Source: Gammaproteobacteria bacterium (GTDB lineage Bacteria; Pseudomonadota; Gammaproteobacteria; Eutrophobiales; Eutrophobiaceae). Taken from it: a stretch of DNA of 64,000 nt. Both the position numbers and the translations under genes were made by a program. Below the pieces are notes generated by a model. The model was not told the origin of the DNA, did no database searches, and saw nothing but the letters and a program-made list of their open reading frames with translations. The stretch is from NCBI GenBank assembly GCA_965116495.1, contig OZ220696.1, positions 1,216,001-1,280,000 on the forward strand. The letters are read 5' to 3'. This document shows positions 1 through 64,000 of the stretch, piece by piece (position 1 is the stretch's first letter; each line of letters begins with the position of its first letter).

Positions 1-129
1 CAAGGAAACTTTCGGGAGTATTCCATAGAGCGCCTCCTGCGCCTGCTGACCATACTTGGACGTGACGTAAAGATGGTTATTCAAAAGTCGGGCCATCACC
101 AACAAGGAAGGCTAAGTGTCGAAGCGTAG
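1..129 (+). CDS. XRE/HTH antitoxin (HigA-like), 5'-partial at window edge
   Basis: Frame 1 reads QGNFREYSIERLLRLLTILGRDVKMVIQK...EA*; resembles the C-terminus of the 182..469 protein (FSIDALVNMLARVGRELKI). Confidence 0.7.
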   Translation, partial: QGNFREYSIERLLRLLTILGRDVKMVIQKSGHHQQGRLSVEA

Positions 130-181
130 ATGCTTCAGGGGTCAGAGTAAAAATTCCAAAAACCAAGGTGGAAAACACGAC

Positions 182-469
182 TCAAGCCGCCTTTTTTGGC
201 TCTGTGGTAATTTTCAGTTCCCGCCCAACCCTGGCCAGCATATTCACCAGCGCATCAATGCTGAATTTGAAAATATGGCCATTCATCAGTGCGCTTACTT
301 CAGGCTGGTTGATACAGAGCAAGGCAGCGGCATCCTTCTGTTTAAGTCCTTTCTTACGGATATATTCCCTGATTTCTATCAGTAATTCCGCACGGACTTT
401 CATGTTGGCGGCTTCCTGTTTGTCGAAACCGATATCCTCAAAGATGTTGTCTGTAGTGATGTCTTTCAT
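182..469 (-). CDS. XRE/HTH type II antitoxin (HigA-like)
   Basis: 95 aa; NIFEDIGF N-terminus, HTH LKQKDAAALLCINQPEVSAL; directly downstream of a RelE-like toxin. Confidence 0.85.
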   Translation of the reverse strand: MKDITTDNIFEDIGFDKQEAANMKVRAELLIEIREYIRKKGLKQKDAAALLCINQPEVSALMNGHIFKFSIDALVNMLARVGRELKITTEPKKAA

Positions 470-473
470 TGTG

Positions 474-797
474 TCATCTCTTAATCAGTTTGAGCCTGTT
501 TCTGGCAAGGTCCATGTCTTGTTTGGACGTACGCTGCGTCTTTTTACGGAATGCATGAAGCACGTAAATTGACTCACGGAGTTTGGCAACATAAATAACC
601 CGGTATTGTCCTTCATACTGGAGCCGGATTTCCCTGACACCTGGACCGATACTGCTCATGGGTTTCCAATCAGCTGGCTCATAACCTGACTGTACGGCCA
701 TCAGTTCAGCGCCGACCATTTGTCTAACCTTCTCCGGGAAAGATTTCACGTTTTCCCTGGATGTGCCTAACCATGTCACAGGCTTTAAATTCGTCAT
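474..797 (-). CDS. RelE/HigB-type toxin (Gp49-like)
   Basis: 107 aa; DWKPMSSIGPGVREIR, YRVIY, VLHAFRKKTQRT motifs; toxin-first order. Confidence 0.88.
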   Translation of the reverse strand: MTNLKPVTWLGTSRENVKSFPEKVRQMVGAELMAVQSGYEPADWKPMSSIGPGVREIRLQYEGQYRVIYVAKLRESIYVLHAFRKKTQRTSKQDMDLARNRLKLIKR

Positions 798-800
798 AAC

Positions 801-832
801 GGATTATAGAATATTATCTATAATCCAGTCAA
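801..832 (-). promoter_or_regulatory. TA promoter with autoregulatory inverted repeat
   Basis: Perfect IR GGATTATAGA-N6-TCTATAATCC (801-826); minus-strand TTGACT-N18-TATAAT ends 5 nt before the ATG at 797. Confidence 0.7.
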
Positions 833-843
833 GATGATCCTAG

Positions 844-999
844 CTGGAACTGTCTCTATCGGCGTTTGCCGGCATGCTCGGGGTAAGCCTGCGTATCCTG
901 CAGGACTGGGAACAAGGCAGGCGGCAGCCGCAAGGCCCGGCTATTGCCCTTCTGCGTATTGCCGAGCAACATCCGAACGTGTTTGCGGATTTAAAATGA
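844..999 (+). pseudogene. 5'-truncated HTH antitoxin (YiaG/NadS/HigA-like)
   Basis: LELSLSAFAGMLGVSLRILQDWEQGRRQPQGPAIALLRIAEQHP*; in-frame TAG immediately upstream and N-terminus missing. Confidence 0.75.
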
Positions 1000-1017
1000 A
1001 TAAATCAAGGTGAGATA

Positions 1018-1114
1018 TGGTGCCGGAAGGGGGAATAGAAATACACTGATAACCTATTGTTTTTAATTTATTTAATATCATCTCCTTGCCTTTTTTCCCA
1101 CGATTTTCCCAACA
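1018..1114 (-). mobile_element. att-like remnant 1: tRNA 3'-end fragment plus arm-type sites
   Basis: TGGTGCCGGAAGG (reverse complement CCTTCCGGCACCA), then ATAACCTATTGTTTTTA and tandem CCCA(A)C boxes; second copy at 5199. Confidence 0.6.
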
Positions 1115-1162
1115 AGATTTGGATTGATAAAGACGAGTAATTCCAGGGCCGGTACTACTATC

Positions 1163-1945
1163 TTATTCGGTGAACCGTTGCCGCAAGTCTTCCAGCATAG
1201 CGGCTGAAATTGAAAATCTTTCCTCCAGGTAGCGCTCAATTGTTCCGTGATTGTCTTCTATATAGTTCAGGGCGCCCAATATATATTCTGATTTCACGCC
1301 CAGCATGGCAAGGACAGAGGCCCTGTCCATCCCGGTGCCCTCCCCGCCGCCGTACCTGGCCGAAGCCTGGGCAACCTGCTGTTCAGGCACAAAATATTTG
1401 CCGGAAAGCAGGTAATCTTCAACAACAATTTCCCTGGGTACGCCCAGGGCCGATAGCAGGAGAGTTGAGCCAAAACCCGTGCGGTCCTTGCCGGCCGAGC
1501 AATGAATGAGCATCGCCCCATGCTCAAGCTCCGACAGGCACCGGAACATGCCGCTGAATTCATCAACATGGCTTGAAGCAAACTCAACATATATACCACG
1601 CATCATGTCGTCTATACACTGTACGGAGATTCTCTTTCCCGGTCCTGGTTTCACATAGGATTCCATTTGTCCCGGATCGATCGCCAACTGCATAACCTGA
1701 GCGTTATCGGGCAATCGGCTGGGGTCTTTTCGTCTTTCACTTTGCCCCCGGAAATCACAACAATAGACGATATCAAGACCGGAAAGATATTCGATGTCCC
1801 TATCTGTCAGGTCGCTCAATTGGCCTGACCGGAATAACCGGTTCCACTTGACCCGCCGCCCGTCGGTGGTTGGATAACCCCCAAGGTCGCGAAAGTTGAC
1901 GCCGCCCTCCAGCGGTAATAATCGTTCCGGCATTCGGCTATTCAA
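1163..1945 (-). CDS. protein-tyrosine/serine phosphatase (IphP/PtpB-like)
   Basis: NFRDLGGY, LFRSG, DFR, P-loop HCSAGKDRTG, EDYLLS; true start may be the ATG at 1933. Confidence 0.92.
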   Translation of the reverse strand: MNSRMPERLLPLEGGVNFRDLGGYPTTDGRRVKWNRLFRSGQLSDLTDRDIEYLSGLDIVYCCDFRGQSERRKDPSRLPDNAQVMQLAIDPGQMESYVKPGPGKRISVQCIDDMMRGIYVEFASSHVDEFSGMFRCLSELEHGAMLIHCSAGKDRTGFGSTLLLSALGVPREIVVEDYLLSGKYFVPEQQVAQASARYGGGEGTGMDRASVLAMLGVKSEYILGALNYIEDNHGTIERYLEERFSISAAMLEDLRQRFTE

Positions 1946-1946
1946 C
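1848..1946. repeat. 99-bp direct repeat, copy 1 (phosphatase 5' end)
   Basis: Matches 8532-8630 with one T/C mismatch. Confidence 0.92.
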
Positions 1947-1983
1947 AGGTTGCGACCACAATTTTCCTGGCCACAGATTTCAT
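1942..1983 (-). pseudogene. N-terminal relic of a DUF3604-like gene (internal deletion)
   Basis: GGAGCCTGAT-ATG then MKSVARKIVVATC*, versus GGAGCTTGAG-ATG then MKFAVWKIAVAMC at 10505; 30/40 nt identical by hand alignment. Confidence 0.65.
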
Positions 1984-2063
1984 ATCAGGCTCCTGAAATT
2001 TAAAACGGCAATTATTTGTGGTCACGTCATCATCGAGGAAAACGTATTTGTTGGCCCTTACGT

Positions 2064-2201
2064 GAGACTGTAACAAAAACTGTGTAAACCGCCTATCATT
2101 AACCTTAACTATGGGTGAGGATAGGTATCATGAAAAAACAAGAAATGGAAGCCTTCGCGCATGAAGTAGCGAAGGGCCTTAAGACTGAGGAAGACCTGTG
2201 A
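2064..2201 (+). mobile_element. IS256-family left-end remnant with transposase N-terminus
   Basis: Terminus GAGACTGTAACAAAAACTGTGTAA; 2130-2201 reads MKKQEMEAFAHEVAKGLKTEEDL*; cut by IS3-like end TGAACCGCCCCG. Confidence 0.65.
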
Positions 2202-2329
2202 ACCGCCCCGCCAGGGGACATAAGGCATGGAACCGATAAACCACATTTCCTCGCCGTCTACAAGGTCATGACACGAACCATATATGTCCCCAGAACTACT
2301 CTAATAGCTTGCGCAACTGAAGAATGCCC

Positions 2330-2358
2330 TTGACAATATATGCTTTGTAGAGCATATT
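2330..2358 (+). promoter_or_regulatory. TA promoter/operator
   Basis: TTGACA-N17-CATATT with IR ATATGCT-N6-AGCATAT (2338-2357); ATG follows 6 nt later. Confidence 0.6.
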
Positions 2359-2364
2359 TAGAAT

Positions 2365-2733
2365 ATGCTGTGGGAAGTCGGATTGGCTCCGGCCTTCGAC
2401 CTGGAATTCGATGTCCTACCCACTACAGCGCAGGATGAATTGCTTGCGCAGGCGAAGTTGCTGGAGGCATTTGGGCCGGCGCTGGGCCGCCCAAAGGTGG
2501 ACACCCTGAACGGGTCGCGCCACGCCAACATGAAGGAGCTTCGCTTTCAGGCTGGTGACGGGGTGTGGCAGGTCGCTTTTGCCTTTGACCCCCAAAGGAA
2601 GGCCATCCTGCTCGTGGCCGGTGATAAATCGGGCGTAAACGAACGACGTTTTTACAGACAGTTGATAAAGAGGGCGGACGCAAGGTTCAGCATGCATCTC
2701 GACCGGCTGAAAGATGAAAGGAGGACAAGATGA
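2365..2733 (+). CDS. RelE/HigB-type toxin (Gp49-like)
   Basis: GPALGRPKVDTLNGSRHANMKELR, FAFDPQRKAILLVAGDKSG. Confidence 0.9.
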   Translation: MLWEVGLAPAFDLEFDVLPTTAQDELLAQAKLLEAFGPALGRPKVDTLNGSRHANMKELRFQAGDGVWQVAFAFDPQRKAILLVAGDKSGVNERRFYRQLIKRADARFSMHLDRLKDERRTR

Positions 2734-3074
2734 CGACACTCACCAACAGACTGGACAAACTCCCGCCGGCGCGCCGAAAGAAAGTGGAGGAACGCGCCAG
2801 GGAGTTGGTTGCCGAGGAAATGTCCCTGCAAGACCTGCGCAAGGCGCGTAAGCAGACGCAGGTACGCGTTGCAAAGGAACTCGGGATCAATCAGGAGAAC
2901 GTATCCCGTATCGAAAAGCGTAGCGACCTGCTGCTCTCAACCCTCAGCGGTTACGTCGAGGCGATGGGCGGAAAGTTAAGTCTGGTAGCAGAGTTTCCGG
3001 ACCGGCCACCGGTGGCGCTCACCGGGATTGCTGCGCTTGAGGAGGAGAAGCCGGCGGCCAAGACGCGTATTTAG
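2730..3074 (+). CDS. XRE/HTH antitoxin
   Basis: LQDLRKARKQTQVRVAKELGINQENVSRIEKRSDLLLSTL; ATGA overlap with the toxin. Confidence 0.9.
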   Translation: MTTLTNRLDKLPPARRKKVEERARELVAEEMSLQDLRKARKQTQVRVAKELGINQENVSRIEKRSDLLLSTLSGYVEAMGGKLSLVAEFPDRPPVALTGIAALEEEKPAAKTRI

Positions 3075-3322
3075 GGGTCAGGTCGCAGATTGCCCGGTTC
3101 AGTCAAAAACATGACGAAAATTATTGAAAACGGGATAATCTCAGAGATTCCTTAAGTTTGATAGGGACTGTAAATTTTCTGTTTAAGGACACCACGGCGC
3201 AGAAGCTATCGGGGCCCGCAGGGATAATACCCTGCAATACTGGGGTTGGTTTTCAGGGGCGTGCAATAGTGCATGAATATTTAATAAAATTACTTGCATT
3301 ATAAGCTGAAACAGCGTACCAT

Positions 3323-3925
3323 GTGTCCATGAGTGCCGTAGACAAACTGAAACGACATCTCCGCCCGGGGCAGGTCTACCGCCGCGCCGATCTCCTGCCG
3401 TGGTCAAACGCCGTGGACCGGCACCTGAAGCAGCTTGTTGAGGAGGGAACTCTGACTAAGCTATCGGGCGGACTTTACTATTGCCCCAAGCGCACAAACT
3501 TTGGGGCTGCGCCGGCTGGCGATGAAAAGCTTGTCGAAGTGTTTCTGAAAGATCACCGTTTTTTGCTGACGTCACCTAATGCCTACAACGTGCTCGGGGT
3601 GGGCTCAACGCAGCTCTACAACGAGACCGTCGTTTACAACCACAAGCGCCATGGCCGTTTCGATCTTGGCAAACGCACGTTTAATTTTCGGATGAAGCCG
3701 CATTTCCCCTCAAAGCTCTCAAGGGAGTTCCTTCTGGTCGATCTGGTGGACAACCTTGATCGTCTGGCCGAGCACAAACCCTCGCTGCTGGAGGGGGTGA
3801 AAAAGCAGGCACAGAGTGCCGATCATAAGGCCCTGAAAAAAGCCGTTCGCGAGTACGGTGGCGTAAAAGCCAGGAAATTCTTTGGGCCATTATTGGCCCA
3901 AGGGGCAATGCCTCATGCCACATGA
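3323..3925 (+). CDS. AbiEi-like type IV antitoxin / winged-HTH regulator
   Basis: N-terminal wHTH LKQLVEEGTLTKLSGGLYY; overlaps a downstream AbiEii; start may be the ATG at 3329. Confidence 0.72.
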   Translation: MSMSAVDKLKRHLRPGQVYRRADLLPWSNAVDRHLKQLVEEGTLTKLSGGLYYCPKRTNFGAAPAGDEKLVEVFLKDHRFLLTSPNAYNVLGVGSTQLYNETVVYNHKRHGRFDLGKRTFNFRMKPHFPSKLSREFLLVDLVDNLDRLAEHKPSLLEGVKKQAQSADHKALKKAVREYGGVKARKFFGPLLAQGAMPHAT

Positions 3926-4865
3926 ATTTCTTCACCAGGACAAGGAATTTGCCGATCTGATCCGCATCGTTGGTGAGGAGCGCCCCGTCGACTCCGTCCT
4001 AGTCGAAAAAGACTACTGGATCATGCATTGCCTGTACGGCCTGCAACAGATGGGCTTGTCTTTTGATCTCAAGGGTGGAACATCGCTTTCCAAGGGTTAC
4101 GGCATCATCGACAGGTTCTCTGAGGATATCGATATTCGCATAGAGCCTCCCGAGGAGATGAATGTCGCCACTAATCCAAACCAGCAAAAAAAAGCCCACG
4201 ACGAAAGCCGCAAAGCATTCTATGACTGGCTGGCTGAAACGATCTCTATCGACGGGATTACGAGCGTTGTCCGCGATCATGAATTTGATGATGACCATTA
4301 TCGCAGCGGTGGTATTCGCCTTTACTATGACACACAGATAGGAACCCTGGCTGGTTTGAAAGACGGCATCCTTCTTGAAGTGGGTTTTGATGTTGTGACA
4401 CCCAACATGCCGCGCACGATTTCTTCCTGGGCCTACGACTTTGCTGTTGACAAGATTGAAGTGACCGACAACAGGGCCATTGATGTGGCCTGTTATCATC
4501 CTGGCTACACCTTCGTCGAAAAGCTTCAGACCATCTCGACGAAGTTCCGGCAGCAGCAGGAGCAGGGTGACTTCCCGGCCAATTTCATGCGTCACTACTA
4601 CGATATTTTCTGCCTATTGCAGGAACCGGAGGTACGCACGTTCATCGGAACCAGGCACTACAAGGCGCATAAGCAAAACCGGTTTCGCAAGAAAGACAAC
4701 CCTGTTTTGGCCAAAAACGAGGCTTTTCTGCTCAGCGATCTCGCAACACGCGAAATCTATGCCGATGCCTATGCCCGTCCCCGTACGTTGTACTATGCAT
4801 TGAAGCCGGACTTTGAGACTATCATGAATGCGTTGGCAGAGGCAGTAACCATCGAAGGCGTCTGA
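3915..4865 (+). CDS. abiEii: AbiEii/AbiGii nucleotidyltransferase toxin
   Basis: VEKDYW, LKGGTSLSK, RFSEDID, EKL, RHYYD motifs. Confidence 0.9.
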   Translation: MPHEFLHQDKEFADLIRIVGEERPVDSVLVEKDYWIMHCLYGLQQMGLSFDLKGGTSLSKGYGIIDRFSEDIDIRIEPPEEMNVATNPNQQKKAHDESRKAFYDWLAETISIDGITSVVRDHEFDDDHYRSGGIRLYYDTQIGTLAGLKDGILLEVGFDVVTPNMPRTISSWAYDFAVDKIEVTDNRAIDVACYHPGYTFVEKLQTISTKFRQQQEQGDFPANFMRHYYDIFCLLQEPEVRTFIGTRHYKAHKQNRFRKKDNPVLAKNEAFLLSDLATREIYADAYARPRTLYYALKPDFETIMNALAEAVTIEGV

Positions 4866-4869
4866 GCGG

Positions 4870-5040
4870 TCCCGGGTAGCCACCCAAACCGATATCATGA
4901 CGTTCACGATCAATCGTGAGTCGTTGTATCCATGATTTTGTGCCTGCGCGCGTGACTTTCAAATATCGCGTATTGCCGACACGATAAAATCCCGGGGCTT
5001 TAATGGGATTTGCTTCTAATGCGGTCAGTTCTTTTCTCAT
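4870..5040 (-). pseudogene. P4-like tyrosine integrase fragment (arm-DNA-binding domain only)
   Basis: YLKVTRAGTKSWIQRLTIDRERHDIGLGGYP; no core or catalytic domain; lies ~160 bp downstream of att remnant 2. Confidence 0.75.
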
Positions 5041-5198
5041 ATGTTCCTATATGTTCCCAACATTTTTCCCAGCATTTATAAGAAGAATATAGAAGAACAG
5101 AAAAGAAAAGGCAAGAAGCTATTTTACAAAAAATCCTTTTTATTATAAAAGGTTATCGAGCAATATAGGAACTACTGAGAACCACCAAAAAAGAGAAG

Positions 5199-5292
5199 TG
5201 GTGCCGGAAGGAATATGAATGAACTAATAACCTATTGTTTTTAACGTGCTTTATATTATTCCCATGCTCTATACCCAACGTTTATCCCAACA
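5199..5292 (-). mobile_element. att-like remnant 2: tRNA 3'-end fragment plus arm-type sites
   Basis: TGGTGCCGGAAGG 5199-5211, ATAACCTATTGTTTTTA 5227-5243, TACCCAAC..TCCCAAC boxes; similar boxes near 5055 next to the integrase. Confidence 0.65.
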
Positions 5293-5502
5293 ATATTTTA
5301 ACCAATAAAGTCAATATTTAGTGTCTGAACTCTACCGGGCCGACCAAGGCAAAGAAATATAGTCTGAAGTTGTACATGGTAACTATATAATAAAACAATA
5401 TTTTTCTCTTTTCTTTCCTGTTACTGTAATTTATAGTAGTACTATACAAAATTTCATGATATCGTCTATTATTAGAAATAATTTGTACTATGGTATAGCA
5501 CT

Positions 5503-6297
5503 ATGGGTAGCCAACCTTCAAAAAGACAACAGCGATTAGCTGCATTAATACGCGCAACGTCCGGCACAATCCGTGGGTCTGACGCCACGCGGGTTCTTGG
5601 CGTTGACCGGCAACATGCATCCAGATTGCTGGCGGGATGGCATAAACAAGGGGTAATCAGGCGGGTTGCACACGGCTTGTATGTTCCTGTTCCGCCGTCT
5701 GCCCTGGGTCAAAAACAGGTGCTTGAAGACCCCTGGGTGCTGGTTCCCGAGTTATACACACCAGGTTACGTCGGTGGCTGGAGTGCCTTGGAACACTGGG
5801 AGTTGACAGAACAGCTTTTCCGGTCAGTCTGTGTACTTACTCCTAAGCGCGTGGCCAATGGTGTAATCACTCATCAAGGTGTCAACTTCTTTATCAAACA
5901 TGTTGCTGAAAAGCATTTATTCGGGACAAAATCCATATGGTTGGGAAATAAGAAGATACTGGTTTCAGACCCATACAAAACACTGTTGGATTGTATCGAT
6001 GACCCGGACCTGGGCGCAGGCTTGCAACATGTAACAGACTGCTTGCTCGAATTTGCGCGAGTGTTCAATAAACAGAGTGATCTTAATGCATTATTGAAAT
6101 ATGCCATCCAATTAGATAACGGCGCATTATTCAAAAAACTGGGTTACCTGGCTGAAACGCTTGAGTTCAAGCCTTCTTTTATCAATGCATGCCGGCAACG
6201 TATTACATCGGGTTATTCCACTCTCGATAAAAAGTCTGAAAAAAATCGTCTGGTTACACGCTGGAATTTATGGGTACCGGGAGATAGGGCGAAATGA
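5503..6297 (+). CDS. abiEi: AbiEi type IV antitoxin
   Basis: wHTH GVIRRVAHGLYV, YVGGWSALEHWEL, VSDPYKTLLD, C-terminal RWNLWV. Confidence 0.85.
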   Translation: MGSQPSKRQQRLAALIRATSGTIRGSDATRVLGVDRQHASRLLAGWHKQGVIRRVAHGLYVPVPPSALGQKQVLEDPWVLVPELYTPGYVGGWSALEHWELTEQLFRSVCVLTPKRVANGVITHQGVNFFIKHVAEKHLFGTKSIWLGNKKILVSDPYKTLLDCIDDPDLGAGLQHVTDCLLEFARVFNKQSDLNALLKYAIQLDNGALFKKLGYLAETLEFKPSFINACRQRITSGYSTLDKKSEKNRLVTRWNLWVPGDRAK

Positions 6298-6671
6298 TTG
6301 TCAAGGATGAAATGCTGGCTTTTGCCGATGAGACGGGTTTAACGCCAAACGTTGTAGAGAAAGACTATGCGCTCGGTTGGTTGCTCGCTGCAGTTAATTC
6401 GAACCCTGTCCTATCGCAATCGTGGGTATTCAAGGGAGGCACTTGTCTGAAGAAACGCTACTTTGAAACTTACAGGTTTTCAGAAGATTTAGATTTCACG
6501 CTTCGAGATCAGAGTCATATCAATGAGACAGTTTTGAAAGAGCAATTCGTCTCCATTTCGGAATGGCTATATGAAGAAACAGGAATAGAAATTCCTTCTG
6601 ACAGGCTTGTATTTGACATATATGCCAATCCCAGGGGCGGACAATCCTGTCAGGGGCGCGTATATTGCTGA
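6294..6671 (+). pseudogene. abiEii: AbiEii toxin, C-terminally truncated
   Basis: VEKDY, FKGGTCLKK, RFSEDLDF; only 125 aa, lacks EK and RDxxD motifs; ends at the convergent gene. Confidence 0.8.
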
Positions 6672-6673
6672 AG

Positions 6674-7630
6674 TCATCTGAGAATATGCCGTCTCACATT
6701 TTCGATTTTCCATAATAGTGCCGGAGATCGCGCCAATCGACCTGCCAGTTCCTCATCGTCAGGAAACAGCAACTCAGGCGATAGTTCACCGGCATGCACC
6801 AGGTCAATATATTCCCGCTCGGCCTCATCAAGCGTAACCAGCGGTTTCATAACGAACCATGCCTGTTTCTTCAACTCATTTGCAACTGGCCACACATTAC
6901 CCTGAAGCATCGGTACAAGCTGTTCCTCTATGCTTCTATCGGTGACACGCGCGAAGCGATCCTGTCCGTATTGATAAAGCGGAAGCGGCAGTGTAACCGC
7001 CAGCGCCACATGAATACGTCGCAATCGTTGGCTACCCCAAATATCCGCTCCGTATTTTGGCAATCGAATGGTATCGAATAGATCGCGCGGCAGCGCCCGG
7101 TCCAGAGTCGCGCGCAGCTTACCGGCATACAGTTCTTCCATAGGCACGACCCGAGTTTCCGGGGATGAAATTCCCGGTGGTTGCCAGAGCGGCCGTGTTG
7201 TGACTTCACCGAGGGGTACGCGAAATAAAAAGTTGAGATCGATCTCAATACGGTCTCGCGTACCGACCGAACTTGTGTAGGTGAGATAGAACTTCCGTCC
7301 GGCATGGGCATCGCGTGATTGTTGTACTCGGTATCCCTGTCCCTCTCCGATATTAGCGAGAGCCCGTTCAACCTTCGGGCGTTCAGCTTGCATACCCGCC
7401 GGATCCTCATGCCCGATATAATTGAAATCCAGATCAACCGAAAGCCGGGCCGGGGGGCCAAACAACAGATTCAATGCCGTACCACCTTTCAATATCAATA
7501 CACGTGATAGCAACGGATGACGCCCAACATCCGCGGCTAATTCACCCAGGCGGATCACTTTCTCCAATGTCTCCGTACGAAAACCAGTCTCCGTTGCGAT
7601 TCCTTCAATGAATTCAGCGCTGAGATTCAT
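6674..7630 (-). CDS. abiEii: AbiEii/AbiGii nucleotidyltransferase toxin
   Basis: TLEKV, LKGGTALN, RLSVDLDF, GKLRA, PRDLFD. Confidence 0.9.
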   Translation of the reverse strand: MNLSAEFIEGIATETGFRTETLEKVIRLGELAADVGRHPLLSRVLILKGGTALNLLFGPPARLSVDLDFNYIGHEDPAGMQAERPKVERALANIGEGQGYRVQQSRDAHAGRKFYLTYTSSVGTRDRIEIDLNFLFRVPLGEVTTRPLWQPPGISSPETRVVPMEELYAGKLRATLDRALPRDLFDTIRLPKYGADIWGSQRLRRIHVALAVTLPLPLYQYGQDRFARVTDRSIEEQLVPMLQGNVWPVANELKKQAWFVMKPLVTLDEAEREYIDLVHAGELSPELLFPDDEELAGRLARSPALLWKIENVRRHILR

Positions 7631-8417
7631 CCGGCTCCATACCCTCCAGTATTGCGCCCGGGACGATCAGATTCCATCGTCGCACCAGTACGCCGCCACG
7701 TTGATCCCTGGCAAGATAAAGCGGCGCCTTTGGGACGTGCTTTTCTATTAATGCAAGATCACCATCGCTGACATAAAATGTCTTTCGATACAGCTCAAGG
7801 AACCAGCCGACCGCTGCCCACAACACCTTTTGTCCGAAAACATCCAGAAGCTCAAGCAACAGCGGCAACTCCAGAACAGGGAACCCCGCCGCCGACTCGA
7901 CAAACTCCGCAAGCCCGCCCACCAGGTCCGGCCGACGGAAACCATCGATCAAAGTACGTTCGGGCCCGGTAACTCGTAATTCACGATCAAGCCGGTGGAC
8001 GGAGCGCATGCCCCGATCAAAAGCCCGATGGCGCACCAGTGATTGCGGGTGGGACAGGAAGCGCAGTTCAAGGCCATCCAGATCGAACGACTGTGAACGC
8101 CTGGCGCTGTATGCGGTGCATAGCCGCCATTCGGAATGCGCGGCGCCCAGCAGTTCAAGCGCCGAATGATGGGAAAAGACCGCATCGGGTCGCATCGCCA
8201 CTGCCACTAGAAAACGATCCGGCTGAAATTTGGCAGCATCCACCCCCGGTGGCACCGAGGCATAGACCCCCCGTGTGAGCTTCTTCAGCTTGTTTCGTGC
8301 GGCTGCGTATTTCAGGCGCTCCAACGTTGCTTTACGCCCGCCGGACGGTGCCAATACCCGTGCGGCTTCATCGAGATTGAAGACCCGGTGCGTTTGCAAG
8401 AAGGTGCCCGTATCCAT
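7614..8417 (-). CDS. abiEi: AbiEi type IV antitoxin
   Basis: LKKLTRGVYA, SHHSALELLG, VTGPERTLID, RWNLIVP; overlaps the toxin. Confidence 0.85.
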   Translation of the reverse strand: MDTGTFLQTHRVFNLDEAARVLAPSGGRKATLERLKYAAARNKLKKLTRGVYASVPPGVDAAKFQPDRFLVAVAMRPDAVFSHHSALELLGAAHSEWRLCTAYSARRSQSFDLDGLELRFLSHPQSLVRHRAFDRGMRSVHRLDRELRVTGPERTLIDGFRRPDLVGGLAEFVESAAGFPVLELPLLLELLDVFGQKVLWAAVGWFLELYRKTFYVSDGDLALIEKHVPKAPLYLARDQRGGVLVRRWNLIVPGAILEGMEPDESQR

Positions 8418-8531
8418 GAGTCAAAACTTGTCAATATTTGCGGATATTGGGAGGATATTCCCCTTTATATGGCATATGTGTCAAGTATTTTATGCTGAAA
8501 TTACTTGCCTGACCGTCTATCGCAATAAAAA

Positions 8532-8630
8532 TTGACCCGCCGCCCGTCGGTGGTTGGATAACCCCCAAGGTCGCGAAAGTTGACGCCGCCCTCCAGCGGC
8601 AATAATCGTTCCGGCATTCGGCTATTCAAC
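8532..8630 (-). pseudogene. 99-bp repeat copy 2: truncated phosphatase 5' end
   Basis: Near-identical to 1848-1946 (MPERLLPLEGGVNFRDLGGYPTTDGRRV), then breaks off into the AbiE promoter region. Confidence 0.88.
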
Positions 8631-10505
8631 TGTTGGTGTATACCAGATCGGTGATGTATAAGCGCGCTCCTGGAGAAACATCGGCGTTTCGGCTGCAGGT
8701 TCGTCGCCGAAGATCTTTACATCGTAGGCCGTCCAGCGCGGGGTCGGAATCTCTATCACGCGCGCGTAGTACACCGCCGGCTGTGATGCATCAAATTCCG
8801 GGTCCTGCCAGAAGCCAACCAGTTGTGCATCACCTATCGAATCGGTCCAACTGGCATTGGCCACGTCCACTGTGTTCCCTACCGCAGGCAGCGTGCCGTC
8901 GTGCCTTGGTTCGCGCCGGTGTGCATCACCCCAGACCACGTTGAATATCTTCTCATGGGTCATGCCGCCGCCATCCAGCCAGCCCTTCACGATCTGGATA
9001 CGGTCGAGATTACCGCTCAAGGGGTCTTTCAGCGCGGCTACCAGGAAGGTGGGGGCCTGTCGTCCCGCTTCAGGGTGCAGGGTGCCTCCCATGGGCACTC
9101 CGCCGGCATACCCCTTGGGTACCAGCATCGGCGAGTTCGCATCCTCTGCGGAAAAATGCCAACCGCCGAATAAGCGTACCGTCATGCGCGGCCCGGTGGT
9201 GGCATAGACTTCCTTGCGCTGCATCGCATCCCATATGGACTCCCGGGTATTCTCTTCCGCCCATACCGCCGCATAGCCGGACGCGCTGGTTTCCCACACC
9301 CGCCACTGAGGCAGATCCGGAGCCGCCATGGGCAAAGCCATGCGGGCCGGCTTCGGCTCGTAACTCGCGAACTTGCCGAAGAAGTTGTTTTCACCGGCAG
9401 TTGAAAGTGCTGTGTGACTGTCCGTGGACCCCACCATACCGAATTGGTACGGGTTGACGCCGAGGGCGCGCGCCAGTTTGAGTCCGTTTTTCAGCGCCTC
9501 GCGGGCGTATTCGTATTGGAGCATGCCGGGTGTTTTCAACTTCGCTAAAGTGGCGTTGCCTCTGTCCCAGGTCTCGAAATCCGCGAATTCGTCTGTGGGA
9601 GAGAGATAGGGATGGGCCTCGCCGTCCCCTTTTATTTGAGTCACTTCGTAGAGCGGTTCCCAGCGGGCGCGTGTCTGCACATATTCCGCGTCAATGGCAG
9701 CCCCCGTGTTGGGGTTGGTCTCTACCGGAAACATCTGGCCGTTGCTCAGGTTGCCGTTGTGAGCAAGCGCCAGCACCTTGCCGCCGGTTTCCTTCTCGTA
9801 GCGCTGCATCCATTTCCACAGGTCCTGAGGATTAATGCTGTCGGCGGCCGTGAACGGTTGCAGTTTGCGCGCGCTATCCGCCCCGCCCCGGTAGAGCACA
9901 TTGCGATGCAGCTTGTCTCCACCTTTCATCGGCGTCCATTCGTAACCGATAAAGGCGGTAAAGCGCCCGGGATCGTTGTACCGATCCGCCGTCTCTACGT
10001 AGCGTTCCCAGACCGAGCGCATGATCGTCTGGTCCAGGAGTGGTCCTGAATAGTCACCATCGAGCACGCGCATGATCACACGCATTGCACCCTTCGCCGC
10101 CTCGCCTCCCGCCTTGAGTCCGTTGTGCATATCCAGAAGCTCGGGATGCTCCAGCAGTGCCGGGTTGCCCAGGATCAATTGGTCCATGACCCCCAGCGCA
10201 TCGGAATGATCGGATACCACCAGAAAGTCCAGGGGACGGGCGAGGCGCACGGCCTGGCCGCTGCTGGAAACTACTTTTTCACCGCGGGCAAACCGGTACG
10301 CGTCTTCGACAGTCAAAGTTACTCCCGTCGCGCGGGCATCCAGAGAGTTGGTGGTATGCAGGTGAGTATCACCCCAGAGAGGTTGTGTCGGATAGTTCAC
10401 ATCTGCATAGGGCGAATAGCGCAGCTCAGCGCCTGACGCCACAAAGGGGACAATGCAGAGCAACGAACACATGGCGACCGCTATTTTCCAGACTGCAAAT
10501 TTCAT
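8622..10505 (-). CDS. DUF3604-like exported protein (PHP-like metallohydrolase)
   Basis: Signal peptide; WGDTHLHT, SDH, GYEWT, LHRN, HNGN, GSTDSH, YATTGPR, QERAYTSPIWY; RBS GGAG supports a start at 10505. Confidence 0.85.
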   Translation of the reverse strand: MKFAVWKIAVAMCSLLCIVPFVASGAELRYSPYADVNYPTQPLWGDTHLHTTNSLDARATGVTLTVEDAYRFARGEKVVSSSGQAVRLARPLDFLVVSDHSDALGVMDQLILGNPALLEHPELLDMHNGLKAGGEAAKGAMRVIMRVLDGDYSGPLLDQTIMRSVWERYVETADRYNDPGRFTAFIGYEWTPMKGGDKLHRNVLYRGGADSARKLQPFTAADSINPQDLWKWMQRYEKETGGKVLALAHNGNLSNGQMFPVETNPNTGAAIDAEYVQTRARWEPLYEVTQIKGDGEAHPYLSPTDEFADFETWDRGNATLAKLKTPGMLQYEYAREALKNGLKLARALGVNPYQFGMVGSTDSHTALSTAGENNFFGKFASYEPKPARMALPMAAPDLPQWRVWETSASGYAAVWAEENTRESIWDAMQRKEVYATTGPRMTVRLFGGWHFSAEDANSPMLVPKGYAGGVPMGGTLHPEAGRQAPTFLVAALKDPLSGNLDRIQIVKGWLDGGGMTHEKIFNVVWGDAHRREPRHDGTLPAVGNTVDVANASWTDSIGDAQLVGFWQDPEFDASQPAVYYARVIEIPTPRWTAYDVKIFGDEPAAETPMFLQERAYTSPIWYTPTVE

Positions 10506-10628
10506 CTCAAGCTCCGTGTTCAGGTACAGGGTTAATGTCATGCTGTGCGAAATTCCCAGCCCGGCCCACTTCAGTTGCTGCGGCTTGGAATTTGTATTAT
10601 GCACATCCGCGCCTCTACTACAAGTCAC

Positions 10629-10672
10629 TTGATCTTAATTGCAGGTGAGCTTATACTTAACGAACGTTCAGT
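10629..10672 (+). promoter_or_regulatory. tetR promoter and candidate operator
   Basis: TTGATC-N17-TATACT; imperfect IR ACTtAACG-AA-CGTTcAGT at 10655-10672. Confidence 0.6.
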
Positions 10673-10685
10673 CAGGAGACGTTTC

Positions 10686-11267
10686 ATGAAAGCCACTGCT
10701 ACACACATGCTCTCGGTCGCTGCAAAGCAATTTGCCGAAAAGGGTTATTCGGGCGCTTCCATGCGCAACATCGCCAATGCCGTCGGGACGACCCAGGCAG
10801 CGATATACCACCATTTTCCAAACAAGAACGCCCTCTACCTGGCCGTGCTGGCCAGACATTTTGATGCTAAATCCAGTGGCATGGCTGATGATCTGGCCCA
10901 GGTCAGTGATCCGGAAGAGCGTTTGCAAATCCTGGTTCACCGTTTGCTTGATCTGGTGGAGGAAGATGAACAGTTTCGCCAGCTCTATTTTCGCGAACTG
11001 CTGGAGACTGACGAACAGCGTTTGCGCGTACTGGCAGACAACGTGTTTGGCGAATTGGCTGTCACCCTGACCGCTCTCCTGGGTGAACTGGCGCCGCGAA
11101 TGGACTCTCACCTTATGCTGCTTTCACTCGGCGGCCTGGTTTGCCACCACCTTGAGGCGCGCAAGCTCAGTCCCTTCCTGCCGGGAGGTAAACGTAAACA
11201 CCAACAGCTGGATGTGCTGGCTGAACACATTACGGAACTCCTCCTTCACGGAGTACAGCGGTCATGA
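10686..11267 (+). CDS. TetR/AcrR family regulator
   Basis: FAEKGYSGASMRNIANAVGTTQAAIYHHFPNKNALY; AGGAG RBS before the ATG at 10686. Confidence 0.93.
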   Translation: MKATATHMLSVAAKQFAEKGYSGASMRNIANAVGTTQAAIYHHFPNKNALYLAVLARHFDAKSSGMADDLAQVSDPEERLQILVHRLLDLVEEDEQFRQLYFRELLETDEQRLRVLADNVFGELAVTLTALLGELAPRMDSHLMLLSLGGLVCHHLEARKLSPFLPGGKRKHQQLDVLAEHITELLLHGVQRS

Positions 11268-13705
11268 GGCAGGGAAAAAACGACTATCTGCACAAGGCCG
11301 ATGAGCTGTTCGGTCACCTGGGCCTTTGGATGTATGGCCACAAACTCATCGTCCTGCTGTGCGCACTGGGATTACTGGTCACCGGTCTTTACTTCGCCGG
11401 CAAGACTCGTGCCGACAACGGTCTGGACAGCTTTTTTGACGCGACAGACACTGCCTATAACGCCTATATAACCTACCAGGATGAGTTCGGTTCAGACGAG
11501 GTGGCTTATATCCTTTACACGGTTCCCAACAGTCCCTACGGCCCCTTTGACCTGGACGCCATGCAGCGCATAGCGCAACTGACCGAGGCCCTGGAATACG
11601 AGGTGCCTTTCGTAAGGGACGTTACCAGCCTGAGTAACGTGGAGTTCATCACCGCCGATGGCGATTTCCTTGAGATCCACGAGTTGGCGCTGGATATGCC
11701 GGAGGACCAGGCCGGCCTGCTGGAACGCGGCGATGCGATGATGCAAAAGCCCAGTTACCGTGGCGCCATCGTCAACAACGAGGCCACCCATGGCGCTATC
11801 ATCCTGGAAATGACTATTTCCATCAACGATCCGCTGGACGAAATAAGACTGGACCCGGAAGGTGGCGACGGGCTGCCCAACCTGTATCCGCAGGCGGCCA
11901 AACACAAGATCGACGAGATCCTGTCCCGGCCGGAATACACCGGTATTGATTTTTACCTGGGCGGTGATGTCCAGATGAGCTCGGCCTACAACGAGACCGT
12001 CACACGTGACACGGTCCGGCAAACCCTGTTGACACTGGCCTTGGTCAGTATCATTGCCATGATATGCTTCCGCATGCAGTTTCTGGGGCTGGCCGGGCCG
12101 CTTTCCGTTGTGATTCTCGCCCTGATCCTGACCATAGGCTTCATGGGCCTTGTCGGCTACGAGATGGGGATTCTGTTCCTTATTGTGCCCACCTTCCTGA
12201 CCGCCATCGGTGTTGCGCAGTCGGTACACCTGATCACCGAATTCAACCTGATGCGCGCCCGGGGCCTGGACCGGCGAGAGGCAGTACAACAGGCCATGGA
12301 ACACGTGGCCATGCCCTGCCTCCTGGCGGCATTTACCACGGCGGCAGCGTTCCTGGTCATGGCGACCTCTAAACTGCGCGCCTTGTCGGAAATAGCCGTG
12401 TACCAGAGCGTTGGTGTGATGCTTGCCTTCCTTGCCAGCATCACCGTCATGGTCTGTTACATGTCCATGGGCAAAGACAGACCGCACAAATCACTCGATC
12501 CGTCGGAGAGGAAGTCCGGCCTGTTGTATCATCTCCTCCACCGCGTTGCAGCATTGAACCTTAAGCGTCCCTTCGCCATCATGGCGGTGTTCGGTGTAAT
12601 TCTGACAGGTTCCATGATCGGGATCGGCAAACTGCACGTAGGCTTCAACTTCCTGGAGGAATTCAAGCCACATACCCGGTTCCGGCTGGATACCGACCAC
12701 ATACAAAACGTGATGGGCGGCATGCTTAACGTGGTTTTCATCTACGACAGCGGTAAGGCCGACGGCATCAAGAGCAGCGAGATGCTTGCCCACCTTGAAG
12801 GGCTCCAGGCCTATGCTGAGCGGTCGACCATTGTCGAAAAGAGCTACTCTGTGGTCGATATTCTCAAGGATATAAACCAGAGTTTTCACGGTGATGACCC
12901 GGCCTACTACCGACTGCCGGAAAGCGGCGAGTTAATCGCACAGTACCTGTTGTTGTATGAGATCTCCGGCGGCGAAGAACTCAGTGATTTCGTAAGTGGC
13001 GACTACCGCCGGACTGCCCTGGAACTGCGGGTGGATATTACTGATTCGAGACATATCAAGGCCTTGATCGACGACCTGGAGCGCTATATGGCGGCGCACC
13101 CTGTATCCGGCGCAGAGATCCGGATCACAGGCATGGGTTTATTATGGGTCAGGATAGCCAGTTATATCGCCGAGAGCCAGATGTGGGGCTACGGGCTTGC
13201 CTTCATCATCATCGCCCTGGTAATGTGCCTGGCTTTCCGTTCAGTGAAAGTTGGCCTGCTTGTCATGATTCCCAACCTGTTTCCTGCTGTTCTGGTTCTG
13301 GGCTTTATGGGCTTGAACGGCATGCAACTGGACTATTTCAAGCTGATGCTGGCCACGGTAGCCATCGGTATCGCGGTTGACGACACGGTGCACATTTCCA
13401 CCCGCATACGAAAAGAGTTCCACCGTTCCGGCAACTACGAGGAAGCCATTCGGACCAGTCTGTTGAGCACGGGCCGGGCTCTTGTCATTACCACTATCAT
13501 CCTTTCACTGTCCTTCCTTGTATACACGGTTTCCGATATGGCAATACTGGCAGATTTCGGGATACTGCTATCTGCCACCATGGTTTCGGCATTGGTCGCC
13601 GACCTGTTCCTGTTACCTTGCCTGGTGCTGGTGCTGAAGCCCTTTGGGCCGGAATACGAACCGGCCACTGTCAGTGATCCGGCGCCCGCAACCCACACAG
13701 TATGA
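11264..13705 (+). CDS. MMPL/RND family transporter
   Basis: 813 aa with two periplasmic domains and two transmembrane bundles; GIAVDDTVH. Confidence 0.9.
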   Translation: MRQGKNDYLHKADELFGHLGLWMYGHKLIVLLCALGLLVTGLYFAGKTRADNGLDSFFDATDTAYNAYITYQDEFGSDEVAYILYTVPNSPYGPFDLDAMQRIAQLTEALEYEVPFVRDVTSLSNVEFITADGDFLEIHELALDMPEDQAGLLERGDAMMQKPSYRGAIVNNEATHGAIILEMTISINDPLDEIRLDPEGGDGLPNLYPQAAKHKIDEILSRPEYTGIDFYLGGDVQMSSAYNETVTRDTVRQTLLTLALVSIIAMICFRMQFLGLAGPLSVVILALILTIGFMGLVGYEMGILFLIVPTFLTAIGVAQSVHLITEFNLMRARGLDRREAVQQAMEHVAMPCLLAAFTTAAAFLVMATSKLRALSEIAVYQSVGVMLAFLASITVMVCYMSMGKDRPHKSLDPSERKSGLLYHLLHRVAALNLKRPFAIMAVFGVILTGSMIGIGKLHVGFNFLEEFKPHTRFRLDTDHIQNVMGGMLNVVFIYDSGKADGIKSSEMLAHLEGLQAYAERSTIVEKSYSVVDILKDINQSFHGDDPAYYRLPESGELIAQYLLLYEISGGEELSDFVSGDYRRTALELRVDITDSRHIKALIDDLERYMAAHPVSGAEIRITGMGLLWVRIASYIAESQMWGYGLAFIIIALVMCLAFRSVKVGLLVMIPNLFPAVLVLGFMGLNGMQLDYFKLMLATVAIGIAVDDTVHISTRIRKEFHRSGNYEEAIRTSLLSTGRALVITTIILSLSFLVYTVSDMAILADFGILLSATMVSALVADLFLLPCLVLVLKPFGPEYEPATVSDPAPATHTV

Positions 13706-13714
13706 GAGATCGTC

Positions 13715-14066
13715 ATGTTTGCAAAGAAATACATGTATTTGATTACCCTGGCCATGAGCTCCCCGGCGCTTGCGCAGGCGGTCCATGATCAGGACGCCGT
13801 GGAAAAAGGCATCGCCATCGCCGCCGAAGCAGATCGCCGCGACAGCGGTTACGTGGACAGCGAGGAGTCCTTCACCATGGTGCTGCGGGACAGCAAGGGG
13901 CGCGAGCGTTTTCGTACCCTGCGCACGAAAACTCTGGAACGCACTGACGACGGCGACTGGAGCCTGACCATCTTCGACGAACCGGCGGACGTTAAAGGCA
14001 CCGCCATGCTCACCTACAGCCACGGCCTGGAGCCTGACGACCAGTGGCTTTACCTGCCGGCCTTAA
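13715..14066 (+). pseudogene. LolA-like outer membrane lipoprotein-sorting protein, 5' part (IS-interrupted)
   Basis: Signal peptide; PADVKGTA, DDQWLYLPAL; rejoins in frame with KRVKRIS after the IS is removed. Confidence 0.88.
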
Positions 14067-16153
14067 CCCAAGTTTACCAATCTAAAAAATAAATCGTTAT
14101 ATGTCAATGGGTTAGATTGACATAATTCCGCTTATGGCACTACATTCGCGCCATGTTGCGGACGCTGTACTCAGACGATCTCTTTCTGCGTACCGCCGGG
14201 TGGTCCACGAATTCCCAAGGCGTCCAGGATGGCCTGTTGCGGCGGTTCCGGACGGGTGGCCTTGCGCACGTGCACGGTACGTCCGTCTTTGCGCCGGACC
14301 GTGGCGGTCACCCGCTGACGGGCGCCGAGGATGCGCCGCAGCGTGGTCCAACTTGCGTTGCGGCAGGATTCATCGCCGTGCGCGGCCAGACGACGGCGGA
14401 CCACCTGGACCAGTTGGTAGGCGATGACGGTGATGAACAGGTGGCCCTCGGCGCGTCGGGGCGTGCGGTGATAGATGGGGCGCAATCCCAGCTCGGATTT
14501 CAAGGCGCGGAACACTGCTTCGATGTCGGTGAGCAGGGTGTAGGTCTGCCACAGCCGCGCCTCATCCCAGTCGGTGAGGTTGCTGCGCAGGCAATAGATG
14601 CCGGGGTGGGTGAGCATCGAGCCGGTGACCGGCTGGCGCTGCCAGCGTACGGCCACGGCCCGTTGGCCCTTGGCATCGGTGTCGACCTCGATGGTATAGT
14701 GCTGGCCGATGCCGTGGCTGCGGGCTTTCAAGCGTCCGATACGTTCCCGGACGTAGCCTGGCTGCTTGCGCGTACGCGGCCGGGACAGGCCCTCGTGCAG
14801 CGCGCTGAGGCCCTGCTCAAAGCGCGCCATGAAGCGTTCGGCGATGGCGCGCTCTTTCTCGGCCCGCGCCGCCGAGTAACAGTACAGGCGCACCTCACCG
14901 GCCTTGGCATCGGCCACCTGCTCCAGTTGGACCGTCTCGCCCCCACGGGTACGATGGGCCAGGGCGGCGTCCACGTCGAACCGGCGCTGTTGTTCCCGGC
15001 TCACCACGATGTAACGGTAGTCGTTATCCTTGAGCCAGGTGACCTGCGCCTCGGTGGCGATGCCCCGGTCGAGAATGACCAAGGCCCCCGGCGGGGTCTT
15101 GAGCGCCTCCAGCATCCCGGCCAGGGTGGTCTCCTCGCGCACGTTGCCGGCAAACACCCGTGAACGGCGCACGAAGCCGCTCGCATCGAGCACCAGCCCC
15201 AGGGTGAGCAGCTTGCAGTCGCTGCGTTTCTCTTTCGAATGGCCGCGCTGCGCCAGCGGCTGCCCGTGGGCCTCGCCCTCGTAGTAGGTGTTGGTCAGGT
15301 CATACAGGGTGACCGTCGGCGCCAGGTCAAACAAGTCCATGGCCTGCGCGAACAGGTGTGTCTCAATGACCGCACGGTGTTTGAGCAGCGCATCGGAAGC
15401 CCGGTACAACTGCATGGCGCCCATGCGTTCGAAGTTCACGTCCAGCAACTCGCCCAGGGCACTGCGCTCGCATAACCAGGCATGGGTGGCCCGCTCCGAG
15501 GCCGGGCACGCCAGCCGGCCCACGATGGAGCCGATGGTGGCGGCGCGCAGGGATGCATTGACGCCCTGTGCCGCGAGTAACTCGTCCAGCCCCACCTGTG
15601 CCAGGGCCCACAACCCCACCTGCTCCACGCCCACGCTGCGCGGGCGGGTCAAGGCCAGCGAGTCCAGATCGACTGCCATCCACGCCGGCGCCGTTCCCGT
15701 CTCGTCCGGTCGAGACCGGGCCAGCAGTTGGGCGCTAATCTGTTGTGCCGCACTCTCCACGCCGGCGGGCAGGCTCGCCAGCAGCGACGTCTGGCCCTGG
15801 CGCAACGCCTCAATACGTTGGCACAGGGTCGGCCAGTGTTGTTTATCGATAGCAAACTCGCTGCCGAGGTTCAGCAGGGTGCGTTGGCGCACCTTGGTGC
15901 CCGCGCGCTCACTGTGCACCAGGCGGTGGGAGTAATAGGCCTGGCCGTCGGTACGGCGGGTGAGGGTACGGCGGATGAACATAGGGGGAGAGGATACCGC
16001 TCTACCACACCGATGTCAATATAAATATTCATATTATGGCACTACAATGGCCAGACAACCCGTCACTCACCAAAAATCAATGCGTTACGATGACGAACCC
16101 GGCAGAAAATAGCAACATCCAACTAAATGCCAGTGAATCTTGGTAAACTTGGG
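14067..16153 (-). mobile_element. IS1634-family insertion sequence (2087 bp)
   Basis: 13-bp IRs CCCAAGTTTACCA/TGGTAAACTTGGG; flanking TTAA duplication; internal TTATGGCACTACA at 14132 and 16034; GC-rich. Confidence 0.9.
14171..15982 (-). CDS. IS1634-family DDE transposase
   Basis: LYDLTNTYYEG, RGHSKEKRSD, LDRGI, IEAVFRALKSELGLRPIYH. Confidence 0.92.
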   Translation of the reverse strand: MFIRRTLTRRTDGQAYYSHRLVHSERAGTKVRQRTLLNLGSEFAIDKQHWPTLCQRIEALRQGQTSLLASLPAGVESAAQQISAQLLARSRPDETGTAPAWMAVDLDSLALTRPRSVGVEQVGLWALAQVGLDELLAAQGVNASLRAATIGSIVGRLACPASERATHAWLCERSALGELLDVNFERMGAMQLYRASDALLKHRAVIETHLFAQAMDLFDLAPTVTLYDLTNTYYEGEAHGQPLAQRGHSKEKRSDCKLLTLGLVLDASGFVRRSRVFAGNVREETTLAGMLEALKTPPGALVILDRGIATEAQVTWLKDNDYRYIVVSREQQRRFDVDAALAHRTRGGETVQLEQVADAKAGEVRLYCYSAARAEKERAIAERFMARFEQGLSALHEGLSRPRTRKQPGYVRERIGRLKARSHGIGQHYTIEVDTDAKGQRAVAVRWQRQPVTGSMLTHPGIYCLRSNLTDWDEARLWQTYTLLTDIEAVFRALKSELGLRPIYHRTPRRAEGHLFITVIAYQLVQVVRRRLAAHGDESCRNASWTTLRRILGARQRVTATVRRKDGRTVHVRKATRPEPPQQAILDALGIRGPPGGTQKEIV

Positions 16154-16603
16154 TTAAAACGCGTGAAACGAATTTCCTCCAAAAATCGCTCCGGGCCGTT
16201 CATGGGCAGCGAGTTTGCCTTTGAGGATTTGAGCGACTTCGAGTTGGAAAAATACAGCTATCGATACCTGCGTGATGAGCCGTGTGGCGAGCACAGCTGT
16301 TTTGTCTCCGAGTGGGTGCCCGCCTATGAGCACTCCGGTTACACCCGGATCGAAGTCTGGCACGACCGGGAGGAATACCGTGAGCAAAAAATAGAGTTCT
16401 ACGATAAAGTCGGCAAGCACCTGAAAACACTGGTGCTTAACGACTACTCACTTTACCGGGAACGCTTCTGGCGCCCCCTGAAGATGGAGATGACCAACCA
16501 CAAGACAGGCAAGGCCACCCTGCTCCACTTCAACAATATTGAGTTGGGAGCAGGTCTGACCGAGCGTGAGTTCGACCAGAACTCCCTCAGACGTGCCAAG
16601 TAA
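16154..16603 (+). pseudogene. LolA-like sorting protein, 3' part
   Basis: KRVKRISSKNRSGPFMGSEFAFEDL...F.QNSLRR*. Confidence 0.88.
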
Positions 16604-17822
16604 CCGTTTCCGTACCGGCGCCAGGCTATCCGGCGCTATGCTGGCCGGTATCCTGGCTACACCCGCCGCCATTGCAATGGATCCGGAGAAAATGCAGTGG
16701 TCCGGCCACGTGGGCGGGGAGTACCGGTATTTCACGGATGCCGGCGCCGGCGGGGCGCGCTACCAGCACAATGTTTCCCTTGTCGCCGAACCGGAGCTTT
16801 ACTATCCCGTCCGCGCCTCCGGCGACAGCCTGCGTCTCACGGCGTTCCTGCGCCTGGACGAGCACGATGATGAGCGCTCCCATGGTGACATACGCGAAAT
16901 GAAGTGGCACAAGGTGGCGGACCGCTGGGAATTGACCCTGGGAGTCGACCGGATATTCTGGGGTGTCACCGAGACCATTCACCTGGTCAATATCATAAAC
17001 CAGCAGGACTTTGTGGAGAACCCGGATGGCGAGGACCTGCTCGGGCAACCCATGATACGCCTCGAGCTTGTGCGGGACTGGGGAACACTGGGATTATTTG
17101 TCCTGCCCTACTTCCGTGAACGTTCCTATCCCGGCACAGAAGGACGCCCGGGATCCGCCCTCGTGGTCGACACCGACAATCCCGTTTATGAGTCCGGCAC
17201 GGAACAATGGCACACGGACTTTGCCCTGCGCTGGAGCCACTATATCGGCAACTGGGACCTGGGCGCTTCCTATTTCTACGGCACCAGCCGCGAGCCGCGC
17301 TTCGACCCGATGTTCTCAAGCATAACGAAGCAAGGCGTAACAACCCTGCGGCCTGTCTACGATATCATTCACCAGGCGGGTGTTGACGTGCAGGGCACCT
17401 TCGATGCGTGGTTGTGGAAGCTGGAGGCCATCTACCGGGATGGGCAGGACGATGCGTTTTTCGCCGGCGCCGTCGGACTGGAATACACCTTCTTCGATAT
17501 CTCCGGCTACGGTATCGATATCGGCCTGGTCACCGAGTATCTCTACGATGAGCGGACATTTTTCATCAGTACCGATAATGATCTCAGCCTGGGCATGAGA
17601 CTGACGTTGAACGATATCGATTCGACCGAATTTCTGGCCGCCGTGGTGCAGGACCTGGACAATCAGTCACGCTATGTCTTTGTGGAGGCCAGCCGGCGTA
17701 TCGGGGATTCCTTCAAACTCTCCGTGGAAGCCCGCGGCATTAACAACGTCGCTGAGGGCGACCCCCTGCAATTCTATGACGGCGACAATTTTATCCAGGT
17801 GGAGCTGGCGTACTACTTCTGA
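16593..17822 (+). CDS. Putative outer membrane beta-barrel protein
   Basis: Signal-like N-terminus, IFWGVTE, C-terminal ELAYYF; last gene of the MMPL-LolA operon; start uncertain (16566/16593/16638). Confidence 0.75.
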   Translation: MPSNRFRTGARLSGAMLAGILATPAAIAMDPEKMQWSGHVGGEYRYFTDAGAGGARYQHNVSLVAEPELYYPVRASGDSLRLTAFLRLDEHDDERSHGDIREMKWHKVADRWELTLGVDRIFWGVTETIHLVNIINQQDFVENPDGEDLLGQPMIRLELVRDWGTLGLFVLPYFRERSYPGTEGRPGSALVVDTDNPVYESGTEQWHTDFALRWSHYIGNWDLGASYFYGTSREPRFDPMFSSITKQGVTTLRPVYDIIHQAGVDVQGTFDAWLWKLEAIYRDGQDDAFFAGAVGLEYTFFDISGYGIDIGLVTEYLYDERTFFISTDNDLSLGMRLTLNDIDSTEFLAAVVQDLDNQSRYVFVEASRRIGDSFKLSVEARGINNVAEGDPLQFYDGDNFIQVELAYYF

Positions 17823-17847
17823 CATTATGCCTCCGGTTGGCTCTCAG

Positions 17848-18036
17848 TGTTCTTACAATGTCGTCAACGCCGAAATTTCTCTAAGTAGTGCCGACGAAAG
17901 GTGGAAATTTAAAATTTGGGCAAAAAATCTGTTTGAAGAAGACTATTCCATATTTACCAACACAGGTCAGTTTGGTGATCTGGTGGCATTTGCACCACCA
18001 CGCGTTGCGGGTGCCGGAGTAGAATTTAATTTCTAA
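17848..18036 (+). pseudogene. TonB-dependent receptor C-terminal fragment
   Basis: SYNVVNAEISL..WKFKIWAKNLFEEDY..PPRVAGAGVEFNF*; same pattern as the ends of the two intact TBDRs. Confidence 0.78.
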
Positions 18037-18056
18037 TATTCTTACGACATCTTCAT

Positions 18057-19151
18057 CTATTCATCCATTTTTAATATAGGTTTGATTGTTTTACCGGAAT
18101 GGGTGTCGGAAACCGCTTCGTTGATCTGCTCCAACGAATAAAAACCCGCGAGCTTGTCCATTGGGAATGAACCGTCAAGATACATTTCTATCAGTTGCGG
18201 AATAATTTCAACTGGATCGCAATCACCATTTACCACACCACGAATGACTTTACCGCTTATCAGTGGTAGCACATTTAGTGTAACCTGCGGTTCTTTCGAG
18301 GCACCAAGCAAGGTCAATGTTCCACGTGTTTTTAAAGCGTCAGCCGCAGTAGAGATAAGCGCCGGTACACCGCTGGTATCAACACCTTGATCAATCCCAC
18401 CCAGTTCTGCCAGTTCGCCGGCAAGATCCTGGTCCGTAGTATTAATAGAATCACTAGCTCCAAGCTCACGTGCCAAAGCAAGACGGCTCTCAACTCGGTC
18501 CACTGCAATAATTTTGCCTGCATTCATGGCTTTCGCAGCCATCAAGGCCGCCATACCGACGGCACCGGTGCCAAATACAGCAAGTGTCGTGTCCGGCCCT
18601 GGTTTTAATACATTCATCACTGTACCGGCACCTGTTAAATAACCACAGCTTAGTGGCCCCATGAGCTCCAGTGGTACGTCCTTACGGATCTTGATGGCAT
18701 TCCGCGCCTGCGCCAGAGAGTAAGTTGCAAAGGAAGACTGGGAAAAAAAACCACCGCCAATGGCTTCTCCACTTTCGGCATGCAATGTGGGTGAACCATC
18801 CAGACGACGCCCCATGAAATTTAAAGGCATGTACTGCTCACAATAGGCTGGGTGTGAATCGCTACAGGGAGCACAGGCCCCGCAGGTATTGAATGTAAGA
18901 ACGACGTGATCACCCGGCTCATAGCCGCTGACATTGGCCCCCACTTTTTCGACTACACCTGCACCTTCATGTCCAAGTACAAAGGGAAGCGGCAAAGGCA
19001 TGATCTGGTCGACGATTGACAAATCCGTATGACAAATTCCAGTGGCGACGATCTGCACCAATAATTCATCGTCATTTGGGTCTGCCAGATCTATTCCTTC
19101 TACACTAAATTGACCTCCTGCCTCCCGTGCAACAGCAGCTTTTATTTTCAT
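18057..19151 (-). CDS. Zn-dependent aryl/benzyl-alcohol dehydrogenase-like MDR
   Basis: GICHTD, GHEGAG, CGACAPC..C, GTGAVG. Confidence 0.9.
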   Translation of the reverse strand: MKIKAAVAREAGGQFSVEGIDLADPNDDELLVQIVATGICHTDLSIVDQIMPLPLPFVLGHEGAGVVEKVGANVSGYEPGDHVVLTFNTCGACAPCSDSHPAYCEQYMPLNFMGRRLDGSPTLHAESGEAIGGGFFSQSSFATYSLAQARNAIKIRKDVPLELMGPLSCGYLTGAGTVMNVLKPGPDTTLAVFGTGAVGMAALMAAKAMNAGKIIAVDRVESRLALARELGASDSINTTDQDLAGELAELGGIDQGVDTSGVPALISTAADALKTRGTLTLLGASKEPQVTLNVLPLISGKVIRGVVNGDCDPVEIIPQLIEMYLDGSFPMDKLAGFYSLEQINEAVSDTHSGKTIKPILKMDE

Positions 19152-19177
19152 ATTACTTCCCCCTGAGTCCGTCTTGC

Positions 19178-20425
19178 TTAATTACGTTCGCTTATTATCA
19201 TTGGTAGTGTTTCAAGACCCCGGAAGGTCATGGGCGGTGAAAAATCCAACTCATCATTTACCAAACTAAATTCAAAACGCTCGATAAAGGCAGGAAAAAA
19301 TTCACTCAATACCATCTTTGCAAGGCGAAGACCAATACAGTGATGCATGCCCGGTGCAAATACCAGGTTTTGGCCCTGATCCCGTTCAAAATTAAATTCA
19401 TGAGGCTCAGCAAACACAGACGGATCCTGGTTTGCTGCACTTTGAAAAAGCAACACAAATTGTCCTTTCTTTATTATATTTCCATCCCACTCAAAATCTT
19501 CCGCGACAACCCGGGACATGAAGGTCGACATCTGTGCGCGCCGTTGAATCTCCATTATCGCGTCTATGTCAATATCGTCGGATTGTCGTAACCTGTCGAT
19601 AGCTTCAGGCTGACGAGCCAGTTCAGCCACACCCAATGCCATGGTATTCACAGTCGTGTCATGACCGGCAATCAACACAATATGGCAAACGCCAAGCATC
19701 TCTTCCTCTGTTAACTTATCTCCCGCATCAACCGCCAATACCAATTCGGAAATAAAATCGCCGGTGGGATTTTTGCGTTTTTCCTCAAACTTGGGTTTGA
19801 ATAATTCGTTCAACTCATTGATGACGCCGTCAACCTTGAATAATTGCTCAAGCGGTACATTGATGTTACCGATGGTATTCAAGTCGATTGACCAGCGTTG
19901 CATCTCGTTAATCAATGTATCGTCAAAGTCACAGACCTTCAGGATCATGCGAGCCGGAATGATGCGTGCCACGTTTTCAACAAATTCAACCGGGCCATCT
20001 ATTTCTGCAACCGCATCCAGCGCCTCCTTAATATAGCGCTGCACATCAGGACGAATCGCTTCTACCACTGCGCGCCCAAATGCCCTTTGAATCAAGCGAC
20101 GTATTCTCTGGTGCTCGTCATCGTCCATGTTCAGCAGCCAGGTCTTCGGCGTCTGCATCACAGCAGGAATCTGCGTCCTCTCTTCATCGCTCAGGTGTGC
20201 GGTGGCAAAAAACGGCAACCTCTCATTGGATAGTGGGAGTTTTCCCGAATAACCCCTGAGAACTTCGCGATGACCCGTCACCATCCAGGCCTGGTTGATC
20301 TCACTCCAGTATATCGGGCTGGTCTTTCGTAAATCGTCCAGGCGTTCTGTCAGGGAACTACCCAGGCTTTGTATGTCCAGTGGGAAATCCAGCTCGCTGA
20401 CAACGCTTTGAGTAGGACCGGTCAT
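19178..20425 (-). CDS. cytochrome P450
   Basis: AGHDTT, EIQR, heme motif FAPGMHHCIG. Confidence 0.95.
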   Translation of the reverse strand: MTGPTQSVVSELDFPLDIQSLGSSLTERLDDLRKTSPIYWSEINQAWMVTGHREVLRGYSGKLPLSNERLPFFATAHLSDEERTQIPAVMQTPKTWLLNMDDDEHQRIRRLIQRAFGRAVVEAIRPDVQRYIKEALDAVAEIDGPVEFVENVARIIPARMILKVCDFDDTLINEMQRWSIDLNTIGNINVPLEQLFKVDGVINELNELFKPKFEEKRKNPTGDFISELVLAVDAGDKLTEEEMLGVCHIVLIAGHDTTVNTMALGVAELARQPEAIDRLRQSDDIDIDAIMEIQRRAQMSTFMSRVVAEDFEWDGNIIKKGQFVLLFQSAANQDPSVFAEPHEFNFERDQGQNLVFAPGMHHCIGLRLAKMVLSEFFPAFIERFEFSLVNDELDFSPPMTFRGLETLPMIISERN

Positions 20426-20475
20426 GTCTAAAACTCCTTGCGGGATGTTTAGGAACGAATAATTTTAACCCATAT

Positions 20476-20491
20476 TATAACAAACGCTATA
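20476..20491. promoter_or_regulatory. Degenerate regulon operator
   Basis: TATAACAAACGCTATA upstream of the P450. Confidence 0.45.
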
Positions 20492-20666
20492 CAAAAAAGT
20501 TATCACCAGCCCGGATGTTGTGCAAGTAACTTATAAGGCGCAGTAATTGGGTATGCCTCCGGTTGGCTCCCAGTACGTTCGTTGAGTTTATCGGGCAGGC
20601 GTTCAAGGCCGCGCAACGACATGGCAGAAGAGAATACAAAGTCCAGACTATCCCGTATCCGGTCAG

Positions 20667-21437
20667 TCAAAGCTGCCAACCTCCATCGACGGCCAGGTTC
20701 ACACCCGATATGTACCTGCCTTTTTCTGATGCCAGGAAGACTACCGCATTGGCGATGTCTTCAGGTGTACCCAGGTTACCCAGGGGGACTTGCGCTGTAA
20801 TCGCCTTGATGGCCTTCTCGTCCATCTGGCCGTCCATACCTCTTGCCAGTTTTCCTCCTGCCAACCAGCCCGAACGGATGCTGTTTGCCCGGATGCCATA
20901 GCGACCATTTTCCCTGGCCACCACCTCCAGCAGGTTCTCAATGGCTGCCTTGGGCGCGCTGGAGAGCACACTCTTCGGCAGGTGTCGTGTCGCCTGGGTG
21001 GTGGTCACTGCGGTAATACTGCCGCCGCCGGTATCCTTCAATACGGGAAGCGCAGCCTGGATCAGGTTGAAACAGGCATGGGTGTCCTGCGTAAAGATGT
21101 TTTTCCAGGCTTCCAGACTTGTGGAACCGACAAAATCTATGGGTATTGCCGGACCTGCTGCATACACAACGCTATGGACGGCGACGTACTTTTCCTTGAC
21201 CTGCTGCATAAATGAATGGGTGGCAGCCTCATCATGCAAAGCCAGTTGATAGTAGTCCACTGCGATGTCTGAAGATATACAGGATTGCATTACCTGTCGC
21301 GCCCCCTGCTCGTTCAGGTGATAGGTGAACGCCACCGGCGATCCCGACCTCGCAAACGCCTCTACGATTGCCGCGCCGATCCCCCCGCTACCGCCGGCCA
21401 CAACCGCAACCCCCTCTTTAAACTCCTTTACACCCAT
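20667..21437 (-). CDS. SDR family oxidoreductase (atypical)
   Basis: AGGSGGIG; SSAPK in place of YxxxK; VDGG. Confidence 0.85.
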   Translation of the reverse strand: MGVKEFKEGVAVVAGGSGGIGAAIVEAFARSGSPVAFTYHLNEQGARQVMQSCISSDIAVDYYQLALHDEAATHSFMQQVKEKYVAVHSVVYAAGPAIPIDFVGSTSLEAWKNIFTQDTHACFNLIQAALPVLKDTGGGSITAVTTTQATRHLPKSVLSSAPKAAIENLLEVVARENGRYGIRANSIRSGWLAGGKLARGMDGQMDEKAIKAITAQVPLGNLGTPEDIANAVVFLASEKGRYISGVNLAVDGGWQL

Positions 21438-21468
21438 TATTCATTCAGCGCCAGATACGGCGATCAAT

Positions 21469-21482
21469 CAGCATATGCTATA
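21469..21482. promoter_or_regulatory. Regulon operator
   Basis: CAGCATATGCTATA upstream of the SDR. Confidence 0.7.
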
Positions 21483-21507
21483 CCTACCATACTGAGATTT
21501 CATTTAC

Positions 21508-21540
21508 AAAAAAAGCCACCAGTGTTGCTATTGGTGGCTT
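21508..21540 (-). terminator. Rho-independent terminator after the TBDR
   Basis: Stem AAGCCACCA/TGGTGGCTT followed by a T-tract on the minus strand. Confidence 0.72.
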
Positions 21541-21565
21541 CGTTATTTCGGATTGCGAGTTCATA

Positions 21566-24055
21566 CTAGAAATCGTATGCAATATATCCTCCAAGCTGTC
21601 TCGGATCGCCCGGGACGCCAAAAAGAAGGAAGCCGTTGCCGATCGCCCCGGTTTTGAAGTAGCCCTCGTCAAACAGGTTCCTGCCATAAAAACCAACCTT
21701 CCAGTTGCCGTTGTTGGGTATGTACTGCATGTTCAGATTAACGGTCGCATAACTGGCATCTGTCGTGCCGCCGGAACCAACGCGGTTCTCTGCGTCATAC
21801 CATGACCCATCGTTGTAGCGCAGCGAAGGTGTGATGCTCAGCTCACCGCTGGTGAGAAAAGGCACCCTGTAATCCAGTCCGGCTGCCAGTGTGAAGGGCG
21901 GGGCGCCGGCAAATTTCTTACCGTTCGTCGCCGCAAAGCCTGAAGTGCCGGCAAGGGTATTGAAAAAGGGTGAATCCTGCTCATATTCAGAATCCGTAAT
22001 GGTCATGTTCACATACCAGGTCAGGCCGTCATTTATCAGGCCGCTCAGATCAATTTCCGCACCGTACAGCTCACCCTCAGGCACGTTATAGATAACCTGG
22101 CCACCGACGTTGTTATCAATGAAGCTGATGTGGGGATTTTCGTAATCATAGTACCAGACCGCACCATTAACGAGCAGGTTACCACCCATCCATTGCGACT
22201 TGAAACCTATTTCATAGGATGTGACTTCCTCCGGTTCGGAAACACCAAATGCGGGGCCATCCGCATTCAGGTAGGCCGATTTGAAACCGGTGGAGGTACC
22301 ACCGTAGAACATCCAGCTATCCGTCTTGTATTCCAGCCGGGCCGTATAGGTAAATTCATCGTCTTCCCTTTCAATTAGTCCGGCATTGGCATTCAATATT
22401 ACCAGAACAGGGTTGGTAAAAGGGTTGGTCAGATCGGTATGATCCTGCAACTCCAGTTCGTCCCTGTTATAGCGGCCACCCAGGGTAACGCTCCAGTTAC
22501 CGGTAAACGGATAGGTAATCTGCCCATAGACCGCGTAGGAAGTGGTTTCCCATTCATTCCGGGTACTTATGTTAAAACCACCGAAGCTGTTGCCATCCAC
22601 ACCATGCAACTGCTGCTCGTTAAAATAATTAAAGCCGATGAGCCAGTCCCAGTCCCAGGTATCATTCGACACCAGACGGATTTCCTCCTGAAACATGTCG
22701 TTTTCATACTGGCCGGTAAATCCGAGGCCGAGATTTGGCAGGCCCAACAAGCCCAGGGTCACGGCCCCCGGACTGCTTGGATCGATATTACCCACACCTG
22801 CAGCGCCGAAATAGTCGATGTCCGCATACGCGGTAATGGATGTCAGGGTAAACCGTTCAAAATCGATGTCGATACGGCCGCTGAAAGCGGTCTCTTCGAC
22901 TTGATGGCCGGAACCGGAAAAGGGCGATGCACTACCAAGAGTACCCGCAACCAACGCCCCGCCAGCGCCGGCGCCGGCAATTTCATTGCTGTTAATCAAG
23001 TTGGCGTGAGTGCCGCCTCTCCCCCGGGAAAAGTCGATGCCGGCTGCGGTACCGATGGCAGTGGGTATCGGACCAATCGTAGGTATAACCAAAAAGGGTG
23101 TATTCCGGTCACCGGGCGGCAGTCCGAATCCGCCTCCCAGTATCCCGGCCATAAGGACTTCACCGCTGCTCAGACCGTTTGCCGCCAAGGTATCGGCATC
23201 AAGGCCAATTGCTGCCAATGGACCACCCGGAGCCGTGCGTGGATCAATCTGCCGGATTTGTGCCGCAGAGGGTACCTCCCGATCGGATAATCCATAGTAG
23301 ACATTAACCCCGTCAAGCTGGTCCAAATAGCTGCCCTTGAGCAGCACCGAGATATTGTCCTGTTCAAACAATAACTTGCCGGTCAACCCCCATTCTTCCA
23401 GATCATGTATGCCACCCCTGGCTAGGTTCTGGCTGTCGGGCAGAAAGTCGTAAAACGGGTCATGTTCCTTGAAAAAACCTTCCAGACTGAGAGCAGTGTT
23501 ATCCGTCAGGCCCGTTGCTGCATAAACACTCAGGTCTATTGCGTCATGTTCGCCATAGCCGACTTTAACATTACCGGACGGTCCAACGCCGACTTCCGGT
23601 CTCCTGGTCTCAATGACGATGGAGCCGCCGGTTGAGTTTTTCCCATACAACGCTCCCTGTGGACCTTTCAGAACCTGAACGCTGGACGTGTTAACACCGA
23701 CATTGCTGGCATAAGAACGTGGTATATACACACCATCCACATTGATGGTGGAACCCATATACACAGCGCCGCCCGGTATGATACTGCCCATCCCCCGGAT
23801 GACCGGTATCAGGTAGCCACCCGTATTCATCATGTTAACACCGGAAATGGCAGTGCCAAGCTCTTCCGTACGAGTAATCGCCGCTTTTTCCAGGCCTTCC
23901 TCTGTGAGTGCAGAAATCGAAATGGCTACATCCTGGATGGATTCCTCACGTTTCTGGGCGGTGACAATGATTTCTTCCAGTTGTGCCAGTGCCGGTGTCA
24001 TCGACAGGCACAGACCGGTTGTAATGACAGAAATGATGTATAGTTTAATTTTCAT
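21566..24055 (-). CDS. TonB-dependent receptor
   Basis: LEEIIVTAQKRE TonB-box region, VLKGPQGALYGKN, C-terminal YDF. Confidence 0.95.
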   Translation of the reverse strand: MKIKLYIISVITTGLCLSMTPALAQLEEIIVTAQKREESIQDVAISISALTEEGLEKAAITRTEELGTAISGVNMMNTGGYLIPVIRGMGSIIPGGAVYMGSTINVDGVYIPRSYASNVGVNTSSVQVLKGPQGALYGKNSTGGSIVIETRRPEVGVGPSGNVKVGYGEHDAIDLSVYAATGLTDNTALSLEGFFKEHDPFYDFLPDSQNLARGGIHDLEEWGLTGKLLFEQDNISVLLKGSYLDQLDGVNVYYGLSDREVPSAAQIRQIDPRTAPGGPLAAIGLDADTLAANGLSSGEVLMAGILGGGFGLPPGDRNTPFLVIPTIGPIPTAIGTAAGIDFSRGRGGTHANLINSNEIAGAGAGGALVAGTLGSASPFSGSGHQVEETAFSGRIDIDFERFTLTSITAYADIDYFGAAGVGNIDPSSPGAVTLGLLGLPNLGLGFTGQYENDMFQEEIRLVSNDTWDWDWLIGFNYFNEQQLHGVDGNSFGGFNISTRNEWETTSYAVYGQITYPFTGNWSVTLGGRYNRDELELQDHTDLTNPFTNPVLVILNANAGLIEREDDEFTYTARLEYKTDSWMFYGGTSTGFKSAYLNADGPAFGVSEPEEVTSYEIGFKSQWMGGNLLVNGAVWYYDYENPHISFIDNNVGGQVIYNVPEGELYGAEIDLSGLINDGLTWYVNMTITDSEYEQDSPFFNTLAGTSGFAATNGKKFAGAPPFTLAAGLDYRVPFLTSGELSITPSLRYNDGSWYDAENRVGSGGTTDASYATVNLNMQYIPNNGNWKVGFYGRNLFDEGYFKTGAIGNGFLLFGVPGDPRQLGGYIAYDF

Positions 24056-24079
24056 CGAATTCCCCCGTCGTCAGACATT

Positions 24080-24160
24080 GATATACGTACACGCTCTTGA
24101 CCTACGCAAGAGTATATAATAGTCATAGAACGTTTGCTATACTAGCAGATGCTACAAGGA
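24080..24160. promoter_or_regulatory. Duplicated promoter cassette, copy 1
   Basis: GATATACGTAC, CTCTTG-N7-CAAGAG (24094-24112), TAGCAGATGCTA (24143-24154); paralog at 29415. Confidence 0.75.
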
Positions 24161-24242
24161 AAAGACAGCAGCTGAGCATGAGTATAGCTGAGCATGTTGT
24201 CAACAATTAGAATTGTCCGGTTTAGAGCGTTGTTGATGTGCG

Positions 24243-25415
24243 TCACAAACGTCTTGCGATTGTTGCACGCATAATTTCGGAGGTGCCTAAAAATATCCGG
24301 TGAACCCGTGCGAAAGAATACATTTTGGAAATCGGCATCTCGTCGCTGTACCCCATGCCCCCATGCAATTGCAAGCACTCATCCATAACCCTCGCCTCAA
24401 GTTCACTGCCCCAGAGCTTGGCAATCGCTGATTCATCAGCGCCGAGTTGATTCTTGTTCAGTTTCTTCAAATAACTGTCAATCAGGGCTCTCCCTGCCGC
24501 AATGTCAGCTCTTACGGATGCCAGTTTGAATTGGGTATTCTGGAACTCAAATATCCGTTGCCCGAAGGCCTTGCGCTCTTTTGTATAGTCTATCGTCAAA
24601 GCCATCGCCAACTCGCAGGCGGCGACACAACGTGCCGCTGTTGCCATCCTGCCCGTTGCGATAGAGCCCATGGCGCAACGCAAGCCCCTCCCCTCCACAC
24701 CCCCCATAAGGTTACGGGCAGGAATACGGACGTCATCAAAAAATATCTCCGCCACACCACCACAGCCCTTTGTCATCAGTGGCGTTGGTTTACTCACGGT
24801 TATACCTTTTGTTCCCTCAAACGGAACGATAAACATCGAAATAGCGTCGCTGTTGCCCTCTTTTTCCGTCTTGGCCACAACAAACAACACAGAAATGAGC
24901 GGCCCATTCGACATCCACATTTTTGAACCATTAATGACATAATCATCCCCATCTCTGCGGGCAAATGTCTTTATGGCTCGAGCATCACTTCCGGCGCCGG
25001 ATTCAGAAAGGCCAACTTCAGCGATTCCCTTTCCTGACGCAAAAAATGGCAGCCATTCTTTCTTTTGCTCTTCGGTTCCTCCATCGAGCAGCACATAACT
25101 TGCTAATTCCGTACATAACCCAGCTTCAAGTGAAGCGCCGCTTGCAGAAAAACCGTGCTCTTCGTGAAGTATTACCTGATGCAGTAGATCACCACCGCCA
25201 CCGCCATACTCTTCAGGTATTCCGGCACAGAGAATCCCGTATTCGGCAGCTGTTTTGAACAGTGCTGCCGGGAAAAAGCCATCCTTCTCCCATTGCCGGT
25301 AATTCGGCTCAACCTCCTGTTGAAAAAATCGTCGCACTACTTCACGAAAGGCTTCGTGTTCAGGCTGAAATACTTCCCGGTTATAACCTAAGGATGCAAC
25401 ATCACTCATTTTCAT
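24243..25415 (-). CDS. acyl-CoA dehydrogenase-like flavoprotein (LCAD-like)
   Basis: PEEYGG, SESGAGSD, INGSKMW, LHGGMGY, GTSEI. Confidence 0.92.
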   Translation of the reverse strand: MKMSDVASLGYNREVFQPEHEAFREVVRRFFQQEVEPNYRQWEKDGFFPAALFKTAAEYGILCAGIPEEYGGGGGDLLHQVILHEEHGFSASGASLEAGLCTELASYVLLDGGTEEQKKEWLPFFASGKGIAEVGLSESGAGSDARAIKTFARRDGDDYVINGSKMWMSNGPLISVLFVVAKTEKEGNSDAISMFIVPFEGTKGITVSKPTPLMTKGCGGVAEIFFDDVRIPARNLMGGVEGRGLRCAMGSIATGRMATAARCVAACELAMALTIDYTKERKAFGQRIFEFQNTQFKLASVRADIAAGRALIDSYLKKLNKNQLGADESAIAKLWGSELEARVMDECLQLHGGMGYSDEMPISKMYSFARVHRIFLGTSEIMRATIARRL

Positions 25416-25499
25416 TACCGCTACCAGTCGTTCACCACGTTACAGGGAGGCCGAAGCAACGACATAACCGTTATATCCATCGGAGACCTCATTTTTTTA

Positions 25500-26615
25500 T
25501 TACCGGGGATGAAACCTGACATTAAGTTCATATAAACCCCGAAAAAAAGCCATGGGCATAAAATTAAGCTTATCGTCTTGAACATCAACACCTTTGAACC
25601 TTTTGACCATAGCCAATAAAAACTCGCCAACCTCCATTTTTGCCAGCATATGCCCTACACAATGGTGTACTCCAGGAGCGAAAACCATGGAGTTGGTATT
25701 GTCACGACTAAAATCGAGACCTAAAGGGTTATCATAAACTCTCGGATCGCGATTAGCCGCCGCCACGCAAAGCATGACCATATCACCAGCTTTAATTTGT
25801 TTACCGTGCCATTCAAAATCGTAACTGGCCACACGTAATTGGCCCGCATTCATGCAAACATAGCGCATGAATTCATTAACAATGTCGGTGATTTTATCAG
25901 GGCACTCCTCGATATACTGCCATGCTTCGGGGTGTCGACTCAGTGCTTCAACGATCATGGTAATTGTGCTGGAGGTACTCTCATGACCGGCAACAATCAA
26001 AATCAGCATCTGAGCAAAAAATTCATCTTCTGTGATTTTTTCACCTTCATCACTTGCCTGGGCTAAGGCAGTAATGAGGTCATCCTTTGGCTCTAACAAT
26101 CGCTTTTCTCTTTCAATTCGGCCAAGCTCATTCATTTCTGAGGCACATTTTTCAGCGCGTGTTATCTGTTTTTCTGTGGACCCAATCGAGGAAGTCACCT
26201 CCATTATGGCGTTAGACCATTCACGCATATTGGCGAACTGCTCTTCAGGAATTCCCAGCATTTTGAAAATAACAAAGCCGGGTAGGGGTCTTGAAATCTG
26301 TTCCTGAAATTCAATTTCAGGGGAGTCAACTGCTTTTCTCAAGAGCTCTCGAACCTTTTCTCGAACGATGGGGCGAATTTGTTCTACGGCTTTTTTGGTG
26401 ACAGCTTTCATCAACAACTTTCTAAGGCGTGTATGCTCAGGCGCTTCGGTATCGACAATAACCAGTGGAAGGTATTTTGAAAGCACTGGAAATTTCTTGG
26501 AGCGATCATCAGGGGGGATTCTCGACATTACGCTGGAAACCAAACGACCTTTACAGGACAAGGCGGGGTACTTGTAGTTAAAAGCATCAGCAACATCCTG
26601 ATGGCGAGTTATCAT
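25500..26615 (-). pseudogene. cytochrome P450, 3' part (IS21-interrupted)
   Basis: AGHEST, EFMR, FAPGVHHCVG; joins the 29221-29363 part as CWMIT-RHQDV. Confidence 0.9.
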
Positions 26616-26718
26616 TGCGTATTTCACTGAATCCTGCCACCCGTTTCACGTGAAGGCTGCCACCCGGAACGCAGCAAAGCTGCCACCCCCGGGCGCGTGA
26701 TGACGTGGGTGTTGGTCA

Positions 26719-27477
26719 TTATGACTCTGTTGGGGTCATCGTCGTCAATATTTTTTTCTGTTTTCGCATGGATTCTCCCTTGAGGTTGATTTTGTAAGCA
26801 TTGTGCACCAAGCGGTCGAGGATGGCATCGGCGAGGGTGGGGTCGCCGATACTGTCATGCCATTTTTCGGGCGGTAATTGACTGGTAGCGAGGGTGGAGC
26901 GTGCGCCGTGGCGGTCTTCCAGGATTTCCAGCAGGTCACGGCGCTGCTCTGCGTTCAGTTTGACCAGGCCCCAGTCATCGAGGATGAGGACCTGGGTTCT
27001 CGCCAGGGTGGACAGGAGTTTAGGGTAGCGTCCGTCCCCTTTGGCGATAGTCATGTCCTGGAGGAGTCTGGGCAGGCGCAGGTAGAGGGCGGTGTGGCCC
27101 ACTCGGCAGGCGCTGTGCGCCAGGGCGCAGGCGAGCCAGGTTTTGCCGACGCCGGTGGGGCCGGTGATGAGGATATTGAGGTGTTCCCTGACCCACTGGC
27201 AGGTGGCCAGTGATTGCATCAGGGATTTATCCAGTCCGCGCGGGTGGTGATAGTCGATATCCTCCAGGGCGGCATTGTGTTTGAGGCGGGCGCGGCGCAA
27301 CCGGTTGGAAGTGCGCCGGTTGTCCCGCTCGGTGAGCTCCCGGTCGACGAGCAGGCCGAGGCGTTCCTCGAAGCTGAGCGTGTCGATATCGGGCAGGGTC
27401 ATTTGCTCGGTGAGCGCGGCAACCATACCGGTGCACTTCAGGGTGTGGAGTTTATCCAGGGTGGGATGTGTCAACAT
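26719..27477 (-). CDS. istB: IS21 helper ATPase
   Basis: GPTGVGKT, LILDDWG, ADAILDRLVH; start MLTHPT at 27477. Confidence 0.95.
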   Translation of the reverse strand: MLTHPTLDKLHTLKCTGMVAALTEQMTLPDIDTLSFEERLGLLVDRELTERDNRRTSNRLRRARLKHNAALEDIDYHHPRGLDKSLMQSLATCQWVREHLNILITGPTGVGKTWLACALAHSACRVGHTALYLRLPRLLQDMTIAKGDGRYPKLLSTLARTQVLILDDWGLVKLNAEQRRDLLEILEDRHGARSTLATSQLPPEKWHDSIGDPTLADAILDRLVHNAYKINLKGESMRKQKKILTTMTPTES

Positions 27478-27496
27478 AGTGCTCTCCTGTTGTGGA

Positions 27497-29038
27497 TCAG
27501 TGGTAGTAGGATGGGCCACGCAGATTGTCGTGGTCATCAGGCAAGTCCGCCTCGGTCTGTTCGGCAAGGGGTTGCCGGTCGAGGCCGTGGCGGAGGATGG
27601 ATTCGAGACTCTTGTAGCTGTGGCTGCCCAGGGTGAGGGCGCGTTGGCAGGCGGCCTCCAGCCGGTCATTGCCATAGGTTTTGCCAAGACGCAGAATGCC
27701 TAAACAGCTGCGGTAGGCCTGCTGGGGGTGCTTGCGGGCAGACAGGACACGGAGGATAAGGGTTTCTGTGGCCGGCCCGACCTGCGCGGCCCAGCGGCCC
27801 AGGCGTTGCGGAGACCACTCGCCGGCCTGGCGGTGTGCCTCGGGCATGTGGGCCGTGACGGTGGTATGGCGCGCCTTGTGGCAGGAGCGCCGATGGCTGG
27901 CGATGCGTTGTCCACGGTGGAAACACTCAATGGTGTTGGCGGTGATGCGCACGTCCACTTGTTTTTTGATGAGCGCATGGGGCACGGAGTAGTAATGGCC
28001 ATGGACCTCGACGTGATAGTCGATATGGACCCGTGCCTGCTTCCACTCGGCGTATTCGTACGGCTCGACGGGCAGGGGGCGCAGGGCCGGTTTGTCCAGT
28101 TGCTCAAACAGGGTGCGCCGGGTGCCCGGCAGTTTCTTGAAGGGCCGGTTGTTGAGCGTCTCAAGCAACGCCCGGATGGCCCGGTTCAACTCGGCCAGGG
28201 AGAAGCACTGACGCCGGCGCAGCGCGGCGAGGATCCAGCGCTCCACCACCTGGACTGCGACCTCTGCTTTCGCTTTGTCACGGGGGCGCCGCACCCGCGC
28301 CGGGACGATAGCGACCCCGTAATGGGCGGCCAGGTCCTGGTAGGTGGGGTTGATATCCGGCTCATACCGGTGTGCCCTGGCAACGCCTGCGCGTAAATTG
28401 TCGGGCACCACCACCGCCGGCACACCACCGAAGTAGTCAAAACAGCGCACGTGGGCGCCGGTCCAGTCTGCCAGTCCCTGGGTCCAGGTGGCCTCGGCAT
28501 AGGTGTAGTTCGATGCACCCAGCGCTGCCACAAACACCTCTGCCTCACGCACCTCCCCGGTCGCCGGGTTGATGACCTGGGCACGCATACCGGCATAATC
28601 CACGAACAGCTTCTCACCGGCCCGGTGACTCTGGCGCATCACCAGGTCCAGCTTGCCGGCCCAGGCCCGGTACTGCCGGCAGAACCAAGTGTACTGATAC
28701 CCGTGCGGGTAAGTCTGGCGATACTCATGCCATAACAACTGCAGGGTGACGCCCGGGCGTTTCAACTCCCGATGAACTTCTGACCAATCGGGCATGCCGC
28801 GGGCCGCAGCGGGCACGGCCGGGGTGGGCGGAAACAGCAGACGCTCCAGCGCCCCGTCATCCAGCTCAACCGGCAACGGCCAACCCAGCCCGGCCGCCTC
28901 GGCCCGGCGCAGGTACGCATCCACCGCCGGACGGGAAAGGCCACAACTCCTGGCGGTCTGGCGTTTACTCAGGCCCTGGCCCCAACACAGGCGTAATACT
29001 TCTTTTATCTTTCTCATGGACAACCTCTTTGCGGGCAT
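27497..29038 (-). CDS. istA: IS21 transposase
   Basis: [19 protein letters not shown]. Confidence 0.95.
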
Positions 29039-29124
29039 CTGTGTCTCCTCCTTTCAGTAGAAATAAGGACACAGGATACCCGTGGTTATCCACGTCAAAC
29101 GCGCCGGCTATCTACCTCCCTGGG

Positions 29125-29210
29125 GGTGGCAGCTTTGCCGTGTAATGGGTGGCAGCTTTCGTGTGTAATGGGTGGCAGCTTTGCCGTATAATCGGTGGCA
29201 GCTTTGCCGT
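29125..29210. repeat. IS21 subterminal transposase-binding repeats
   Basis: GGTGGCAGCTTT four times at 23-bp period; complementary CTGCCACC copies at the other end. Confidence 0.85.
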
Positions 29211-29220
29211 GAAATACGCA

Positions 29221-29363
29221 GTTATCATCCAGCAATTGGCTGTTTTATTCCAATAGACCGGGTCATATTCACGCAATTCATCCAAAAGTGTCAGGAACTC
29301 ATTTCCCATTTCTGCAGGCCCTGCTGAAAGATTGATATCAAAAACACCTTCATTTGTGCGCAT
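29221..29363 (-). pseudogene. cytochrome P450, 5' part
   Basis: LDELREYDPVYWNKTANCWMIT; the rebuilt gene is 1251 nt and in frame. Confidence 0.88.
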
Positions 29364-29414
29364 AGAAAACTCCACTTAACTGGGTTAACACATCCGACAT
29401 CAAAAATTAGTATG

Positions 29415-29497
29415 GATATACGTACAACAGCCTCTTGACCTGCGCAAGAGCATATAATAGGTTTATATCGATTGCTATACTAGCATATGCTATAAGG
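29415..29497. promoter_or_regulatory. Duplicated promoter cassette, copy 2
   Basis: GATATACGTAC, CTCTTG-N7-CAAGAG (29432-29450), TAGCATATGCTA (29481-29492). Confidence 0.78.
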
Positions 29498-29602
29498 ATA
29501 AAGGCCGATGAAAAGGCAGCTAATGTTGCGGGTGCATTGCATTCACCTGCTAAAACCAGTTATATTTCAGAAAAAACAATCGGTTACGCGGGAGGATATA
29601 GC

Positions 29603-30493
29603 GTGGAAAGAGTAGGTTTTATAGGCGTGGGTATGATGGGAGGCGCTATCGCTGCGCGAATGATCGAAAACGGGGTGCCCGTGCTGGCCTACGACAACAA
29701 TCCCGGTACACTCAAGGCAGTGGCATCCAGCGGGGTGACACCCGCAGCATCCGTCAAGGAAGTTGCTGATAATGTTGAAATTATATTTGCCTGCCTGCCG
29801 GACGCAGGGATCTGCCGTAGCGTCGCGCTGGACCCCGGCGGCATCGCCGATGGTGACAGGGTGACAATTTATATCGAGACCTCCACCATGGGTGGTGAAG
29901 CGGTCATCGAAATTGCCGAAGGCCTCGCGAAACGCGGCATTACCCTGCTTGACTCACCAATCGTCGGTGGCGTACCGGCCCTGGAGGCCGGCACACTGGG
30001 CGTACTGGCCTCCGGGCCCGCAAAGGCCTTTGAACAAGCGAAATATGCGCTGGAAACGTTTGCCGGACGACTGTTTCACCTCGGAGAACAGGCCGGCATG
30101 GGACAGGCCGGAAAAGTGGTGAACAACTCCGTTGCCTACGCGGCCTTACTGGCCACCTGCGAGGCCGTTGCCGTCGGGATGAAAGCGGGCTTAAGCATGC
30201 AAACGGCCGTCGACATTATCAATCAGGGCAGTGGCGCGAATTTCTTTTCCCAAATTGTTGTTCCCAATTTCATACTGCAGGGAAAATTCGAAGGCACCGG
30301 TGCAGTCGAAATCGGCGTGAAGGACGTCAAGCTGTTCCTCGCTGAGGCAGCGCGGCTGGGCATCGACCCGCCGGTGGCCAACGCAGTATCCGCCCTTCAG
30401 AAAGCAGTTGTCGAGTCCGGCCCCCCCGGACGGGACACCATGACCTACTTCCACTATTTCAGTGACCTGGCGGGTTTGCCTCGCCAGGGTTAA
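29603..30493 (+). CDS. beta-hydroxyacid (3-hydroxyisobutyrate-type) dehydrogenase
   Basis: GFIGVGMMG, DSPIVGG, KVVNN; GGAGG RBS before the GTG. Confidence 0.88.
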   Translation: MERVGFIGVGMMGGAIAARMIENGVPVLAYDNNPGTLKAVASSGVTPAASVKEVADNVEIIFACLPDAGICRSVALDPGGIADGDRVTIYIETSTMGGEAVIEIAEGLAKRGITLLDSPIVGGVPALEAGTLGVLASGPAKAFEQAKYALETFAGRLFHLGEQAGMGQAGKVVNNSVAYAALLATCEAVAVGMKAGLSMQTAVDIINQGSGANFFSQIVVPNFILQGKFEGTGAVEIGVKDVKLFLAEAARLGIDPPVANAVSALQKAVVESGPPGRDTMTYFHYFSDLAGLPRQG

Positions 30494-30504
30494 CGTTGTA
30501 GCGT

Positions 30505-30804
30505 CTAGTCCAGCCCTTCAGCCAGTACGAACTGGACCTCGGCAGCATCTATCCGCGTATCCTTCGCTTCACTGTACTCAGGACTGTTATACCAGTTTAC
30601 AGCCTGTTCATAACTGGGAAATTTGTACACGATTACGCAAACGCCCTGTTTACCTTCAACGAACTGCTGATTGCCCCTCGATGTAACGAGCGCTTCCCCG
30701 CCAAACTGCTTTATAATCGGCACAGCCGCTTCACGGTACAACTGCAGTTTCTCGATATCGTTGATACCTTGTATCGTTACTATTGCATAACCTGCCATTC
30801 TCAT
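30505..30804 (-). CDS. DUF1330 family protein
   Basis: FGG, FPSYEQAVNWYNSPEY. Confidence 0.82.
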   Translation of the reverse strand: MRMAGYAIVTIQGINDIEKLQLYREAAVPIIKQFGGEALVTSRGNQQFVEGKQGVCVIVYKFPSYEQAVNWYNSPEYSEAKDTRIDAAEVQFVLAEGLD

Positions 30805-30828
30805 TTCTCCTGCAAGGTTTGACAAACT

Positions 30829-31710
30829 CTATGCATCACTGCTTCTTCCTGAGCCGATGAATATCAGGATAAATGCCGTGGACATCATGACCAGGCTGTA
30901 AACACTCGGGACCACGGCCCACTCAGGTTGCTCCAGGATATTCAGTGCGATCATGGCGCCCAATGCGACATTCTGGATACCGACTTCGATAGCAACGGTG
31001 AGCCGTCGTACTCTATCCAGACCAAATGCAAAAGCCAGCGCATACCCGCCCAGTAAGGTTGCAAGGTTGAAGACCAGCAGCAAAGACCAGAGACGATTCA
31101 GGTTTTGCATGAAGAAGTCAAATTCCAGCGCCACCGACCCAATGAGTAATACCAGCAGGATGAGAATACCCGCACCCCGCATCCAGCGGTCAGATCTGAC
31201 TGCAAAGCCGCGCACATATCGGCGCACCGCCATCCCGGCCAGCAGCGGAACAAATACCAGTACGAGCAATTGTATTACAGTGCTCCGGACAGGCAACGCA
31301 ACTATGTCTGCTTCACCTGCCACCTGCCGCGCACTCTGGAGAAGGTCCAGTCCAAAATGCAGCACCAGTGGTACGGTGACCAGGGCCAGGATACTGGACA
31401 TGGCTGTCAGCGTGACCGACAGGGGGATATCCGCACGGGCGAGATAGGAGACCGTATTGGAAACGACACCCCCCGGGCACACCGCCAGGATAAGAACACC
31501 AGCAGAAACGGCCAGCGGGAGTGACGTGCCGTAAAGCAGCACTATGGCAATGGCGGGTAACAATACAAACTGGCCAAACAAACCCACGAAAACCGCGCGC
31601 GGATAACGTACTACCCTGCGCCAGTCTTCGGGCACGAGTTGCATACCCATACCAAACATCAGAAGTATCAACCCTGAAGGCACAAAGATTTTATAGATCG
31701 ATTCCAGCAT
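30829..31710 (-). CDS. bile acid:sodium symporter (BASS) family
   Basis: MFGMG, CPGGVVSN, EVGIQN. Confidence 0.9.
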   Translation of the reverse strand: MLESIYKIFVPSGLILLMFGMGMQLVPEDWRRVVRYPRAVFVGLFGQFVLLPAIAIVLLYGTSLPLAVSAGVLILAVCPGGVVSNTVSYLARADIPLSVTLTAMSSILALVTVPLVLHFGLDLLQSARQVAGEADIVALPVRSTVIQLLVLVFVPLLAGMAVRRYVRGFAVRSDRWMRGAGILILLVLLIGSVALEFDFFMQNLNRLWSLLLVFNLATLLGGYALAFAFGLDRVRRLTVAIEVGIQNVALGAMIALNILEQPEWAVVPSVYSLVMMSTAFILIFIGSGRSSDA

Positions 31711-31784
31711 ATATTGTCGCCCATCGTGTGGTTGCAGACTTTGTATTAATTCCGGCTTGCAGGTTTCCAACAATAAGTTTATTG

Positions 31785-31796
31785 TAGCATGTGCTA
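31785..31796. promoter_or_regulatory. Regulon operator
   Basis: TAGCATGTGCTA between the divergent BASS and CoA-transferase genes. Confidence 0.7.
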
Positions 31797-31834
31797 TATT
31801 CGTTACAACCCGTGAGGCCGGGAGAAAAAATCAA

Positions 31835-32863
31835 GTGAGCCGTTCTGCATCAGTACTGGAGGGTCTTTCTGTTGCCGATTTCGGGCTGGGCATGCCGGCC
31901 GCCCTGGTGTGCAAGTTCCTGCGGGAGGCCGGCGCAAAGATCAGCCGGATTGAACCCCCGGCGGGCGACCCGTTCTACGACATTTACCCGGCTTACCAGG
32001 TCTGGCAACAGCACAAGGAGATACTACCCGCCGGCGCGGGTGCTGATGCCGCAATACAACTTGCCGCAGATGTCGACATTTGCGTTATCGGCGGTGAGGG
32101 CCATCCGGACATGGAATGGAGTTTTGACCCGCTTGAACTTGTCGAGACCAATCCGCGCCTGGTGGTGGTCAACATCGAAGCCGCACCTGAAATCACAGGG
32201 GAAGCGCCCCTGCCCGCGGACGAATTGCTTGCACAGGCCCGGTCTGGCTTCAGTTACGAACATTTCAGTGATCGACCTGTAATGTTCAACTTTCCGGTGG
32301 CAACCTACGGGGCTGTTCTTAATGCCTTATTCGGCGTATTTGCCGCACTTGTCCACCGTGAGCAAAGCGGCGAGGGACAGGTGGTTTCCGTCTCGCTGGT
32401 AGAAGGCGCTCTTGATGCATGCCGCTCCAGTTGGTTCACGGCTGAAAATCCAGACCGACATTTCATGGCTGCCGTCCCCAAGAACTCGCGCATGACCATA
32501 TTCAGATGTGCCGACGGAAAATACGTCCACCTGATGATGGGAACGCCGGGGGCGAAGGAACGATTTTACAAGCTGCTTGATCTTAAACCCGGCGAATTCA
32601 CCGATACACTCGATGACCGGGGTATGCCGACCGGCATGGGCGACCCATCCACGTTCTGGGGCGATATTGACGCATTCTCTATGCGGATTTCGAAGTACAA
32701 CAGTGACGAATTTATCAAGTTGTTATGGGACAACGGGTTCCCATGCTCTCTCGCACAAAAACCAGGCGACTGCTGGGACGATGCCCAGGTTGCTGCCAAT
32801 GAAATTCTTGAGACAGATGAAGCCGATCGTCAGTACGTGGGATTTCCACTCAAGGGGCTATAA
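31835..32863 (+). CDS. family III CoA-transferase-like subunit (degenerate)
   Basis: RIEPPAGDP, FRCADG; PVATY where active enzymes have the catalytic Asp. Confidence 0.78.
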   Translation: MSRSASVLEGLSVADFGLGMPAALVCKFLREAGAKISRIEPPAGDPFYDIYPAYQVWQQHKEILPAGAGADAAIQLAADVDICVIGGEGHPDMEWSFDPLELVETNPRLVVVNIEAAPEITGEAPLPADELLAQARSGFSYEHFSDRPVMFNFPVATYGAVLNALFGVFAALVHREQSGEGQVVSVSLVEGALDACRSSWFTAENPDRHFMAAVPKNSRMTIFRCADGKYVHLMMGTPGAKERFYKLLDLKPGEFTDTLDDRGMPTGMGDPSTFWGDIDAFSMRISKYNSDEFIKLLWDNGFPCSLAQKPGDCWDDAQVAANEILETDEADRQYVGFPLKGL

Positions 32864-32909
32864 CGTTGAAGCGATCATTATCACAGACGGCTAGCGAGGA
32901 TGGTTCCCG

Positions 32910-34067
32910 GTGAATGCACCTTTGAAAGGACTGCGTATTGTTGACCTTGGCATGTATGTGGCCGGACCATATGCCTCGGTACCCATAGCGGACCTGGGCG
33001 CTGACGTCATCAAGATCGAACCCCTGACCGGTGACCCCAACCGGGTCATGTGGCGCCCGTTTGCCAGTTGTAACCGGGGCAAGCGGTCCATTCTCATCGA
33101 TCTGAAACAAGCGGGGGGAATCGAGATAGCCAAAAAAATCTGTATCGCTGCAGACGTGGTCTCCCACAATTTTCGGCCGGGAGTCGCCGAGCGCCTGGGA
33201 CTGGGATACGAACAACTCAGCAAACAAAACCCGGGGCTGACTTACATGGAATCCTGTGCCTACGGCGATACCGGTCCCATGTCAAAGATGCCGGGTTTCG
33301 ACATGATGATACAGGCCATGTGCGGCCTGGAAGCCCATTGCGGTGGTGAAGGTAATGAACCCCTGTGGATGCGCTGGGCGCCTGTTGATTTTACCTGTGC
33401 TTACCTGAGCACAATCGGTATGATGGCAGGGCATTACCGCAAGTTGCGATCGGGCAAGGGCAGCCGCGTTACCACGAATTTGCTCGACGCCGGGATATTC
33501 CTGTTCTCAGAGCTGCTGCGGGACGGCCGGGATAAGGCCAGCCAACTGGCGCAGATGAATTCCAGCATGACAGGCGTCCACCCGGCGCGCTCGATTTACC
33601 GGACACAGGATGGCTGGGTGGCGATCGTTGCACGAACCGATGAACAAGGTTTGGCCCTGGCAGAAGCGCTGGGCGCTGCAAAGGCATCCACTGCACTACC
33701 GGATGACTGGGGTGATGAAGAATACCAGGAAATATCAACCGCTGCGGCCCGCCACAATAACCGGGACCTGATTGCACTATTGAATGAGGCCGGTGTGTGG
33801 GCAGAGGCATGCCGCGACGATTTCAATGACACATTGTTTAACTCCGGGGCATGGAAAGATTCCGGATTGCTGCGCGAATACCCGCACGGAGAGCGCGGCA
33901 ACATCAAGCAGATAGGTAACTGCGTACGGTTTTCCGGCATGGAGCCTGACCTGGAAAGCACCGGCCGTGCGGCAATTCCGGGGGAGGACACCAGGGAAAT
34001 ACTTGCCGAATTCGATTATTCCGACGCACAGATCGACGATTTGTACAGCCGGAATATCGTTGCCTAG
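32910..34067 (+). CDS. family III (CaiB/BaiF) CoA-transferase
   Basis: AGPYA, DLGADVIKIE, NRGKRS, NFRPG, GFD, PVDF. Confidence 0.9.
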   Translation: MNAPLKGLRIVDLGMYVAGPYASVPIADLGADVIKIEPLTGDPNRVMWRPFASCNRGKRSILIDLKQAGGIEIAKKICIAADVVSHNFRPGVAERLGLGYEQLSKQNPGLTYMESCAYGDTGPMSKMPGFDMMIQAMCGLEAHCGGEGNEPLWMRWAPVDFTCAYLSTIGMMAGHYRKLRSGKGSRVTTNLLDAGIFLFSELLRDGRDKASQLAQMNSSMTGVHPARSIYRTQDGWVAIVARTDEQGLALAEALGAAKASTALPDDWGDEEYQEISTAAARHNNRDLIALLNEAGVWAEACRDDFNDTLFNSGAWKDSGLLREYPHGERGNIKQIGNCVRFSGMEPDLESTGRAAIPGEDTREILAEFDYSDAQIDDLYSRNIVA

Positions 34068-34077
34068 GAGTTGTCAT

Positions 34078-35220
34078 TTGGGACCGCTGGAAGGCATTAG
34101 GGTCATCGAGATGGCAGGCATCGGGCCCGGCCCGTTCTGCGCAATGCTGCTTGCCGACCTGGGGGCAGACGTGGTACGCGTGGACCGCATGGCCGGTAAC
34201 AGCGATGCAGTTGATCGCGACACCCGCTTCCAGCTCATGAACCGTAACCGCCGCTCAATCAAAATGGATATCAAGAATCCCGAGGCGGTTGCCACCGTGC
34301 TCGACATGTGCCGGAACGCGGATGCGTTGCTGGAGGGGTTCCGGCCGGGCGTTATGGAGCGGTTGGGACTGGGTCCGGATGTATGCCTGGAAGCAAATCC
34401 CGCCCTGGTGTACGCACGCATGACGGGCTGGGGGCAGGACGGGCCTCTGTCCAGGCGGGCCGGGCACGACATCAATTACGTGGCTATCTCCGGTATCCTC
34501 AGCATGCTGGGGCGCAGTAATGAAAACCCCCTCCCCCCCCTGAACATCATCGGCGACATGGCAGGCGGCGGACTGTTGATGGCTTACGGCATAGTCTGCG
34601 CGCTACTGAATGCAAAACTGACCGGTAAAGGTCAAATCGTCGATACGGCCATGACCGAAGGATCGGCACTGATGGCGGCCGCAATTTATGGCCTTCGGGG
34701 TGCGGGAATCTGGCAGGACGAGCGGGGCGTCAATTTGCTTGACGGCGCCCCCCATTTTTACGATGTGTACGCAACTGCCGATGTTGGCTTCATGGCGGTT
34801 GGCGCAATCGAGCCGCAATTCTATGCCGAGCTGCTGGATGGCCTCGAACTGGACCCGGCCGACTTGCCCAAACAAATGGACAGCACGCACTGGCCGGAAA
34901 TGAAACGACGCTTCACGCACCTGTTCAGGCAAAAGACAAGAGACGAGTGGACCTCGATATTCGAGAACAAGGATGCCTGCGTTACCCCGGTTTTAAGTCT
35001 GACCGAAGCCGCTGAGCACCCCCACAACAGGCACCGGGGGACCTATGCAAGCCCGGATGGTGTACTGCAGGCAGTGCCTGCGCCCAAATTCAGCCGTACT
35101 CCCGGAGGCCTCGAGTCGCTTCCACCGCAACCCGGGGAGCACACGGAGTCCGTACTCCTGGCCTATGGCTTTGCGGACGCAGAGATCGCCAGGCTCAGGA
35201 GCGCCGGCGCAATCGGATAA
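34078..35220 (+). CDS. alpha-methylacyl-CoA racemase-like (CaiB/BaiF)
   Basis: AGIGPGPF, AGHDINY, GDMAGGG, GAIEPQFY. Confidence 0.87.
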   Translation: MGPLEGIRVIEMAGIGPGPFCAMLLADLGADVVRVDRMAGNSDAVDRDTRFQLMNRNRRSIKMDIKNPEAVATVLDMCRNADALLEGFRPGVMERLGLGPDVCLEANPALVYARMTGWGQDGPLSRRAGHDINYVAISGILSMLGRSNENPLPPLNIIGDMAGGGLLMAYGIVCALLNAKLTGKGQIVDTAMTEGSALMAAAIYGLRGAGIWQDERGVNLLDGAPHFYDVYATADVGFMAVGAIEPQFYAELLDGLELDPADLPKQMDSTHWPEMKRRFTHLFRQKTRDEWTSIFENKDACVTPVLSLTEAAEHPHNRHRGTYASPDGVLQAVPAPKFSRTPGGLESLPPQPGEHTESVLLAYGFADAEIARLRSAGAIG

Positions 35221-35229
35221 CGGCAAGGG

Positions 35230-35679
35230 TCAGTGTCCGCTTTTGGAATTATGAACATGCTTCAGGTACCAGTTGCCATCCTGTTTGATCCAGACGGAAG
35301 TGACGCGGGCAGTGTGCGGGGGCACATTGTTGTCTTTATCAGGGCGTTCTATCGTTCCGGTGCGATAATAGACGGCATAGGCCATGTTTCCGGATACATA
35401 GGTTTCGATATGCTGCAGGGCGACATTTACCGCAAGTCCGTTTTCAATAAGGTTTTTCAGCAGGTTGACCGGGATGTCGATTATAACTCCACCGCGGCTG
35501 GAAAACTCGGTAAACCCTTCAGGCAACAGATAGCCTTCGACGGTCTTGAAGTCACCATTATTCAAGGCCGTATAAAAGTCAGACACTGCCTGCTGGACCT
35601 CTTCCTTGTCAGCAGCGGCGCCGGGAAATGAAAATGTTAATGAAAGAAAGAAACCTGTGAGCAGCTTTTTCAATTTCAA
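35230..35679 (-). CDS. exported NTF2/SnoaL-like (DUF4440-like) protein
   Basis: Signal peptide; FYTALNNGD, TSVWIKQDGNW..HVHNS. Confidence 0.75.
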   Translation of the reverse strand: MKLKKLLTGFFLSLTFSFPGAAADKEEVQQAVSDFYTALNNGDFKTVEGYLLPEGFTEFSSRGGVIIDIPVNLLKNLIENGLAVNVALQHIETYVSGNMAYAVYYRTGTIERPDKDNNVPPHTARVTSVWIKQDGNWYLKHVHNSKSGH

Positions 35680-35797
35680 CCCCTATTGTCGGCCTCGCTC
35701 CAGAATAGCCATTGAATGCAGGGAATACAAGGAAGAGGCTAAGCATTATACCCGGGGTGTAACAAATGATCGGTAGCGACACAGTAGTTTTACAGAC

Positions 35798-36547
35798 ATG
35801 AATAAGCAATTACAAACCTTGCCGGACAAACAGGCCATTGGTGAAATGATGTGTGTCTGGGCGGGGTTCGTCAGTATTACGCTCTTTGTAATTACATGGA
35901 TAGTCGCTGTGGAATGGCTATTTCCGCCACCGCCAGACTTGAACGCGACTGAAATAACGGATGTATACCTGAAAAATACAATCGGGATAAAAATTGGCAC
36001 TGCGGTAATAACCAATTTTGCCGCACCGTTAACACTCGTATTTGCGGCAATTATCACAATTTACATGTTGCGAATGAAAGGCCCATCTCCCGTACTTGCG
36101 TATATTAACCTCGCTACCTCAGCCATACAGGTATTGATCTTTATTATCCCGACGGAAATTTTTGCAGCGACGGCATTTCGTCTCGACAGGAACCAGGAGA
36201 TTACCCAGTTTGGCAATGACCTGGGCTGGCTAATTTTTGACAACGTGGTGGGCCCAACCCAGGTGCAGTGGCTGGCGATTGCCCTGGCAATCCTTTGGGA
36301 TAAGAGTGAGCAGCCACTATTTCCCCGTTGGTTTGCCTGGTTCAACATATGGGGCGCCACGGTTATCCTGCTTAATAATCTTGTCCTCTTTTTTAAGACC
36401 GGGCCCTTTGCCTGGAATGGTTTACTCGGCTGGTGGCCAGGCGCCGGTATATTTTGTTTGTGGTACTACGTCGCTTTTTATGTCATGTTCAAGGCAGTGC
36501 AAAAGCACCATCGTCTAATCGCAAATCAAACAACGCATAAAAACTGA
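35798..36547 (+). CDS. hypothetical integral membrane protein
   Basis: About 6 hydrophobic segments; NDLGW, FPRW, GPFAWNG. Confidence 0.75.
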   Translation: MNKQLQTLPDKQAIGEMMCVWAGFVSITLFVITWIVAVEWLFPPPPDLNATEITDVYLKNTIGIKIGTAVITNFAAPLTLVFAAIITIYMLRMKGPSPVLAYINLATSAIQVLIFIIPTEIFAATAFRLDRNQEITQFGNDLGWLIFDNVVGPTQVQWLAIALAILWDKSEQPLFPRWFAWFNIWGATVILLNNLVLFFKTGPFAWNGLLGWWPGAGIFCLWYYVAFYVMFKAVQKHHRLIANQTTHKN

Positions 36548-36679
36548 AGCTTAAGGAAAATATATAAATGTTTCGCCTGTAGTACGCATACCCACCTCTT
36601 TTTTCGAGTAGTTTCCCGACTCTTGAAATCGGCAACAGCCTGGTCTTTTAATGTTCGGGGATTATATCCGTCACTAATA

Positions 36680-36691
36680 TAACAAATGCTA
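36680..36691. promoter_or_regulatory. Degenerate regulon operator
   Basis: TAACAAATGCTA inside TATA flanks, upstream of the GST. Confidence 0.6.
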
Positions 36692-36767
36692 TATAATATT
36701 CCATCACTCGGTGAAAATAAGCAAAGTGACATTGCTCTCATAGAGCATTTGATATATTATTGTCCAG

Positions 36768-37385
36768 ATGAATGGAAGCACGATTATAAAGATATACGGT
36801 TCTGTCCTGTCTCGTGCGAATCGATGCCTATGGGTGCTTGAAGAGCTGGGGCTGGATTACGAACACGTAAACATTGACCCCCGGTCCGGGGAAACCCGGT
36901 CGGCAGCATACCTGGCGCTGAATCCAAGCGGTAAGGTTCCGGTTATGGTGGAAGAAAAGTTTGTCCTGACCGAATCCATGGCCATTACCCGCTATCTTGC
37001 CGGCAAGTTACCCACACGGTTATTGCCGGCCGATCCCGTGTCGCGGGCTAAGATTGATCAATGGACCCTCTGGGCCGTCACCGAAGTCGAACCATTTGCC
37101 ACTTTGGTGGTACGGGAAAAGAGACTTGGCGACTCAGCTGATCCGGGCCTCACCGGCAAATGCAAAGAACATGTAAGCAAGGCGCTTGAAACTATCGAAT
37201 CCTGCCTGACGGACAGCGGTGATTATTTAATGGGCGACAATTTCTGCCTGGCGGATCTGAATGTCGCCGCTGTGGTCTATATGGTCCCCGTGATCGGAAT
37301 CGATATGGAGACAGCGCCGAGGACTTCCGCATGGTTGCAACGCTGTCTGAAGCGTCCCGCCTGGCTCAAGCTCCAGGACCTGTAG
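36768..37385 (+). CDS. glutathione S-transferase
   Basis: LNPSGKVP, ESMAI, FCLADL. Confidence 0.9.
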   Translation: MNGSTIIKIYGSVLSRANRCLWVLEELGLDYEHVNIDPRSGETRSAAYLALNPSGKVPVMVEEKFVLTESMAITRYLAGKLPTRLLPADPVSRAKIDQWTLWAVTEVEPFATLVVREKRLGDSADPGLTGKCKEHVSKALETIESCLTDSGDYLMGDNFCLADLNVAAVVYMVPVIGIDMETAPRTSAWLQRCLKRPAWLKLQDL

Positions 37386-37446
37386 CACTTGCAGCACGCC
37401 TCGTTATGAGTCCCCCTGCGAAAAAACAATGACTCGGGAGGGAGTT

Positions 37447-38283
37447 ATGCCTGAATATAATCTTGCGGGTAAACGAGTCATCGTCACAGGCGCCGCCCGG
37501 GGGCTTGGGCGGCCCGTCGCGATCGCTTATGTCAAGGCAGGGGCTCAGGTCTTGTTTACCGCGACTGACAAACAGATGCTCGATGAAGCTCGGGAAGATA
37601 GTGGCGGCAGCCCTGACCAGGCGATTGCTCTGGCTGCTGACCTGACGGACCAAACCAGCATCCAGCGTATTGTTGCCACTGCCAGAGAGACTTTCGGCGG
37701 GGTTGATGTTTTATTCAATAATGCCGGTTTGTCGACCACTGCTATTCGGCCGGATTTTTTTCGAAATCCGTTAAAGTTCTGGGAAGTCGACGATGAGGAC
37801 TATCGCCGGTTTTTCGAGGTCAATACTTTGTCGGCACTTGAATTGTCATGCCTGGTGGCACCCGAAATGATGGCCAGGGGGTGGGGACGCATAGTCTGTA
37901 ACACCACCAGCCTTGACACCATGTTACGGCCTGGAAATACCCCCTATGGCGGCTCCAAGGCTGCATTGGAAGCGATGACGGCCTGTATGGCGGGAGACCT
38001 GGAAGGTACCGGTGTTACTGCGAATATATTGGTACCTGGCGGCCCGGCAAATACACAAATGATTCCTGAAGATATGGGGCTGCCCAAGGATCAGTTAATC
38101 AGCGCAGACTGTTTGGTTGGGCCGGCATTATGGCTGGCTTCTGATTTTTCTGACGGGGTGACCGCCTGCCGTTTTAGAGGTGTTGCCTGGGACAGTAATG
38201 CTTCTTTGGATGAAGCTTTGGCCGAATCTAAAGCGCCCATTGCCTGGACCGGGTTCGGCGCACAGGCGATTATACCTGACTGA
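37447..38283 (+). CDS. SDR family oxidoreductase
   Basis: TGAARGLG, NNAG, YGGSK. Confidence 0.92.
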   Translation: MPEYNLAGKRVIVTGAARGLGRPVAIAYVKAGAQVLFTATDKQMLDEAREDSGGSPDQAIALAADLTDQTSIQRIVATARETFGGVDVLFNNAGLSTTAIRPDFFRNPLKFWEVDDEDYRRFFEVNTLSALELSCLVAPEMMARGWGRIVCNTTSLDTMLRPGNTPYGGSKAALEAMTACMAGDLEGTGVTANILVPGGPANTQMIPEDMGLPKDQLISADCLVGPALWLASDFSDGVTACRFRGVAWDSNASLDEALAESKAPIAWTGFGAQAIIPD

Positions 38284-38383
38284 GTTATTTACCTGTTCCT
38301 AATAACAAAGCAGAACACAAATCACGAACCTGCGGCAAATGGGCTGTTGAAAGCGGCAACACTTTATCAGAGGGACCTGGAAA

Positions 38384-39373
38384 TCATGTAATTGCCCTGG
38401 TGGGACGGATCCGCTCCAGCCAGCCGTAGCCCGTTTCACCATCCCAGGTATAGATAGCGGGACATTCTATGGCCGTCATGTACCCGGCATTCGAAAGATC
38501 GAGACCGGGTCTCAGGCCCGTTGGCGGCAGCAGGTTGAACGGTACGAACCGGGCATTCGGCACTTCACACTTGAGCTCCGCCTGTCCGGCATCCGTTTGC
38601 AGTCGCACCACTCCGATATGTGGGTTGCCGGCGGTATCCACCAGGTCGGGATAGCAATCGGAGGCGGCAATCCGCATCTGTCCTTTTTCAAATACCTGAC
38701 CCTTCAATATCTGCACTTCCTGCCGGCTGACCTGCAACAGGCTGAAAACCTTTCCGCTGGGAAAGGCGCAATGTGCCCAGGTTTCGGAGTCCAGGGTCCT
38801 GAACGTTCGACGGCTGACCGAGTGATCGCGATAGCCGGTACAGCTGACCTCGATACGTTTACCTCCAATAACAAAGTATCCCCTGACCAGGGCACCCTGT
38901 TCCAGGTGCATACGTTCCGAGCCCAGGTTGGAATCGTGCATATTGTAAACAGGTTGGACTGCATCATAGACCAGGTGATACGACACGGCTTCTGACGGTT
39001 CGACACCAATCGGGCGCGTACGTAGCACGTTGGCATCCGCCCGCTGCATGGTGCCTTCAAAGCGGTATTGCCATACCTTGTTGGCGATGATCGGTTTACA
39101 TTCGTATTCACTGTTTCGCGCCTGGCTTGTGTTGACGCCCAGGCTGCGATTGACCAGCACCCCGCCTTCCGGCAGAAAGACCAGGGACAAGCCTTCCCAC
39201 ATGGACCGGTCCGGCTGCATCCGTCCCATATGACCATACAGGCAAATGCCGGTGCCGGGGTCGTGCATGGTCCAGCAAATATTCTCCGTCCAGTCAGGCT
39301 TATCTGACGGGATTTCGGTGCGGATCAGATCAATGGCAATGTCGACCTTGTTGTGTAATTCTGTACTGTTCAT
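38384..39373 (-). CDS. hypothetical protein, AttH/tocopherol-cyclase-like (DUF7064/7065-like)
   Basis: WTEN..W, HLEQ, GYRDHS, GETGYGWLE; paralog of 41834..42838. Confidence 0.6.
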   Translation of the reverse strand: MNSTELHNKVDIAIDLIRTEIPSDKPDWTENICWTMHDPGTGICLYGHMGRMQPDRSMWEGLSLVFLPEGGVLVNRSLGVNTSQARNSEYECKPIIANKVWQYRFEGTMQRADANVLRTRPIGVEPSEAVSYHLVYDAVQPVYNMHDSNLGSERMHLEQGALVRGYFVIGGKRIEVSCTGYRDHSVSRRTFRTLDSETWAHCAFPSGKVFSLLQVSRQEVQILKGQVFEKGQMRIAASDCYPDLVDTAGNPHIGVVRLQTDAGQAELKCEVPNARFVPFNLLPPTGLRPGLDLSNAGYMTAIECPAIYTWDGETGYGWLERIRPTRAIT

Positions 39374-39442
39374 CTGGATTAGACTTGTACTCCGTTATTT
39401 AAATAACAGTTTATTTGTTACTGACAGATCCTGACATCCCGC

Positions 39443-39471
39443 TTGACCGCGAGTATAGCATATGCTATATT
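39443..39471 (+). promoter_or_regulatory. sigma70 promoter with the regulon operator in its spacer
   Basis: TTGACC-N17-TATATT overlapping the perfect TATAGCATATGCTATA (39454-39469). Confidence 0.8.
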
Positions 39472-39543
39472 TAATAAACGGCGGGACCAATCAGCGCATC
39501 CTCCACCGGACTTTATTTTACATGGCTTTCCCGGAGACAACTG

Positions 39544-40317
39544 ATGAACCATATCGAGACCTACGCGAAATTTGGCATCCACGAAGGCTGCCTGACTGAG
39601 TTCCAGTCCCGTGTCAAAACCCTGGTTGATGTGGTGAAGGAGAAGGACCCCGGCACGCTGCGTTACGACTGGTTTATCAATAGCGATAAAATGGAGTGTG
39701 TGGCAATGGACGCCTACATCGATGAGGAATCCATGTACGCCCACCAGAGAAATGCCGCAAAGTATATGGGGGCGGTGCTGGAATGCTCGGATATATCTGT
39801 CGTATTCCTGGGCCTGCCTTCTGAACCCGCGCGTGAAAAAATCATGAAATTCAAGCCCCGTCTGTTTGATTTCCATAGCGGTCTGGGAAACGAGTCAGCC
39901 GCTTCAGGATTTTCACCCGTTGAGATACCCGGCGGCAGCAGTCACATCGAGGTATACGCCCAATTCACCGTTGAACCGGAGCATTATGATTTATTCAAAC
40001 AAACCGCTTCAGAACTCCTTGAAATTGTAAAACGGGATGATTTGGAGACGCTACGTTACGACTGGTTCTACGATGATGAAAACTGTCAGTGCACTACCAT
40101 GGATATCTATAAGGACGCGGAAGGCATGTTCTCCCATATGAAAAACGCCCATGAAAAGCACAGCGAACTCATGCGGTTCTCCACTCTCTATACTGAATTT
40201 CTGGGCGAACTGCCGGAGCAGGCCCGGTCAGCGGTCGCGAAGTATGACCCGAATATCCTGCCGTTTTTTAAAGGACTGAACTCCTGCTCCTCGGGAGGGC
40301 TAAACCGGGCAGGTTAA
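39544..40317 (+). CDS. tandem two-domain ABM-like (dimeric alpha-beta barrel) protein
   Basis: Internal repeat HIExYAxF...TLRYDWF...MDxY..H occurs twice. Confidence 0.72.
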   Translation: MNHIETYAKFGIHEGCLTEFQSRVKTLVDVVKEKDPGTLRYDWFINSDKMECVAMDAYIDEESMYAHQRNAAKYMGAVLECSDISVVFLGLPSEPAREKIMKFKPRLFDFHSGLGNESAASGFSPVEIPGGSSHIEVYAQFTVEPEHYDLFKQTASELLEIVKRDDLETLRYDWFYDDENCQCTTMDIYKDAEGMFSHMKNAHEKHSELMRFSTLYTEFLGELPEQARSAVAKYDPNILPFFKGLNSCSSGGLNRAG

Positions 40318-40379
40318 ATGGTCTGTTAAAATTACTGTCACTTTACAGCAACCTTGAGGTAAGCACAGGTAAAACGAAT

Positions 40380-41789
40380 ATGGAAAATTTTCAATTATTG
40401 ATTAATGGGAAACTCACTCCCGGCGCTTCCAGCATGGATGTTATCAATCCGGCAAACGGTCAGGTTATCGCCGAATGCCCCCGGGCGGATGAAAATCAGC
40501 TTAATGCAGCCGTGGCAGCGGCTAAAGCAGCTTTTCCCGCCTGGTCAATGCTGGATATCGGAGACAGGCGCCAAAAATTGATGGCCATCGCTGACGGTCT
40601 TGAGGCAAAGACCGGGCAGTTCGCGTCATTGCTGACAGCAGAGCAAGGCAAGCCGATTAAAGAGGCGACTGAAGAAATTATCGGGACGTCGATGATGATG
40701 CGGGCGCTTGCGAGCATGGAATTGCCGGAAAAAGTTGTGATGGACGATGAATCAGGAAAATTTATCGAGCATCGCTCACCACTAGGCGTAGTGGCCGCGA
40801 TTACGCCCTGGAATATGCCGGTAACCCTGCTGGCAATTAAAATGACGTCGGCCCTGCTCACCGGCAATACCGTGGTGGCAAAACCGGCTCCCACCACCCC
40901 GCTGACTTCATTGTTATTCGCAGAAATGGCGGACGCGCATCTGCCCCCGGGCGTGTTTAATATTATCACTGACCGGAACGACCTGGGTACGGCCCTCACA
41001 CGTCATCCGGACGTGGCAAAAATTTCCTTCACAGGTTCTTGCGCTACCGGAAAGAAGGTAATGGAAAGTGGTTCACAAAGCCTGAAGCGGGTTACTCTCG
41101 AACTTGGGGGAAACGATGCTGCGATCGTGCTTGACGACGTCGACCCCAGGGATGTTGCGGCGAAACTTTTCGCCGGCGCCATGTTCAACTGTGGCCAGAT
41201 TTGCCTCGCCACCAAGCGAGCCTATGTCCCTGCATCTATCTATGACGAGGTCTGCGATGAACTGGCTCGCATGGCCAATGAAACCAGGGTAGGAGACGGC
41301 AGCCAGCCTGATACCGAGATGGGTCCTGTCCAGAATAAGATGCAATTCGAAAAGGTGAAAGACTTAATCGAATCCGCGAAGGCGGAAGGGACAATCATCG
41401 CCGGTGGTGAAACCATGGATGGCCCCGGTTACTTCATTCGCCCCACGATAGTCCGTGATGTCGACGAGGATGCACGTATCGTTAAGGAGGAACAGTTTGG
41501 GCCGGTTCTGCCGGTTCTCCGCTACGATGATCTGGAAGACGCCATCGCCAGGGCAAATGACACGCACTACGGCCTGGGTGGTACGGTCTGGACCTCCGAT
41601 GCAACACGAGGCGCCGAGGTCGCCAGGCAAATCCACACCGGCATCTGCTGGGTGAATGCCCATCTGGCTGTCCATCCTGCTGTCTCGGTAGGCGGCGCCA
41701 AACAATCCGGCCACGGCACGGAACTGGGCGCTGAAGGCCTGGAAGAATTCACGCAACGCCACATTGTCTACGTCGCCAAGCAGGGCTAG
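40380..41789 (+). CDS. aldehyde dehydrogenase
   Basis: TPWN, FTGS, LELGG, GQIC, EEQFGP. Confidence 0.95.
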   Translation: MENFQLLINGKLTPGASSMDVINPANGQVIAECPRADENQLNAAVAAAKAAFPAWSMLDIGDRRQKLMAIADGLEAKTGQFASLLTAEQGKPIKEATEEIIGTSMMMRALASMELPEKVVMDDESGKFIEHRSPLGVVAAITPWNMPVTLLAIKMTSALLTGNTVVAKPAPTTPLTSLLFAEMADAHLPPGVFNIITDRNDLGTALTRHPDVAKISFTGSCATGKKVMESGSQSLKRVTLELGGNDAAIVLDDVDPRDVAAKLFAGAMFNCGQICLATKRAYVPASIYDEVCDELARMANETRVGDGSQPDTEMGPVQNKMQFEKVKDLIESAKAEGTIIAGGETMDGPGYFIRPTIVRDVDEDARIVKEEQFGPVLPVLRYDDLEDAIARANDTHYGLGGTVWTSDATRGAEVARQIHTGICWVNAHLAVHPAVSVGGAKQSGHGTELGAEGLEEFTQRHIVYVAKQG

Positions 41790-41833
41790 TCACTCAACTC
41801 CGGAGTTGCCCAACACGCAATGGGTGGACCAGG

Positions 41834-42838
41834 CTACTCCGGGGGAAAACTCAACATTTCGAATGGGGAGAATCCCTCCCCGGTATCGGCATTGAGCGCC
41901 AAGTGTACCGGCCCGGTGCCACTTCGAGCATTGGAGGAGATCTCGGCATCGCAGTATCCCTGCATGCCATGGCCTTCCACCTCACACATCATCTCCACCA
42001 TCACAACAGTACCGCGCTGGAACAGCACTCCGGCCATAGCAGTCAGTTCTAGGTAAATTTTCTCTCCACCTTCAAGGGTCAGGCGGATCTCACCCCCGCG
42101 GTGGGTCAACCCATCCGGTTCCATATAGGCAATCACGTCTATCCCGGTTGCTCTCGACAGCCGGTTATCACGCACAACATAACCTACACGAACCAGCTTG
42201 CCCGTGGGCGCCTGCGCAGTGATGGCCGCGAATGAGAAGGCTTCACCCATAGTGCCGGTGAACCAGCGATGGTTTAGCATGCCCCGTTCCCAGTCACGGG
42301 TTCCCCAGCTATGATCTCTGTAACCCAGACCTTTTATCGGGATTAATTGCCCCTGGTATCTGACCTCACCAGTGACCTGTCCTGCCACTTCAAAATGGTG
42401 GGGGAAGCGCCTGGCAGCCAATTCGTCGCCTGGCGGGAAAGGGTCCACGAGGTCAAAGAAATTACGGCATGACAGTCGGGCAATCAGGTCGCCATCGTTA
42501 ATCAACCAGATGGACGCATCATCCTCATACTGGCAGCGGAGTCGTTCGCCGGCGCCGAACCCGTTGGCAAATTCGTCTCCTGCGGCCAAGCGCATATCGG
42601 TGCAGCAACGATACTGCCAACCGGTTTTGCTGAACAGGTAACTCCATATGACCGCGCGACCGCCCTGGTTATTGGGTTCGTGGCCGACCCGGTGCCATCC
42701 GCCGATTCCGTGATCGCGGTCATACCAGTGCAACAAGGCACTTTCCTGCCATATGGACTCCTCTCCCGCCAGGTGGCGAAGTTCATCGCGCACAGTGAAT
42801 GGAGAGTGTGTGAGAGGGGCAGCATTGGTCATTGGCAT
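41834..42838 (-). CDS. hypothetical protein, AttH/tocopherol-cyclase-like (DUF7064/7065-like)
   Basis: WQES...WYD, HFEV, GLGYRDHSWGTRDW, GYCDAE. Confidence 0.62.
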   Translation of the reverse strand: MPMTNAAPLTHSPFTVRDELRHLAGEESIWQESALLHWYDRDHGIGGWHRVGHEPNNQGGRAVIWSYLFSKTGWQYRCCTDMRLAAGDEFANGFGAGERLRCQYEDDASIWLINDGDLIARLSCRNFFDLVDPFPPGDELAARRFPHHFEVAGQVTGEVRYQGQLIPIKGLGYRDHSWGTRDWERGMLNHRWFTGTMGEAFSFAAITAQAPTGKLVRVGYVVRDNRLSRATGIDVIAYMEPDGLTHRGGEIRLTLEGGEKIYLELTAMAGVLFQRGTVVMVEMMCEVEGHGMQGYCDAEISSNARSGTGPVHLALNADTGEGFSPFEMLSFPPE

Positions 42839-42878
42839 TCTCCCTGGGTTGTGGCAGCATAGCCACCAGGTTTAAATA

Positions 42879-42890
42879 TAACATATGCTA
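42879..42890. promoter_or_regulatory. Regulon operator
   Basis: TAACATATGCTA in the 70-bp divergent gap. Confidence 0.75.
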
Positions 42891-42908
42891 TAGAAAGGGG
42901 AATATATC

Positions 42909-44420
42909 ATGCGGGACGTTTCTGCATTATTGCTGCGTGCAATCAGCGATCAACTGAGGGACAGGATTATTCCGGACCTCACGGCTGCCGACGCCATAGA
43001 ACGAGCCACCCTTTCGACCCAGGTCCTTGAGTTACTGGCGTCTGATATCGATACACTGGCTGATGTAGCCGAGGTCCACACCCCTGAGTTTCGGAAAACG
43101 ATTAAAACGGTACTTGGAACCCTGCCACGGGAGGTGTTTACGGAACTTCTGGAGAACTGGCTCAGCCGTCTTGACGCAATTGCACCTGAGACAGGCCTTG
43201 CCTGCCAACGGGAAATTCGCACCTTGCGCGATCTTTCCGCACATCTTCTGCGAGCCTGCGCCGATCGATGCGATGAACTACCAGAGGGTGATACGCATAG
43301 CACGATATCAACCGTGGCGGCAACCCTGGGGGCGCAGGACCGGCGCTTGCTGGATGCTGTTGCCGCGGCCGGTTCCGTGCGGGAAGAAAAGCGGCAGGAC
43401 GTCAATGGCGGCCAGGACAAGGACTCTGCCGCACCGGCCGGTATCGAGTTAAGCCCCGAATCCGTTACGGGGTATCTCCGTCAACGTTACCCGGACTCTC
43501 CTGCCGTTAAGGCTACCGGTGTCGTAGCAATTCCCGGCGGCAGGTCGAAAAAAACCTGGATCATTTCCATTGAAAATACGGATGCCCTTCCGCGAGAAGT
43601 GGTCATGCGCCAGGATTATCAATTGCATTACGAGGGAACCAAGGTTCGGAATGAATATGAGCCGCTGGCGACATTCTCGGGACTTGGACTGCCAGTGCCG
43701 GCGCCACTGCTGTTGGAAACCGAAGAGACCAGCCTGGGACAGCCCTTTATGTTGATGGAAAAGCGCGCAGGCGTGCCGCCAGGCACCTATTTCGGCTTAC
43801 GCGATAAATGTCCCGGCGCATTCGCCGACCTCGCCAATACCCTGGCCTGTATTCATCAGGCTGATCCGGATGGATTGGGGTTTACTCCCGACGGGGACCC
43901 GGAACAAGGCCTCATGCGCCTCATCGGCAGCTACCAGGAAAAATGGCGAAAATATTCCAATAAACCGTCGCCGATCATCGACTTCGCCTGTTGCTGGGCA
44001 AAACAAGTGTGCCGCCAGGACCCGGGAACGGTTGCGGTTGTGCATGGTGATGTCGGGCCTCACAATATGCTGGTGGCAAATGACCGGCTCACTGCGCTGC
44101 TGGACTGGGAGTTCTCCCACCTGGGTGATCCCGCGGAAGACCTGGGGATAGCGAGGGTCTATGCCGAAGATGTTATGGCCTGGGAGGAATTCATCCACCT
44201 GTACAGGGAAGCCGGCGGCCCGCCTGTGCCGGCGCGGCGAATTGAACTGGCGATGGTTCTGCATTTTTTGAAAGGCGCCAGTCTTGTGGCCGTGTCGAGC
44301 CGTAATTTCGAGGAAGGCTGGACCAGTGAGTTCATTAAGGGAGCCACGTCATTTGCCGGTTTGAGACAGATTGAACTTGTAATCGGATCCTTACTGCACC
44401 GCTTTAATGCAATCCCATGA
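42909..44420 (+). CDS. APH/ACAD10-11-like phosphotransferase with N-terminal helical extension
   Basis: IPGGRSK, VHGDVGPHN, LLDWEF, GDPAEDL. Confidence 0.87.
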   Translation: MRDVSALLLRAISDQLRDRIIPDLTAADAIERATLSTQVLELLASDIDTLADVAEVHTPEFRKTIKTVLGTLPREVFTELLENWLSRLDAIAPETGLACQREIRTLRDLSAHLLRACADRCDELPEGDTHSTISTVAATLGAQDRRLLDAVAAAGSVREEKRQDVNGGQDKDSAAPAGIELSPESVTGYLRQRYPDSPAVKATGVVAIPGGRSKKTWIISIENTDALPREVVMRQDYQLHYEGTKVRNEYEPLATFSGLGLPVPAPLLLETEETSLGQPFMLMEKRAGVPPGTYFGLRDKCPGAFADLANTLACIHQADPDGLGFTPDGDPEQGLMRLIGSYQEKWRKYSNKPSPIIDFACCWAKQVCRQDPGTVAVVHGDVGPHNMLVANDRLTALLDWEFSHLGDPAEDLGIARVYAEDVMAWEEFIHLYREAGGPPVPARRIELAMVLHFLKGASLVAVSSRNFEEGWTSEFIKGATSFAGLRQIELVIGSLLHRFNAIP

Positions 44421-44463
44421 ACCAGGAGGCCGCTGCTGGGAAATACTTTGATTGATTCCGGTA

Positions 44464-45696
44464 TCAGGCGTTTACCAAAACTGCCTTCTTTATATTGGCC
44501 TTGCTGTCCGCCAGGATAGCGACGTCGACCTGTGAACCGGACTTGATCACATTCTGCGTCATGCGCATGAGTTTCGGCTGATTGACACCCAGCACCCCGA
44601 CTACAACACCTTTTCGCAGGTAAAATATCATAAAGTTACCGGAGTCCATATCTCCCCGTATGACTTCCTGTTCCCCGGAGATGACCCCCGCCAACTGTAG
44701 CTTGAAATTATACTGATCGGTCCACAGAGACTGTATGCCGGTATACGTTTTTTTTTCACCAATCATATTCAAGGCAGCGCATTCGGCCTGCTTCTGGGCA
44801 TGCATCCAGTTTTCACTACGCATGATCCTGCCCTCCCAGGCATCCGGGTAACAGGCGACATCGCCGATGGCGAATATATCTTCGGCGCTGGTCCGGCAAT
44901 ATTCATCCACGATCACACCGTTATCGCATTCAATGCCGCATTCCTGGGCCAGCCGGGTAGCCGGCGCAACCCCCACGCAAATCAGCATCAGGTCTGCAGG
45001 CAGGCTCACTCCACTGGACAGTTGAAGGCGGGGACCCGCATTCTGATCCTGAATCCCGGCAACCGAATCTTCCATGAAAAACTTCACGCCCCGGTTCTCA
45101 TGTTGTTCCTGCAACCATGCCGAGATATGTTCCGGCACCGACCGGGCCATGACGCGGTCTGCGACCTCGATGACGGAAACCTCACTGCCGCATTGTCGCG
45201 CGCTGGCTGCCACTTCAAGGCCAATGACCCCGGCGCCTATCAACACCAAACGCTTGCCGGAGCCGAGTCCGGCTTTCAATGCAAGGGCATCCTGGTAACT
45301 GCGCAGGTAATGGTAAGGTATCCTGTCCTGCTCCAGTTCGGGTATTCGGCGCACGTCCGCACCGGTCGCCAGCAGGAGCTTATCGTATGCGAGGGCAGAT
45401 CCATCTTCCAATACGAGTCGACGGGTACCTGGTTCAATACTCACAACCTGAGCGCCGGAAAGCAGCTCCAGGTTGTTTTCTTCATACCAGGTATCCGGCT
45501 TGAGATAGATGTCAGCCAAGGCATCGGCGCCCTGGAGAACGCTTTTAGAAAGTGGCGGGCGATCATAGGGTAATTCAGTCTCACCATTTATCAGAATTAT
45601 GCGTCCGCTGTATCCCGCCTGCCTGAGCGCCCCTGCCGCCGCGACTCCGCCAAGCCCCGCACCGATAATTATTATGGTTTCCGGCTGATCCACCAA
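44464..45696 (-). CDS. FAD-dependent ferredoxin reductase
   Basis: GAGLGG, PYDRPPLSK, GAGVIGLE, AIGD, WTDQY. Confidence 0.92.
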   Translation of the reverse strand: MVDQPETIIIIGAGLGGVAAAGALRQAGYSGRIILINGETELPYDRPPLSKSVLQGADALADIYLKPDTWYEENNLELLSGAQVVSIEPGTRRLVLEDGSALAYDKLLLATGADVRRIPELEQDRIPYHYLRSYQDALALKAGLGSGKRLVLIGAGVIGLEVAASARQCGSEVSVIEVADRVMARSVPEHISAWLQEQHENRGVKFFMEDSVAGIQDQNAGPRLQLSSGVSLPADLMLICVGVAPATRLAQECGIECDNGVIVDEYCRTSAEDIFAIGDVACYPDAWEGRIMRSENWMHAQKQAECAALNMIGEKKTYTGIQSLWTDQYNFKLQLAGVISGEQEVIRGDMDSGNFMIFYLRKGVVVGVLGVNQPKLMRMTQNVIKSGSQVDVAILADSKANIKKAVLVNA

Positions 45697-45710
45697 CGTA
45701 TTCCAGCTCC

Positions 45711-46733
45711 TTAGATTTCTTCTATGGCCTTGACAATGTCATACTGAATTTCATTATCAACCAGCTCAAGATTACATTGAATGGTGTCAATAAAATCACC
45801 AAAGCGTTGTTTGACTACCGGCGCAATGTCTTTTGGTTCACCCCTGACCGTGAAGGTATCCATCATTTCATCAGTAATGGGCTTCCACAAGTCGTCCCAT
45901 TTCCCTTCCTTGGTCATTTTCCTGCATTCCGGATGGATGTCGCTCCAGCCGTGCATATCGAGTACGACCTTGTAAGCCGGCGTAGAGGCATAAAAACCGA
46001 GGCGTTGGCGATGCCAGTCATCGTTAAACTTAAACTCATCCTCATTACTGCCGGTGACGATGTAAAGAGGCACCTGTATTTCAAATTCCGAGCGCGGTTT
46101 ATTGTTCTTTTTCAGTCTTTCCCGTATTGCCGCATAGTTGATTTCCCGCAGGGTTTTTTCAGACACAAAAGAATGGGTCATCAGGCCATCTGCTACATCC
46201 ACGGCAGCCCTGGTCATGCCCGGTCCCACGGCGCCAAGCATTACTTTGGGCCGCCCAAAACCACCAATCCACGGTTTAAATTCCGGGGTAATTAACGTGT
46301 GTCGATACGTCTCCCCGATAAAATTCAAGGGATCGTCACTCTCGAATGAGTCCCAGATAGCGTGTAAGGCATTTACATATTCCCGCATTTGACTCGCCGG
46401 TTTATCGCTCCATGGCATACCAAAGCGGCGGGAGATATGAGGTTTTATCTGGGAACCCAGACCTAAAGTAAAGCGCCCTTCGCAATACTGATTCAATGAA
46501 TACGACTCCATAGCCATTACCATCGGCGGTTTTGAAAAAGCCACGGCAATGGCAGTCGCAAATTCGGCCTCTTTATCATGGCTTGCGCACAGCAATGGAA
46601 GGAAAAACGGATTTGTTTTGTTTTCGAAACCGAAGAATGATTTATATCCCAGTTTTCTTTTGTGTAAAAAATCGGGCAACACATTGTTCAGATTGCCGGA
46701 GTGATTACTACGCAGCCTTTGTATCACTTTCAT
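45711..46733 (-). CDS. LLM-class oxidoreductase, probably F420-dependent
   Basis: TAIAVAF, GRFTLGLGSQIKPHI.RRFGMPWS, FYASTPAY; divergent N-terminus. Confidence 0.78.
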   Translation of the reverse strand: MKVIQRLRSNHSGNLNNVLPDFLHKRKLGYKSFFGFENKTNPFFLPLLCASHDKEAEFATAIAVAFSKPPMVMAMESYSLNQYCEGRFTLGLGSQIKPHISRRFGMPWSDKPASQMREYVNALHAIWDSFESDDPLNFIGETYRHTLITPEFKPWIGGFGRPKVMLGAVGPGMTRAAVDVADGLMTHSFVSEKTLREINYAAIRERLKKNNKPRSEFEIQVPLYIVTGSNEDEFKFNDDWHRQRLGFYASTPAYKVVLDMHGWSDIHPECRKMTKEGKWDDLWKPITDEMMDTFTVRGEPKDIAPVVKQRFGDFIDTIQCNLELVDNEIQYDIVKAIEEI

Positions 46734-46764
46734 ACTCTCTACCTCGCTGTATCTGTTGACTCAT

Positions 46765-47520
46765 TTATGCCGGCGAAGACGCCACAAGTATTCCGTTCAG
46801 CGCTCGTTTTAAATGTTGGAGGTCATCCGGCCCGGACAGGCGATGATCGCCGTTCTTAACCAGTTGCAAGACCACATCCCTACTTTCCAGTTTTTCCACC
46901 AGTTCCATGGAGCGCTGCCAGGGCACTTCCTGATCATCCAGCCCGTGCAATATTTGCACAGGAATATTGAGCGGAATAGCACGGTGTAATACATAGTGTC
47001 TTTTTGCTTCTTCAAAAAAGGATTTCCTCACCCGATAGGGTGCCCTGTCATCATAGTTATTGGGTATATCCAGCCACCCTTGCTCATCAAGCAATGCCTG
47101 TTGATGCCCGGGTAGGCGCCTTAACTGGAATCCCGTCATATCCGGGGCAGGCGCAATGCCCACTAATGCGGATATTTTCATCGGTCTGTTCTTCGCAGCC
47201 AGCAACATCAGCCAGCCACCCATGGAAGAGCCGACCAGGTGTTGCTCGCCTTCTGTAACCGCGTCGAGGATATCCAGCGTGTTTTGCAGCCAGAGTCCGA
47301 TCGTACCGTCCTCAACATTTCCGGATGATTGCCCGTGGCCATAGTAATCGAACCGGCAAAATTGGCGTCCCTGCTCCCGGCAATGTCGTTCGAGAAACAA
47401 GGCTTTATTACCCGACATCTCCGAATGAAAACCCGGGCAGAACACAACGCCGGGCGTTGTGCCTGGCGAGTGTTCATAAGCAAGGAAGTTATTATCCGGT
47501 TGATCCAGGAACAAGGGCAT
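46765..47520 (-). CDS. alpha/beta hydrolase (ABHD10-like)
   Basis: FDYYGHG, GSSMGG, GDHRLS. Confidence 0.9.
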   Translation of the reverse strand: MPLFLDQPDNNFLAYEHSPGTTPGVVFCPGFHSEMSGNKALFLERHCREQGRQFCRFDYYGHGQSSGNVEDGTIGLWLQNTLDILDAVTEGEQHLVGSSMGGWLMLLAAKNRPMKISALVGIAPAPDMTGFQLRRLPGHQQALLDEQGWLDIPNNYDDRAPYRVRKSFFEEAKRHYVLHRAIPLNIPVQILHGLDDQEVPWQRSMELVEKLESRDVVLQLVKNGDHRLSGPDDLQHLKRALNGILVASSPA

Positions 47521-47680
47521 GACAGGGTTTAACGCGCAGTGTCCCCGCCTGGTCAGGCGACGGTAACGCCTGGTTCCGTGCTTCGGGCATTTCCATATCG
47601 TAAGGGGGATTGACGAGATTGAAATTCGGGGTCATGGGTTTTGCTCCTCGATCACATGACCACGGGTTACGAGTACAGGT

Positions 47681-48493
47681 TCATACAGAATTGAAGTTCG
47701 CCTTCCGCTTTTCCAGGAATGCAGTTACACCCTCGACAAAGTCGGGATGTGCCGCGCAGTCACTGAATTTTTCGACTTCCAACTGCAGTTGCTCCGCCAG
47801 GACATTATGGAAAGACTGGCCAAACAGTGACTTGATGTTACGGACAGCCGATGCAGGCAGGGCAACAATACGGGCAACCAGCGACTCGACTTCGGCATCC
47901 AGTTGTTCCGGAGTAACCAGGGTATTGACGAGGCCCCACTCGTAGGCCTCCCGGGCCGATACCTTCCTGCCCAGCATCGCCATTTCCAGCGCCCTGGCCG
48001 GACCAATCCTGCGCGGCAGCGCATAGCTGGTCGCGCCATCGGGACTGGTTGCGATATTCACGTGAGCGACCAGGAACAGCGCAGTCTCATCGGCAATAAC
48101 AAAATCACTGCTCGCGGCGAATCCCACGGCAGCGCCGGCACAGGCGCCCCGTACCCGCGTAATGACCGGTTGCGGCATGGTCAGCAGGTTCCTGAAGATA
48201 GGTATCGAAGCGGCAACCTTCTGTTGAAATACTTCACGCCGCTCGTCCGGCGACATTTCGAGGACCTGTCCAAAACCGGCAACATCACCACCCGCCATGA
48301 AATGGTCACCCGCCCCGGTCAACACCACACAGCGTATGCTGCCATCGGCGGCCACCCTGTCGAGAAATACCGCCATGTCCAGCACCATCTGCGAGGTGAT
48401 GGCATTCCTTGCCCCCGGCCGATTAAAGGTGATGCGCGCGACCGGCCCGTCGACGACGGTCAACAAGTCTGCATTCGGTCCCGATTTATCCAT
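47681..48493 (-). CDS. crotonase-fold enoyl-CoA hydratase/isomerase (PaaG-like)
   Basis: FNRP..RNA, FMAGGD, SPDG, EGVTAFLEKR. Confidence 0.88.
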   Translation of the reverse strand: MDKSGPNADLLTVVDGPVARITFNRPGARNAITSQMVLDMAVFLDRVAADGSIRCVVLTGAGDHFMAGGDVAGFGQVLEMSPDERREVFQQKVAASIPIFRNLLTMPQPVITRVRGACAGAAVGFAASSDFVIADETALFLVAHVNIATSPDGATSYALPRRIGPARALEMAMLGRKVSAREAYEWGLVNTLVTPEQLDAEVESLVARIVALPASAVRNIKSLFGQSFHNVLAEQLQLEVEKFSDCAAHPDFVEGVTAFLEKRKANFNSV

Positions 48494-48522
48494 GAACTCT
48501 CCCCAATAATTGTGCTTTATGA

Positions 48523-49308
48523 TTAACGGCCGCTGAACCGGGGTCGGCGCCTTTCCTTGAAACCGGCCACCGCTTCCAGCACATCCTCCGAAGCCAGGGA
48601 TATCTGCTCATAAGCCATTCCGATGGCAAATACCTCGTTCGCCCGGGCTTTGCTCAACTGATTGAGCGCCTTTTTGGTACCCTTGACGGCAAGCGGCGCC
48701 AGGGCGGCAATTTCCTCAGCCAGGGCCTTTGCCGCAGGCAATGCCTCCTCCGGCGTATCCACCAAGTCGGTTATCAGCCCAAACTCACAGGCTTCTTCCG
48801 CCGACAGCATCTTCCCGGTGAGAAGGTAGCGCTTGGCGCGATTCAACCCCATGGCCATGGGCCAGGTCAGGCAGCCGCCATCACCGGCGACCAGCCCCAC
48901 TTTCACATGGGTATCCGCCAGGTGCGCGGTCCTGCTTGCCACAATAATATCTGCGCACAAGGCCACGGACGCCCCAAGGCCGATGGCATCCCCCTGCAAT
49001 GCTGCGACAACAGGTACGGGAGTGTCGAGCAATGCCTCGATTAACCGTATGCCGACATCACACGTCTGCTCCCGCAATTGCGCATCCTCCTGAAGACGCA
49101 CAATCTGGTTGAGGTCACCACCCGCTGAGAATGCCCTTCCCTCGGCGGCCAAGAGTATCACGCGGACATCCGGGGAGTTGCGTACCTCCAGCAACGAATC
49201 GACCAGGGCGATATGCGTCGCTTCATCGATGGCATTGAGTGTGTCAGGGCGATTCAGGGTGATGGTCGCCACATGGTCATCAACGGAATACAGCAGCGGT
49301 TCGTTCAT
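48523..49308 (-). CDS. crotonase-fold enoyl-CoA hydratase/isomerase
   Basis: LNRP..LNA, FSAGGD, DTHVKVGLVAGDGG. Confidence 0.88.
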   Translation of the reverse strand: MNEPLLYSVDDHVATITLNRPDTLNAIDEATHIALVDSLLEVRNSPDVRVILLAAEGRAFSAGGDLNQIVRLQEDAQLREQTCDVGIRLIEALLDTPVPVVAALQGDAIGLGASVALCADIIVASRTAHLADTHVKVGLVAGDGGCLTWPMAMGLNRAKRYLLTGKMLSAEEACEFGLITDLVDTPEEALPAAKALAEEIAALAPLAVKGTKKALNQLSKARANEVFAIGMAYEQISLASEDVLEAVAGFKERRRPRFSGR

Positions 49309-49386
49309 ATTAAACCTCGGAAACTATTAAACCAGGTACCATAAAAAATGCCCACGCAAGCACGGGCCGTCTTCGGTATGATTGTC

Positions 49387-50292
49387 TTACAGATCGTGGA
49401 ACATGTCCCGTTCATAATGAACCGGCGTCTGTGAGTTACGCACAATCCCATGAACAGGCTCATTCAGGCTTGCCGGGTCGTCAAGCGTCGCATCACAGCG
49501 CGCACCGTGACTTGTTCCCTGTAATACTGAATAACCATTCCCCCAGGCTTCAAAGTAACGTCCGGTAATATCTGCAGATTCCGTACTTGCCAACCAGGTA
49601 ACCAGGGAAGCAACGTAATCAGGGTTTCGACGGGCCAACTGCTCTTCCGTACGCTCAATCAAACCTTCGGTCAAACGGCTTTCTGCACGAGGCGCCAGGG
49701 CATTAACGGTGACACCCATGCGCTTGAGCTCCAGGGCAGCCACAACACTCAGGATAGCCACACCCCCCTTCGCGGCGGCATAGTTGGTCTGGCCGATATT
49801 GCCGAACAAACCGGTACCCGAAGTTGTATTAATAATGCGGGCGTCTAATTTCTCGCCGGTCTTCTTGTACTGGCGGCGCCAGTAGTTCACCGCGTGATAC
49901 ATTGGGGCAAAAGTGCCTTTGAGGTTCACTTCTACAACGGCATCAAAATTCTGTTCCGAGACGTTCCACAGCATGCTGTCCCGAAGGATGGCGGCATTGT
50001 TTACCAGTACGTCCAGGCGCCCATAGGTATCGATCGCCTGCTGTATCATGGCCCCGGCTTCATCCCACTTTGCTACGTTGGCTCCATTGGCAACGGCCTC
50101 ACCACCGGCGGAGGTAATTTCCTCGACTACCTCCTGCGCCGGCCCTTTATCCTGTCCTGTGCCGTCTTTCTCCCCACCCAGGTCGTTCACAACTACTTTT
50201 GCGCCATGCCTGGCAAGCATAAGCGCGTGCGCCCTGCCTACTCCTCTACCTGCACCGGTAACAACTGCAACTCTACCATCGCATAAACTCAT
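49387..50292 (-). CDS. SDR oxidoreductase (3-hydroxyacyl-CoA dehydrogenase/MFE-2-like)
   Basis: TGAGRGVG, VVNDLGG, NNAAILRD, GNIGQTNYAAAK. Confidence 0.9.
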   Translation of the reverse strand: MSLCDGRVAVVTGAGRGVGRAHALMLARHGAKVVVNDLGGEKDGTGQDKGPAQEVVEEITSAGGEAVANGANVAKWDEAGAMIQQAIDTYGRLDVLVNNAAILRDSMLWNVSEQNFDAVVEVNLKGTFAPMYHAVNYWRRQYKKTGEKLDARIINTTSGTGLFGNIGQTNYAAAKGGVAILSVVAALELKRMGVTVNALAPRAESRLTEGLIERTEEQLARRNPDYVASLVTWLASTESADITGRYFEAWGNGYSVLQGTSHGARCDATLDDPASLNEPVHGIVRNSQTPVHYERDMFHDL

Positions 50293-50456
50293 TAATCTTC
50301 TCCTCTCCTGTGTCATCAGGAATCATGGCTCTTTTAACTTCAACGTAACAAGGTGCAGTGACAGCCATACCAGCGCATGCGGCTCGGGCCATATTTAAGC
50401 CGGTATGCCACCTGACAGGCGAGAGATGCAATCCTGTCCGGGCCTTGTTTTGTTAA

Positions 50457-50472
50457 TATAGCATATGCTATA
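50457..50472. promoter_or_regulatory. Regulon operator
   Basis: Perfect TATAGCATATGCTATA overlapping TATAAT, between the divergent SDR and TBDR. Confidence 0.82.
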
Positions 50473-50600
50473 ATTATTGCGATAGTTAAGCAATCGTCTG
50501 GATAATACCAAACTTATTGCTGTATCAAATACCCAGGGGTACACAAGACGTTTAACGACAATGCATGGTTAATATATACAAAAGCAAATTGGGGGTTTAC

Positions 50601-52796
50601 ATGAAAACTAAAACGTCCGGAAACATAGTCGCTTCAGCTACCATACTTATTACCTGCCTGTCAGTTTCCTTTAATGTGCCGGCGCAATTGGAAGAGATCA
50701 TCGTCACGGCACAAAAACGTTCGGAAAATATCATGGCGGTACCGATCTCCATTACCGCGATCAGCGGTGAAAGCCTGCTGGATGCCGGGGTCAGAACAAC
50801 AGATGATCTGCAAGCAGTGGTGCCTGCTGCTTCATTTCGAAAGCAGATATCGGCCTTCGTACCGTTTATACGTGGTATTGGCTCTCAGAATACTGCAATC
50901 GGTACGGAAGCCTCGGTCGCGATGTATGTGGACGGAATATACCAGTCTTTACCGGTTTCCAACGCAATCGGGTTTAATAACATCGAGCGCATCGAAGTTC
51001 TTAAAGGCCCGCAAGGCACCCTGTTCGGACGTAATGCTACGGGGGGAGCAATCAATATATTCACCAAAGATCCGGAGCATGAGAGCTCGGGCACCCTCAA
51101 ACTGGGTTATGGCAATTATGAAACGTTTAATGTTGACTTTTTTGGAACAACGGGCCTGACTGAAGATCTGGCCGTCAATGCCGCTGTACAATATGAAGAT
51201 CAGGGTGAGGGATATTTTAACGATACCATTAACGACACCGATGTCAGTAAAAAAGACGGGTATTCCGCAAGAGTCAAACTGCTCTGGACGCCAGGCGAAA
51301 ATACGGAAGTCAGGCTATCCGCAAGTTTTGAAGACACAGAAGGTGGCGTAGGAGGACAACGCGTCATTTCATCAGGGACAAATGTACTGGGAAACATGCC
51401 ATTGGCCGGAAATAAACAGATCCAGCAGAACTACACGTACGGCACGAACACCGGATCAGAGTTTGAGGGAGCTGACCTGGAGCTCGAAAGCAGGGCTGTC
51501 ACGTTGCGTATCGATCATGATATCGGCAACCATTCACTGGTCAGCATTACCGGCTGGCTTGACCAGGACTCATTTTACATCGTCGATCAGGACGTTGGCC
51601 CACTACCGGGCATTGATGCCGATCTTACTCACCGCAACAAACAAGTCAGCCAGGAGATCCAGGTGCTGTCAAATTATGACGGCCGGTTCAACTGGATTGC
51701 CGGTTATTACTTCTTGAATGCTGAACACGACTATGATCCGTTGCGGCTGAAGGGAATCTTCTTTCTGCCGTTGGACTTTATCGACATCAGAAATACTGCC
51801 GAGACAACATCTCATGCGGGTTTCGTGGAAGGTAATTACAAATTTACAGATGCAACCAAACTTACAGTTGGCTTTCGTTATACTGAAGACAAAAAGGAGT
51901 TGCGCGGACGAACTGACTACGGTGCAGGCGGTTTCATTGCCAACAGTGTCCCATACTCAGGCAGCAAAACCTGGTCTGAACCGACATGGCGCGCCGTTCT
52001 CGATCACTGGATTACCGATGACGTCATGGCGTATGCCAGCCACACCCGCGGTTTCAAAGCAGGTTCGTTTAATGGTGTTGTTACATCCGGAGTGCTGGGT
52101 GCGCCGGTGAACCCGGAAACCATGGATGGTTACGAGATAGGTTTTAAAGGGCAATTTCTTAATGATTCATTGGCGCTTACGGGGGCTGTCTATTACTACG
52201 AAATTGATGATCTTCAATATTCGCAGCAGATTGTCGGTGGAAGCATACAACGTAATGCAGCAGAAGCCGAAGTTAAAGGTTTTGAATTATCGGGGCAGGT
52301 TGTTATGACCGGGGGTTTCAGTCTGTCCGGGGGGCTGGCCTATACCGACGCTGAATTTGTGGATTTCCCTAATGGCCTGGCGACAATCCCTAATCCCGCC
52401 GGTGTTGGAAATATCCCAGATGAAGATGTGCCGGGGCAGGGAAAGGATCTGACTGGCAACACAGTACCAAGAACGTCTGACTGGACATTGAACCTGGCCC
52501 TTGGTCATGAGTGGGTCCTGGATAACAACGCTGGTGCCGTAAACTCTACGTTGACCTATTACTACAATGATGGCCACCCCTGGGAAGCGGATAACAGGGT
52601 TCGGGAGGATTCCTATTCACTGGTCAATGCCAAAATCGGTTATACCAATCCCACCGGTAGGTATACTGTGGAAATCTGGGGCAAGAATCTTACTGAGGAG
52701 GAGTATTCATCGTATGCTACCTCGTCACTGCTTCAGGATGCTACAACGCCATCTGTACCGAGAACCTATGGCGTCAGTTTGACGGTCAGTTTCTGA
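50601..52796 (+). CDS. TonB-dependent receptor
   Basis: LEEIIVTAQKR, IEVLKGPQGTLFGRNATGG, C-terminal F. Confidence 0.95.
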   Translation: MKTKTSGNIVASATILITCLSVSFNVPAQLEEIIVTAQKRSENIMAVPISITAISGESLLDAGVRTTDDLQAVVPAASFRKQISAFVPFIRGIGSQNTAIGTEASVAMYVDGIYQSLPVSNAIGFNNIERIEVLKGPQGTLFGRNATGGAINIFTKDPEHESSGTLKLGYGNYETFNVDFFGTTGLTEDLAVNAAVQYEDQGEGYFNDTINDTDVSKKDGYSARVKLLWTPGENTEVRLSASFEDTEGGVGGQRVISSGTNVLGNMPLAGNKQIQQNYTYGTNTGSEFEGADLELESRAVTLRIDHDIGNHSLVSITGWLDQDSFYIVDQDVGPLPGIDADLTHRNKQVSQEIQVLSNYDGRFNWIAGYYFLNAEHDYDPLRLKGIFFLPLDFIDIRNTAETTSHAGFVEGNYKFTDATKLTVGFRYTEDKKELRGRTDYGAGGFIANSVPYSGSKTWSEPTWRAVLDHWITDDVMAYASHTRGFKAGSFNGVVTSGVLGAPVNPETMDGYEIGFKGQFLNDSLALTGAVYYYEIDDLQYSQQIVGGSIQRNAAEAEVKGFELSGQVVMTGGFSLSGGLAYTDAEFVDFPNGLATIPNPAGVGNIPDEDVPGQGKDLTGNTVPRTSDWTLNLALGHEWVLDNNAGAVNSTLTYYYNDGHPWEADNRVREDSYSLVNAKIGYTNPTGRYTVEIWGKNLTEEEYSSYATSSLLQDATTPSVPRTYGVSLTVSF

Positions 52797-52823
52797 ATTA
52801 TCATTCTTATTGGCGAAGCTACT

Positions 52824-53693
52824 CTACTCTTCCCGGAGCAAGTCCGAATGTCCGATTCTTTCCCGGGCAGGGTTGGGTCTCATCATAATGGACATGCCGC
52901 CATCTACGATGACCTCCGTACCGGTAACGTAGCTACCGGCGTCACTGGCCAATAGCTGGACCTGGCCTTCAACTTCCTCGGGACGACCCAACCGGCCAAG
53001 GGCCGAATTACCGGCAAAATCCTTAACAAAAGCCTCGCCGGCGCCCGGGCCATCCATTTGATCAAGGAGTTCAACTACGTTGGTTTGCATCATGTCTGTG
53101 TGGAAGGCGCCCAGGATCAGGCTGTTCACGGTAATACCATCATGGCCCAGTTCAGCCGCGGCCATCCGGGTGTAGGCATTAATCGCCCCTTTCGACGCTG
53201 CATACATCGACTGGCCGATTGATACAGCTCTGAGGGAAGATTCTGATGAACTGAAAATAATTCTGCCCCATTGTTTTTTTTTCATATGGGGTAGAAAACG
53301 TGTTACCAGGGAGACATTCGCGGCAAAGTTGACCTGCATCAGGTTTGCCATTATTTTCTCCTGGTCATCACTGACGCCAAGTCTTGCTTCCTGTCCCGCA
53401 TTACCGATAAAGATATCAACACCACCGAGTGTATCAATAACATAGTCCACCGAGTGCTCAATGTCTTCCCTGTCCGACAGATCGATCTTGCGGTAAATTA
53501 CGGCATTGCCGGAATCCTCAGAAAGTTGTTTTGCCGCATCTTTAAGGACTGTTTCACGACGGGCGGCTATCATCACACCCGCACCGGATCGGGCCAGGCC
53601 CCTGGCCATATAATATCCCAGGCCGGTGGCTCCCCCGGTGACAAAGGCTGTTTTACCGGTCAGATCAAACTTTTTAAACGCATCGATATTCAC
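52824..53693 (-). CDS. SDR family oxidoreductase
   Basis: TGGATGLG, GNAG, YAASK. Confidence 0.92.
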   Translation of the reverse strand: MNIDAFKKFDLTGKTAFVTGGATGLGYYMARGLARSGAGVMIAARRETVLKDAAKQLSEDSGNAVIYRKIDLSDREDIEHSVDYVIDTLGGVDIFIGNAGQEARLGVSDDQEKIMANLMQVNFAANVSLVTRFLPHMKKKQWGRIIFSSSESSLRAVSIGQSMYAASKGAINAYTRMAAAELGHDGITVNSLILGAFHTDMMQTNVVELLDQMDGPGAGEAFVKDFAGNSALGRLGRPEEVEGQVQLLASDAGSYVTGTEVIVDGGMSIMMRPNPARERIGHSDLLREE

Positions 53694-53703
53694 GTTCGAT
53701 TGA

Positions 53704-54870
53704 TCAGATTGTACGGCTGATTATCAAACGCATTATTTCGGATGTGCCGGCGAAAATACGGTGCAGGCGAGCCCCTGTATATAAACGAGAGACATTATAT
53801 TCATCCATATAGCCTGCCCCACCATGGAATTGAACACATTGATCGATAATCCTGCCTTCCATCTCGCATACCCAGAGTTTCGCCATGGCACAAAGTTCCA
53901 TGTCCAGCTTGCCATTTGCCCTGTAGTTGCGAATGATTTCGTCAAGGAAGGCGCGGCCAACAGCTAACTCCGTCTTGATTTCCGCCAGTTTGAACCGGGT
54001 ATTCTGGAACTCAAAAACAGGTTGACCAAAGCTGTTGCGGTTCTTTACAAATTCAACAGTTTCATGAAACGCCCGAGTCGCTGCAGCGTGACCAATGAGG
54101 GGCCATGTTATGCGATCCATGTTGACACCGCCGAGCAGAATACCCATACCCTTGCCTTCAACCCCCATCAAATTACCGGCTGGAACATGAACATTATCAA
54201 AAAATATTTCTGCCGTATTACTGGCATGATTACCCATCTTGTGCAGGTCACGTCCCAATTGAAATCCCCCGCGATCAGCCTCAACAATGATGACCGAGAT
54301 ACCCTGGGCGCCCGCTGCCGGATCGGTTTTACAACCCACCATAAAGAATTTGGCGTCCTTCGCATTGGAGATATAGGTTTTGGAGCCGTTGATTACCCAT
54401 TCATCCCCTTTCCGCACAGCCGTGGTCCGCATGGAGGCAACATCGCTACCGGAAGCGGGTTCTGTGATGGCAAGACCGGCGCGCGCTTCCCCTTTGACCA
54501 TAGCCGGCAACCATTTCCTGCGTTGTTCTTCGGTACCGTTTCGATAGAGAATTTCACTGCAGCCATCGCCAATCAAAGCGGGACCCATGCTGGCCCCGGC
54601 CGGGCTGTATCCCAACTCTTCAGCAATCACCATCCGGTACATGAAGTCCCCACCAGGTCCACCGTATTCTTCGGGAATATCCACACCTAAAATGCCGACC
54701 TCGCCGGCTTTCAACCAGAACTCAGGTTCCGGGCCACCAATTTCTATCCAACGGTCAACGTTGGGCTCTACCTCTTCTTCCAGAAAGCGCCGGAATGTCT
54801 GGCGGAAAATTTCGTGTTCCTCATCCCAGAGAGCTGGGTTGTGTGGGTAATACATTGCTGTTATCTCCAA
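53704..54870 (-). CDS. acyl-CoA dehydrogenase-like flavoprotein (LCAD-like)
   Basis: TEPASGSD, INGSKTYISN, FHGGAGY, GTSEI; start may be the ATG at 54855. Confidence 0.92.
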   Translation of the reverse strand: MEITAMYYPHNPALWDEEHEIFRQTFRRFLEEEVEPNVDRWIEIGGPEPEFWLKAGEVGILGVDIPEEYGGPGGDFMYRMVIAEELGYSPAGASMGPALIGDGCSEILYRNGTEEQRRKWLPAMVKGEARAGLAITEPASGSDVASMRTTAVRKGDEWVINGSKTYISNAKDAKFFMVGCKTDPAAGAQGISVIIVEADRGGFQLGRDLHKMGNHASNTAEIFFDNVHVPAGNLMGVEGKGMGILLGGVNMDRITWPLIGHAAATRAFHETVEFVKNRNSFGQPVFEFQNTRFKLAEIKTELAVGRAFLDEIIRNYRANGKLDMELCAMAKLWVCEMEGRIIDQCVQFHGGAGYMDEYNVSRLYTGARLHRIFAGTSEIMRLIISRTI

Positions 54871-54981
54871 TTATTGAAATCGGCCCGGATACCGAGCTGT
54901 AATCAGTGTGCTACGCGTACATGGAGCACATTACCGCGTTTCCCTGTTCCATTGTCTATTCCTGGTTGGCGGTTAATTAAA

Positions 54982-54993
54982 TAGCATATGCTA
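54982..54993. promoter_or_regulatory. Regulon operator
   Basis: TAGCATATGCTA upstream of the ACAD. Confidence 0.8.
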
Positions 54994-55113
54994 TATTTAA
55001 CAAGCAACAGGCTTAACAGGCAGACAGCCTGCTACGGCGGAAGCCATACACAACCGGGTTATCGGTAACCCGAAAATCAGTTCCTTTGTCAGGTAAAACC
55101 TTCGGGTTGCTAT

Positions 55114-56358
55114 TCAGGTACGCGGGTGAAACCTGACGTTCATGCCGTACAGGCCGCGAAAAACTCCCACAGGCATAAAATCCAGTTTCCTGTCCAGGAT
55201 TTCCACCGACTCAAACCGGTTCACCAGTGCCGTGAAGAACTCAACCAATTGCAGCTTGGCCAGCAGATGCCCGATACAATGATGCACGCCAGGGGCAAAA
55301 ACCTGTGAATTGGAATTGTTCCGGAAAAAATCCAGCTTGTCCGGCTCACTCCATTCCCGCGGGTCGAAATTCGCGCCGATAACGGACAGGAACACGATAT
55401 CGCCTTTTTTCAACTGTTTACCATGCCACTTGAAGTCTTCGCCGACAATTCGAGGCTGGCCGGATGACATGCCAATGTAGCGCATCAACTCGAGGATACA
55501 GTCCTGCATCCTGTCCGGGTGTTCATACATATATTGCCAGGCCTCCGGGTGCCGGCTCAGTGCTTCGACACCCATGGTCATGGTATTGCTGGTGGTATCG
55601 TGCCCGGCGATAATCACGACATTCATTGTCGCGAGCAGTTCGTCCATGGTAAGCCTGTCACCTTCTTCCGTCGCCTGAAGCAATGCGGTCAATAAATCAT
55701 CTCTAGGATCGGTCTTGCGCTTTTCCAGTTCCACCTTGCATACCTCCCCCATTTCCACGGTTGCCTTCTCGGTTTTTTCAAGGACCTCAGGCGGCGGCAT
55801 GGATGAGGTCATGCCTTCGACAACCGCGTTCGCCCATTCCCTCAGTGACGCAAAATGTTCTTCCGGGATCCCGGCCATTTTAAATATCACATAACCCGGC
55901 AGCGGACGGGCAATCTGCTCATTGAATTCGATTTCCGGGGATTCCATTGCCTTGTCCAGGAGAAAGTTGACACGCTCCCTTACATAGGGCCGCAATTTTT
56001 CCACCATTTTTTTGGTAAAGGCCTTCATCACCAGTTTTCTCAAACGCGCATGTTCTTCGCCATCTACACCGACAATCCAATGATTTACATAATGCGATAT
56101 AGTCGGTATGCGCAGTTCTCGTTCCTCGACCGGGATGGACGCCAGTGAAAATTCATTCCGGCCCGCATTTAACAACGGGACCCGGCATTCAAAGCCATCG
56201 CTGACGTCTTCGAACCGGGTGACTATCCAGCAATTGGAGGCTTTACTCCAATGGACCGGCTCCATCTCCCGCAACTGGTTAACGTCATTGATAAAATCCA
56301 GACCGCCGCGCTGGGGATCGCTCAGCAGGTCGATATCGAAATCCTGTCGTGCCGTCAT
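55114..56358 (-). CDS. cytochrome P450
   Basis: AGHDTT, ELMR, FAPGVHHCIG. Confidence 0.95.
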   Translation of the reverse strand: MTARQDFDIDLLSDPQRGGLDFINDVNQLREMEPVHWSKASNCWIVTRFEDVSDGFECRVPLLNAGRNEFSLASIPVEERELRIPTISHYVNHWIVGVDGEEHARLRKLVMKAFTKKMVEKLRPYVRERVNFLLDKAMESPEIEFNEQIARPLPGYVIFKMAGIPEEHFASLREWANAVVEGMTSSMPPPEVLEKTEKATVEMGEVCKVELEKRKTDPRDDLLTALLQATEEGDRLTMDELLATMNVVIIAGHDTTSNTMTMGVEALSRHPEAWQYMYEHPDRMQDCILELMRYIGMSSGQPRIVGEDFKWHGKQLKKGDIVFLSVIGANFDPREWSEPDKLDFFRNNSNSQVFAPGVHHCIGHLLAKLQLVEFFTALVNRFESVEILDRKLDFMPVGVFRGLYGMNVRFHPRT

Positions 56359-56453
56359 AAATGCTCTCCAGAAAAATTGCCTAAACAATCCCCGTAACAG
56401 CTGGTTTGTTTACCGGATATCACGGGTTTATCATTGTTCGATCAGGTCTGCGA

Positions 56454-57791
56454 TCAGTTCGTAAAACCGGCAAGATCCGATGCCAGGTCGTTCAATATCT
56501 TGGGGAACGAATTAAAGCCAATGGCGGCTATTCGCAGGTCCCGGTCAACACCGGATGTGTACATGGAATGAGCGCCACCCATTTGAATTGCAAGCATCAC
56601 CGATCGCCAGATGGTGAAAAATTGCATGCGGATATCTGCTATCTTCCAGCCCCCATTGCTGCGATAGACCTCCATAAACTCGGACCACGGCATAATGGAT
56701 TCAATCAGTCCCTTACAATAGCAGAGATCTTCTGCCGGGTCACCGGCGTGGGCGAACTCCCAGTCAAGAAGACCTGTCACTTGGTCGCCCTCCCCCATCA
56801 CATTGTGCAACCCGGCATCACCATGCACCAGCTTGCGCTCATTGCCTATGTTATTCATTTGCAGGTATAACCAGGCAAAAGCAGTATCGAGTATCGGCGT
56901 TGGGGCTACTTTTTCCGTGTAACGCCGGTAGAAACTGTCAACCATGGCCCTGACGGGGTGTTGTTCCTCGCCCCAGTTCAAGTTGCCGGCGAGACTGCTG
57001 CGTTTTATATCAATTGAGTGTACCCGGGCCAATGTGGCGGCGAAAGCTCTTGCGATTGCCGGCGGGGCATCGCTCTGAAACAGGGTTCCCATGGCCTGGC
57101 CCGGCACCCTGGAAAAGGCGATGAATGCCCCCCCGATGACGGAGGTGTCCGTTTCAATCCACAGGGGTTCCGGGACCTGGATGCCGGCCTTCCATAATGC
57201 CACGATAACGGGGTATTCATAGGTGACGGAAACCCCTGTGACCATATGGGAGAAGTCGCGCCGAATGACGATGGAACGCGCGCCATTTTGATCCTGTACA
57301 TCTAGTAACATCGTACCCTTTGACCTCCCGCCGGGTATCACTTTCACGCCGGAGACTTCGATAACAGGATCGTCCGGGAATTTCTCTTTAAGGTATTTAC
57401 TGAAGGTTTCGTTCGGAATGTTCAGTTCGTCACCCGAACTGCCTTCGGGCGCGGTACTGCCGGCGATCTCCACCAGGCGTTGTTCAACAGCATCACGGCG
57501 GGTCCGGTCTGCAGCGGCAAACCGGGCGATGGTTGCCGCCAGTTCCGGGATTCTGCTCCGGTCGATTGATTTATCATAAAGCGCAGCGAGGTCTGCCGTA
57601 GATATGCCCTGGGGACAGTTGGCGCCATGTTCTTCCGATGAAACTTCAACCTCGGCGGCAATACGTACCAGCATCATGTCGATTAATTCTGCCCGGTGCC
57701 TGGCCTGCGCTGTAGTCACATTGGTTTTTATGTCTTCACGCAGGGCCGTTAACAGGCTTCGTATCAGGTCAACCAGAACGGATGGGTTCAT
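56454..57791 (-). CDS. APH/ACAD10-11-like phosphotransferase with N-terminal helical extension
   Basis: IPGGRSK, VHGDAGLHN, LLDWEF, GDPAEDL. Confidence 0.87.
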   Translation of the reverse strand: MNPSVLVDLIRSLLTALREDIKTNVTTAQARHRAELIDMMLVRIAAEVEVSSEEHGANCPQGISTADLAALYDKSIDRSRIPELAATIARFAAADRTRRDAVEQRLVEIAGSTAPEGSSGDELNIPNETFSKYLKEKFPDDPVIEVSGVKVIPGGRSKGTMLLDVQDQNGARSIVIRRDFSHMVTGVSVTYEYPVIVALWKAGIQVPEPLWIETDTSVIGGAFIAFSRVPGQAMGTLFQSDAPPAIARAFAATLARVHSIDIKRSSLAGNLNWGEEQHPVRAMVDSFYRRYTEKVAPTPILDTAFAWLYLQMNNIGNERKLVHGDAGLHNVMGEGDQVTGLLDWEFAHAGDPAEDLCYCKGLIESIMPWSEFMEVYRSNGGWKIADIRMQFFTIWRSVMLAIQMGGAHSMYTSGVDRDLRIAAIGFNSFPKILNDLASDLAGFTN

Positions 57792-57811
57792 ATAAACGAT
57801 TTACCAGGGCT

Positions 57812-58351
57812 TTACAGAAGAATGGTCAAGGCCCCCATTGTGGCCAGACGATACAGGTCCAGTTCGACACGCTTTTTGACCAGACGCAGTCCGCCAGGTG
57901 TCCGGGCCAGCGTGGCCCGGACCAGGGATGGATAGATCACGGTCTCACTACCTTTACTGCGATAAACCGAAGCATTGAACTGAACTTCAGTCTGGCGCGC
58001 ATCCTGGTGAATAATTCTTACATGCCCGTACATGTGACGGGTGCGAGACCGGACATACTCGGCATGGAAACTGTTCTTCTTCATGCGCACGATGCGCTGT
58101 TCCAGACGATAGCGATTGTCCGAAATCAGGAACATGGTACTCGAAGATTCCAGGGATCCCGGGTCGTCTTCACCCGTCGGCGCCACCTGGTAGCTCAGTT
58201 CGCCGCTCTCCGACCAAAGCCCCAACCATTCGTCCAGTGCCCATTGGTCGAGATGGTCCGCTTCAAGATACAGAAAATCCTCTACTTCAGACCGGTTCAA
58301 TGCACAATTTTGTTGTTGCACGTTCTGTTCACCCCGCTGATGTTCAGGCAT
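57812..58351 (-). CDS. ring-hydroxylating oxygenase beta subunit
   Basis: FLYLEADHLD..W, RLEQRI.R, SRTRH. Confidence 0.9.
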   Translation of the reverse strand: MPEHQRGEQNVQQQNCALNRSEVEDFLYLEADHLDQWALDEWLGLWSESGELSYQVAPTGEDDPGSLESSSTMFLISDNRYRLEQRIVRMKKNSFHAEYVRSRTRHMYGHVRIIHQDARQTEVQFNASVYRSKGSETVIYPSLVRATLARTPGGLRLVKKRVELDLYRLATMGALTILL

Positions 58352-59630
58352 TCATCATGCGGTCCCACTCGAGCCAGTAAGCACGCATCTGCAACTCATC
58401 GTAGAGATCAGCCTCAGCGCCTTCACGGGTAATCTCTTCTGCACTGAAACCTTTTGAGAAATCATTCCATTCCACGTCCGTCGCCTCATAGGCCCGCTGG
58501 CATAATTCCAGCATGGCCACATCATCGGGGGTAGCAAAGCCTCCCGGGCCAAGGAATGACAACATGTTATCCAGCCGTATCTCCCGCAGGGTGTCCGATT
58601 CGTCAATGGGACCCAGTGTCCAGGCCCTCACCATCATCCTGTTATACGCCGTGGGTACAATCGAACGTACAAGCACTGACTGCTGATCATTGATGACGGA
58701 ATTGGGAAAGATCACCATGTTGCGGTGGGTATCACAGATGACATTTCCGCGCTCCTCACCCACGCGTGCGATGACTTCCTCACGTTTGGCCTCTACCTCT
58801 TCCCTGACCTTTTCACCCATGCTGGGGATCCATTGCGCCACCGCCCTGCCCGCCTTGATGGCAATTTCAAAACAGGCATGTCCGTGACCAAATGAACGGG
58901 CGGCACCGACAGGCTTCAGCTCCATTCCGGAGCCCTTCATCGTTTCCACCAGGTACTCTACATAGCTTGCGTGAACAGATGAAAGGTGGTACCCGTCGTA
59001 ACTGTTCTCGCACAGCAATTTATAGTTGGCATTAATTTCATATTCATGAACACCGCTTATGACTTCCATCCCCACTGCGGAGTGTTCACTGATCATTTGC
59101 AGGCAGTCGGCTGCTCCACCCAGGAACGACTCCAGTGAGTGCGCATCCGGATCGAAATTAACGAAGTAAAAACCCGCATACTGCTGCAGGTTCGGCACGC
59201 TCAGCAGTGTAGTACGGCCATCGCAGAAACCGTCGGGAAAGGCCGCGTCGGCTTCGGGTGAACCGGTGGAAACCAGAACACCATCATCGCGATAGACCCA
59301 ACCGTGATACGGACAGACAAAGGATTTCCTGTTGCCGCCCCGGTCCCGGCAGACCGCCGCTCCGCGATGCCGGCAACTGTTATAAAACGCACGAACCACC
59401 CCGTTTCTGTCGCGGTTCAAAACCAGGTCCTTGTCAACCACCGTTCGGGTTATAAAATCACCCGGTTTGGCGATTTCCGCTTCGTGGGCCAGTGCGATCC
59501 AGCTCTTGTGCAGGACTTTTTTCTGCTCCAATGCAAAGACTTCCGGGTCCCTGTAGGCGTCGCGGTGAACCAGAAAAGTCTTTTCTGCCGGATTGATATT
59601 CAGGAAGCGTGATTTATAGCATTTATCCAT
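58344..59630 (-). CDS. Rieske oxygenase alpha subunit (p-cumate dioxygenase-like)
   Basis: CRHRG..CPYHGW, ENSYDGYH..VH, FLGPGGFATPDD. Confidence 0.92.
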   Translation of the reverse strand: MDKCYKSRFLNINPAEKTFLVHRDAYRDPEVFALEQKKVLHKSWIALAHEAEIAKPGDFITRTVVDKDLVLNRDRNGVVRAFYNSCRHRGAAVCRDRGGNRKSFVCPYHGWVYRDDGVLVSTGSPEADAAFPDGFCDGRTTLLSVPNLQQYAGFYFVNFDPDAHSLESFLGGAADCLQMISEHSAVGMEVISGVHEYEINANYKLLCENSYDGYHLSSVHASYVEYLVETMKGSGMELKPVGAARSFGHGHACFEIAIKAGRAVAQWIPSMGEKVREEVEAKREEVIARVGEERGNVICDTHRNMVIFPNSVINDQQSVLVRSIVPTAYNRMMVRAWTLGPIDESDTLREIRLDNMLSFLGPGGFATPDDVAMLELCQRAYEATDVEWNDFSKGFSAEEITREGAEADLYDELQMRAYWLEWDRMMNA

Positions 59631-59649
59631 ATTATCCTGTCCGATTCAG

Positions 59650-60486
59650 TCATGAAAGATGCTCCGCCAGGTACGCCTGCAGTCCACAGGCCGGCCTCCC
59701 CAGTATTGCCGTTACGGTTTCGGTCACGTTTTCATAAAGCCCCTCACGCATGCCGCGCGCCATTTGCAGCATCTGCTCCACGCGATAAGGACGAAGCCCT
59801 GCTGAGAGCAACGTATCACGCCATTGTTTTTCTGTTACCTCTTCATAACAGACTGTCCCGCCATAAGCAGCGGAGAGCAAACCGGTCGTTTCATCCCAGG
59901 AGAGTGACTCAGGCCCTGTCAATGTGAACTCGCCACCCAACAGGTCATCGTCGCACAAGGCAACTTTCGCAACGCCGGCGATGTCCCGGGTATCAATAAA
60001 GCTGAGCCTGCTCCCGCGTCCTGCAGGGAAGGCAATAAGACCGCTCTTGACGCTTTGACTGAGAAAGCCGCGGGTAAAGTTCTGCATGAACCATCCCGGT
60101 CGCAGGATCGTATATTCAAGACCGGATTTGATCAGGTGGTCCTCGGCAGCACAGAGGACCCGCCAATCCTTATCGAGACCCATGGCAGTGGAAAACACGA
60201 TCCTTTCTGCGCCGGCAGCGGCAGCCGCATCAACAAAAGGCAAAAGCGTCTCGTCCGGACAGGGATCGCCTGCCTTGGGAATCATGAAGATGCGCGTAAC
60301 ACCGGACAGGGCCGTAATCCAGCTGGTTGGATCATCGTAGTCAAAAACGACCTTATCCAGCGCGCCCTGTACATGGATTCCTTGTACGTTTCTTGACGCC
60401 GCACAAACATGCCGACCTTCCCCACTTAACTGCTCGGCGAGGCTTGAGCCGATATTCCCGGTTGCCCCGATGACGAGAAATTTCAT
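59650..60486 (-). CDS. NmrA-like atypical SDR
   Basis: GATGNIG, ILRPGWFMQN, DTRDIA. Confidence 0.87.
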   Translation of the reverse strand: MKFLVIGATGNIGSSLAEQLSGEGRHVCAASRNVQGIHVQGALDKVVFDYDDPTSWITALSGVTRIFMIPKAGDPCPDETLLPFVDAAAAAGAERIVFSTAMGLDKDWRVLCAAEDHLIKSGLEYTILRPGWFMQNFTRGFLSQSVKSGLIAFPAGRGSRLSFIDTRDIAGVAKVALCDDDLLGGEFTLTGPESLSWDETTGLLSAAYGGTVCYEEVTEKQWRDTLLSAGLRPYRVEQMLQMARGMREGLYENVTETVTAILGRPACGLQAYLAEHLS

Positions 60487-60498
60487 TCCGAACAAGGA

Positions 60499-63400
60499 TC
60501 AGGCCGCCGAGGCCATAATCCGCTGCGGATACTTATCCCATTCCTTCAGTTTATTGCGCAATTGGGCGTCGTAGTGACGGATATTATCCTCCTTGATGTG
60601 GCCATAACCCTTTATCATTTCCGGTAGCGCGGCAATTTCTCCTGCCAGCGCGTAGTTGTCTTTGTTCAATGTCTCAATGATACGCTCAATATGCCTGCGG
60701 TACTCAACGACAAGCGCTCTTTCGCGTTGCCGTTCCTTGCTGTACCCGAAGATATCGAAAGCCGTTCCCCGCAGCCGCTTTAGCTTTGCAAGAACACCGA
60801 ATAGCGTGAACATCCATGGGCCAAACTCAATCTTCCCGGGCTGACCCGTGCGCTTGCTCCTGAATGATAGCAGGGGTGGCGCCAGATTGAATTTCAGCTT
60901 GTAGTTACCTTCAAACTGCTGCTTCAACCTGCGTTCGAAATCACCTGATGTATACAGACGGGCAACCTCGTACTCATCCTTGTAGGCCATAAGTTTATAG
61001 AGATAGCGGCCCACGGATTCTGCCAGTTCCGTACTGTCACCGCCCAGGGCATCTTCCGCAGCCCGCACCTTGTCAATGAGTTGTTTGTACTCACCGGCGT
61101 AGCCTGCTCCCTGATAGTCCGTCAGGTCACTGATACGCCGCTCGATCAATTCGTCCACAGATTCGGGTAACTGCAGTTCACCATCATCCAGAGATGATTC
61201 TGCTATATAACGCTCCACCGCCTCCGGATCATGGGCAGCCATTCTACCCCACGCAAGGGTATGCAGATTGGTTGTAACGGCCACGCCATTGAGTTCAATT
61301 GCTGTCTCTACCGATTCTACGGTGAGGGGAACCAGTCCTTTTTGCAAGGCGAAACCCAGCATAAATACGTTGGTGGCAATGCTGTCACCCGTCAGCCTGG
61401 TTGCCAGGGTGGTTGCCGCAACATCTGACAGGCTATCATCACCGACCAGTTGCCGTAGCACGGCCAGCATGGAATCCTTGCCGAAATCGATATTCATGTT
61501 GCGCTGGAACTGGGCGGTAGGAACAACATCATTATTAACAAGAATACTGGCGGACTCGGAACGTACCAGGTCGGTTACCTGGGCGCCGGATGTCACCACC
61601 AGGTCACAACCGATAACCAGGTCGGCTGCCCCGCTCCACAATCTTGGGGCATTGATACTCTTTGTGTCGGGCGCAATACGTATGTGGCTCAATACCGCAC
61701 CGCCTTTCTGGGCCATGCCGGTAATATCAAGAACGCTGCAGGCTTTTTCTTCCACGTGGGCTGCCATACCGAGAATTGCCCCGACAGTGAGTACTCCCGT
61801 ACCGCCAATCCCGGTAATCAGGATGTTATAGGCGCCATCTCCTGACACGGTTTCCGGTGTAGGCAAGCCGGCAAAGATCTGTTCCTGTTCCGTGCGGGCT
61901 TGCTCTGCCTTGCGTAGCTGTCCTCCTTCCACGGTCACAAAGGAGGGGCAGAACCCGTACTGGCAACTGTAATCCTTGTTACAACTGGATTGATCAATTC
62001 GACGCTTGCGGCCGTACTCGGTATCCACCGGCTGGATGCTTATACAATTGGACTGCGTAGAACAGTCGCCGCAACCTTCACAGACATCCTGGTTGATATA
62101 CAGCCGCTTGTCCGGATCGGGGAAAAGGCCGCGTTTGCGGCGGCGACGTTTCTCAGCCGCACAGGTCTGGTCATAGATAATGGCCGAAACACCTTTCTGT
62201 TTTTGCATCTCCCGCTGAACAGATTCCAGTTCATCACGGTGATAGACCCTGGTCTGAGGCGGCCAGTGCACGGATGCAGGGTATTTTTCGGGCTCATCGG
62301 TGACAACGGCAATCGGTTTGACCCCTTCCCAATAGATCTGGTTGGCCATCATCTCCACCGTAAGCTCACCATCGATTGGCTGCCCTCCGGTCATGGCAAC
62401 AGCATCGTTATACAATAGCTTGTAAGTGATATTTGCTCCGGCGGCCAGGGCTGAACGTATGGCCAGGAGGCCGGAATGAAAATAAGTCCCGTCCCCCAGA
62501 TTCTGGAAGGAGTGTTCCAGATCCATAAAGTGGTGCAAACCTACCCAAAGTGAGCCTTCCGCTCCCATTTGCGCCGCGTATTCCGTTTCACGGTCAGGCA
62601 TCACCAGGGGCACGATGCCATAACAACCCACACCCGTGAACGTCAGACTGCCATCAATGGTTTTGGTGGATGTGTTGTGGGGGCACCCCGAACAGAAGTA
62701 GGCGGTGCGAAAAGCATTGACCGGAGGTAATTGTGCAACCTTGCTGCGACGATTTTCAATTTCAGCCACCTTGGCATGCATTTGTGGATAGTTGATATCC
62801 AGCACCTTTAACCGGCGTACCAGTACGTCAACCATGAGGTTAACATTGGTTTCGCCGAACTCAGGGACCAGGGTGTTACCTTCATTATCCTTTTTACCGG
62901 TGATAACAGGACGCTGCGCCTGGGGTAATGCATAAAGCAGGCGCGTTAACTGATCTTCAATAATCGGGTTTTTGTCTTCCACCACCATTACTTCATCGTG
63001 ATCGAGACAAAACTCCCTGATGCCTTGCGGCTCCATGGGCCATGTGACGGCCAATTTGTAGATGCGGATACCCAGGTCAGAAGCCATGGCCGTATCGATG
63101 CCCAGCTCATGTAATGCTTCCATCAGGTCAAGATAGGGCTTGCCGGCTGTGACAATGCCCAACTTGCGCTTGGCGCTATCCTGCACCACCTTGTTCAAGC
63201 CATTGGCGTGGATAAATGCATCGACAAGGGGCATTTTGAATTGAACCAGCCGGCGTTCCTGAACGAGGGGCATGAAGTCGTTGTGAACGGCATTGACACC
63301 TTCAGGCGGGAAGGTGCATCCTTCCGGTGTGATAATTTCCAGTTTTTCCGAATCGGCCTCGGCAGTGGAAGTCAACTCAATTGTATCGGTCACGCCCTTA

Positions 63401-64000
63401 AGAGCTACCCAGAGCCCTGAAAACCTTGAAAGCGCCCAGCCGTACAGGCCGTATTCAATATACTCCTGTGTGGAGGAAGGATAAAAAATCGGCACATAGG
63501 CGCCCACCAGCATGGGGTCCGATGAGGCAGAGGTAATCGATGACTTGGCGCCGATATCATCCCCCGTAAAAATCAGGGCACCGCCATACCTGGAAGTACC
63601 GGTAGTGAAGTTACCCGCTTTGATGGCCTCTATCGCCCGTTCTGTACCCAGCATTTTTCCGTACCACAGGGAAAAAACACCATCGTATTTTTTCTTGTCC
63701 GGATAAAAATCCAGCCACTGGGAACCCTTGATGGCTGACGCAGCCAGTTCTTCGTTCACTGCGGGCATAAACCTGATGTGATGTTCCTCCAACAGATCGC
63801 CTGCAGACCACAATGCCGTATCATAAGTCCCGATGGGTGATCCCCGATAACCGCTGATAAAGCCTGCCGTATTCAACCCCGCGGCAACGTCACGCCGCCG
63901 TTGAATCATGGGCAAACGCGTCATGGCCTGCAGAGTGTTGAGGTAAATCCGTCCTTGAGTTCGGGTATATTTGTCGTTCAGTTGAACAGCTGTTTTAGTC
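60499..64000 (-). CDS. indolepyruvate:ferredoxin oxidoreductase family (fused alpha-beta), 5'-partial
   Basis: SGYRGSP, FCSGCPHN, GDGTYFHSG, CEGCGDC..SNC, GIGGTGV, YKDEYEVARL; frame stays open to the window edge (TKTAVQLNDKY...). Confidence 0.93.
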   Translation of the reverse strand, partial: TKTAVQLNDKYTRTQGRIYLNTLQAMTRLPMIQRRRDVAAGLNTAGFISGYRGSPIGTYDTALWSAGDLLEEHHIRFMPAVNEELAASAIKGSQWLDFYPDKKKYDGVFSLWYGKMLGTERAIEAIKAGNFTTGTSRYGGALIFTGDDIGAKSSITSASSDPMLVGAYVPIFYPSSTQEYIEYGLYGWALSRFSGLWVALKGVTDTIELTSTAEADSEKLEIITPEGCTFPPEGVNAVHNDFMPLVQERRLVQFKMPLVDAFIHANGLNKVVQDSAKRKLGIVTAGKPYLDLMEALHELGIDTAMASDLGIRIYKLAVTWPMEPQGIREFCLDHDEVMVVEDKNPIIEDQLTRLLYALPQAQRPVITGKKDNEGNTLVPEFGETNVNLMVDVLVRRLKVLDINYPQMHAKVAEIENRRSKVAQLPPVNAFRTAYFCSGCPHNTSTKTIDGSLTFTGVGCYGIVPLVMPDRETEYAAQMGAEGSLWVGLHHFMDLEHSFQNLGDGTYFHSGLLAIRSALAAGANITYKLLYNDAVAMTGGQPIDGELTVEMMANQIYWEGVKPIAVVTDEPEKYPASVHWPPQTRVYHRDELESVQREMQKQKGVSAIIYDQTCAAEKRRRRKRGLFPDPDKRLYINQDVCEGCGDCSTQSNCISIQPVDTEYGRKRRIDQSSCNKDYSCQYGFCPSFVTVEGGQLRKAEQARTEQEQIFAGLPTPETVSGDGAYNILITGIGGTGVLTVGAILGMAAHVEEKACSVLDITGMAQKGGAVLSHIRIAPDTKSINAPRLWSGAADLVIGCDLVVTSGAQVTDLVRSESASILVNNDVVPTAQFQRNMNIDFGKDSMLAVLRQLVGDDSLSDVAATTLATRLTGDSIATNVFMLGFALQKGLVPLTVESVETAIELNGVAVTTNLHTLAWGRMAAHDPEAVERYIAESSLDDGELQLPESVDELIERRISDLTDYQGAGYAGEYKQLIDKVRAAEDALGGDSTELAESVGRYLYKLMAYKDEYEVARLYTSGDFERRLKQQFEGNYKLKFNLAPPLLSFRSKRTGQPGKIEFGPWMFTLFGVLAKLKRLRGTAFDIFGYSKERQRERALVVEYRRHIERIIETLNKDNYALAGEIAALPEMIKGYGHIKEDNIRHYDAQLRNKLKEWDKYPQRIMASAA

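Follow-up and report, generated by a model that had tools for sequence, protein, structure and literature searches.

A mobile gene island of 70 kb carries one repeated operator throughout and constitutes one operator-controlled regulon. It encodes three extended APH kinases and three double-barrel proteins with similarity to 25-phosphosteroid lyase (25-PSL). We consider it rather probable that these kinases and barrels form ATP-driven dehydratase pairs, each of which would convert an alcohol to an alkene, and the AttH-like barrels are the likely eliminating enzymes.

Gene content and operator of the island

The window, i.e., the whole stretch of 64,000 nucleotides that was analysed, contains every gene class listed in the preliminary description. 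Searches against Pfam and NCBIfam identified three P450s, one Rieske alpha/beta pair, two APH kinases, two DUF7064/7065 proteins, two acyl-CoA dehydrogenases (ACADs), two crotonases, three family III CoA enzymes, two TonB-dependent receptors (TBDRs), and a BASS transporter. The shared operator that had been claimed was borne out as well, since the palindrome ATAGCATATGCTAT occurs at eight sites in the window with at most two mismatches (0.14 expected), a number reached by 0 of 100 shuffles. Genome-wide, the island, which represents 1.7% of the genome, holds all seven sites with at most one mismatch and seven of the ten with two mismatches. One site (42878..42891, no strand assigned; 1 mismatch) is positioned between the divergent genes for barrel b and the kinase APH1, and the others in the window are at 21468, 29480, 31784, 36679, 39455, 50458 and 54981. 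While the window genes and operator were as described, the regulon is not confined to the window. It extends about 25 kb further, ending near position 88,550 of the window numbering, and this part encodes a further kinase and a further barrel (the third of each), another Rieske oxygenase, a TetR protein and an extradiol dioxygenase. At orthologous genes of relatives, the operator was found in locus L006 (two sites, at most 3 mismatches) and locus L013 (one site), and in none of the 8 other related loci scanned. The operator 12-mer is printed in 11 papers, none of which appears to deal with a comparable system.

P450a (19178..20425, minus strand; Pfam, NCBIfam), which is followed by a Zn-ADH (18057-19151), and P450c (55114..56388, minus strand) are intact. 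There are three P450 genes, as was stated earlier, but only two are intact because an IS21 element (26616-29220; 8 bp target repeat, GTTATCAT) cuts P450b (25500..29363, minus strand) into a piece at 25500-26627 and a 5' piece at about 29221-29363. The orthologue of P450b in genome G422 is uninterrupted. The Rieske oxygenase alpha (58344-59630) and beta (57812-58351) subunits are encoded on the minus strand, and their best NCBIfam model, benzoate 1,2-dioxygenase, scored below its cut-off. On the same strand are a ferredoxin reductase (44464..45696; Pfam, NCBIfam) and a protein of the indolepyruvate:ferredoxin oxidoreductase family (IOR; 60499..64000), whose start lies 2 nt past the window. The TBDRs are located at 21566..24055 (minus strand; Pfam) and 50565..52796 (plus strand; Pfam), the BASS-family transporter at 30829..31773 (minus strand; Pfam, NCBIfam), and an ABM-domain protein with an aldehyde dehydrogenase at 39544..41789 (plus strand; Pfam). 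Among the three family III CoA enzymes (31757..35220, plus strand), the third (34081-35220) is the AMACR-like racemase named previously, with an E value of 1e-117 to MCR. The two crotonases are encoded together with a PRK07791-group SDR (47681..50316, minus strand; Pfam, NCBIfam). By sequence inspection, both lack the two usual Glu residues of what we take to be the crotonase reference motif. A search for substrate hints among the nearest solved relatives of the P450, Rieske and VOC proteins gave no close characterised match.

The extended kinases

APH1 (42909..44420, plus strand) is an APH-fold kinase of 503 aa (Pfam APH) with the motifs GGRSK, HGDVGPHN and DWEF and a five-helix N-terminal domain of about 165 aa. 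APH2 (56454..57791, minus strand; 445 aa; 30% to APH1) belongs to the gene run IOR-NmrA-Rieske alpha/beta-APH2-P450c. The kinases are ACAD10/11-like and have intact catalytic motifs. This agrees with their earlier assignment, as the ACAD11 kinase domain scored 78 bits and Reut_A1007 81 bits, compared with 50 bits for 25-HSK. No kinase orthologous to 25-HSK was found among them (50 bits vs 78-81 for ACAD11-like kinases; 16-17% identity). For the APH1 model (pLDDT 89.8), Foldseek placed 3dxp at rank 1 and 25-HSK at rank 2. The N-terminal domain gave an hhalign probability of 0.5% against five sequences of DUF6285, which we take to be the LvaB-like family, and no DUF6285 was found in the genome. 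The three extended kinases and three barrels of the genome are all in the island, in units headed by the operator.

The barrels and 25-phosphosteroid lyase

Barrel b (41834..42838, minus strand; Pfam DUF7065+DUF7064; GYRDHSWGTR, Asp175) is a double beta-barrel and a predicted phosphate-eliminating lyase, and barrel a (38384..39373, minus strand; GYRDHSVSRR) is a second DUF7064/7065-family protein. No naming of DUF7064 or DUF7065 was found in the literature searched. The AttH fold was confirmed for one barrel, the model of barrel b having a pLDDT of 94.1. Foldseek ranked 25-PSL first for this model at 14% identity (VIA Z 23.5, rmsd 3.2, 269 aligned). The VIA Z scores were 26.7 with AttH, 24.5 with kievitone hydratase, and 22.8-23.5 with 25-PSL. 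A profile of 55 barrels, partly built from loci later tested, matched 25-PSL with an E value of 6.3e-20, as against 0.08 for AttH NE1406 and 0.13 for kievitone hydratase. In PDB sequence searches, neither a narrow barrel-b profile nor barrel c alone gave any hit, and 25-PSL was not reached. Judged by the broad profile, the AttH-like barrels are distant homologues of 25-PSL, and the logic of phosphorylation and elimination thus already has a characterised precedent. The barrel profile reached 5,024 clusters at 50% identity, and tocopherol-cyclase clusters are found among the Atlas neighbours of the barrels.

All 55 aligned barrels share the Asp of the motif RD(H/R)S, and the three island barrels each have RDHS. 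Since the product complex of 25-PSL (9G4C) has RNRSWG in place of RDRSWG, the Asn at this position suggests that the Asp is catalytic. At the positions of the motif Arg residues of 25-PSL, the island barrels keep one Arg and have His at two.

Linkage of kinases and barrels across genomes

Of 503 kinase stretches, the 80 best were used as the source of related kinase loci. Among the 34 locus clusters of this set whose flanks are complete, 20 encode a barrel at most 1.5 kb from the kinase (35 of 61 when all clusters are counted), as against 0 of 25 canonical LvaA-type control loci, and the conserved neighbourhood of kinase and AttH-like barrel for which a check had been proposed is therefore present. 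When the search was started from the barrels, a phylum sample of 400 genomes yielded 22 of them, 13 with an APH kinase no more than 1.5 kb away. Three proteins (P0253, P0269 and P0312) are kinase-barrel fusions in a single chain. No barrel is seen in the fetched flanks of six long loci whose kinase is a close orthologue of APH1 (L011, L013, L017, L022, L023 and L030). A plasmid of a tomatine-degrading Sphingobium carries a kinase and two barrels along with orthologues of ACAD4 (65-67%), SDR3 (58%) and MaoC1 (49-51%). The co-occurrence with this P450 clade, for which the same check had been proposed, proved weak: of 26 related long loci, 11 contain P450s, and most of these are only 22-31% identical.

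Alternative readings

The preliminary description had modelled the island on LvaC and ACAD10/11. Its core, phosphorylation followed by elimination, is well supported, but LvaC/ACAD11 does not fit as the eliminating partner: of the five ACADs in the island, none is of this type, and the LvaAC-type pair of the genome lies outside the island (G000:3971449-3973788). Likewise, none of the 34 kinase clusters (best 80 of 503) has an ACAD of the LvaC/ACAD11 type, with its Asp at the MCAD column, as against 11 of 25 control loci. A convergent eliminase, by which the kinases would act on hydroxyacyl-CoAs and Asp-type ACADs (ACAD2, and ACAD3 beyond the window) would eliminate the phosphate, is compatible with dehydration by kinase-barrel pairs, and we regard it as unlikely. 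According to the available parts of the source papers, ACAD10/11 and LvaC have Asp where other ACADs carry Glu (PMC11342911, PMC12440821). ACAD2 (53704..54870, minus strand), an LCAD-type enzyme, has Asp at the LCAD catalytic column, and the Asp of ACAD3 aligns with Glu291 of human LCAD. This Asp occurs in 2 of the 19 ACADs of the genome, both within the island, and in 12 of 12 ACAD3-clade genes of kinase loci (7 distinct sequences; best 80 of 503), several of them 13-59 nt from the kinase, whereas all 29 generic LCAD-like matches of a phylum sample carry Glu, and none of them is within 1.5 kb of a kinase. The best-scoring relatives of the island kinases are, moreover, ACAD11-like. However, the island Asp is at the LCAD column and not the ACAD11 column, just 4 of the 34 kinase clusters have an ACAD within 1.5 kb as compared with 20 that have a barrel (best 80 of 503), and the Asp-type ACADs are not independent cases because all fall in a single clade (quick tree). 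ACAD1 (24243..25415, minus strand), of the same clade as ACAD2, has no acidic residue at either catalytic column, and is missing or cut in genomes G405 and G410.

A hydratase or cyclase function of the barrels, as in other AttH-fold enzymes, with kinases that separately trap, detoxify or salvage the substrate, appears quite improbable. The highest VIA Z scores of the barrels are with AttH and kievitone hydratase, tocopherol cyclases are represented among the Atlas neighbours, and the ACAD10 kinase phosphorylates alkylglycerols for salvage, according to the accessible portion of the report (PMC13596139). Nevertheless, significant sequence homology with the 55-barrel profile was obtained for 25-PSL only, and the adjacency of kinases and the kinase-barrel fusions would be left without explanation. 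We think it equally improbable that the island encodes some form of the estrogen (edc/oec) pathway or of another steroid pathway. The downstream island classes common to edc (VOC dioxygenase, IOR, HMG-CoA-synthase-like protein, thiolase, MaoC, ACADs, TetR, TBDR and P450, in the available part of PMC7793797) and the kinase, barrels and ACAD4, SDR3 and MaoC1 orthologues of the Sphingobium plasmid speak for it. Against it, the accessible edc annotation contains neither a kinase nor a barrel nor a Rieske alpha/beta pair (PMC7793797), the available text of the tomatine paper does not mention kinases, and the proposed EdcR operator TnnCnnTACnAnTnGTAnnGnnA, as given in the accessible part of PMC8700777, differs from the repeated palindrome of the island. 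In addition, no KstD or KshA over cut-off was found in the 99.5% complete genome (117 bits vs 788; 21.7 vs 23.3; one model each), and a classical steroid-ring substrate, one of the options named earlier, is disfavoured.

Proposed pathway

In the proposed pathway with kinase-barrel pairs, a bulky compound would be imported by the TBDRs and the BASS transporter, and the island TetR would let go of the operator. A kinase would then phosphorylate a tertiary or otherwise non-oxidisable hydroxyl, either pre-existing or installed by a P450, and a barrel would remove the phosphate via the RD(H/R)S aspartate to leave a C=C bond. Such a dehydration would rescue an otherwise dead-end alcohol of a hydrophobic substrate. 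An allylic or benzylic methyl group might be converted to the acid by P450, ADH and ALDH. The methyl-branched chain would be shortened by the CoA ligase, the AMACR-like racemase, ACADs, hydratases, SDRs, a thiolase/HMG-CoA-synthase-like pair and AtuA, and an aromatic ring may be opened by the two benzoate-class Rieske oxygenases, the extradiol dioxygenase, an amidohydrolase and the IOR. The substrate is probably an oily, aromatic, methyl-branched compound, and we tentatively suggest an aromatic terpenoid or a prenyl/alkyl-aromatic as the leading candidate for its class. A more detailed proposal, which we hold to be doubtful, is that an aerobic regulon provides three ATP-spending dehydrations of a polyhydroxylated aromatic terpenoid, the barrels acting on free phospho-alcohols and an LCAD-fold clade, convergent on the Asp-elimination of ACAD10/11, acting on phosphoacyl-CoAs.

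If the pairs are dehydratases, the ATP-driven removal of unreactive hydroxyls would be a common module, one that works with oxygenases too, and not a niche anaerobic trick. The island offers three presumed kinase-barrel pairs and a clade of Asp-type ACADs, and its putative repressor, for which the operator is defined, lends itself to ligand screening. Kinase-lyase enzymes could serve the production of alkenes from tertiary terpenoid or steroid alcohols.

Comparison with known systems

Barrels a and b weakly match the Rv3169 family (NCBIfam NF053593; 17-28 bits vs a cut-off of 150). To our knowledge, neither the Rv3168 kinase nor the Rv3169 family has been characterised. The Rv3168 kinase (PDB 3ATS) is an APH kinase like those of the island, and was ranked fourth by Foldseek for the APH1 model. 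The diosgenin and tomatidine pathways were considered and set aside, no kinase being mentioned in the available parts of either paper (PMC10880577, PMC10653915).

The Lva and ACAD10/11 systems resemble the island in that the kinases are of the same branch, phosphorylation followed by elimination is predicted, and ACADs with Asp for Glu are nearby. They differ in that the island has no LvaC/ACAD11-type ACAD and carries its Asp at the LCAD column, and no DUF6285 was found in the genome. With the edc/oec systems of Caenibius tardaugens and Sphingomonas KC8, as far as the accessible descriptions go (PMC7793797, PMC8700777), the island shares the VOC, IOR, HMG-CoA-synthase-like, thiolase, MaoC, ACAD, TetR, TBDR and P450 proteins by gene class alone, whereas its operator differs and its kinases, barrels, two Rieske pairs, AtuA and racemase are additional.

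The closest known system is that of 25-HSK and 25-PSL from Sterolibacterium denitrificans (PMC8449060 and PMC11061730, in their accessible parts; PDB 9FSG, 9FZN, 9G2I, 9G4C). There, 25-HSK and a separate C-O lyase dehydrate tertiary steroid alcohols, and the available text of the 2021 report gives no lyase gene near 25-HSK and describes the partner gene as unknown (PMC8449060). A putative gene was named in 2024 (PMC11061730), and 25-PSL itself was found as PDB entries alone, released January 2026. In the literature covered, chiefly papers outside subscription journals, no aerobic pathway of the kinase-lyase kind turned up that has been characterised, and the motif claims may be affected by a possible publication on 25-PSL from 2025-26. 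The system had been put forward as a candidate undescribed one, and no characterised cluster matching the island was indeed found, but its logic is precedented by 25-HSK/25-PSL. Both systems combine an APH-fold kinase with an AttH-fold double barrel bearing the RD(R/H)SWG motif, alongside hydroxylases and branched-chain beta-oxidation. In contrast to Sterolibacterium, which uses Mo hydroxylases, the island has oxygenases, and no Mo-dependent C25/C26 hydroxylase is present among its ORFs. Its kinases are of the ACAD10/11-like branch with the extra helical domain of about 165 aa, its barrel has 14% identity to 25-PSL, and it has ring-cleavage genes, with no steroid-ring genes found. With three kinases and as many barrels behind a single operator, the island would be an oxygenase-based, three-pair variant of the 25-HSK/25-PSL system.

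Linkage of the kinases and AttH-like barrels

The preliminary description had proposed conserved co-occurrence of the kinase and AttH-like genes as a check on the island, and the neighbourhoods of related kinases support it. The sample comprised 77 metagenome loci from the best 80 of 503 stretches; two copies of the same island were removed and the remaining 75 loci were grouped into 61 clusters. A DUF7065+DUF7064 AttH-like protein (barrel) is encoded within 1.5 kb of the kinase in 35 of 61 clusters, and in 20 of the 34 with full flanks, while none of these 34 has an LvaC-type acyl-CoA dehydrogenase (ACAD) at that distance. In the control, 25 loci of canonical LvaA-type kinases, the counts were 0/25 for the barrel and 11/25 for the LvaC-type ACAD. 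The linkage is given as counts, with no P value, because some of the test loci had themselves contributed to the barrel profile and related loci do not count as independent cases. In the reverse test an APH kinase lies within 1.5 kb of 13 of 22 barrels from the phylum sample, and 3 of 150 listed representatives are kinase-barrel fusions. Against the linkage stand six long loci that carry close orthologues of the island kinase APH1 but no barrel in the fetched flanks. Jointly these loci hold orthologues of ACAD3, ACAD1, the Rieske pair, ferredoxin, reductase, SDRs and crotonases (mostly 41–64% identity), which indicates that the predicted wider pathway is conserved outside this lineage, with shuffled gene order.

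The related genome G523 has 14 barrel genes, with a kinase within 1.5 kb in 6 of the 10 fetched. The plasmid of a tomatine-degrading Sphingobium (AP027312.1, 13434–39303) encodes an extended kinase and two barrels as well as close orthologues of ACAD4, SDR3 and MaoC1, and is a cultured system suited to testing. In one protein, P0199, the C-terminal part of a barrel is joined to an Asp-type ACAD; it comes from a single contig and could reflect an error of assembly or gene calling.

Barrels, kinases and dehydrogenases

Barrel b was modelled with a pLDDT of 94, and the model shows the double-barrel fold of AttH, as the name AttH-like implied. Foldseek ranked the 25-phosphosteroid lyase (25-PSL) of Sterolibacterium denitrificans first, in a tie with AttH NE1406, and VIA placed AttH (26.7) and kievitone hydratase (24.5) both above 25-PSL (22.8–23.5), so the modelled fold alone does not decide the relationship. 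Where the fold could not settle it, the predicted kinship is settled by sequence in favour of 25-PSL: a 55-member family profile matched 25-PSL with an E value of 6.3e-20, AttH with 0.08 and kievitone hydratase with 0.13. In the PDB, neither a narrower barrel profile nor barrel c by itself found a match. The motif RDRSWG of 25-PSL reads RNRSWG in the sequence of the product complex, from which we infer that its Asp is probably catalytic. All 55 aligned family members keep this Asp, as do the three barrels of the island; among 148 newly listed barrel representatives, 124 have RD(H/R)(S/T), 3 have RN and 21 lack the motif.

APH1, APH2 and APH3 keep the catalytic motifs and are extended at the N terminus; in the APH1 model the extension consists of five helices, followed by a flexible linker. 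With the APH1 profile, Reut_A1007 scored 81 bits and ACAD11 78, against 50 for the 25-hydroxysteroid kinase (25-HSK) of S. denitrificans, so that the earlier label 'ACAD10/11-type' is fair. About 97 of the matches listed, mostly full-length, are at least 40% identical; in 400 other genomes of the phylum sample the profile had no match at E 1e-40.

The LvaC/ACAD11-type dehydrogenase expected as partner on the model of LvaA/LvaC and ACAD10/11 did not hold up: none of the five island ACADs is of that type, and the only such gene of the genome adjoins a canonical kinase far from the island. Both ACAD2 and ACAD3 have Asp at the position of Glu291 of human LCAD. The 12 ACAD3-clade genes found in kinase loci, of which 7 are distinct, all have this Asp, whereas generic LCAD-like matches, none with a kinase nearby, have Glu in 29 of 29. 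Since ACAD10/11 and LvaC use an Asp at the other column (excerpts of PMC11342911 and PMC12440821), the Asp-type LCAD clade is, by analogy, a candidate convergent eliminase.

Extent, operator and probable mobility of the island

Pfam and NCBIfam scans recovered all gene classes previously listed, including the three P450s, yet P450b is cut by an IS21 element flanked by an 8-bp target repeat; its orthologue in the congener G422 is uninterrupted. The regulon runs past the window to about 88,550, counted in window coordinates. This part encodes a Rieske ferredoxin, an amidohydrolase, a fourth CoA transferase, a second Rieske alpha/beta pair, a VOC dioxygenase, three further ACADs, a TetR (70999–71670), three MaoC proteins, an HMG-CoA-synthase-like protein, a thiolase, a CoA ligase, AtuA, an amine oxidase and APH3 (86065–87522), followed immediately by barrel c (87571–88554). 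Two paralogous island proteins (35798–36547 and L001:17432–18136; 33% identical) are hydrophobic, are probably membrane proteins, and have no Pfam match. An LLM-class oxidoreductase (45711–46733) exceeds the cut-off of TIGR03617 (F420-dependent). The whole genome has 29 Rieske oxygenase alpha-like genes and nine P450 loci.

The shared operator is likewise substantiated, as the palindrome ATAGCATATGCTAT: the window has eight sites of at most two mismatches, compared with an expected 0.14. Genome-wide, all seven sites with at most one mismatch and 7 of 10 with two lie inside the island, and nearly every island transcription unit is headed by a site (two of them with three mismatches). From its gene position, the island TetR would be the binder. 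There is no operator copy in 10545–17822, which holds genes for another TetR, an MMPL transporter, a LolA-like product and an unnamed protein of 418 aa.

Between 16154 and 88642, the stretches compared are 98–99.5% identical in G405, G410 and G422, three of the 22 congeners searched, against 75–95% in the compared congeners at the one non-island control locus, which suggests that the island spread laterally and recently. In two of the three relatives ACAD1 is either missing or cut, and in one P450b is; thus the ACAD1-P450b unit looks dispensable. A transposase (14171–15982) lies in a stretch absent from all three. To the left, 2365–8417 holds a Gp49/HTH pair and several AbiEi/AbiEii-type genes, a block that in G410 follows the right end of the island, a placement as expected of a mobile element.

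Substrate and comparison with known systems

As stated before, the substrate cannot be read from the sequence. Two features point to an aromatic ring. One is the presence of two Rieske pairs; among the plasmid relatives examined, the nearest (41–44%) lies beside a VOC dioxygenase and an amidohydrolase. The other is the IOR, whose proposed role in the edc pathway is to decarboxylate a meta-cleavage product (excerpt of PMC7793797). The AMACR-like enzyme, already singled out as a racemase in the preliminary description, and AtuA are pointers to methyl branches. No KstD or KshA exceeded the cut-off in the genome, which counts against a steroid nucleus. Together these features weakly favour an aromatic terpenoid or a prenyl/alkyl-aromatic compound.

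Our literature search found no paper naming DUF7064 or DUF7065; nor did it find the 25-phosphosteroid lyase named in any paper later than 2024. In Sterolibacterium, hydroxylation occurs both before and after dehydration (excerpt of PMC8449060). The island is not an Lva pathway. It would work like 25-HSK/25-PSL, yet it is a separate system, differing in its kinase branch, its oxygenases, its three kinase-barrel pairs and its ring-cleavage genes.

Follow-up and report, generated by a model that had tools for sequence, protein, structure and literature searches.

Gene content and distribution of the palindrome

The window, i.e. the whole stretch of 64,000 nucleotides that was analysed (positions 1,216,001 to 1,280,000 of contig OZ220696.1, from a gammaproteobacterium of the Eutrophobiaceae), contains the left part of a 66-kb catabolic cluster that comprises 22 predicted transcription units and sits in a ~88-kb island ending at a tRNA-Thr gene. 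The cluster encodes three P450s, two cumate-type Rieske pairs, an extradiol dioxygenase, a 2-oxoacid oxidoreductase and beta-oxidation enzymes, and nearly every operon in it is preceded by TATAGCATATGCTATA, a 16-bp perfect palindrome of two half-sites (TATAGCA, or TGCTATA on the other strand) that is AT-rich out to 20 bp.

Reading from the left, a site with three mismatches (20476..20491) lies 51 bp upstream of a P450-alcohol dehydrogenase pair (19178-20425 and 18057-19151, minus strand), another with three mismatches (21467..21482) lies 30 bp upstream of an SDR gene (20667-21437, minus) and two weak tandem sites with four mismatches each (24126 and 24141, spanning 24126..24156) precede the gene for a first TonB-dependent receptor (21566-24055, minus). 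Tandem sites at 29464 (four mismatches) and 29479 (29464..29494) separate a second P450 gene on the minus strand, disrupted by IS21, from a divergent 3-hydroxyisobutyrate-dehydrogenase-like gene on the plus strand. Tandem partners are spaced 15 bp, and a promoter block of ~80 bp with both tandem sites is present twice (24085-24170 and 29420-29510). Further on, sites are found between divergent genes for a transporter of the bile-acid:sodium-symporter family and three family III CoA-transferases (31783..31798), upstream of a glutathione S-transferase and an SDR gene (36678 and, with three mismatches, 36741; 36678..36756), between a DUF7064 gene and divergent ABM-domain and aldehyde dehydrogenase genes (39454..39469, perfect), between a DUF7065/7064 gene and a divergent APH-family phosphotransferase gene (42877..42892) and between an SDR-ECH-ECH-hydrolase-LLM-ferredoxin reductase run and the divergent gene for a second TonB-dependent receptor (50457..50472, perfect). 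The site at 54980..54995, upstream of an acyl-CoA dehydrogenase-SDR pair, reads as a perfect palindrome in each of the other three island genomes and in all four metatranscriptome runs.

The remainder of the window (55114..64000, minus) belongs to an operon encoding an indolepyruvate-type 2-oxoacid oxidoreductase, the start of which is two bases beyond the right edge, an NmrA protein, cumate-type Rieske alpha and beta subunits, an APH kinase and the third P450. The promoter predicted for this operon coincides with a site past the edge, at genome position 1,281,475, which separates a divergent amidohydrolase-ferredoxin-oxidoreductase operon from a CoA-transferase gene. Beyond it, a site at 1,286,869 is assigned to genes for an acyl-CoA dehydrogenase, the extradiol dioxygenase and the second Rieske pair, two sites (1,291,157 and 1,291,228) lie between an ACAD-ACAD-MaoC-TetR run and a divergent run of HMG-CoA-synthase-like, thiolase, MaoC and CoA ligase genes, and tandem sites (1,297,184 and 1,297,199) have a DUF4386-like gene on one side and COX3-like, COX4-like, enoyl-CoA hydratase and AtuA genes on the other.

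The palindrome is a real motif, with 10 matches at up to three mismatches in the window where shuffled sequences gave a mean of 0.13 and none of 100 reached 10. A preliminary description had listed ten sites; nine hold at this threshold while the tenth (24141) has four mismatches. Its positions mostly mark an inner 12-mer, two bases to the right of the start of the 16-mer, and 36741 (three mismatches), 24126 and 29464 (four mismatches each) were absent from its list. The ~35-kb span that it drew proved too small: the full set of 19 sites in 14 intergenic regions, with ~57 catabolic genes, extends from 20,476 to the window equivalent of 81,214, about twice that size. The possibility that the motif might be equally frequent genome-wide was not borne out, as 12 of 12 copies with up to two mismatches fall within a single 52-kb stretch of the cluster, and 16 of 20 with up to three also belong to the cluster. 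When a matrix was trained on the 10 window sites only, six sites of the adjoining 17 kb (scores 17.2-25.9) outranked all else outside the window (best score 14.6). Placement between genes, also claimed at the outset, was upheld: all 19 sites are non-coding, against a background of 7.3% non-coding DNA, once three start codons are moved downstream (29603, 31835 and 31710), whereas longest-ORF limits put 3/19 inside ORFs. A site is present in each of the eight divergent junctions between 18,057 and 84,345. Footprinting across the four island genomes (10/301 variable positions, or 3.3%, in sites versus 146/3,981, or 3.7%, in other intergenic DNA) gave no signal; the four copies are too similar to provide power. 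Neither the 16-mer nor the inner 12-mer was present among the full-text matches listed in a literature search that covered open articles, a listing that a paper with either would be expected to head. The operator, the clade of its regulator and the pathway are undescribed; the mode of regulation is conventional.

A candidate TetR regulator

The palindrome is likely to be the operator of a TetR protein encoded within the cluster itself, 7 kb past the window edge (223 residues; genome 1,286,999-1,287,670, L001:10999-11670, minus), where the preliminary description, confined to the window, had seen no obvious regulator. This second TetR of the island matches PF00440 (E 7.6e-16), its predicted model (pLDDT 80.8) has PhlH, BkaR and FasR as fold matches, and its helix-turn-helix is nearly invariant in 18 aligned sequences. 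That one dimeric repressor governs most of the island, as had been proposed, is the best reading of the sequence for the catabolic genes, 'most' meaning ~66 kb out of the island's 88 kb. Sites with up to three mismatches are absent from its leftmost 17 kb, which encodes toxin-antitoxin modules, DUF3604, a first TetR and MMPL.

Clusters of the motif (11-13 copies at up to two mismatches) were found in exactly those four of 61 genomes that encode the second TetR, the other 57 having 0-5 copies, and across the family the protein is present in four of 126 genomes. Since the whole island is common to all four, this co-occurrence cannot single out the TetR. Distant orthologues link motif and protein in two independent lineages. 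In the first (L032/L033), a 70% identical TetR gene has two sites directly upstream (scores 19.6 and 16.9), the opposite side of which faces orthologues of the COX4-like and AtuA genes. In the second (L036), where the orthologue is 47% identical, a single site (score 16.2) occupies the divergent region heading a Rieske alpha-beta-TetR operon. The best score in 30 control loci totalling 348,057 bp was 11.9. No site was seen in L034 and L035, whose contigs begin inside the Rieske gene and so lack the promoter. An own-promoter site, suggested early on as the mark of the regulator gene, is seen directly upstream of the TetR gene in L032/L033 and upstream of its operon in L036; in the genome studied here, the gene is directly preceded only by two half-sites with a 7-bp spacer, with no canonical site, and the pair at 1,291,157 and 1,291,228 heads the run that ends in it. 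Elsewhere, orthologues were found in this genome only in a 400-genome sample of the class (one genome unscored), none was found in viral contigs and, among the plasmid matches listed, identity was only ~26-35%.

The pathway and its known relatives

Relatives of the Rieske alpha subunit encoded in the window (52-73% identity) carry the automatic JGI label p-cumate 2,3-dioxygenase. Solved structures include no close match to the cluster enzymes and assign no substrate (best solved Rieske E 2.5e-38), no close characterised enzyme was found (the best plasmid P450 has 36% identity), and for two unassigned proteins the ESM Atlas returned only DUF4386-like and DUF7064/tocopherol-cyclase-like neighbours.

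The dit clusters are large, act on abietane diterpenoids, which are lipophilic, combine P450s, ring-hydroxylating and extradiol dioxygenases, an amidohydrolase and enzymes of beta-oxidation, and are regulated by an IclR protein (DitR) plus a TetR. As outlined for Pseudomonas abietaniphila and Paraburkholderia xenovorans (PMC10710418), they resemble the island by description, although the island Rieske enzymes group with cumate-labelled proteins. By gene content, the oestrogen (edc) cluster of Caenibius (Novosphingobium) tardaugens, with 17 genes and no Rieske dioxygenase among those given in the excerpted account (PMC7793797), shares with the island cluster a P450, an extradiol dioxygenase, an indolepyruvate-type oxidoreductase, a thiolase, an HMG-CoA-synthase-like gene, acyl-CoA dehydrogenases, MaoC hydratases and a TonB receptor; the island cluster is larger (~57 genes, 14 site-bearing regions). 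Its repressor EdcR is a TetR with a TetR_C_11 domain, whose proposed operator, the palindrome TnnCnnTACnAnTnGTAnnGnnA, overlaps the -10 box in divergent promoters (PMC8700777, in excerpt). An EdcR regulon was nevertheless rejected, this operator differing by eye and the second TetR giving CecR_C rather than TetR_C_11. A CymR regulon was rejected as well. CymR, the TetR repressor of the alkyl-aromatic cym/cmt pathway for p-cymene and p-cumate (PMC5224996, PMC12980060), binds ACAAACAGAC-N6-GTCTGTTTGT according to the portion consulted of the former, which differs by eye from the palindrome. The likeness to cym/cmt lies in the cumate-labelled Rieske proteins (labels automatic), ferredoxin, reductase and extradiol dioxygenase; where that pathway has a CymA-type monooxygenase and a hydratase/aldolase/acetaldehyde dehydrogenase lower pathway, neither found among the scanned cluster ORFs, the island has P450s and a large beta-oxidation set. 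Among the same ORFs, CmtD-H had no Pfam or NCBIfam match save for one alpha/beta hydrolase. In actinobacteria, KstR/KstR2 exemplify a single TetR acting through many palindromic sites over lipid-catabolic genes, with a different motif. These cholesterol regulons are named in PMC8700777, and the second TetR matches KstR2 at E ~1.5e-6 only. Finally, an uncharacterised cluster (L061) on a Sphingopyxis macrogoltabida plasmid (NZ_CP013345) also has two Rieske pairs, an extradiol dioxygenase, the same oxidoreductase family, a thiolase, MaoC and TonB receptors, with 33-43% identity for ring enzymes and 68% for one acyl-CoA dehydrogenase. L061, however, has a dmpG-type lower pathway and no match to the second TetR at E 1e-15, and the whole plasmid has no copy of the motif at up to three mismatches.

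A single pathway, as first proposed, is plausible. There is nonetheless some chance, if clearly the lesser one, that a genuine TetR regulon joins several pathways, whether or not their substrates are related, through copying of promoter blocks, a scenario compatible with the second TetR as regulator. The duplicated ~80-bp block with its tandem sites and the repetition of enzyme types (three P450s, two Rieske pairs, five acyl-CoA dehydrogenases and four CoA-transferases) are in its favour, as is L036, where a site marks the Rieske/DUF7065-kinase region alone and is lacking at the P450 and CoA-transferase orthologues (66%). However, the enzymes can be placed on a single upper-to-lower route resembling that of the edc cluster (PMC7793797, in excerpt), the entire cluster yielded one ferredoxin and one reductase, and L032 ties the motif to lower-pathway orthologues too.

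Other binding proteins and overlap with promoter elements

Binding by a different protein, be it the first TetR (10545-11267), an island antitoxin or a regulator encoded elsewhere in the genome, is improbable. The first TetR shares the island and, like the second, has a weak CecR_C match in Pfam, and in L036 an AraC and another TetR lie within 8 kb of the site. However, there is no site at up to three mismatches near the first TetR gene or the toxin-antitoxin genes, in agreement with the earlier view that the TetR at 10686 was not the leading candidate; the two TetR proteins are only 27% identical, and no orthologue of the first was found in L032 or in 20.6 kb of L036. As for a core-genome regulator, it would leave sites in other parts of the genome and in congeners that lack the island, yet the 19 such congeners, out of 23, have 0-2 copies.

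The palindrome also resembles a promoter. The extended -10 consensus is TRTGnTATAAT, and each half of the palindrome reads as such an element (TG-n-TATA plus two flanking bases), the right half TATGCTATA fitting the consensus; that two of these elements stand back to back had not been remarked upon in the preliminary description. Operator and promoter therefore likely share bases, and most of the 19 sites are predicted to overlap -10-like hexamers. At 39443, TTGACC-N17-TATATT is present as described, but the site is not confined to the spacer, taking up its final 12 bases and running on into the first four bases of the -10 hexamer, and TATAAT does overlap the site at 50457. In four metatranscriptome runs from a single study, contigs covered parts of the cluster and gave no strand, start or level. 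Warman-type promoters have a single -10 common to both divergent start sites, which lie 18, 10 or 23 bp from each other; the geometry predicted here is different, with two separate hexamers and start sites ~33 bp apart.

It is very unlikely that the palindrome is a symmetric promoter core and nothing else, with RNA polymerase its sole binder. Bidirectional promoters arising from -10 symmetry are common (PMC12825309, in excerpt), and one or two copies of the motif occur in 15/400 other genomes versus six for the reversed pattern. Positions 11 (the G of TG) and 13 (the first T of the hexamer) of the 16 are invariant in 38/38 site orientations, and with them positions 6 and 4, in sites that had been chosen by likeness to the motif, and 17/30 gene-facing ends read TG-n-TAnnnT. 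TAnnnT, however, does not discriminate (20/30 gene-facing ends), and since 4/8 ends facing no gene also show it, the -10-like reading does not track direction. Against this reading, none of 191 TGCTATA half-sites outside the cluster has six or seven of seven left-half matches, against 13 of 22 inside; symmetry persists in six regions where a gene starts to one side alone, the 15-bp tandem pairs better suit cooperative binding, and the motif accompanies the TetR into distant lineages.

An apparently mobile island

The right boundary of the island is a tRNA-Thr(CGT) gene (genome 1,304,630-1,304,704), of which a 13-bp copy of the 3' end (1019..1031, plus) likely marks the left boundary. In a second island genome (G022) this repeat is 24/25 bp, and in another (G010) a tRNA-Arg lies at the left end, with no whole tRNA-Thr in the 100 kb examined. 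The island is ~99% identical in the four genomes, as opposed to 74-85% for rpoB and 71-80% for gyrB. Like other tRNA-anchored islands, it stops at the 3' end of a tRNA gene that is directly repeated on the opposite side, is patchily distributed and exceeds core genes in identity, and it seems to have been transferred recently among several bacterial species. That such identity reflects an assembly or binning artefact is most improbable: three related records are titled as MAGs and a Pfam scan of 77 distinct ORFs turned up no integrase, but the copies differ by ~1% with distinct insertions/deletions and flanks, three of four are on single-contig genomes, identity falls to 74-82% just beyond the tRNA in G005 and the tRNA 3' repeat is found at the island ends.

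A model for regulation and its implications

Taken together, the 66-kb cluster, part of a tRNA-anchored island, has 14 intergenic regions that carry the palindrome, which is, with good probability, the operator of the second TetR. In the model that we propose, a TetR dimer would bind the two TATAGCA half-sites and, because each half can also be read as an extended -10 element, cover bases that sigma-70 must read, silencing one or both divergent operons together until a pathway substrate or an acyl-CoA intermediate releases it. The substrate may be a lipophilic alkyl- or prenyl-substituted aromatic compound, taken up via the two TonB receptors and the BASS transporter. P450, alcohol and aldehyde dehydrogenases would oxidise it to an acid, which would undergo cumate-type Rieske dioxygenation and extradiol ring cleavage, the product then being decarboxylated by the 2-oxoacid oxidoreductase and its branched chain entering beta-oxidation. 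More speculatively, the 16-mer could be a portable switch whose bases serve both as operator and as two back-to-back extended -10 promoters, each copied palindrome then yielding a repressible bidirectional promoter. Such copying would have brought ~57 genes of an undescribed pathway, the compound being aromatic and terpenoid-like, under a single TetR, with an island of 88 kb now spreading among species that differ by 15-29% in core genes.

An unrecognised motif has been turned into a testable repressor-operator pair, and borders have been drawn for an unstudied catabolic pathway of uncultured Gammaproteobacteria. As TetR proteins are functional in laboratory hosts, this pair offers a direct screen for the inducer and hence for the compound on which the P450s, three in number, and both Rieske dioxygenases act. 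Should operator and promoter core coincide, they would form a compact, naturally bidirectional inducible element. Finally, the presence of almost the same island in four divergent species suggests current selection on the use or detoxification of this compound.

Distribution of the palindrome

The 16-bp palindrome TATAGCATATGCTATA has 10 matches at ≤3 mismatches in the 64-kb window (genome positions 1,216,001-1,280,000), where the chance expectation is a mean of 0.13 and none of 100 dinucleotide shuffles gets to 10. Nine of the ten positions listed in the preliminary description are among these matches, while the tenth, 24141, has four mismatches, and three additional sites (36741, 24126 and 29464) complete that list. 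The whole genome contains 3, 3, 6 and 8 matches with 0, 1, 2 and 3 mismatches, respectively. All 12 with at most two mismatches fall within genome positions 1,245,479-1,297,214 (7 inside the window, 5 past its right edge) and the ~66-kb catabolic cluster holds 16 of the 20 at ≤3 mismatches, which argues against a motif scattered genome-wide. A weight matrix trained on the 10 window sites only, then applied outside the window, gives scores of 17.2–25.9 to six sites within 17 kb of the right edge, the best other position reaching 14.6. In total, 19 sites occupy 14 intergenic regions between 20,476 and window-equivalent 81,214 (the window count carried on past its right edge), a span for which the ~35 kb originally proposed was too short. 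All 19 are indeed non-coding, against a background of 7.3% non-coding DNA, although this count depends on shifting three start codons downstream, 3 of the 19 overlapping ORFs when longest-ORF limits are used. Over the leftmost 17 kb of the island, which encodes toxin-antitoxin modules, DUF3604, a first TetR (10545-11267) and MMPL, no site occurs at ≤3 mismatches. A full-text literature search, with RegPrecise, subscription journals and supplements outside its scope, found the 16-mer and its inner 12-mer in no paper listed. At site 54980, all four RNA runs and the three other genomes with the island show the consensus T at the one mismatched position, so that the letter in the assembly is perhaps a local variant or an error.

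A proposed operator over the promoter

The extended -10 consensus is TRTGnTATAAT, which both halves of the palindrome match, the right one (TATGCTATA) as written and the left one on the opposite strand. TG-n-TAnnnT is completed at 17 of 30 gene-facing site ends, and at 39454 the hexamer is preceded by TTGACC at a distance of 17 bp. Since 4 of the 8 ends facing no gene give a reading of this type as well, the -10 test does not follow direction. These matches would suit a palindrome that is a promoter only, with no operator role, but this is unlikely: the other half is matched at 6 or all 7 positions beside 13/22 TGCTATA half-sites inside the cluster and beside 0/191 outside it, and none of 400 other genomes of the class exceeds two motif copies at ≤1 mismatch. 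The known bidirectional promoters described in PMC12825309 have a single shared -10, with 18, 10 or 23 bp between start sites, whereas a spacing of ~33 bp is predicted here. We therefore propose an operator placed exactly on one or two extended -10 elements.

Genes under the sites and a possible pathway

Pfam and NCBIfam scans covered most of the ~57 genes of the cluster (18,057-84,345), in which a site is present at all eight divergent junctions and six further sites or site pairs lie upstream of internal gene starts. The cluster encodes three cytochromes P450, alcohol and aldehyde dehydrogenases, two Rieske alpha/beta pairs with one ferredoxin and one reductase, an extradiol dioxygenase, an amidohydrolase and an indolepyruvate-type 2-oxoacid oxidoreductase. 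Acyl-CoA metabolism is represented by five acyl-CoA dehydrogenases, four family III CoA-transferases, enoyl-CoA and MaoC hydratases, a thiolase with an HMG-CoA-synthase-like/OB-fold partner, a CoA ligase and AtuA, and uptake by two TonB-dependent receptors and a BASS transporter. APH-family kinases are repeatedly paired with DUF7064/7065 (tocopherol-cyclase-like) proteins (window 38384-44420 and 56454-57791; L002:6065-8554, to the right; L036:2773-7731, a distant locus).

Several local features are worth recording. An IS21-type element (istA, istB; 26616-29219) breaks the second P450 close to its N-terminus, cutting it and the following acyl-CoA dehydrogenase off from their site; this P450 is intact in genome G022 as a single 420-codon frame. 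An ~80-bp promoter block occurs twice (24085-24170 and 29420-29510). Each copy contains the two tandem sites together with a further inverted repeat, CTCTTG-N7-CAAGAG, of which the genome has no other perfect instance; at 36620, ahead of the 36678 site, this repeat recurs with one mismatch. The cluster also contains two DUF4386-like membrane paralogues, 33% identical, and a COX3-like/COX4-like pair that no further oxidase subunit adjoins (together window 35798-36547 and L002:432-2140), as well as an LLM oxidoreductase (45711-46733) exceeding the TIGR03617 cut-off (labelled F420-dependent) in a gammaproteobacterial genome.

Where JGI names relatives of the first Rieske alpha subunit (52–73% identity), they are automatically labelled p-cumate 2,3-dioxygenase, the second alpha is 42% identical to the first, and the extradiol dioxygenase is 35–38% identical to VOC proteins of plasmid operons with cumate-like gene content. 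A lipophilic alkyl- or prenyl-substituted aromatic would be oxidized to an acid, followed by ring cleavage, decarboxylation and β-oxidation. We put this substrate class, within which no single compound can be named, at about even odds. The layout of the edc oestrogen cluster (PMC7793797) recurs here (P450, extradiol dioxygenase, 2-oxoacid oxidoreductase, thiolase, HMG-CoA-synthase-like gene, MaoC, TonB receptor and TetR). RNA contigs from one study give patchy cover of the cluster but are no demonstration of transcription.

A candidate regulator

The preliminary description saw no obvious regulator in view, but a second TetR (223 aa; genome 1,286,999-1,287,670) is encoded 7 kb beyond the window edge, as the final gene of a run headed by two strong sites. 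Its identity to the first TetR is 27%, and it belongs to a small clade of 18 proteins (47–96% identity), two of them named as Halieaceae and Porticoccaceae MAG proteins, with nine representatives at E ≤1e-30 among 1.84 billion. Its predicted structure is that of an ordinary TetR (pLDDT 80.8), the best solved fold being PhlH (20% identity). Of 61 related genomes, the four encoding this protein (G000, the window's genome, G005, G010 and G022; 4 of 126 in the family) have 11–13 motif copies, while the other 57, two of which have a distant TetR match (27–31%), have 0–5. However, these four genomes have the entire island in common, so co-occurrence cannot single out the second TetR.

Five distant loci with an orthologue at 47–70% identity are more informative. 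In L032 and L033 (one lineage, TetR 70%), two sites immediately precede the TetR gene, within a divergent region whose opposite side carries COX4-like and AtuA orthologues, the COX4-like gene of L032 facing the motif as in the cluster. In L036 (47%), one site lies in the divergent region at the head of a Rieske alpha-beta-TetR operon. Orthologues of the second TetR thus have the site in their own promoter (L032, L033) or in that of their operon (L036), the kind of check proposed earlier. L034 and L035 have no site, but their contigs start within the Rieske gene, so the promoter is absent. No match at ≤3 mismatches occurs in 27 control loci with distant TetRs (224,853 bp), and matrix scores peak at 11.9 in 30 control loci (348,057 bp) versus 16.2–19.6 at the distant orthologue loci. 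Against the second TetR, an AraC and a further TetR are encoded close by in L036, no sites accompany the P450 and CoA-transferase orthologues there, and directly upstream of the TetR gene in G000 there are only two half-sites. Their spacing is 7 bp rather than 2 (L001:11770-11810, genome ~1,287,790), and they are retained in locus L031 with an altered middle; perhaps this is an autoregulatory site that is weak or staggered. Conservation of the sites across the four close copies (10/301 variable positions) is no better than that of other intergenic DNA (146/3,981). The predicted regulation resembles that of EdcR (PMC8700777) or CymR (PMC5224996, PMC12980060); it is neither, the operators given in these papers being different from the motif here.

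The island and its probable transfer

The cluster lies within blocks mostly 98–99.6% identical in G005, G010 and G022, whereas rpoB and gyrB are 74–85% and 71–80% identical among the four genomes. In G005 and G010, the right boundary of the shared block is tRNA-Thr(CGT) (window-equivalent 88,630-88,704), just past which G005 drops to 74–82%, while G022 remains high for some kb: ~98.7% (block mean) to 3 kb beyond the tRNA, then 92.8% over 5.5 kb (L030, matching L002:8700-17900). Compared with 85% for rpoB, this hints at recombination that took flanks along. A copy of the tRNA-Thr 3' end at window 1019-1031 (13 bp; 24/25 bp in G022) would, with the tRNA itself, delimit an island of ~88 kb. In the 100 kb of G010 examined, the left end carries a tRNA-Arg and tRNA-Thr is not present in full, and none of 77 distinct ORFs scanned is an integrase. 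We infer that the island was recently transferred between species; an assembly artefact could also produce such identity, but is less likely since the copies have different insertions and flanks.

At the left end, four toxin-antitoxin-like pairs (2365-8417; Gp49/HTH and three AbiEii-type) vary in presence and order among the four genomes. They are followed by a separate motif-free module (8622-17822) of DUF3604, TetR, MMPL, LolA-like and an unknown 418-aa gene, with an imperfect palindrome at 10656 ahead of the first TetR. Its LolA-like gene (13715-14092 and 16127-16603) is split by a DDE transposase insertion (14067-16153) absent from the three other genomes. Left of the island (G000:C1:1,174,000-1,206,000, partly L003), further ORFs of catabolic appearance (Rieske-, acyl-CoA dehydrogenase- and TonB-like) were seen by eye, with no motif.

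That the palindrome represents a portable module of operator and promoter, in control of a new terpenoid-type pathway, is a tentative and rather doubtful reading. As predicted from sequence, the regulon is a real and conventional TetR-type one, with an operator, a regulator clade and a substrate that are all undescribed, carried on a recently moved island.
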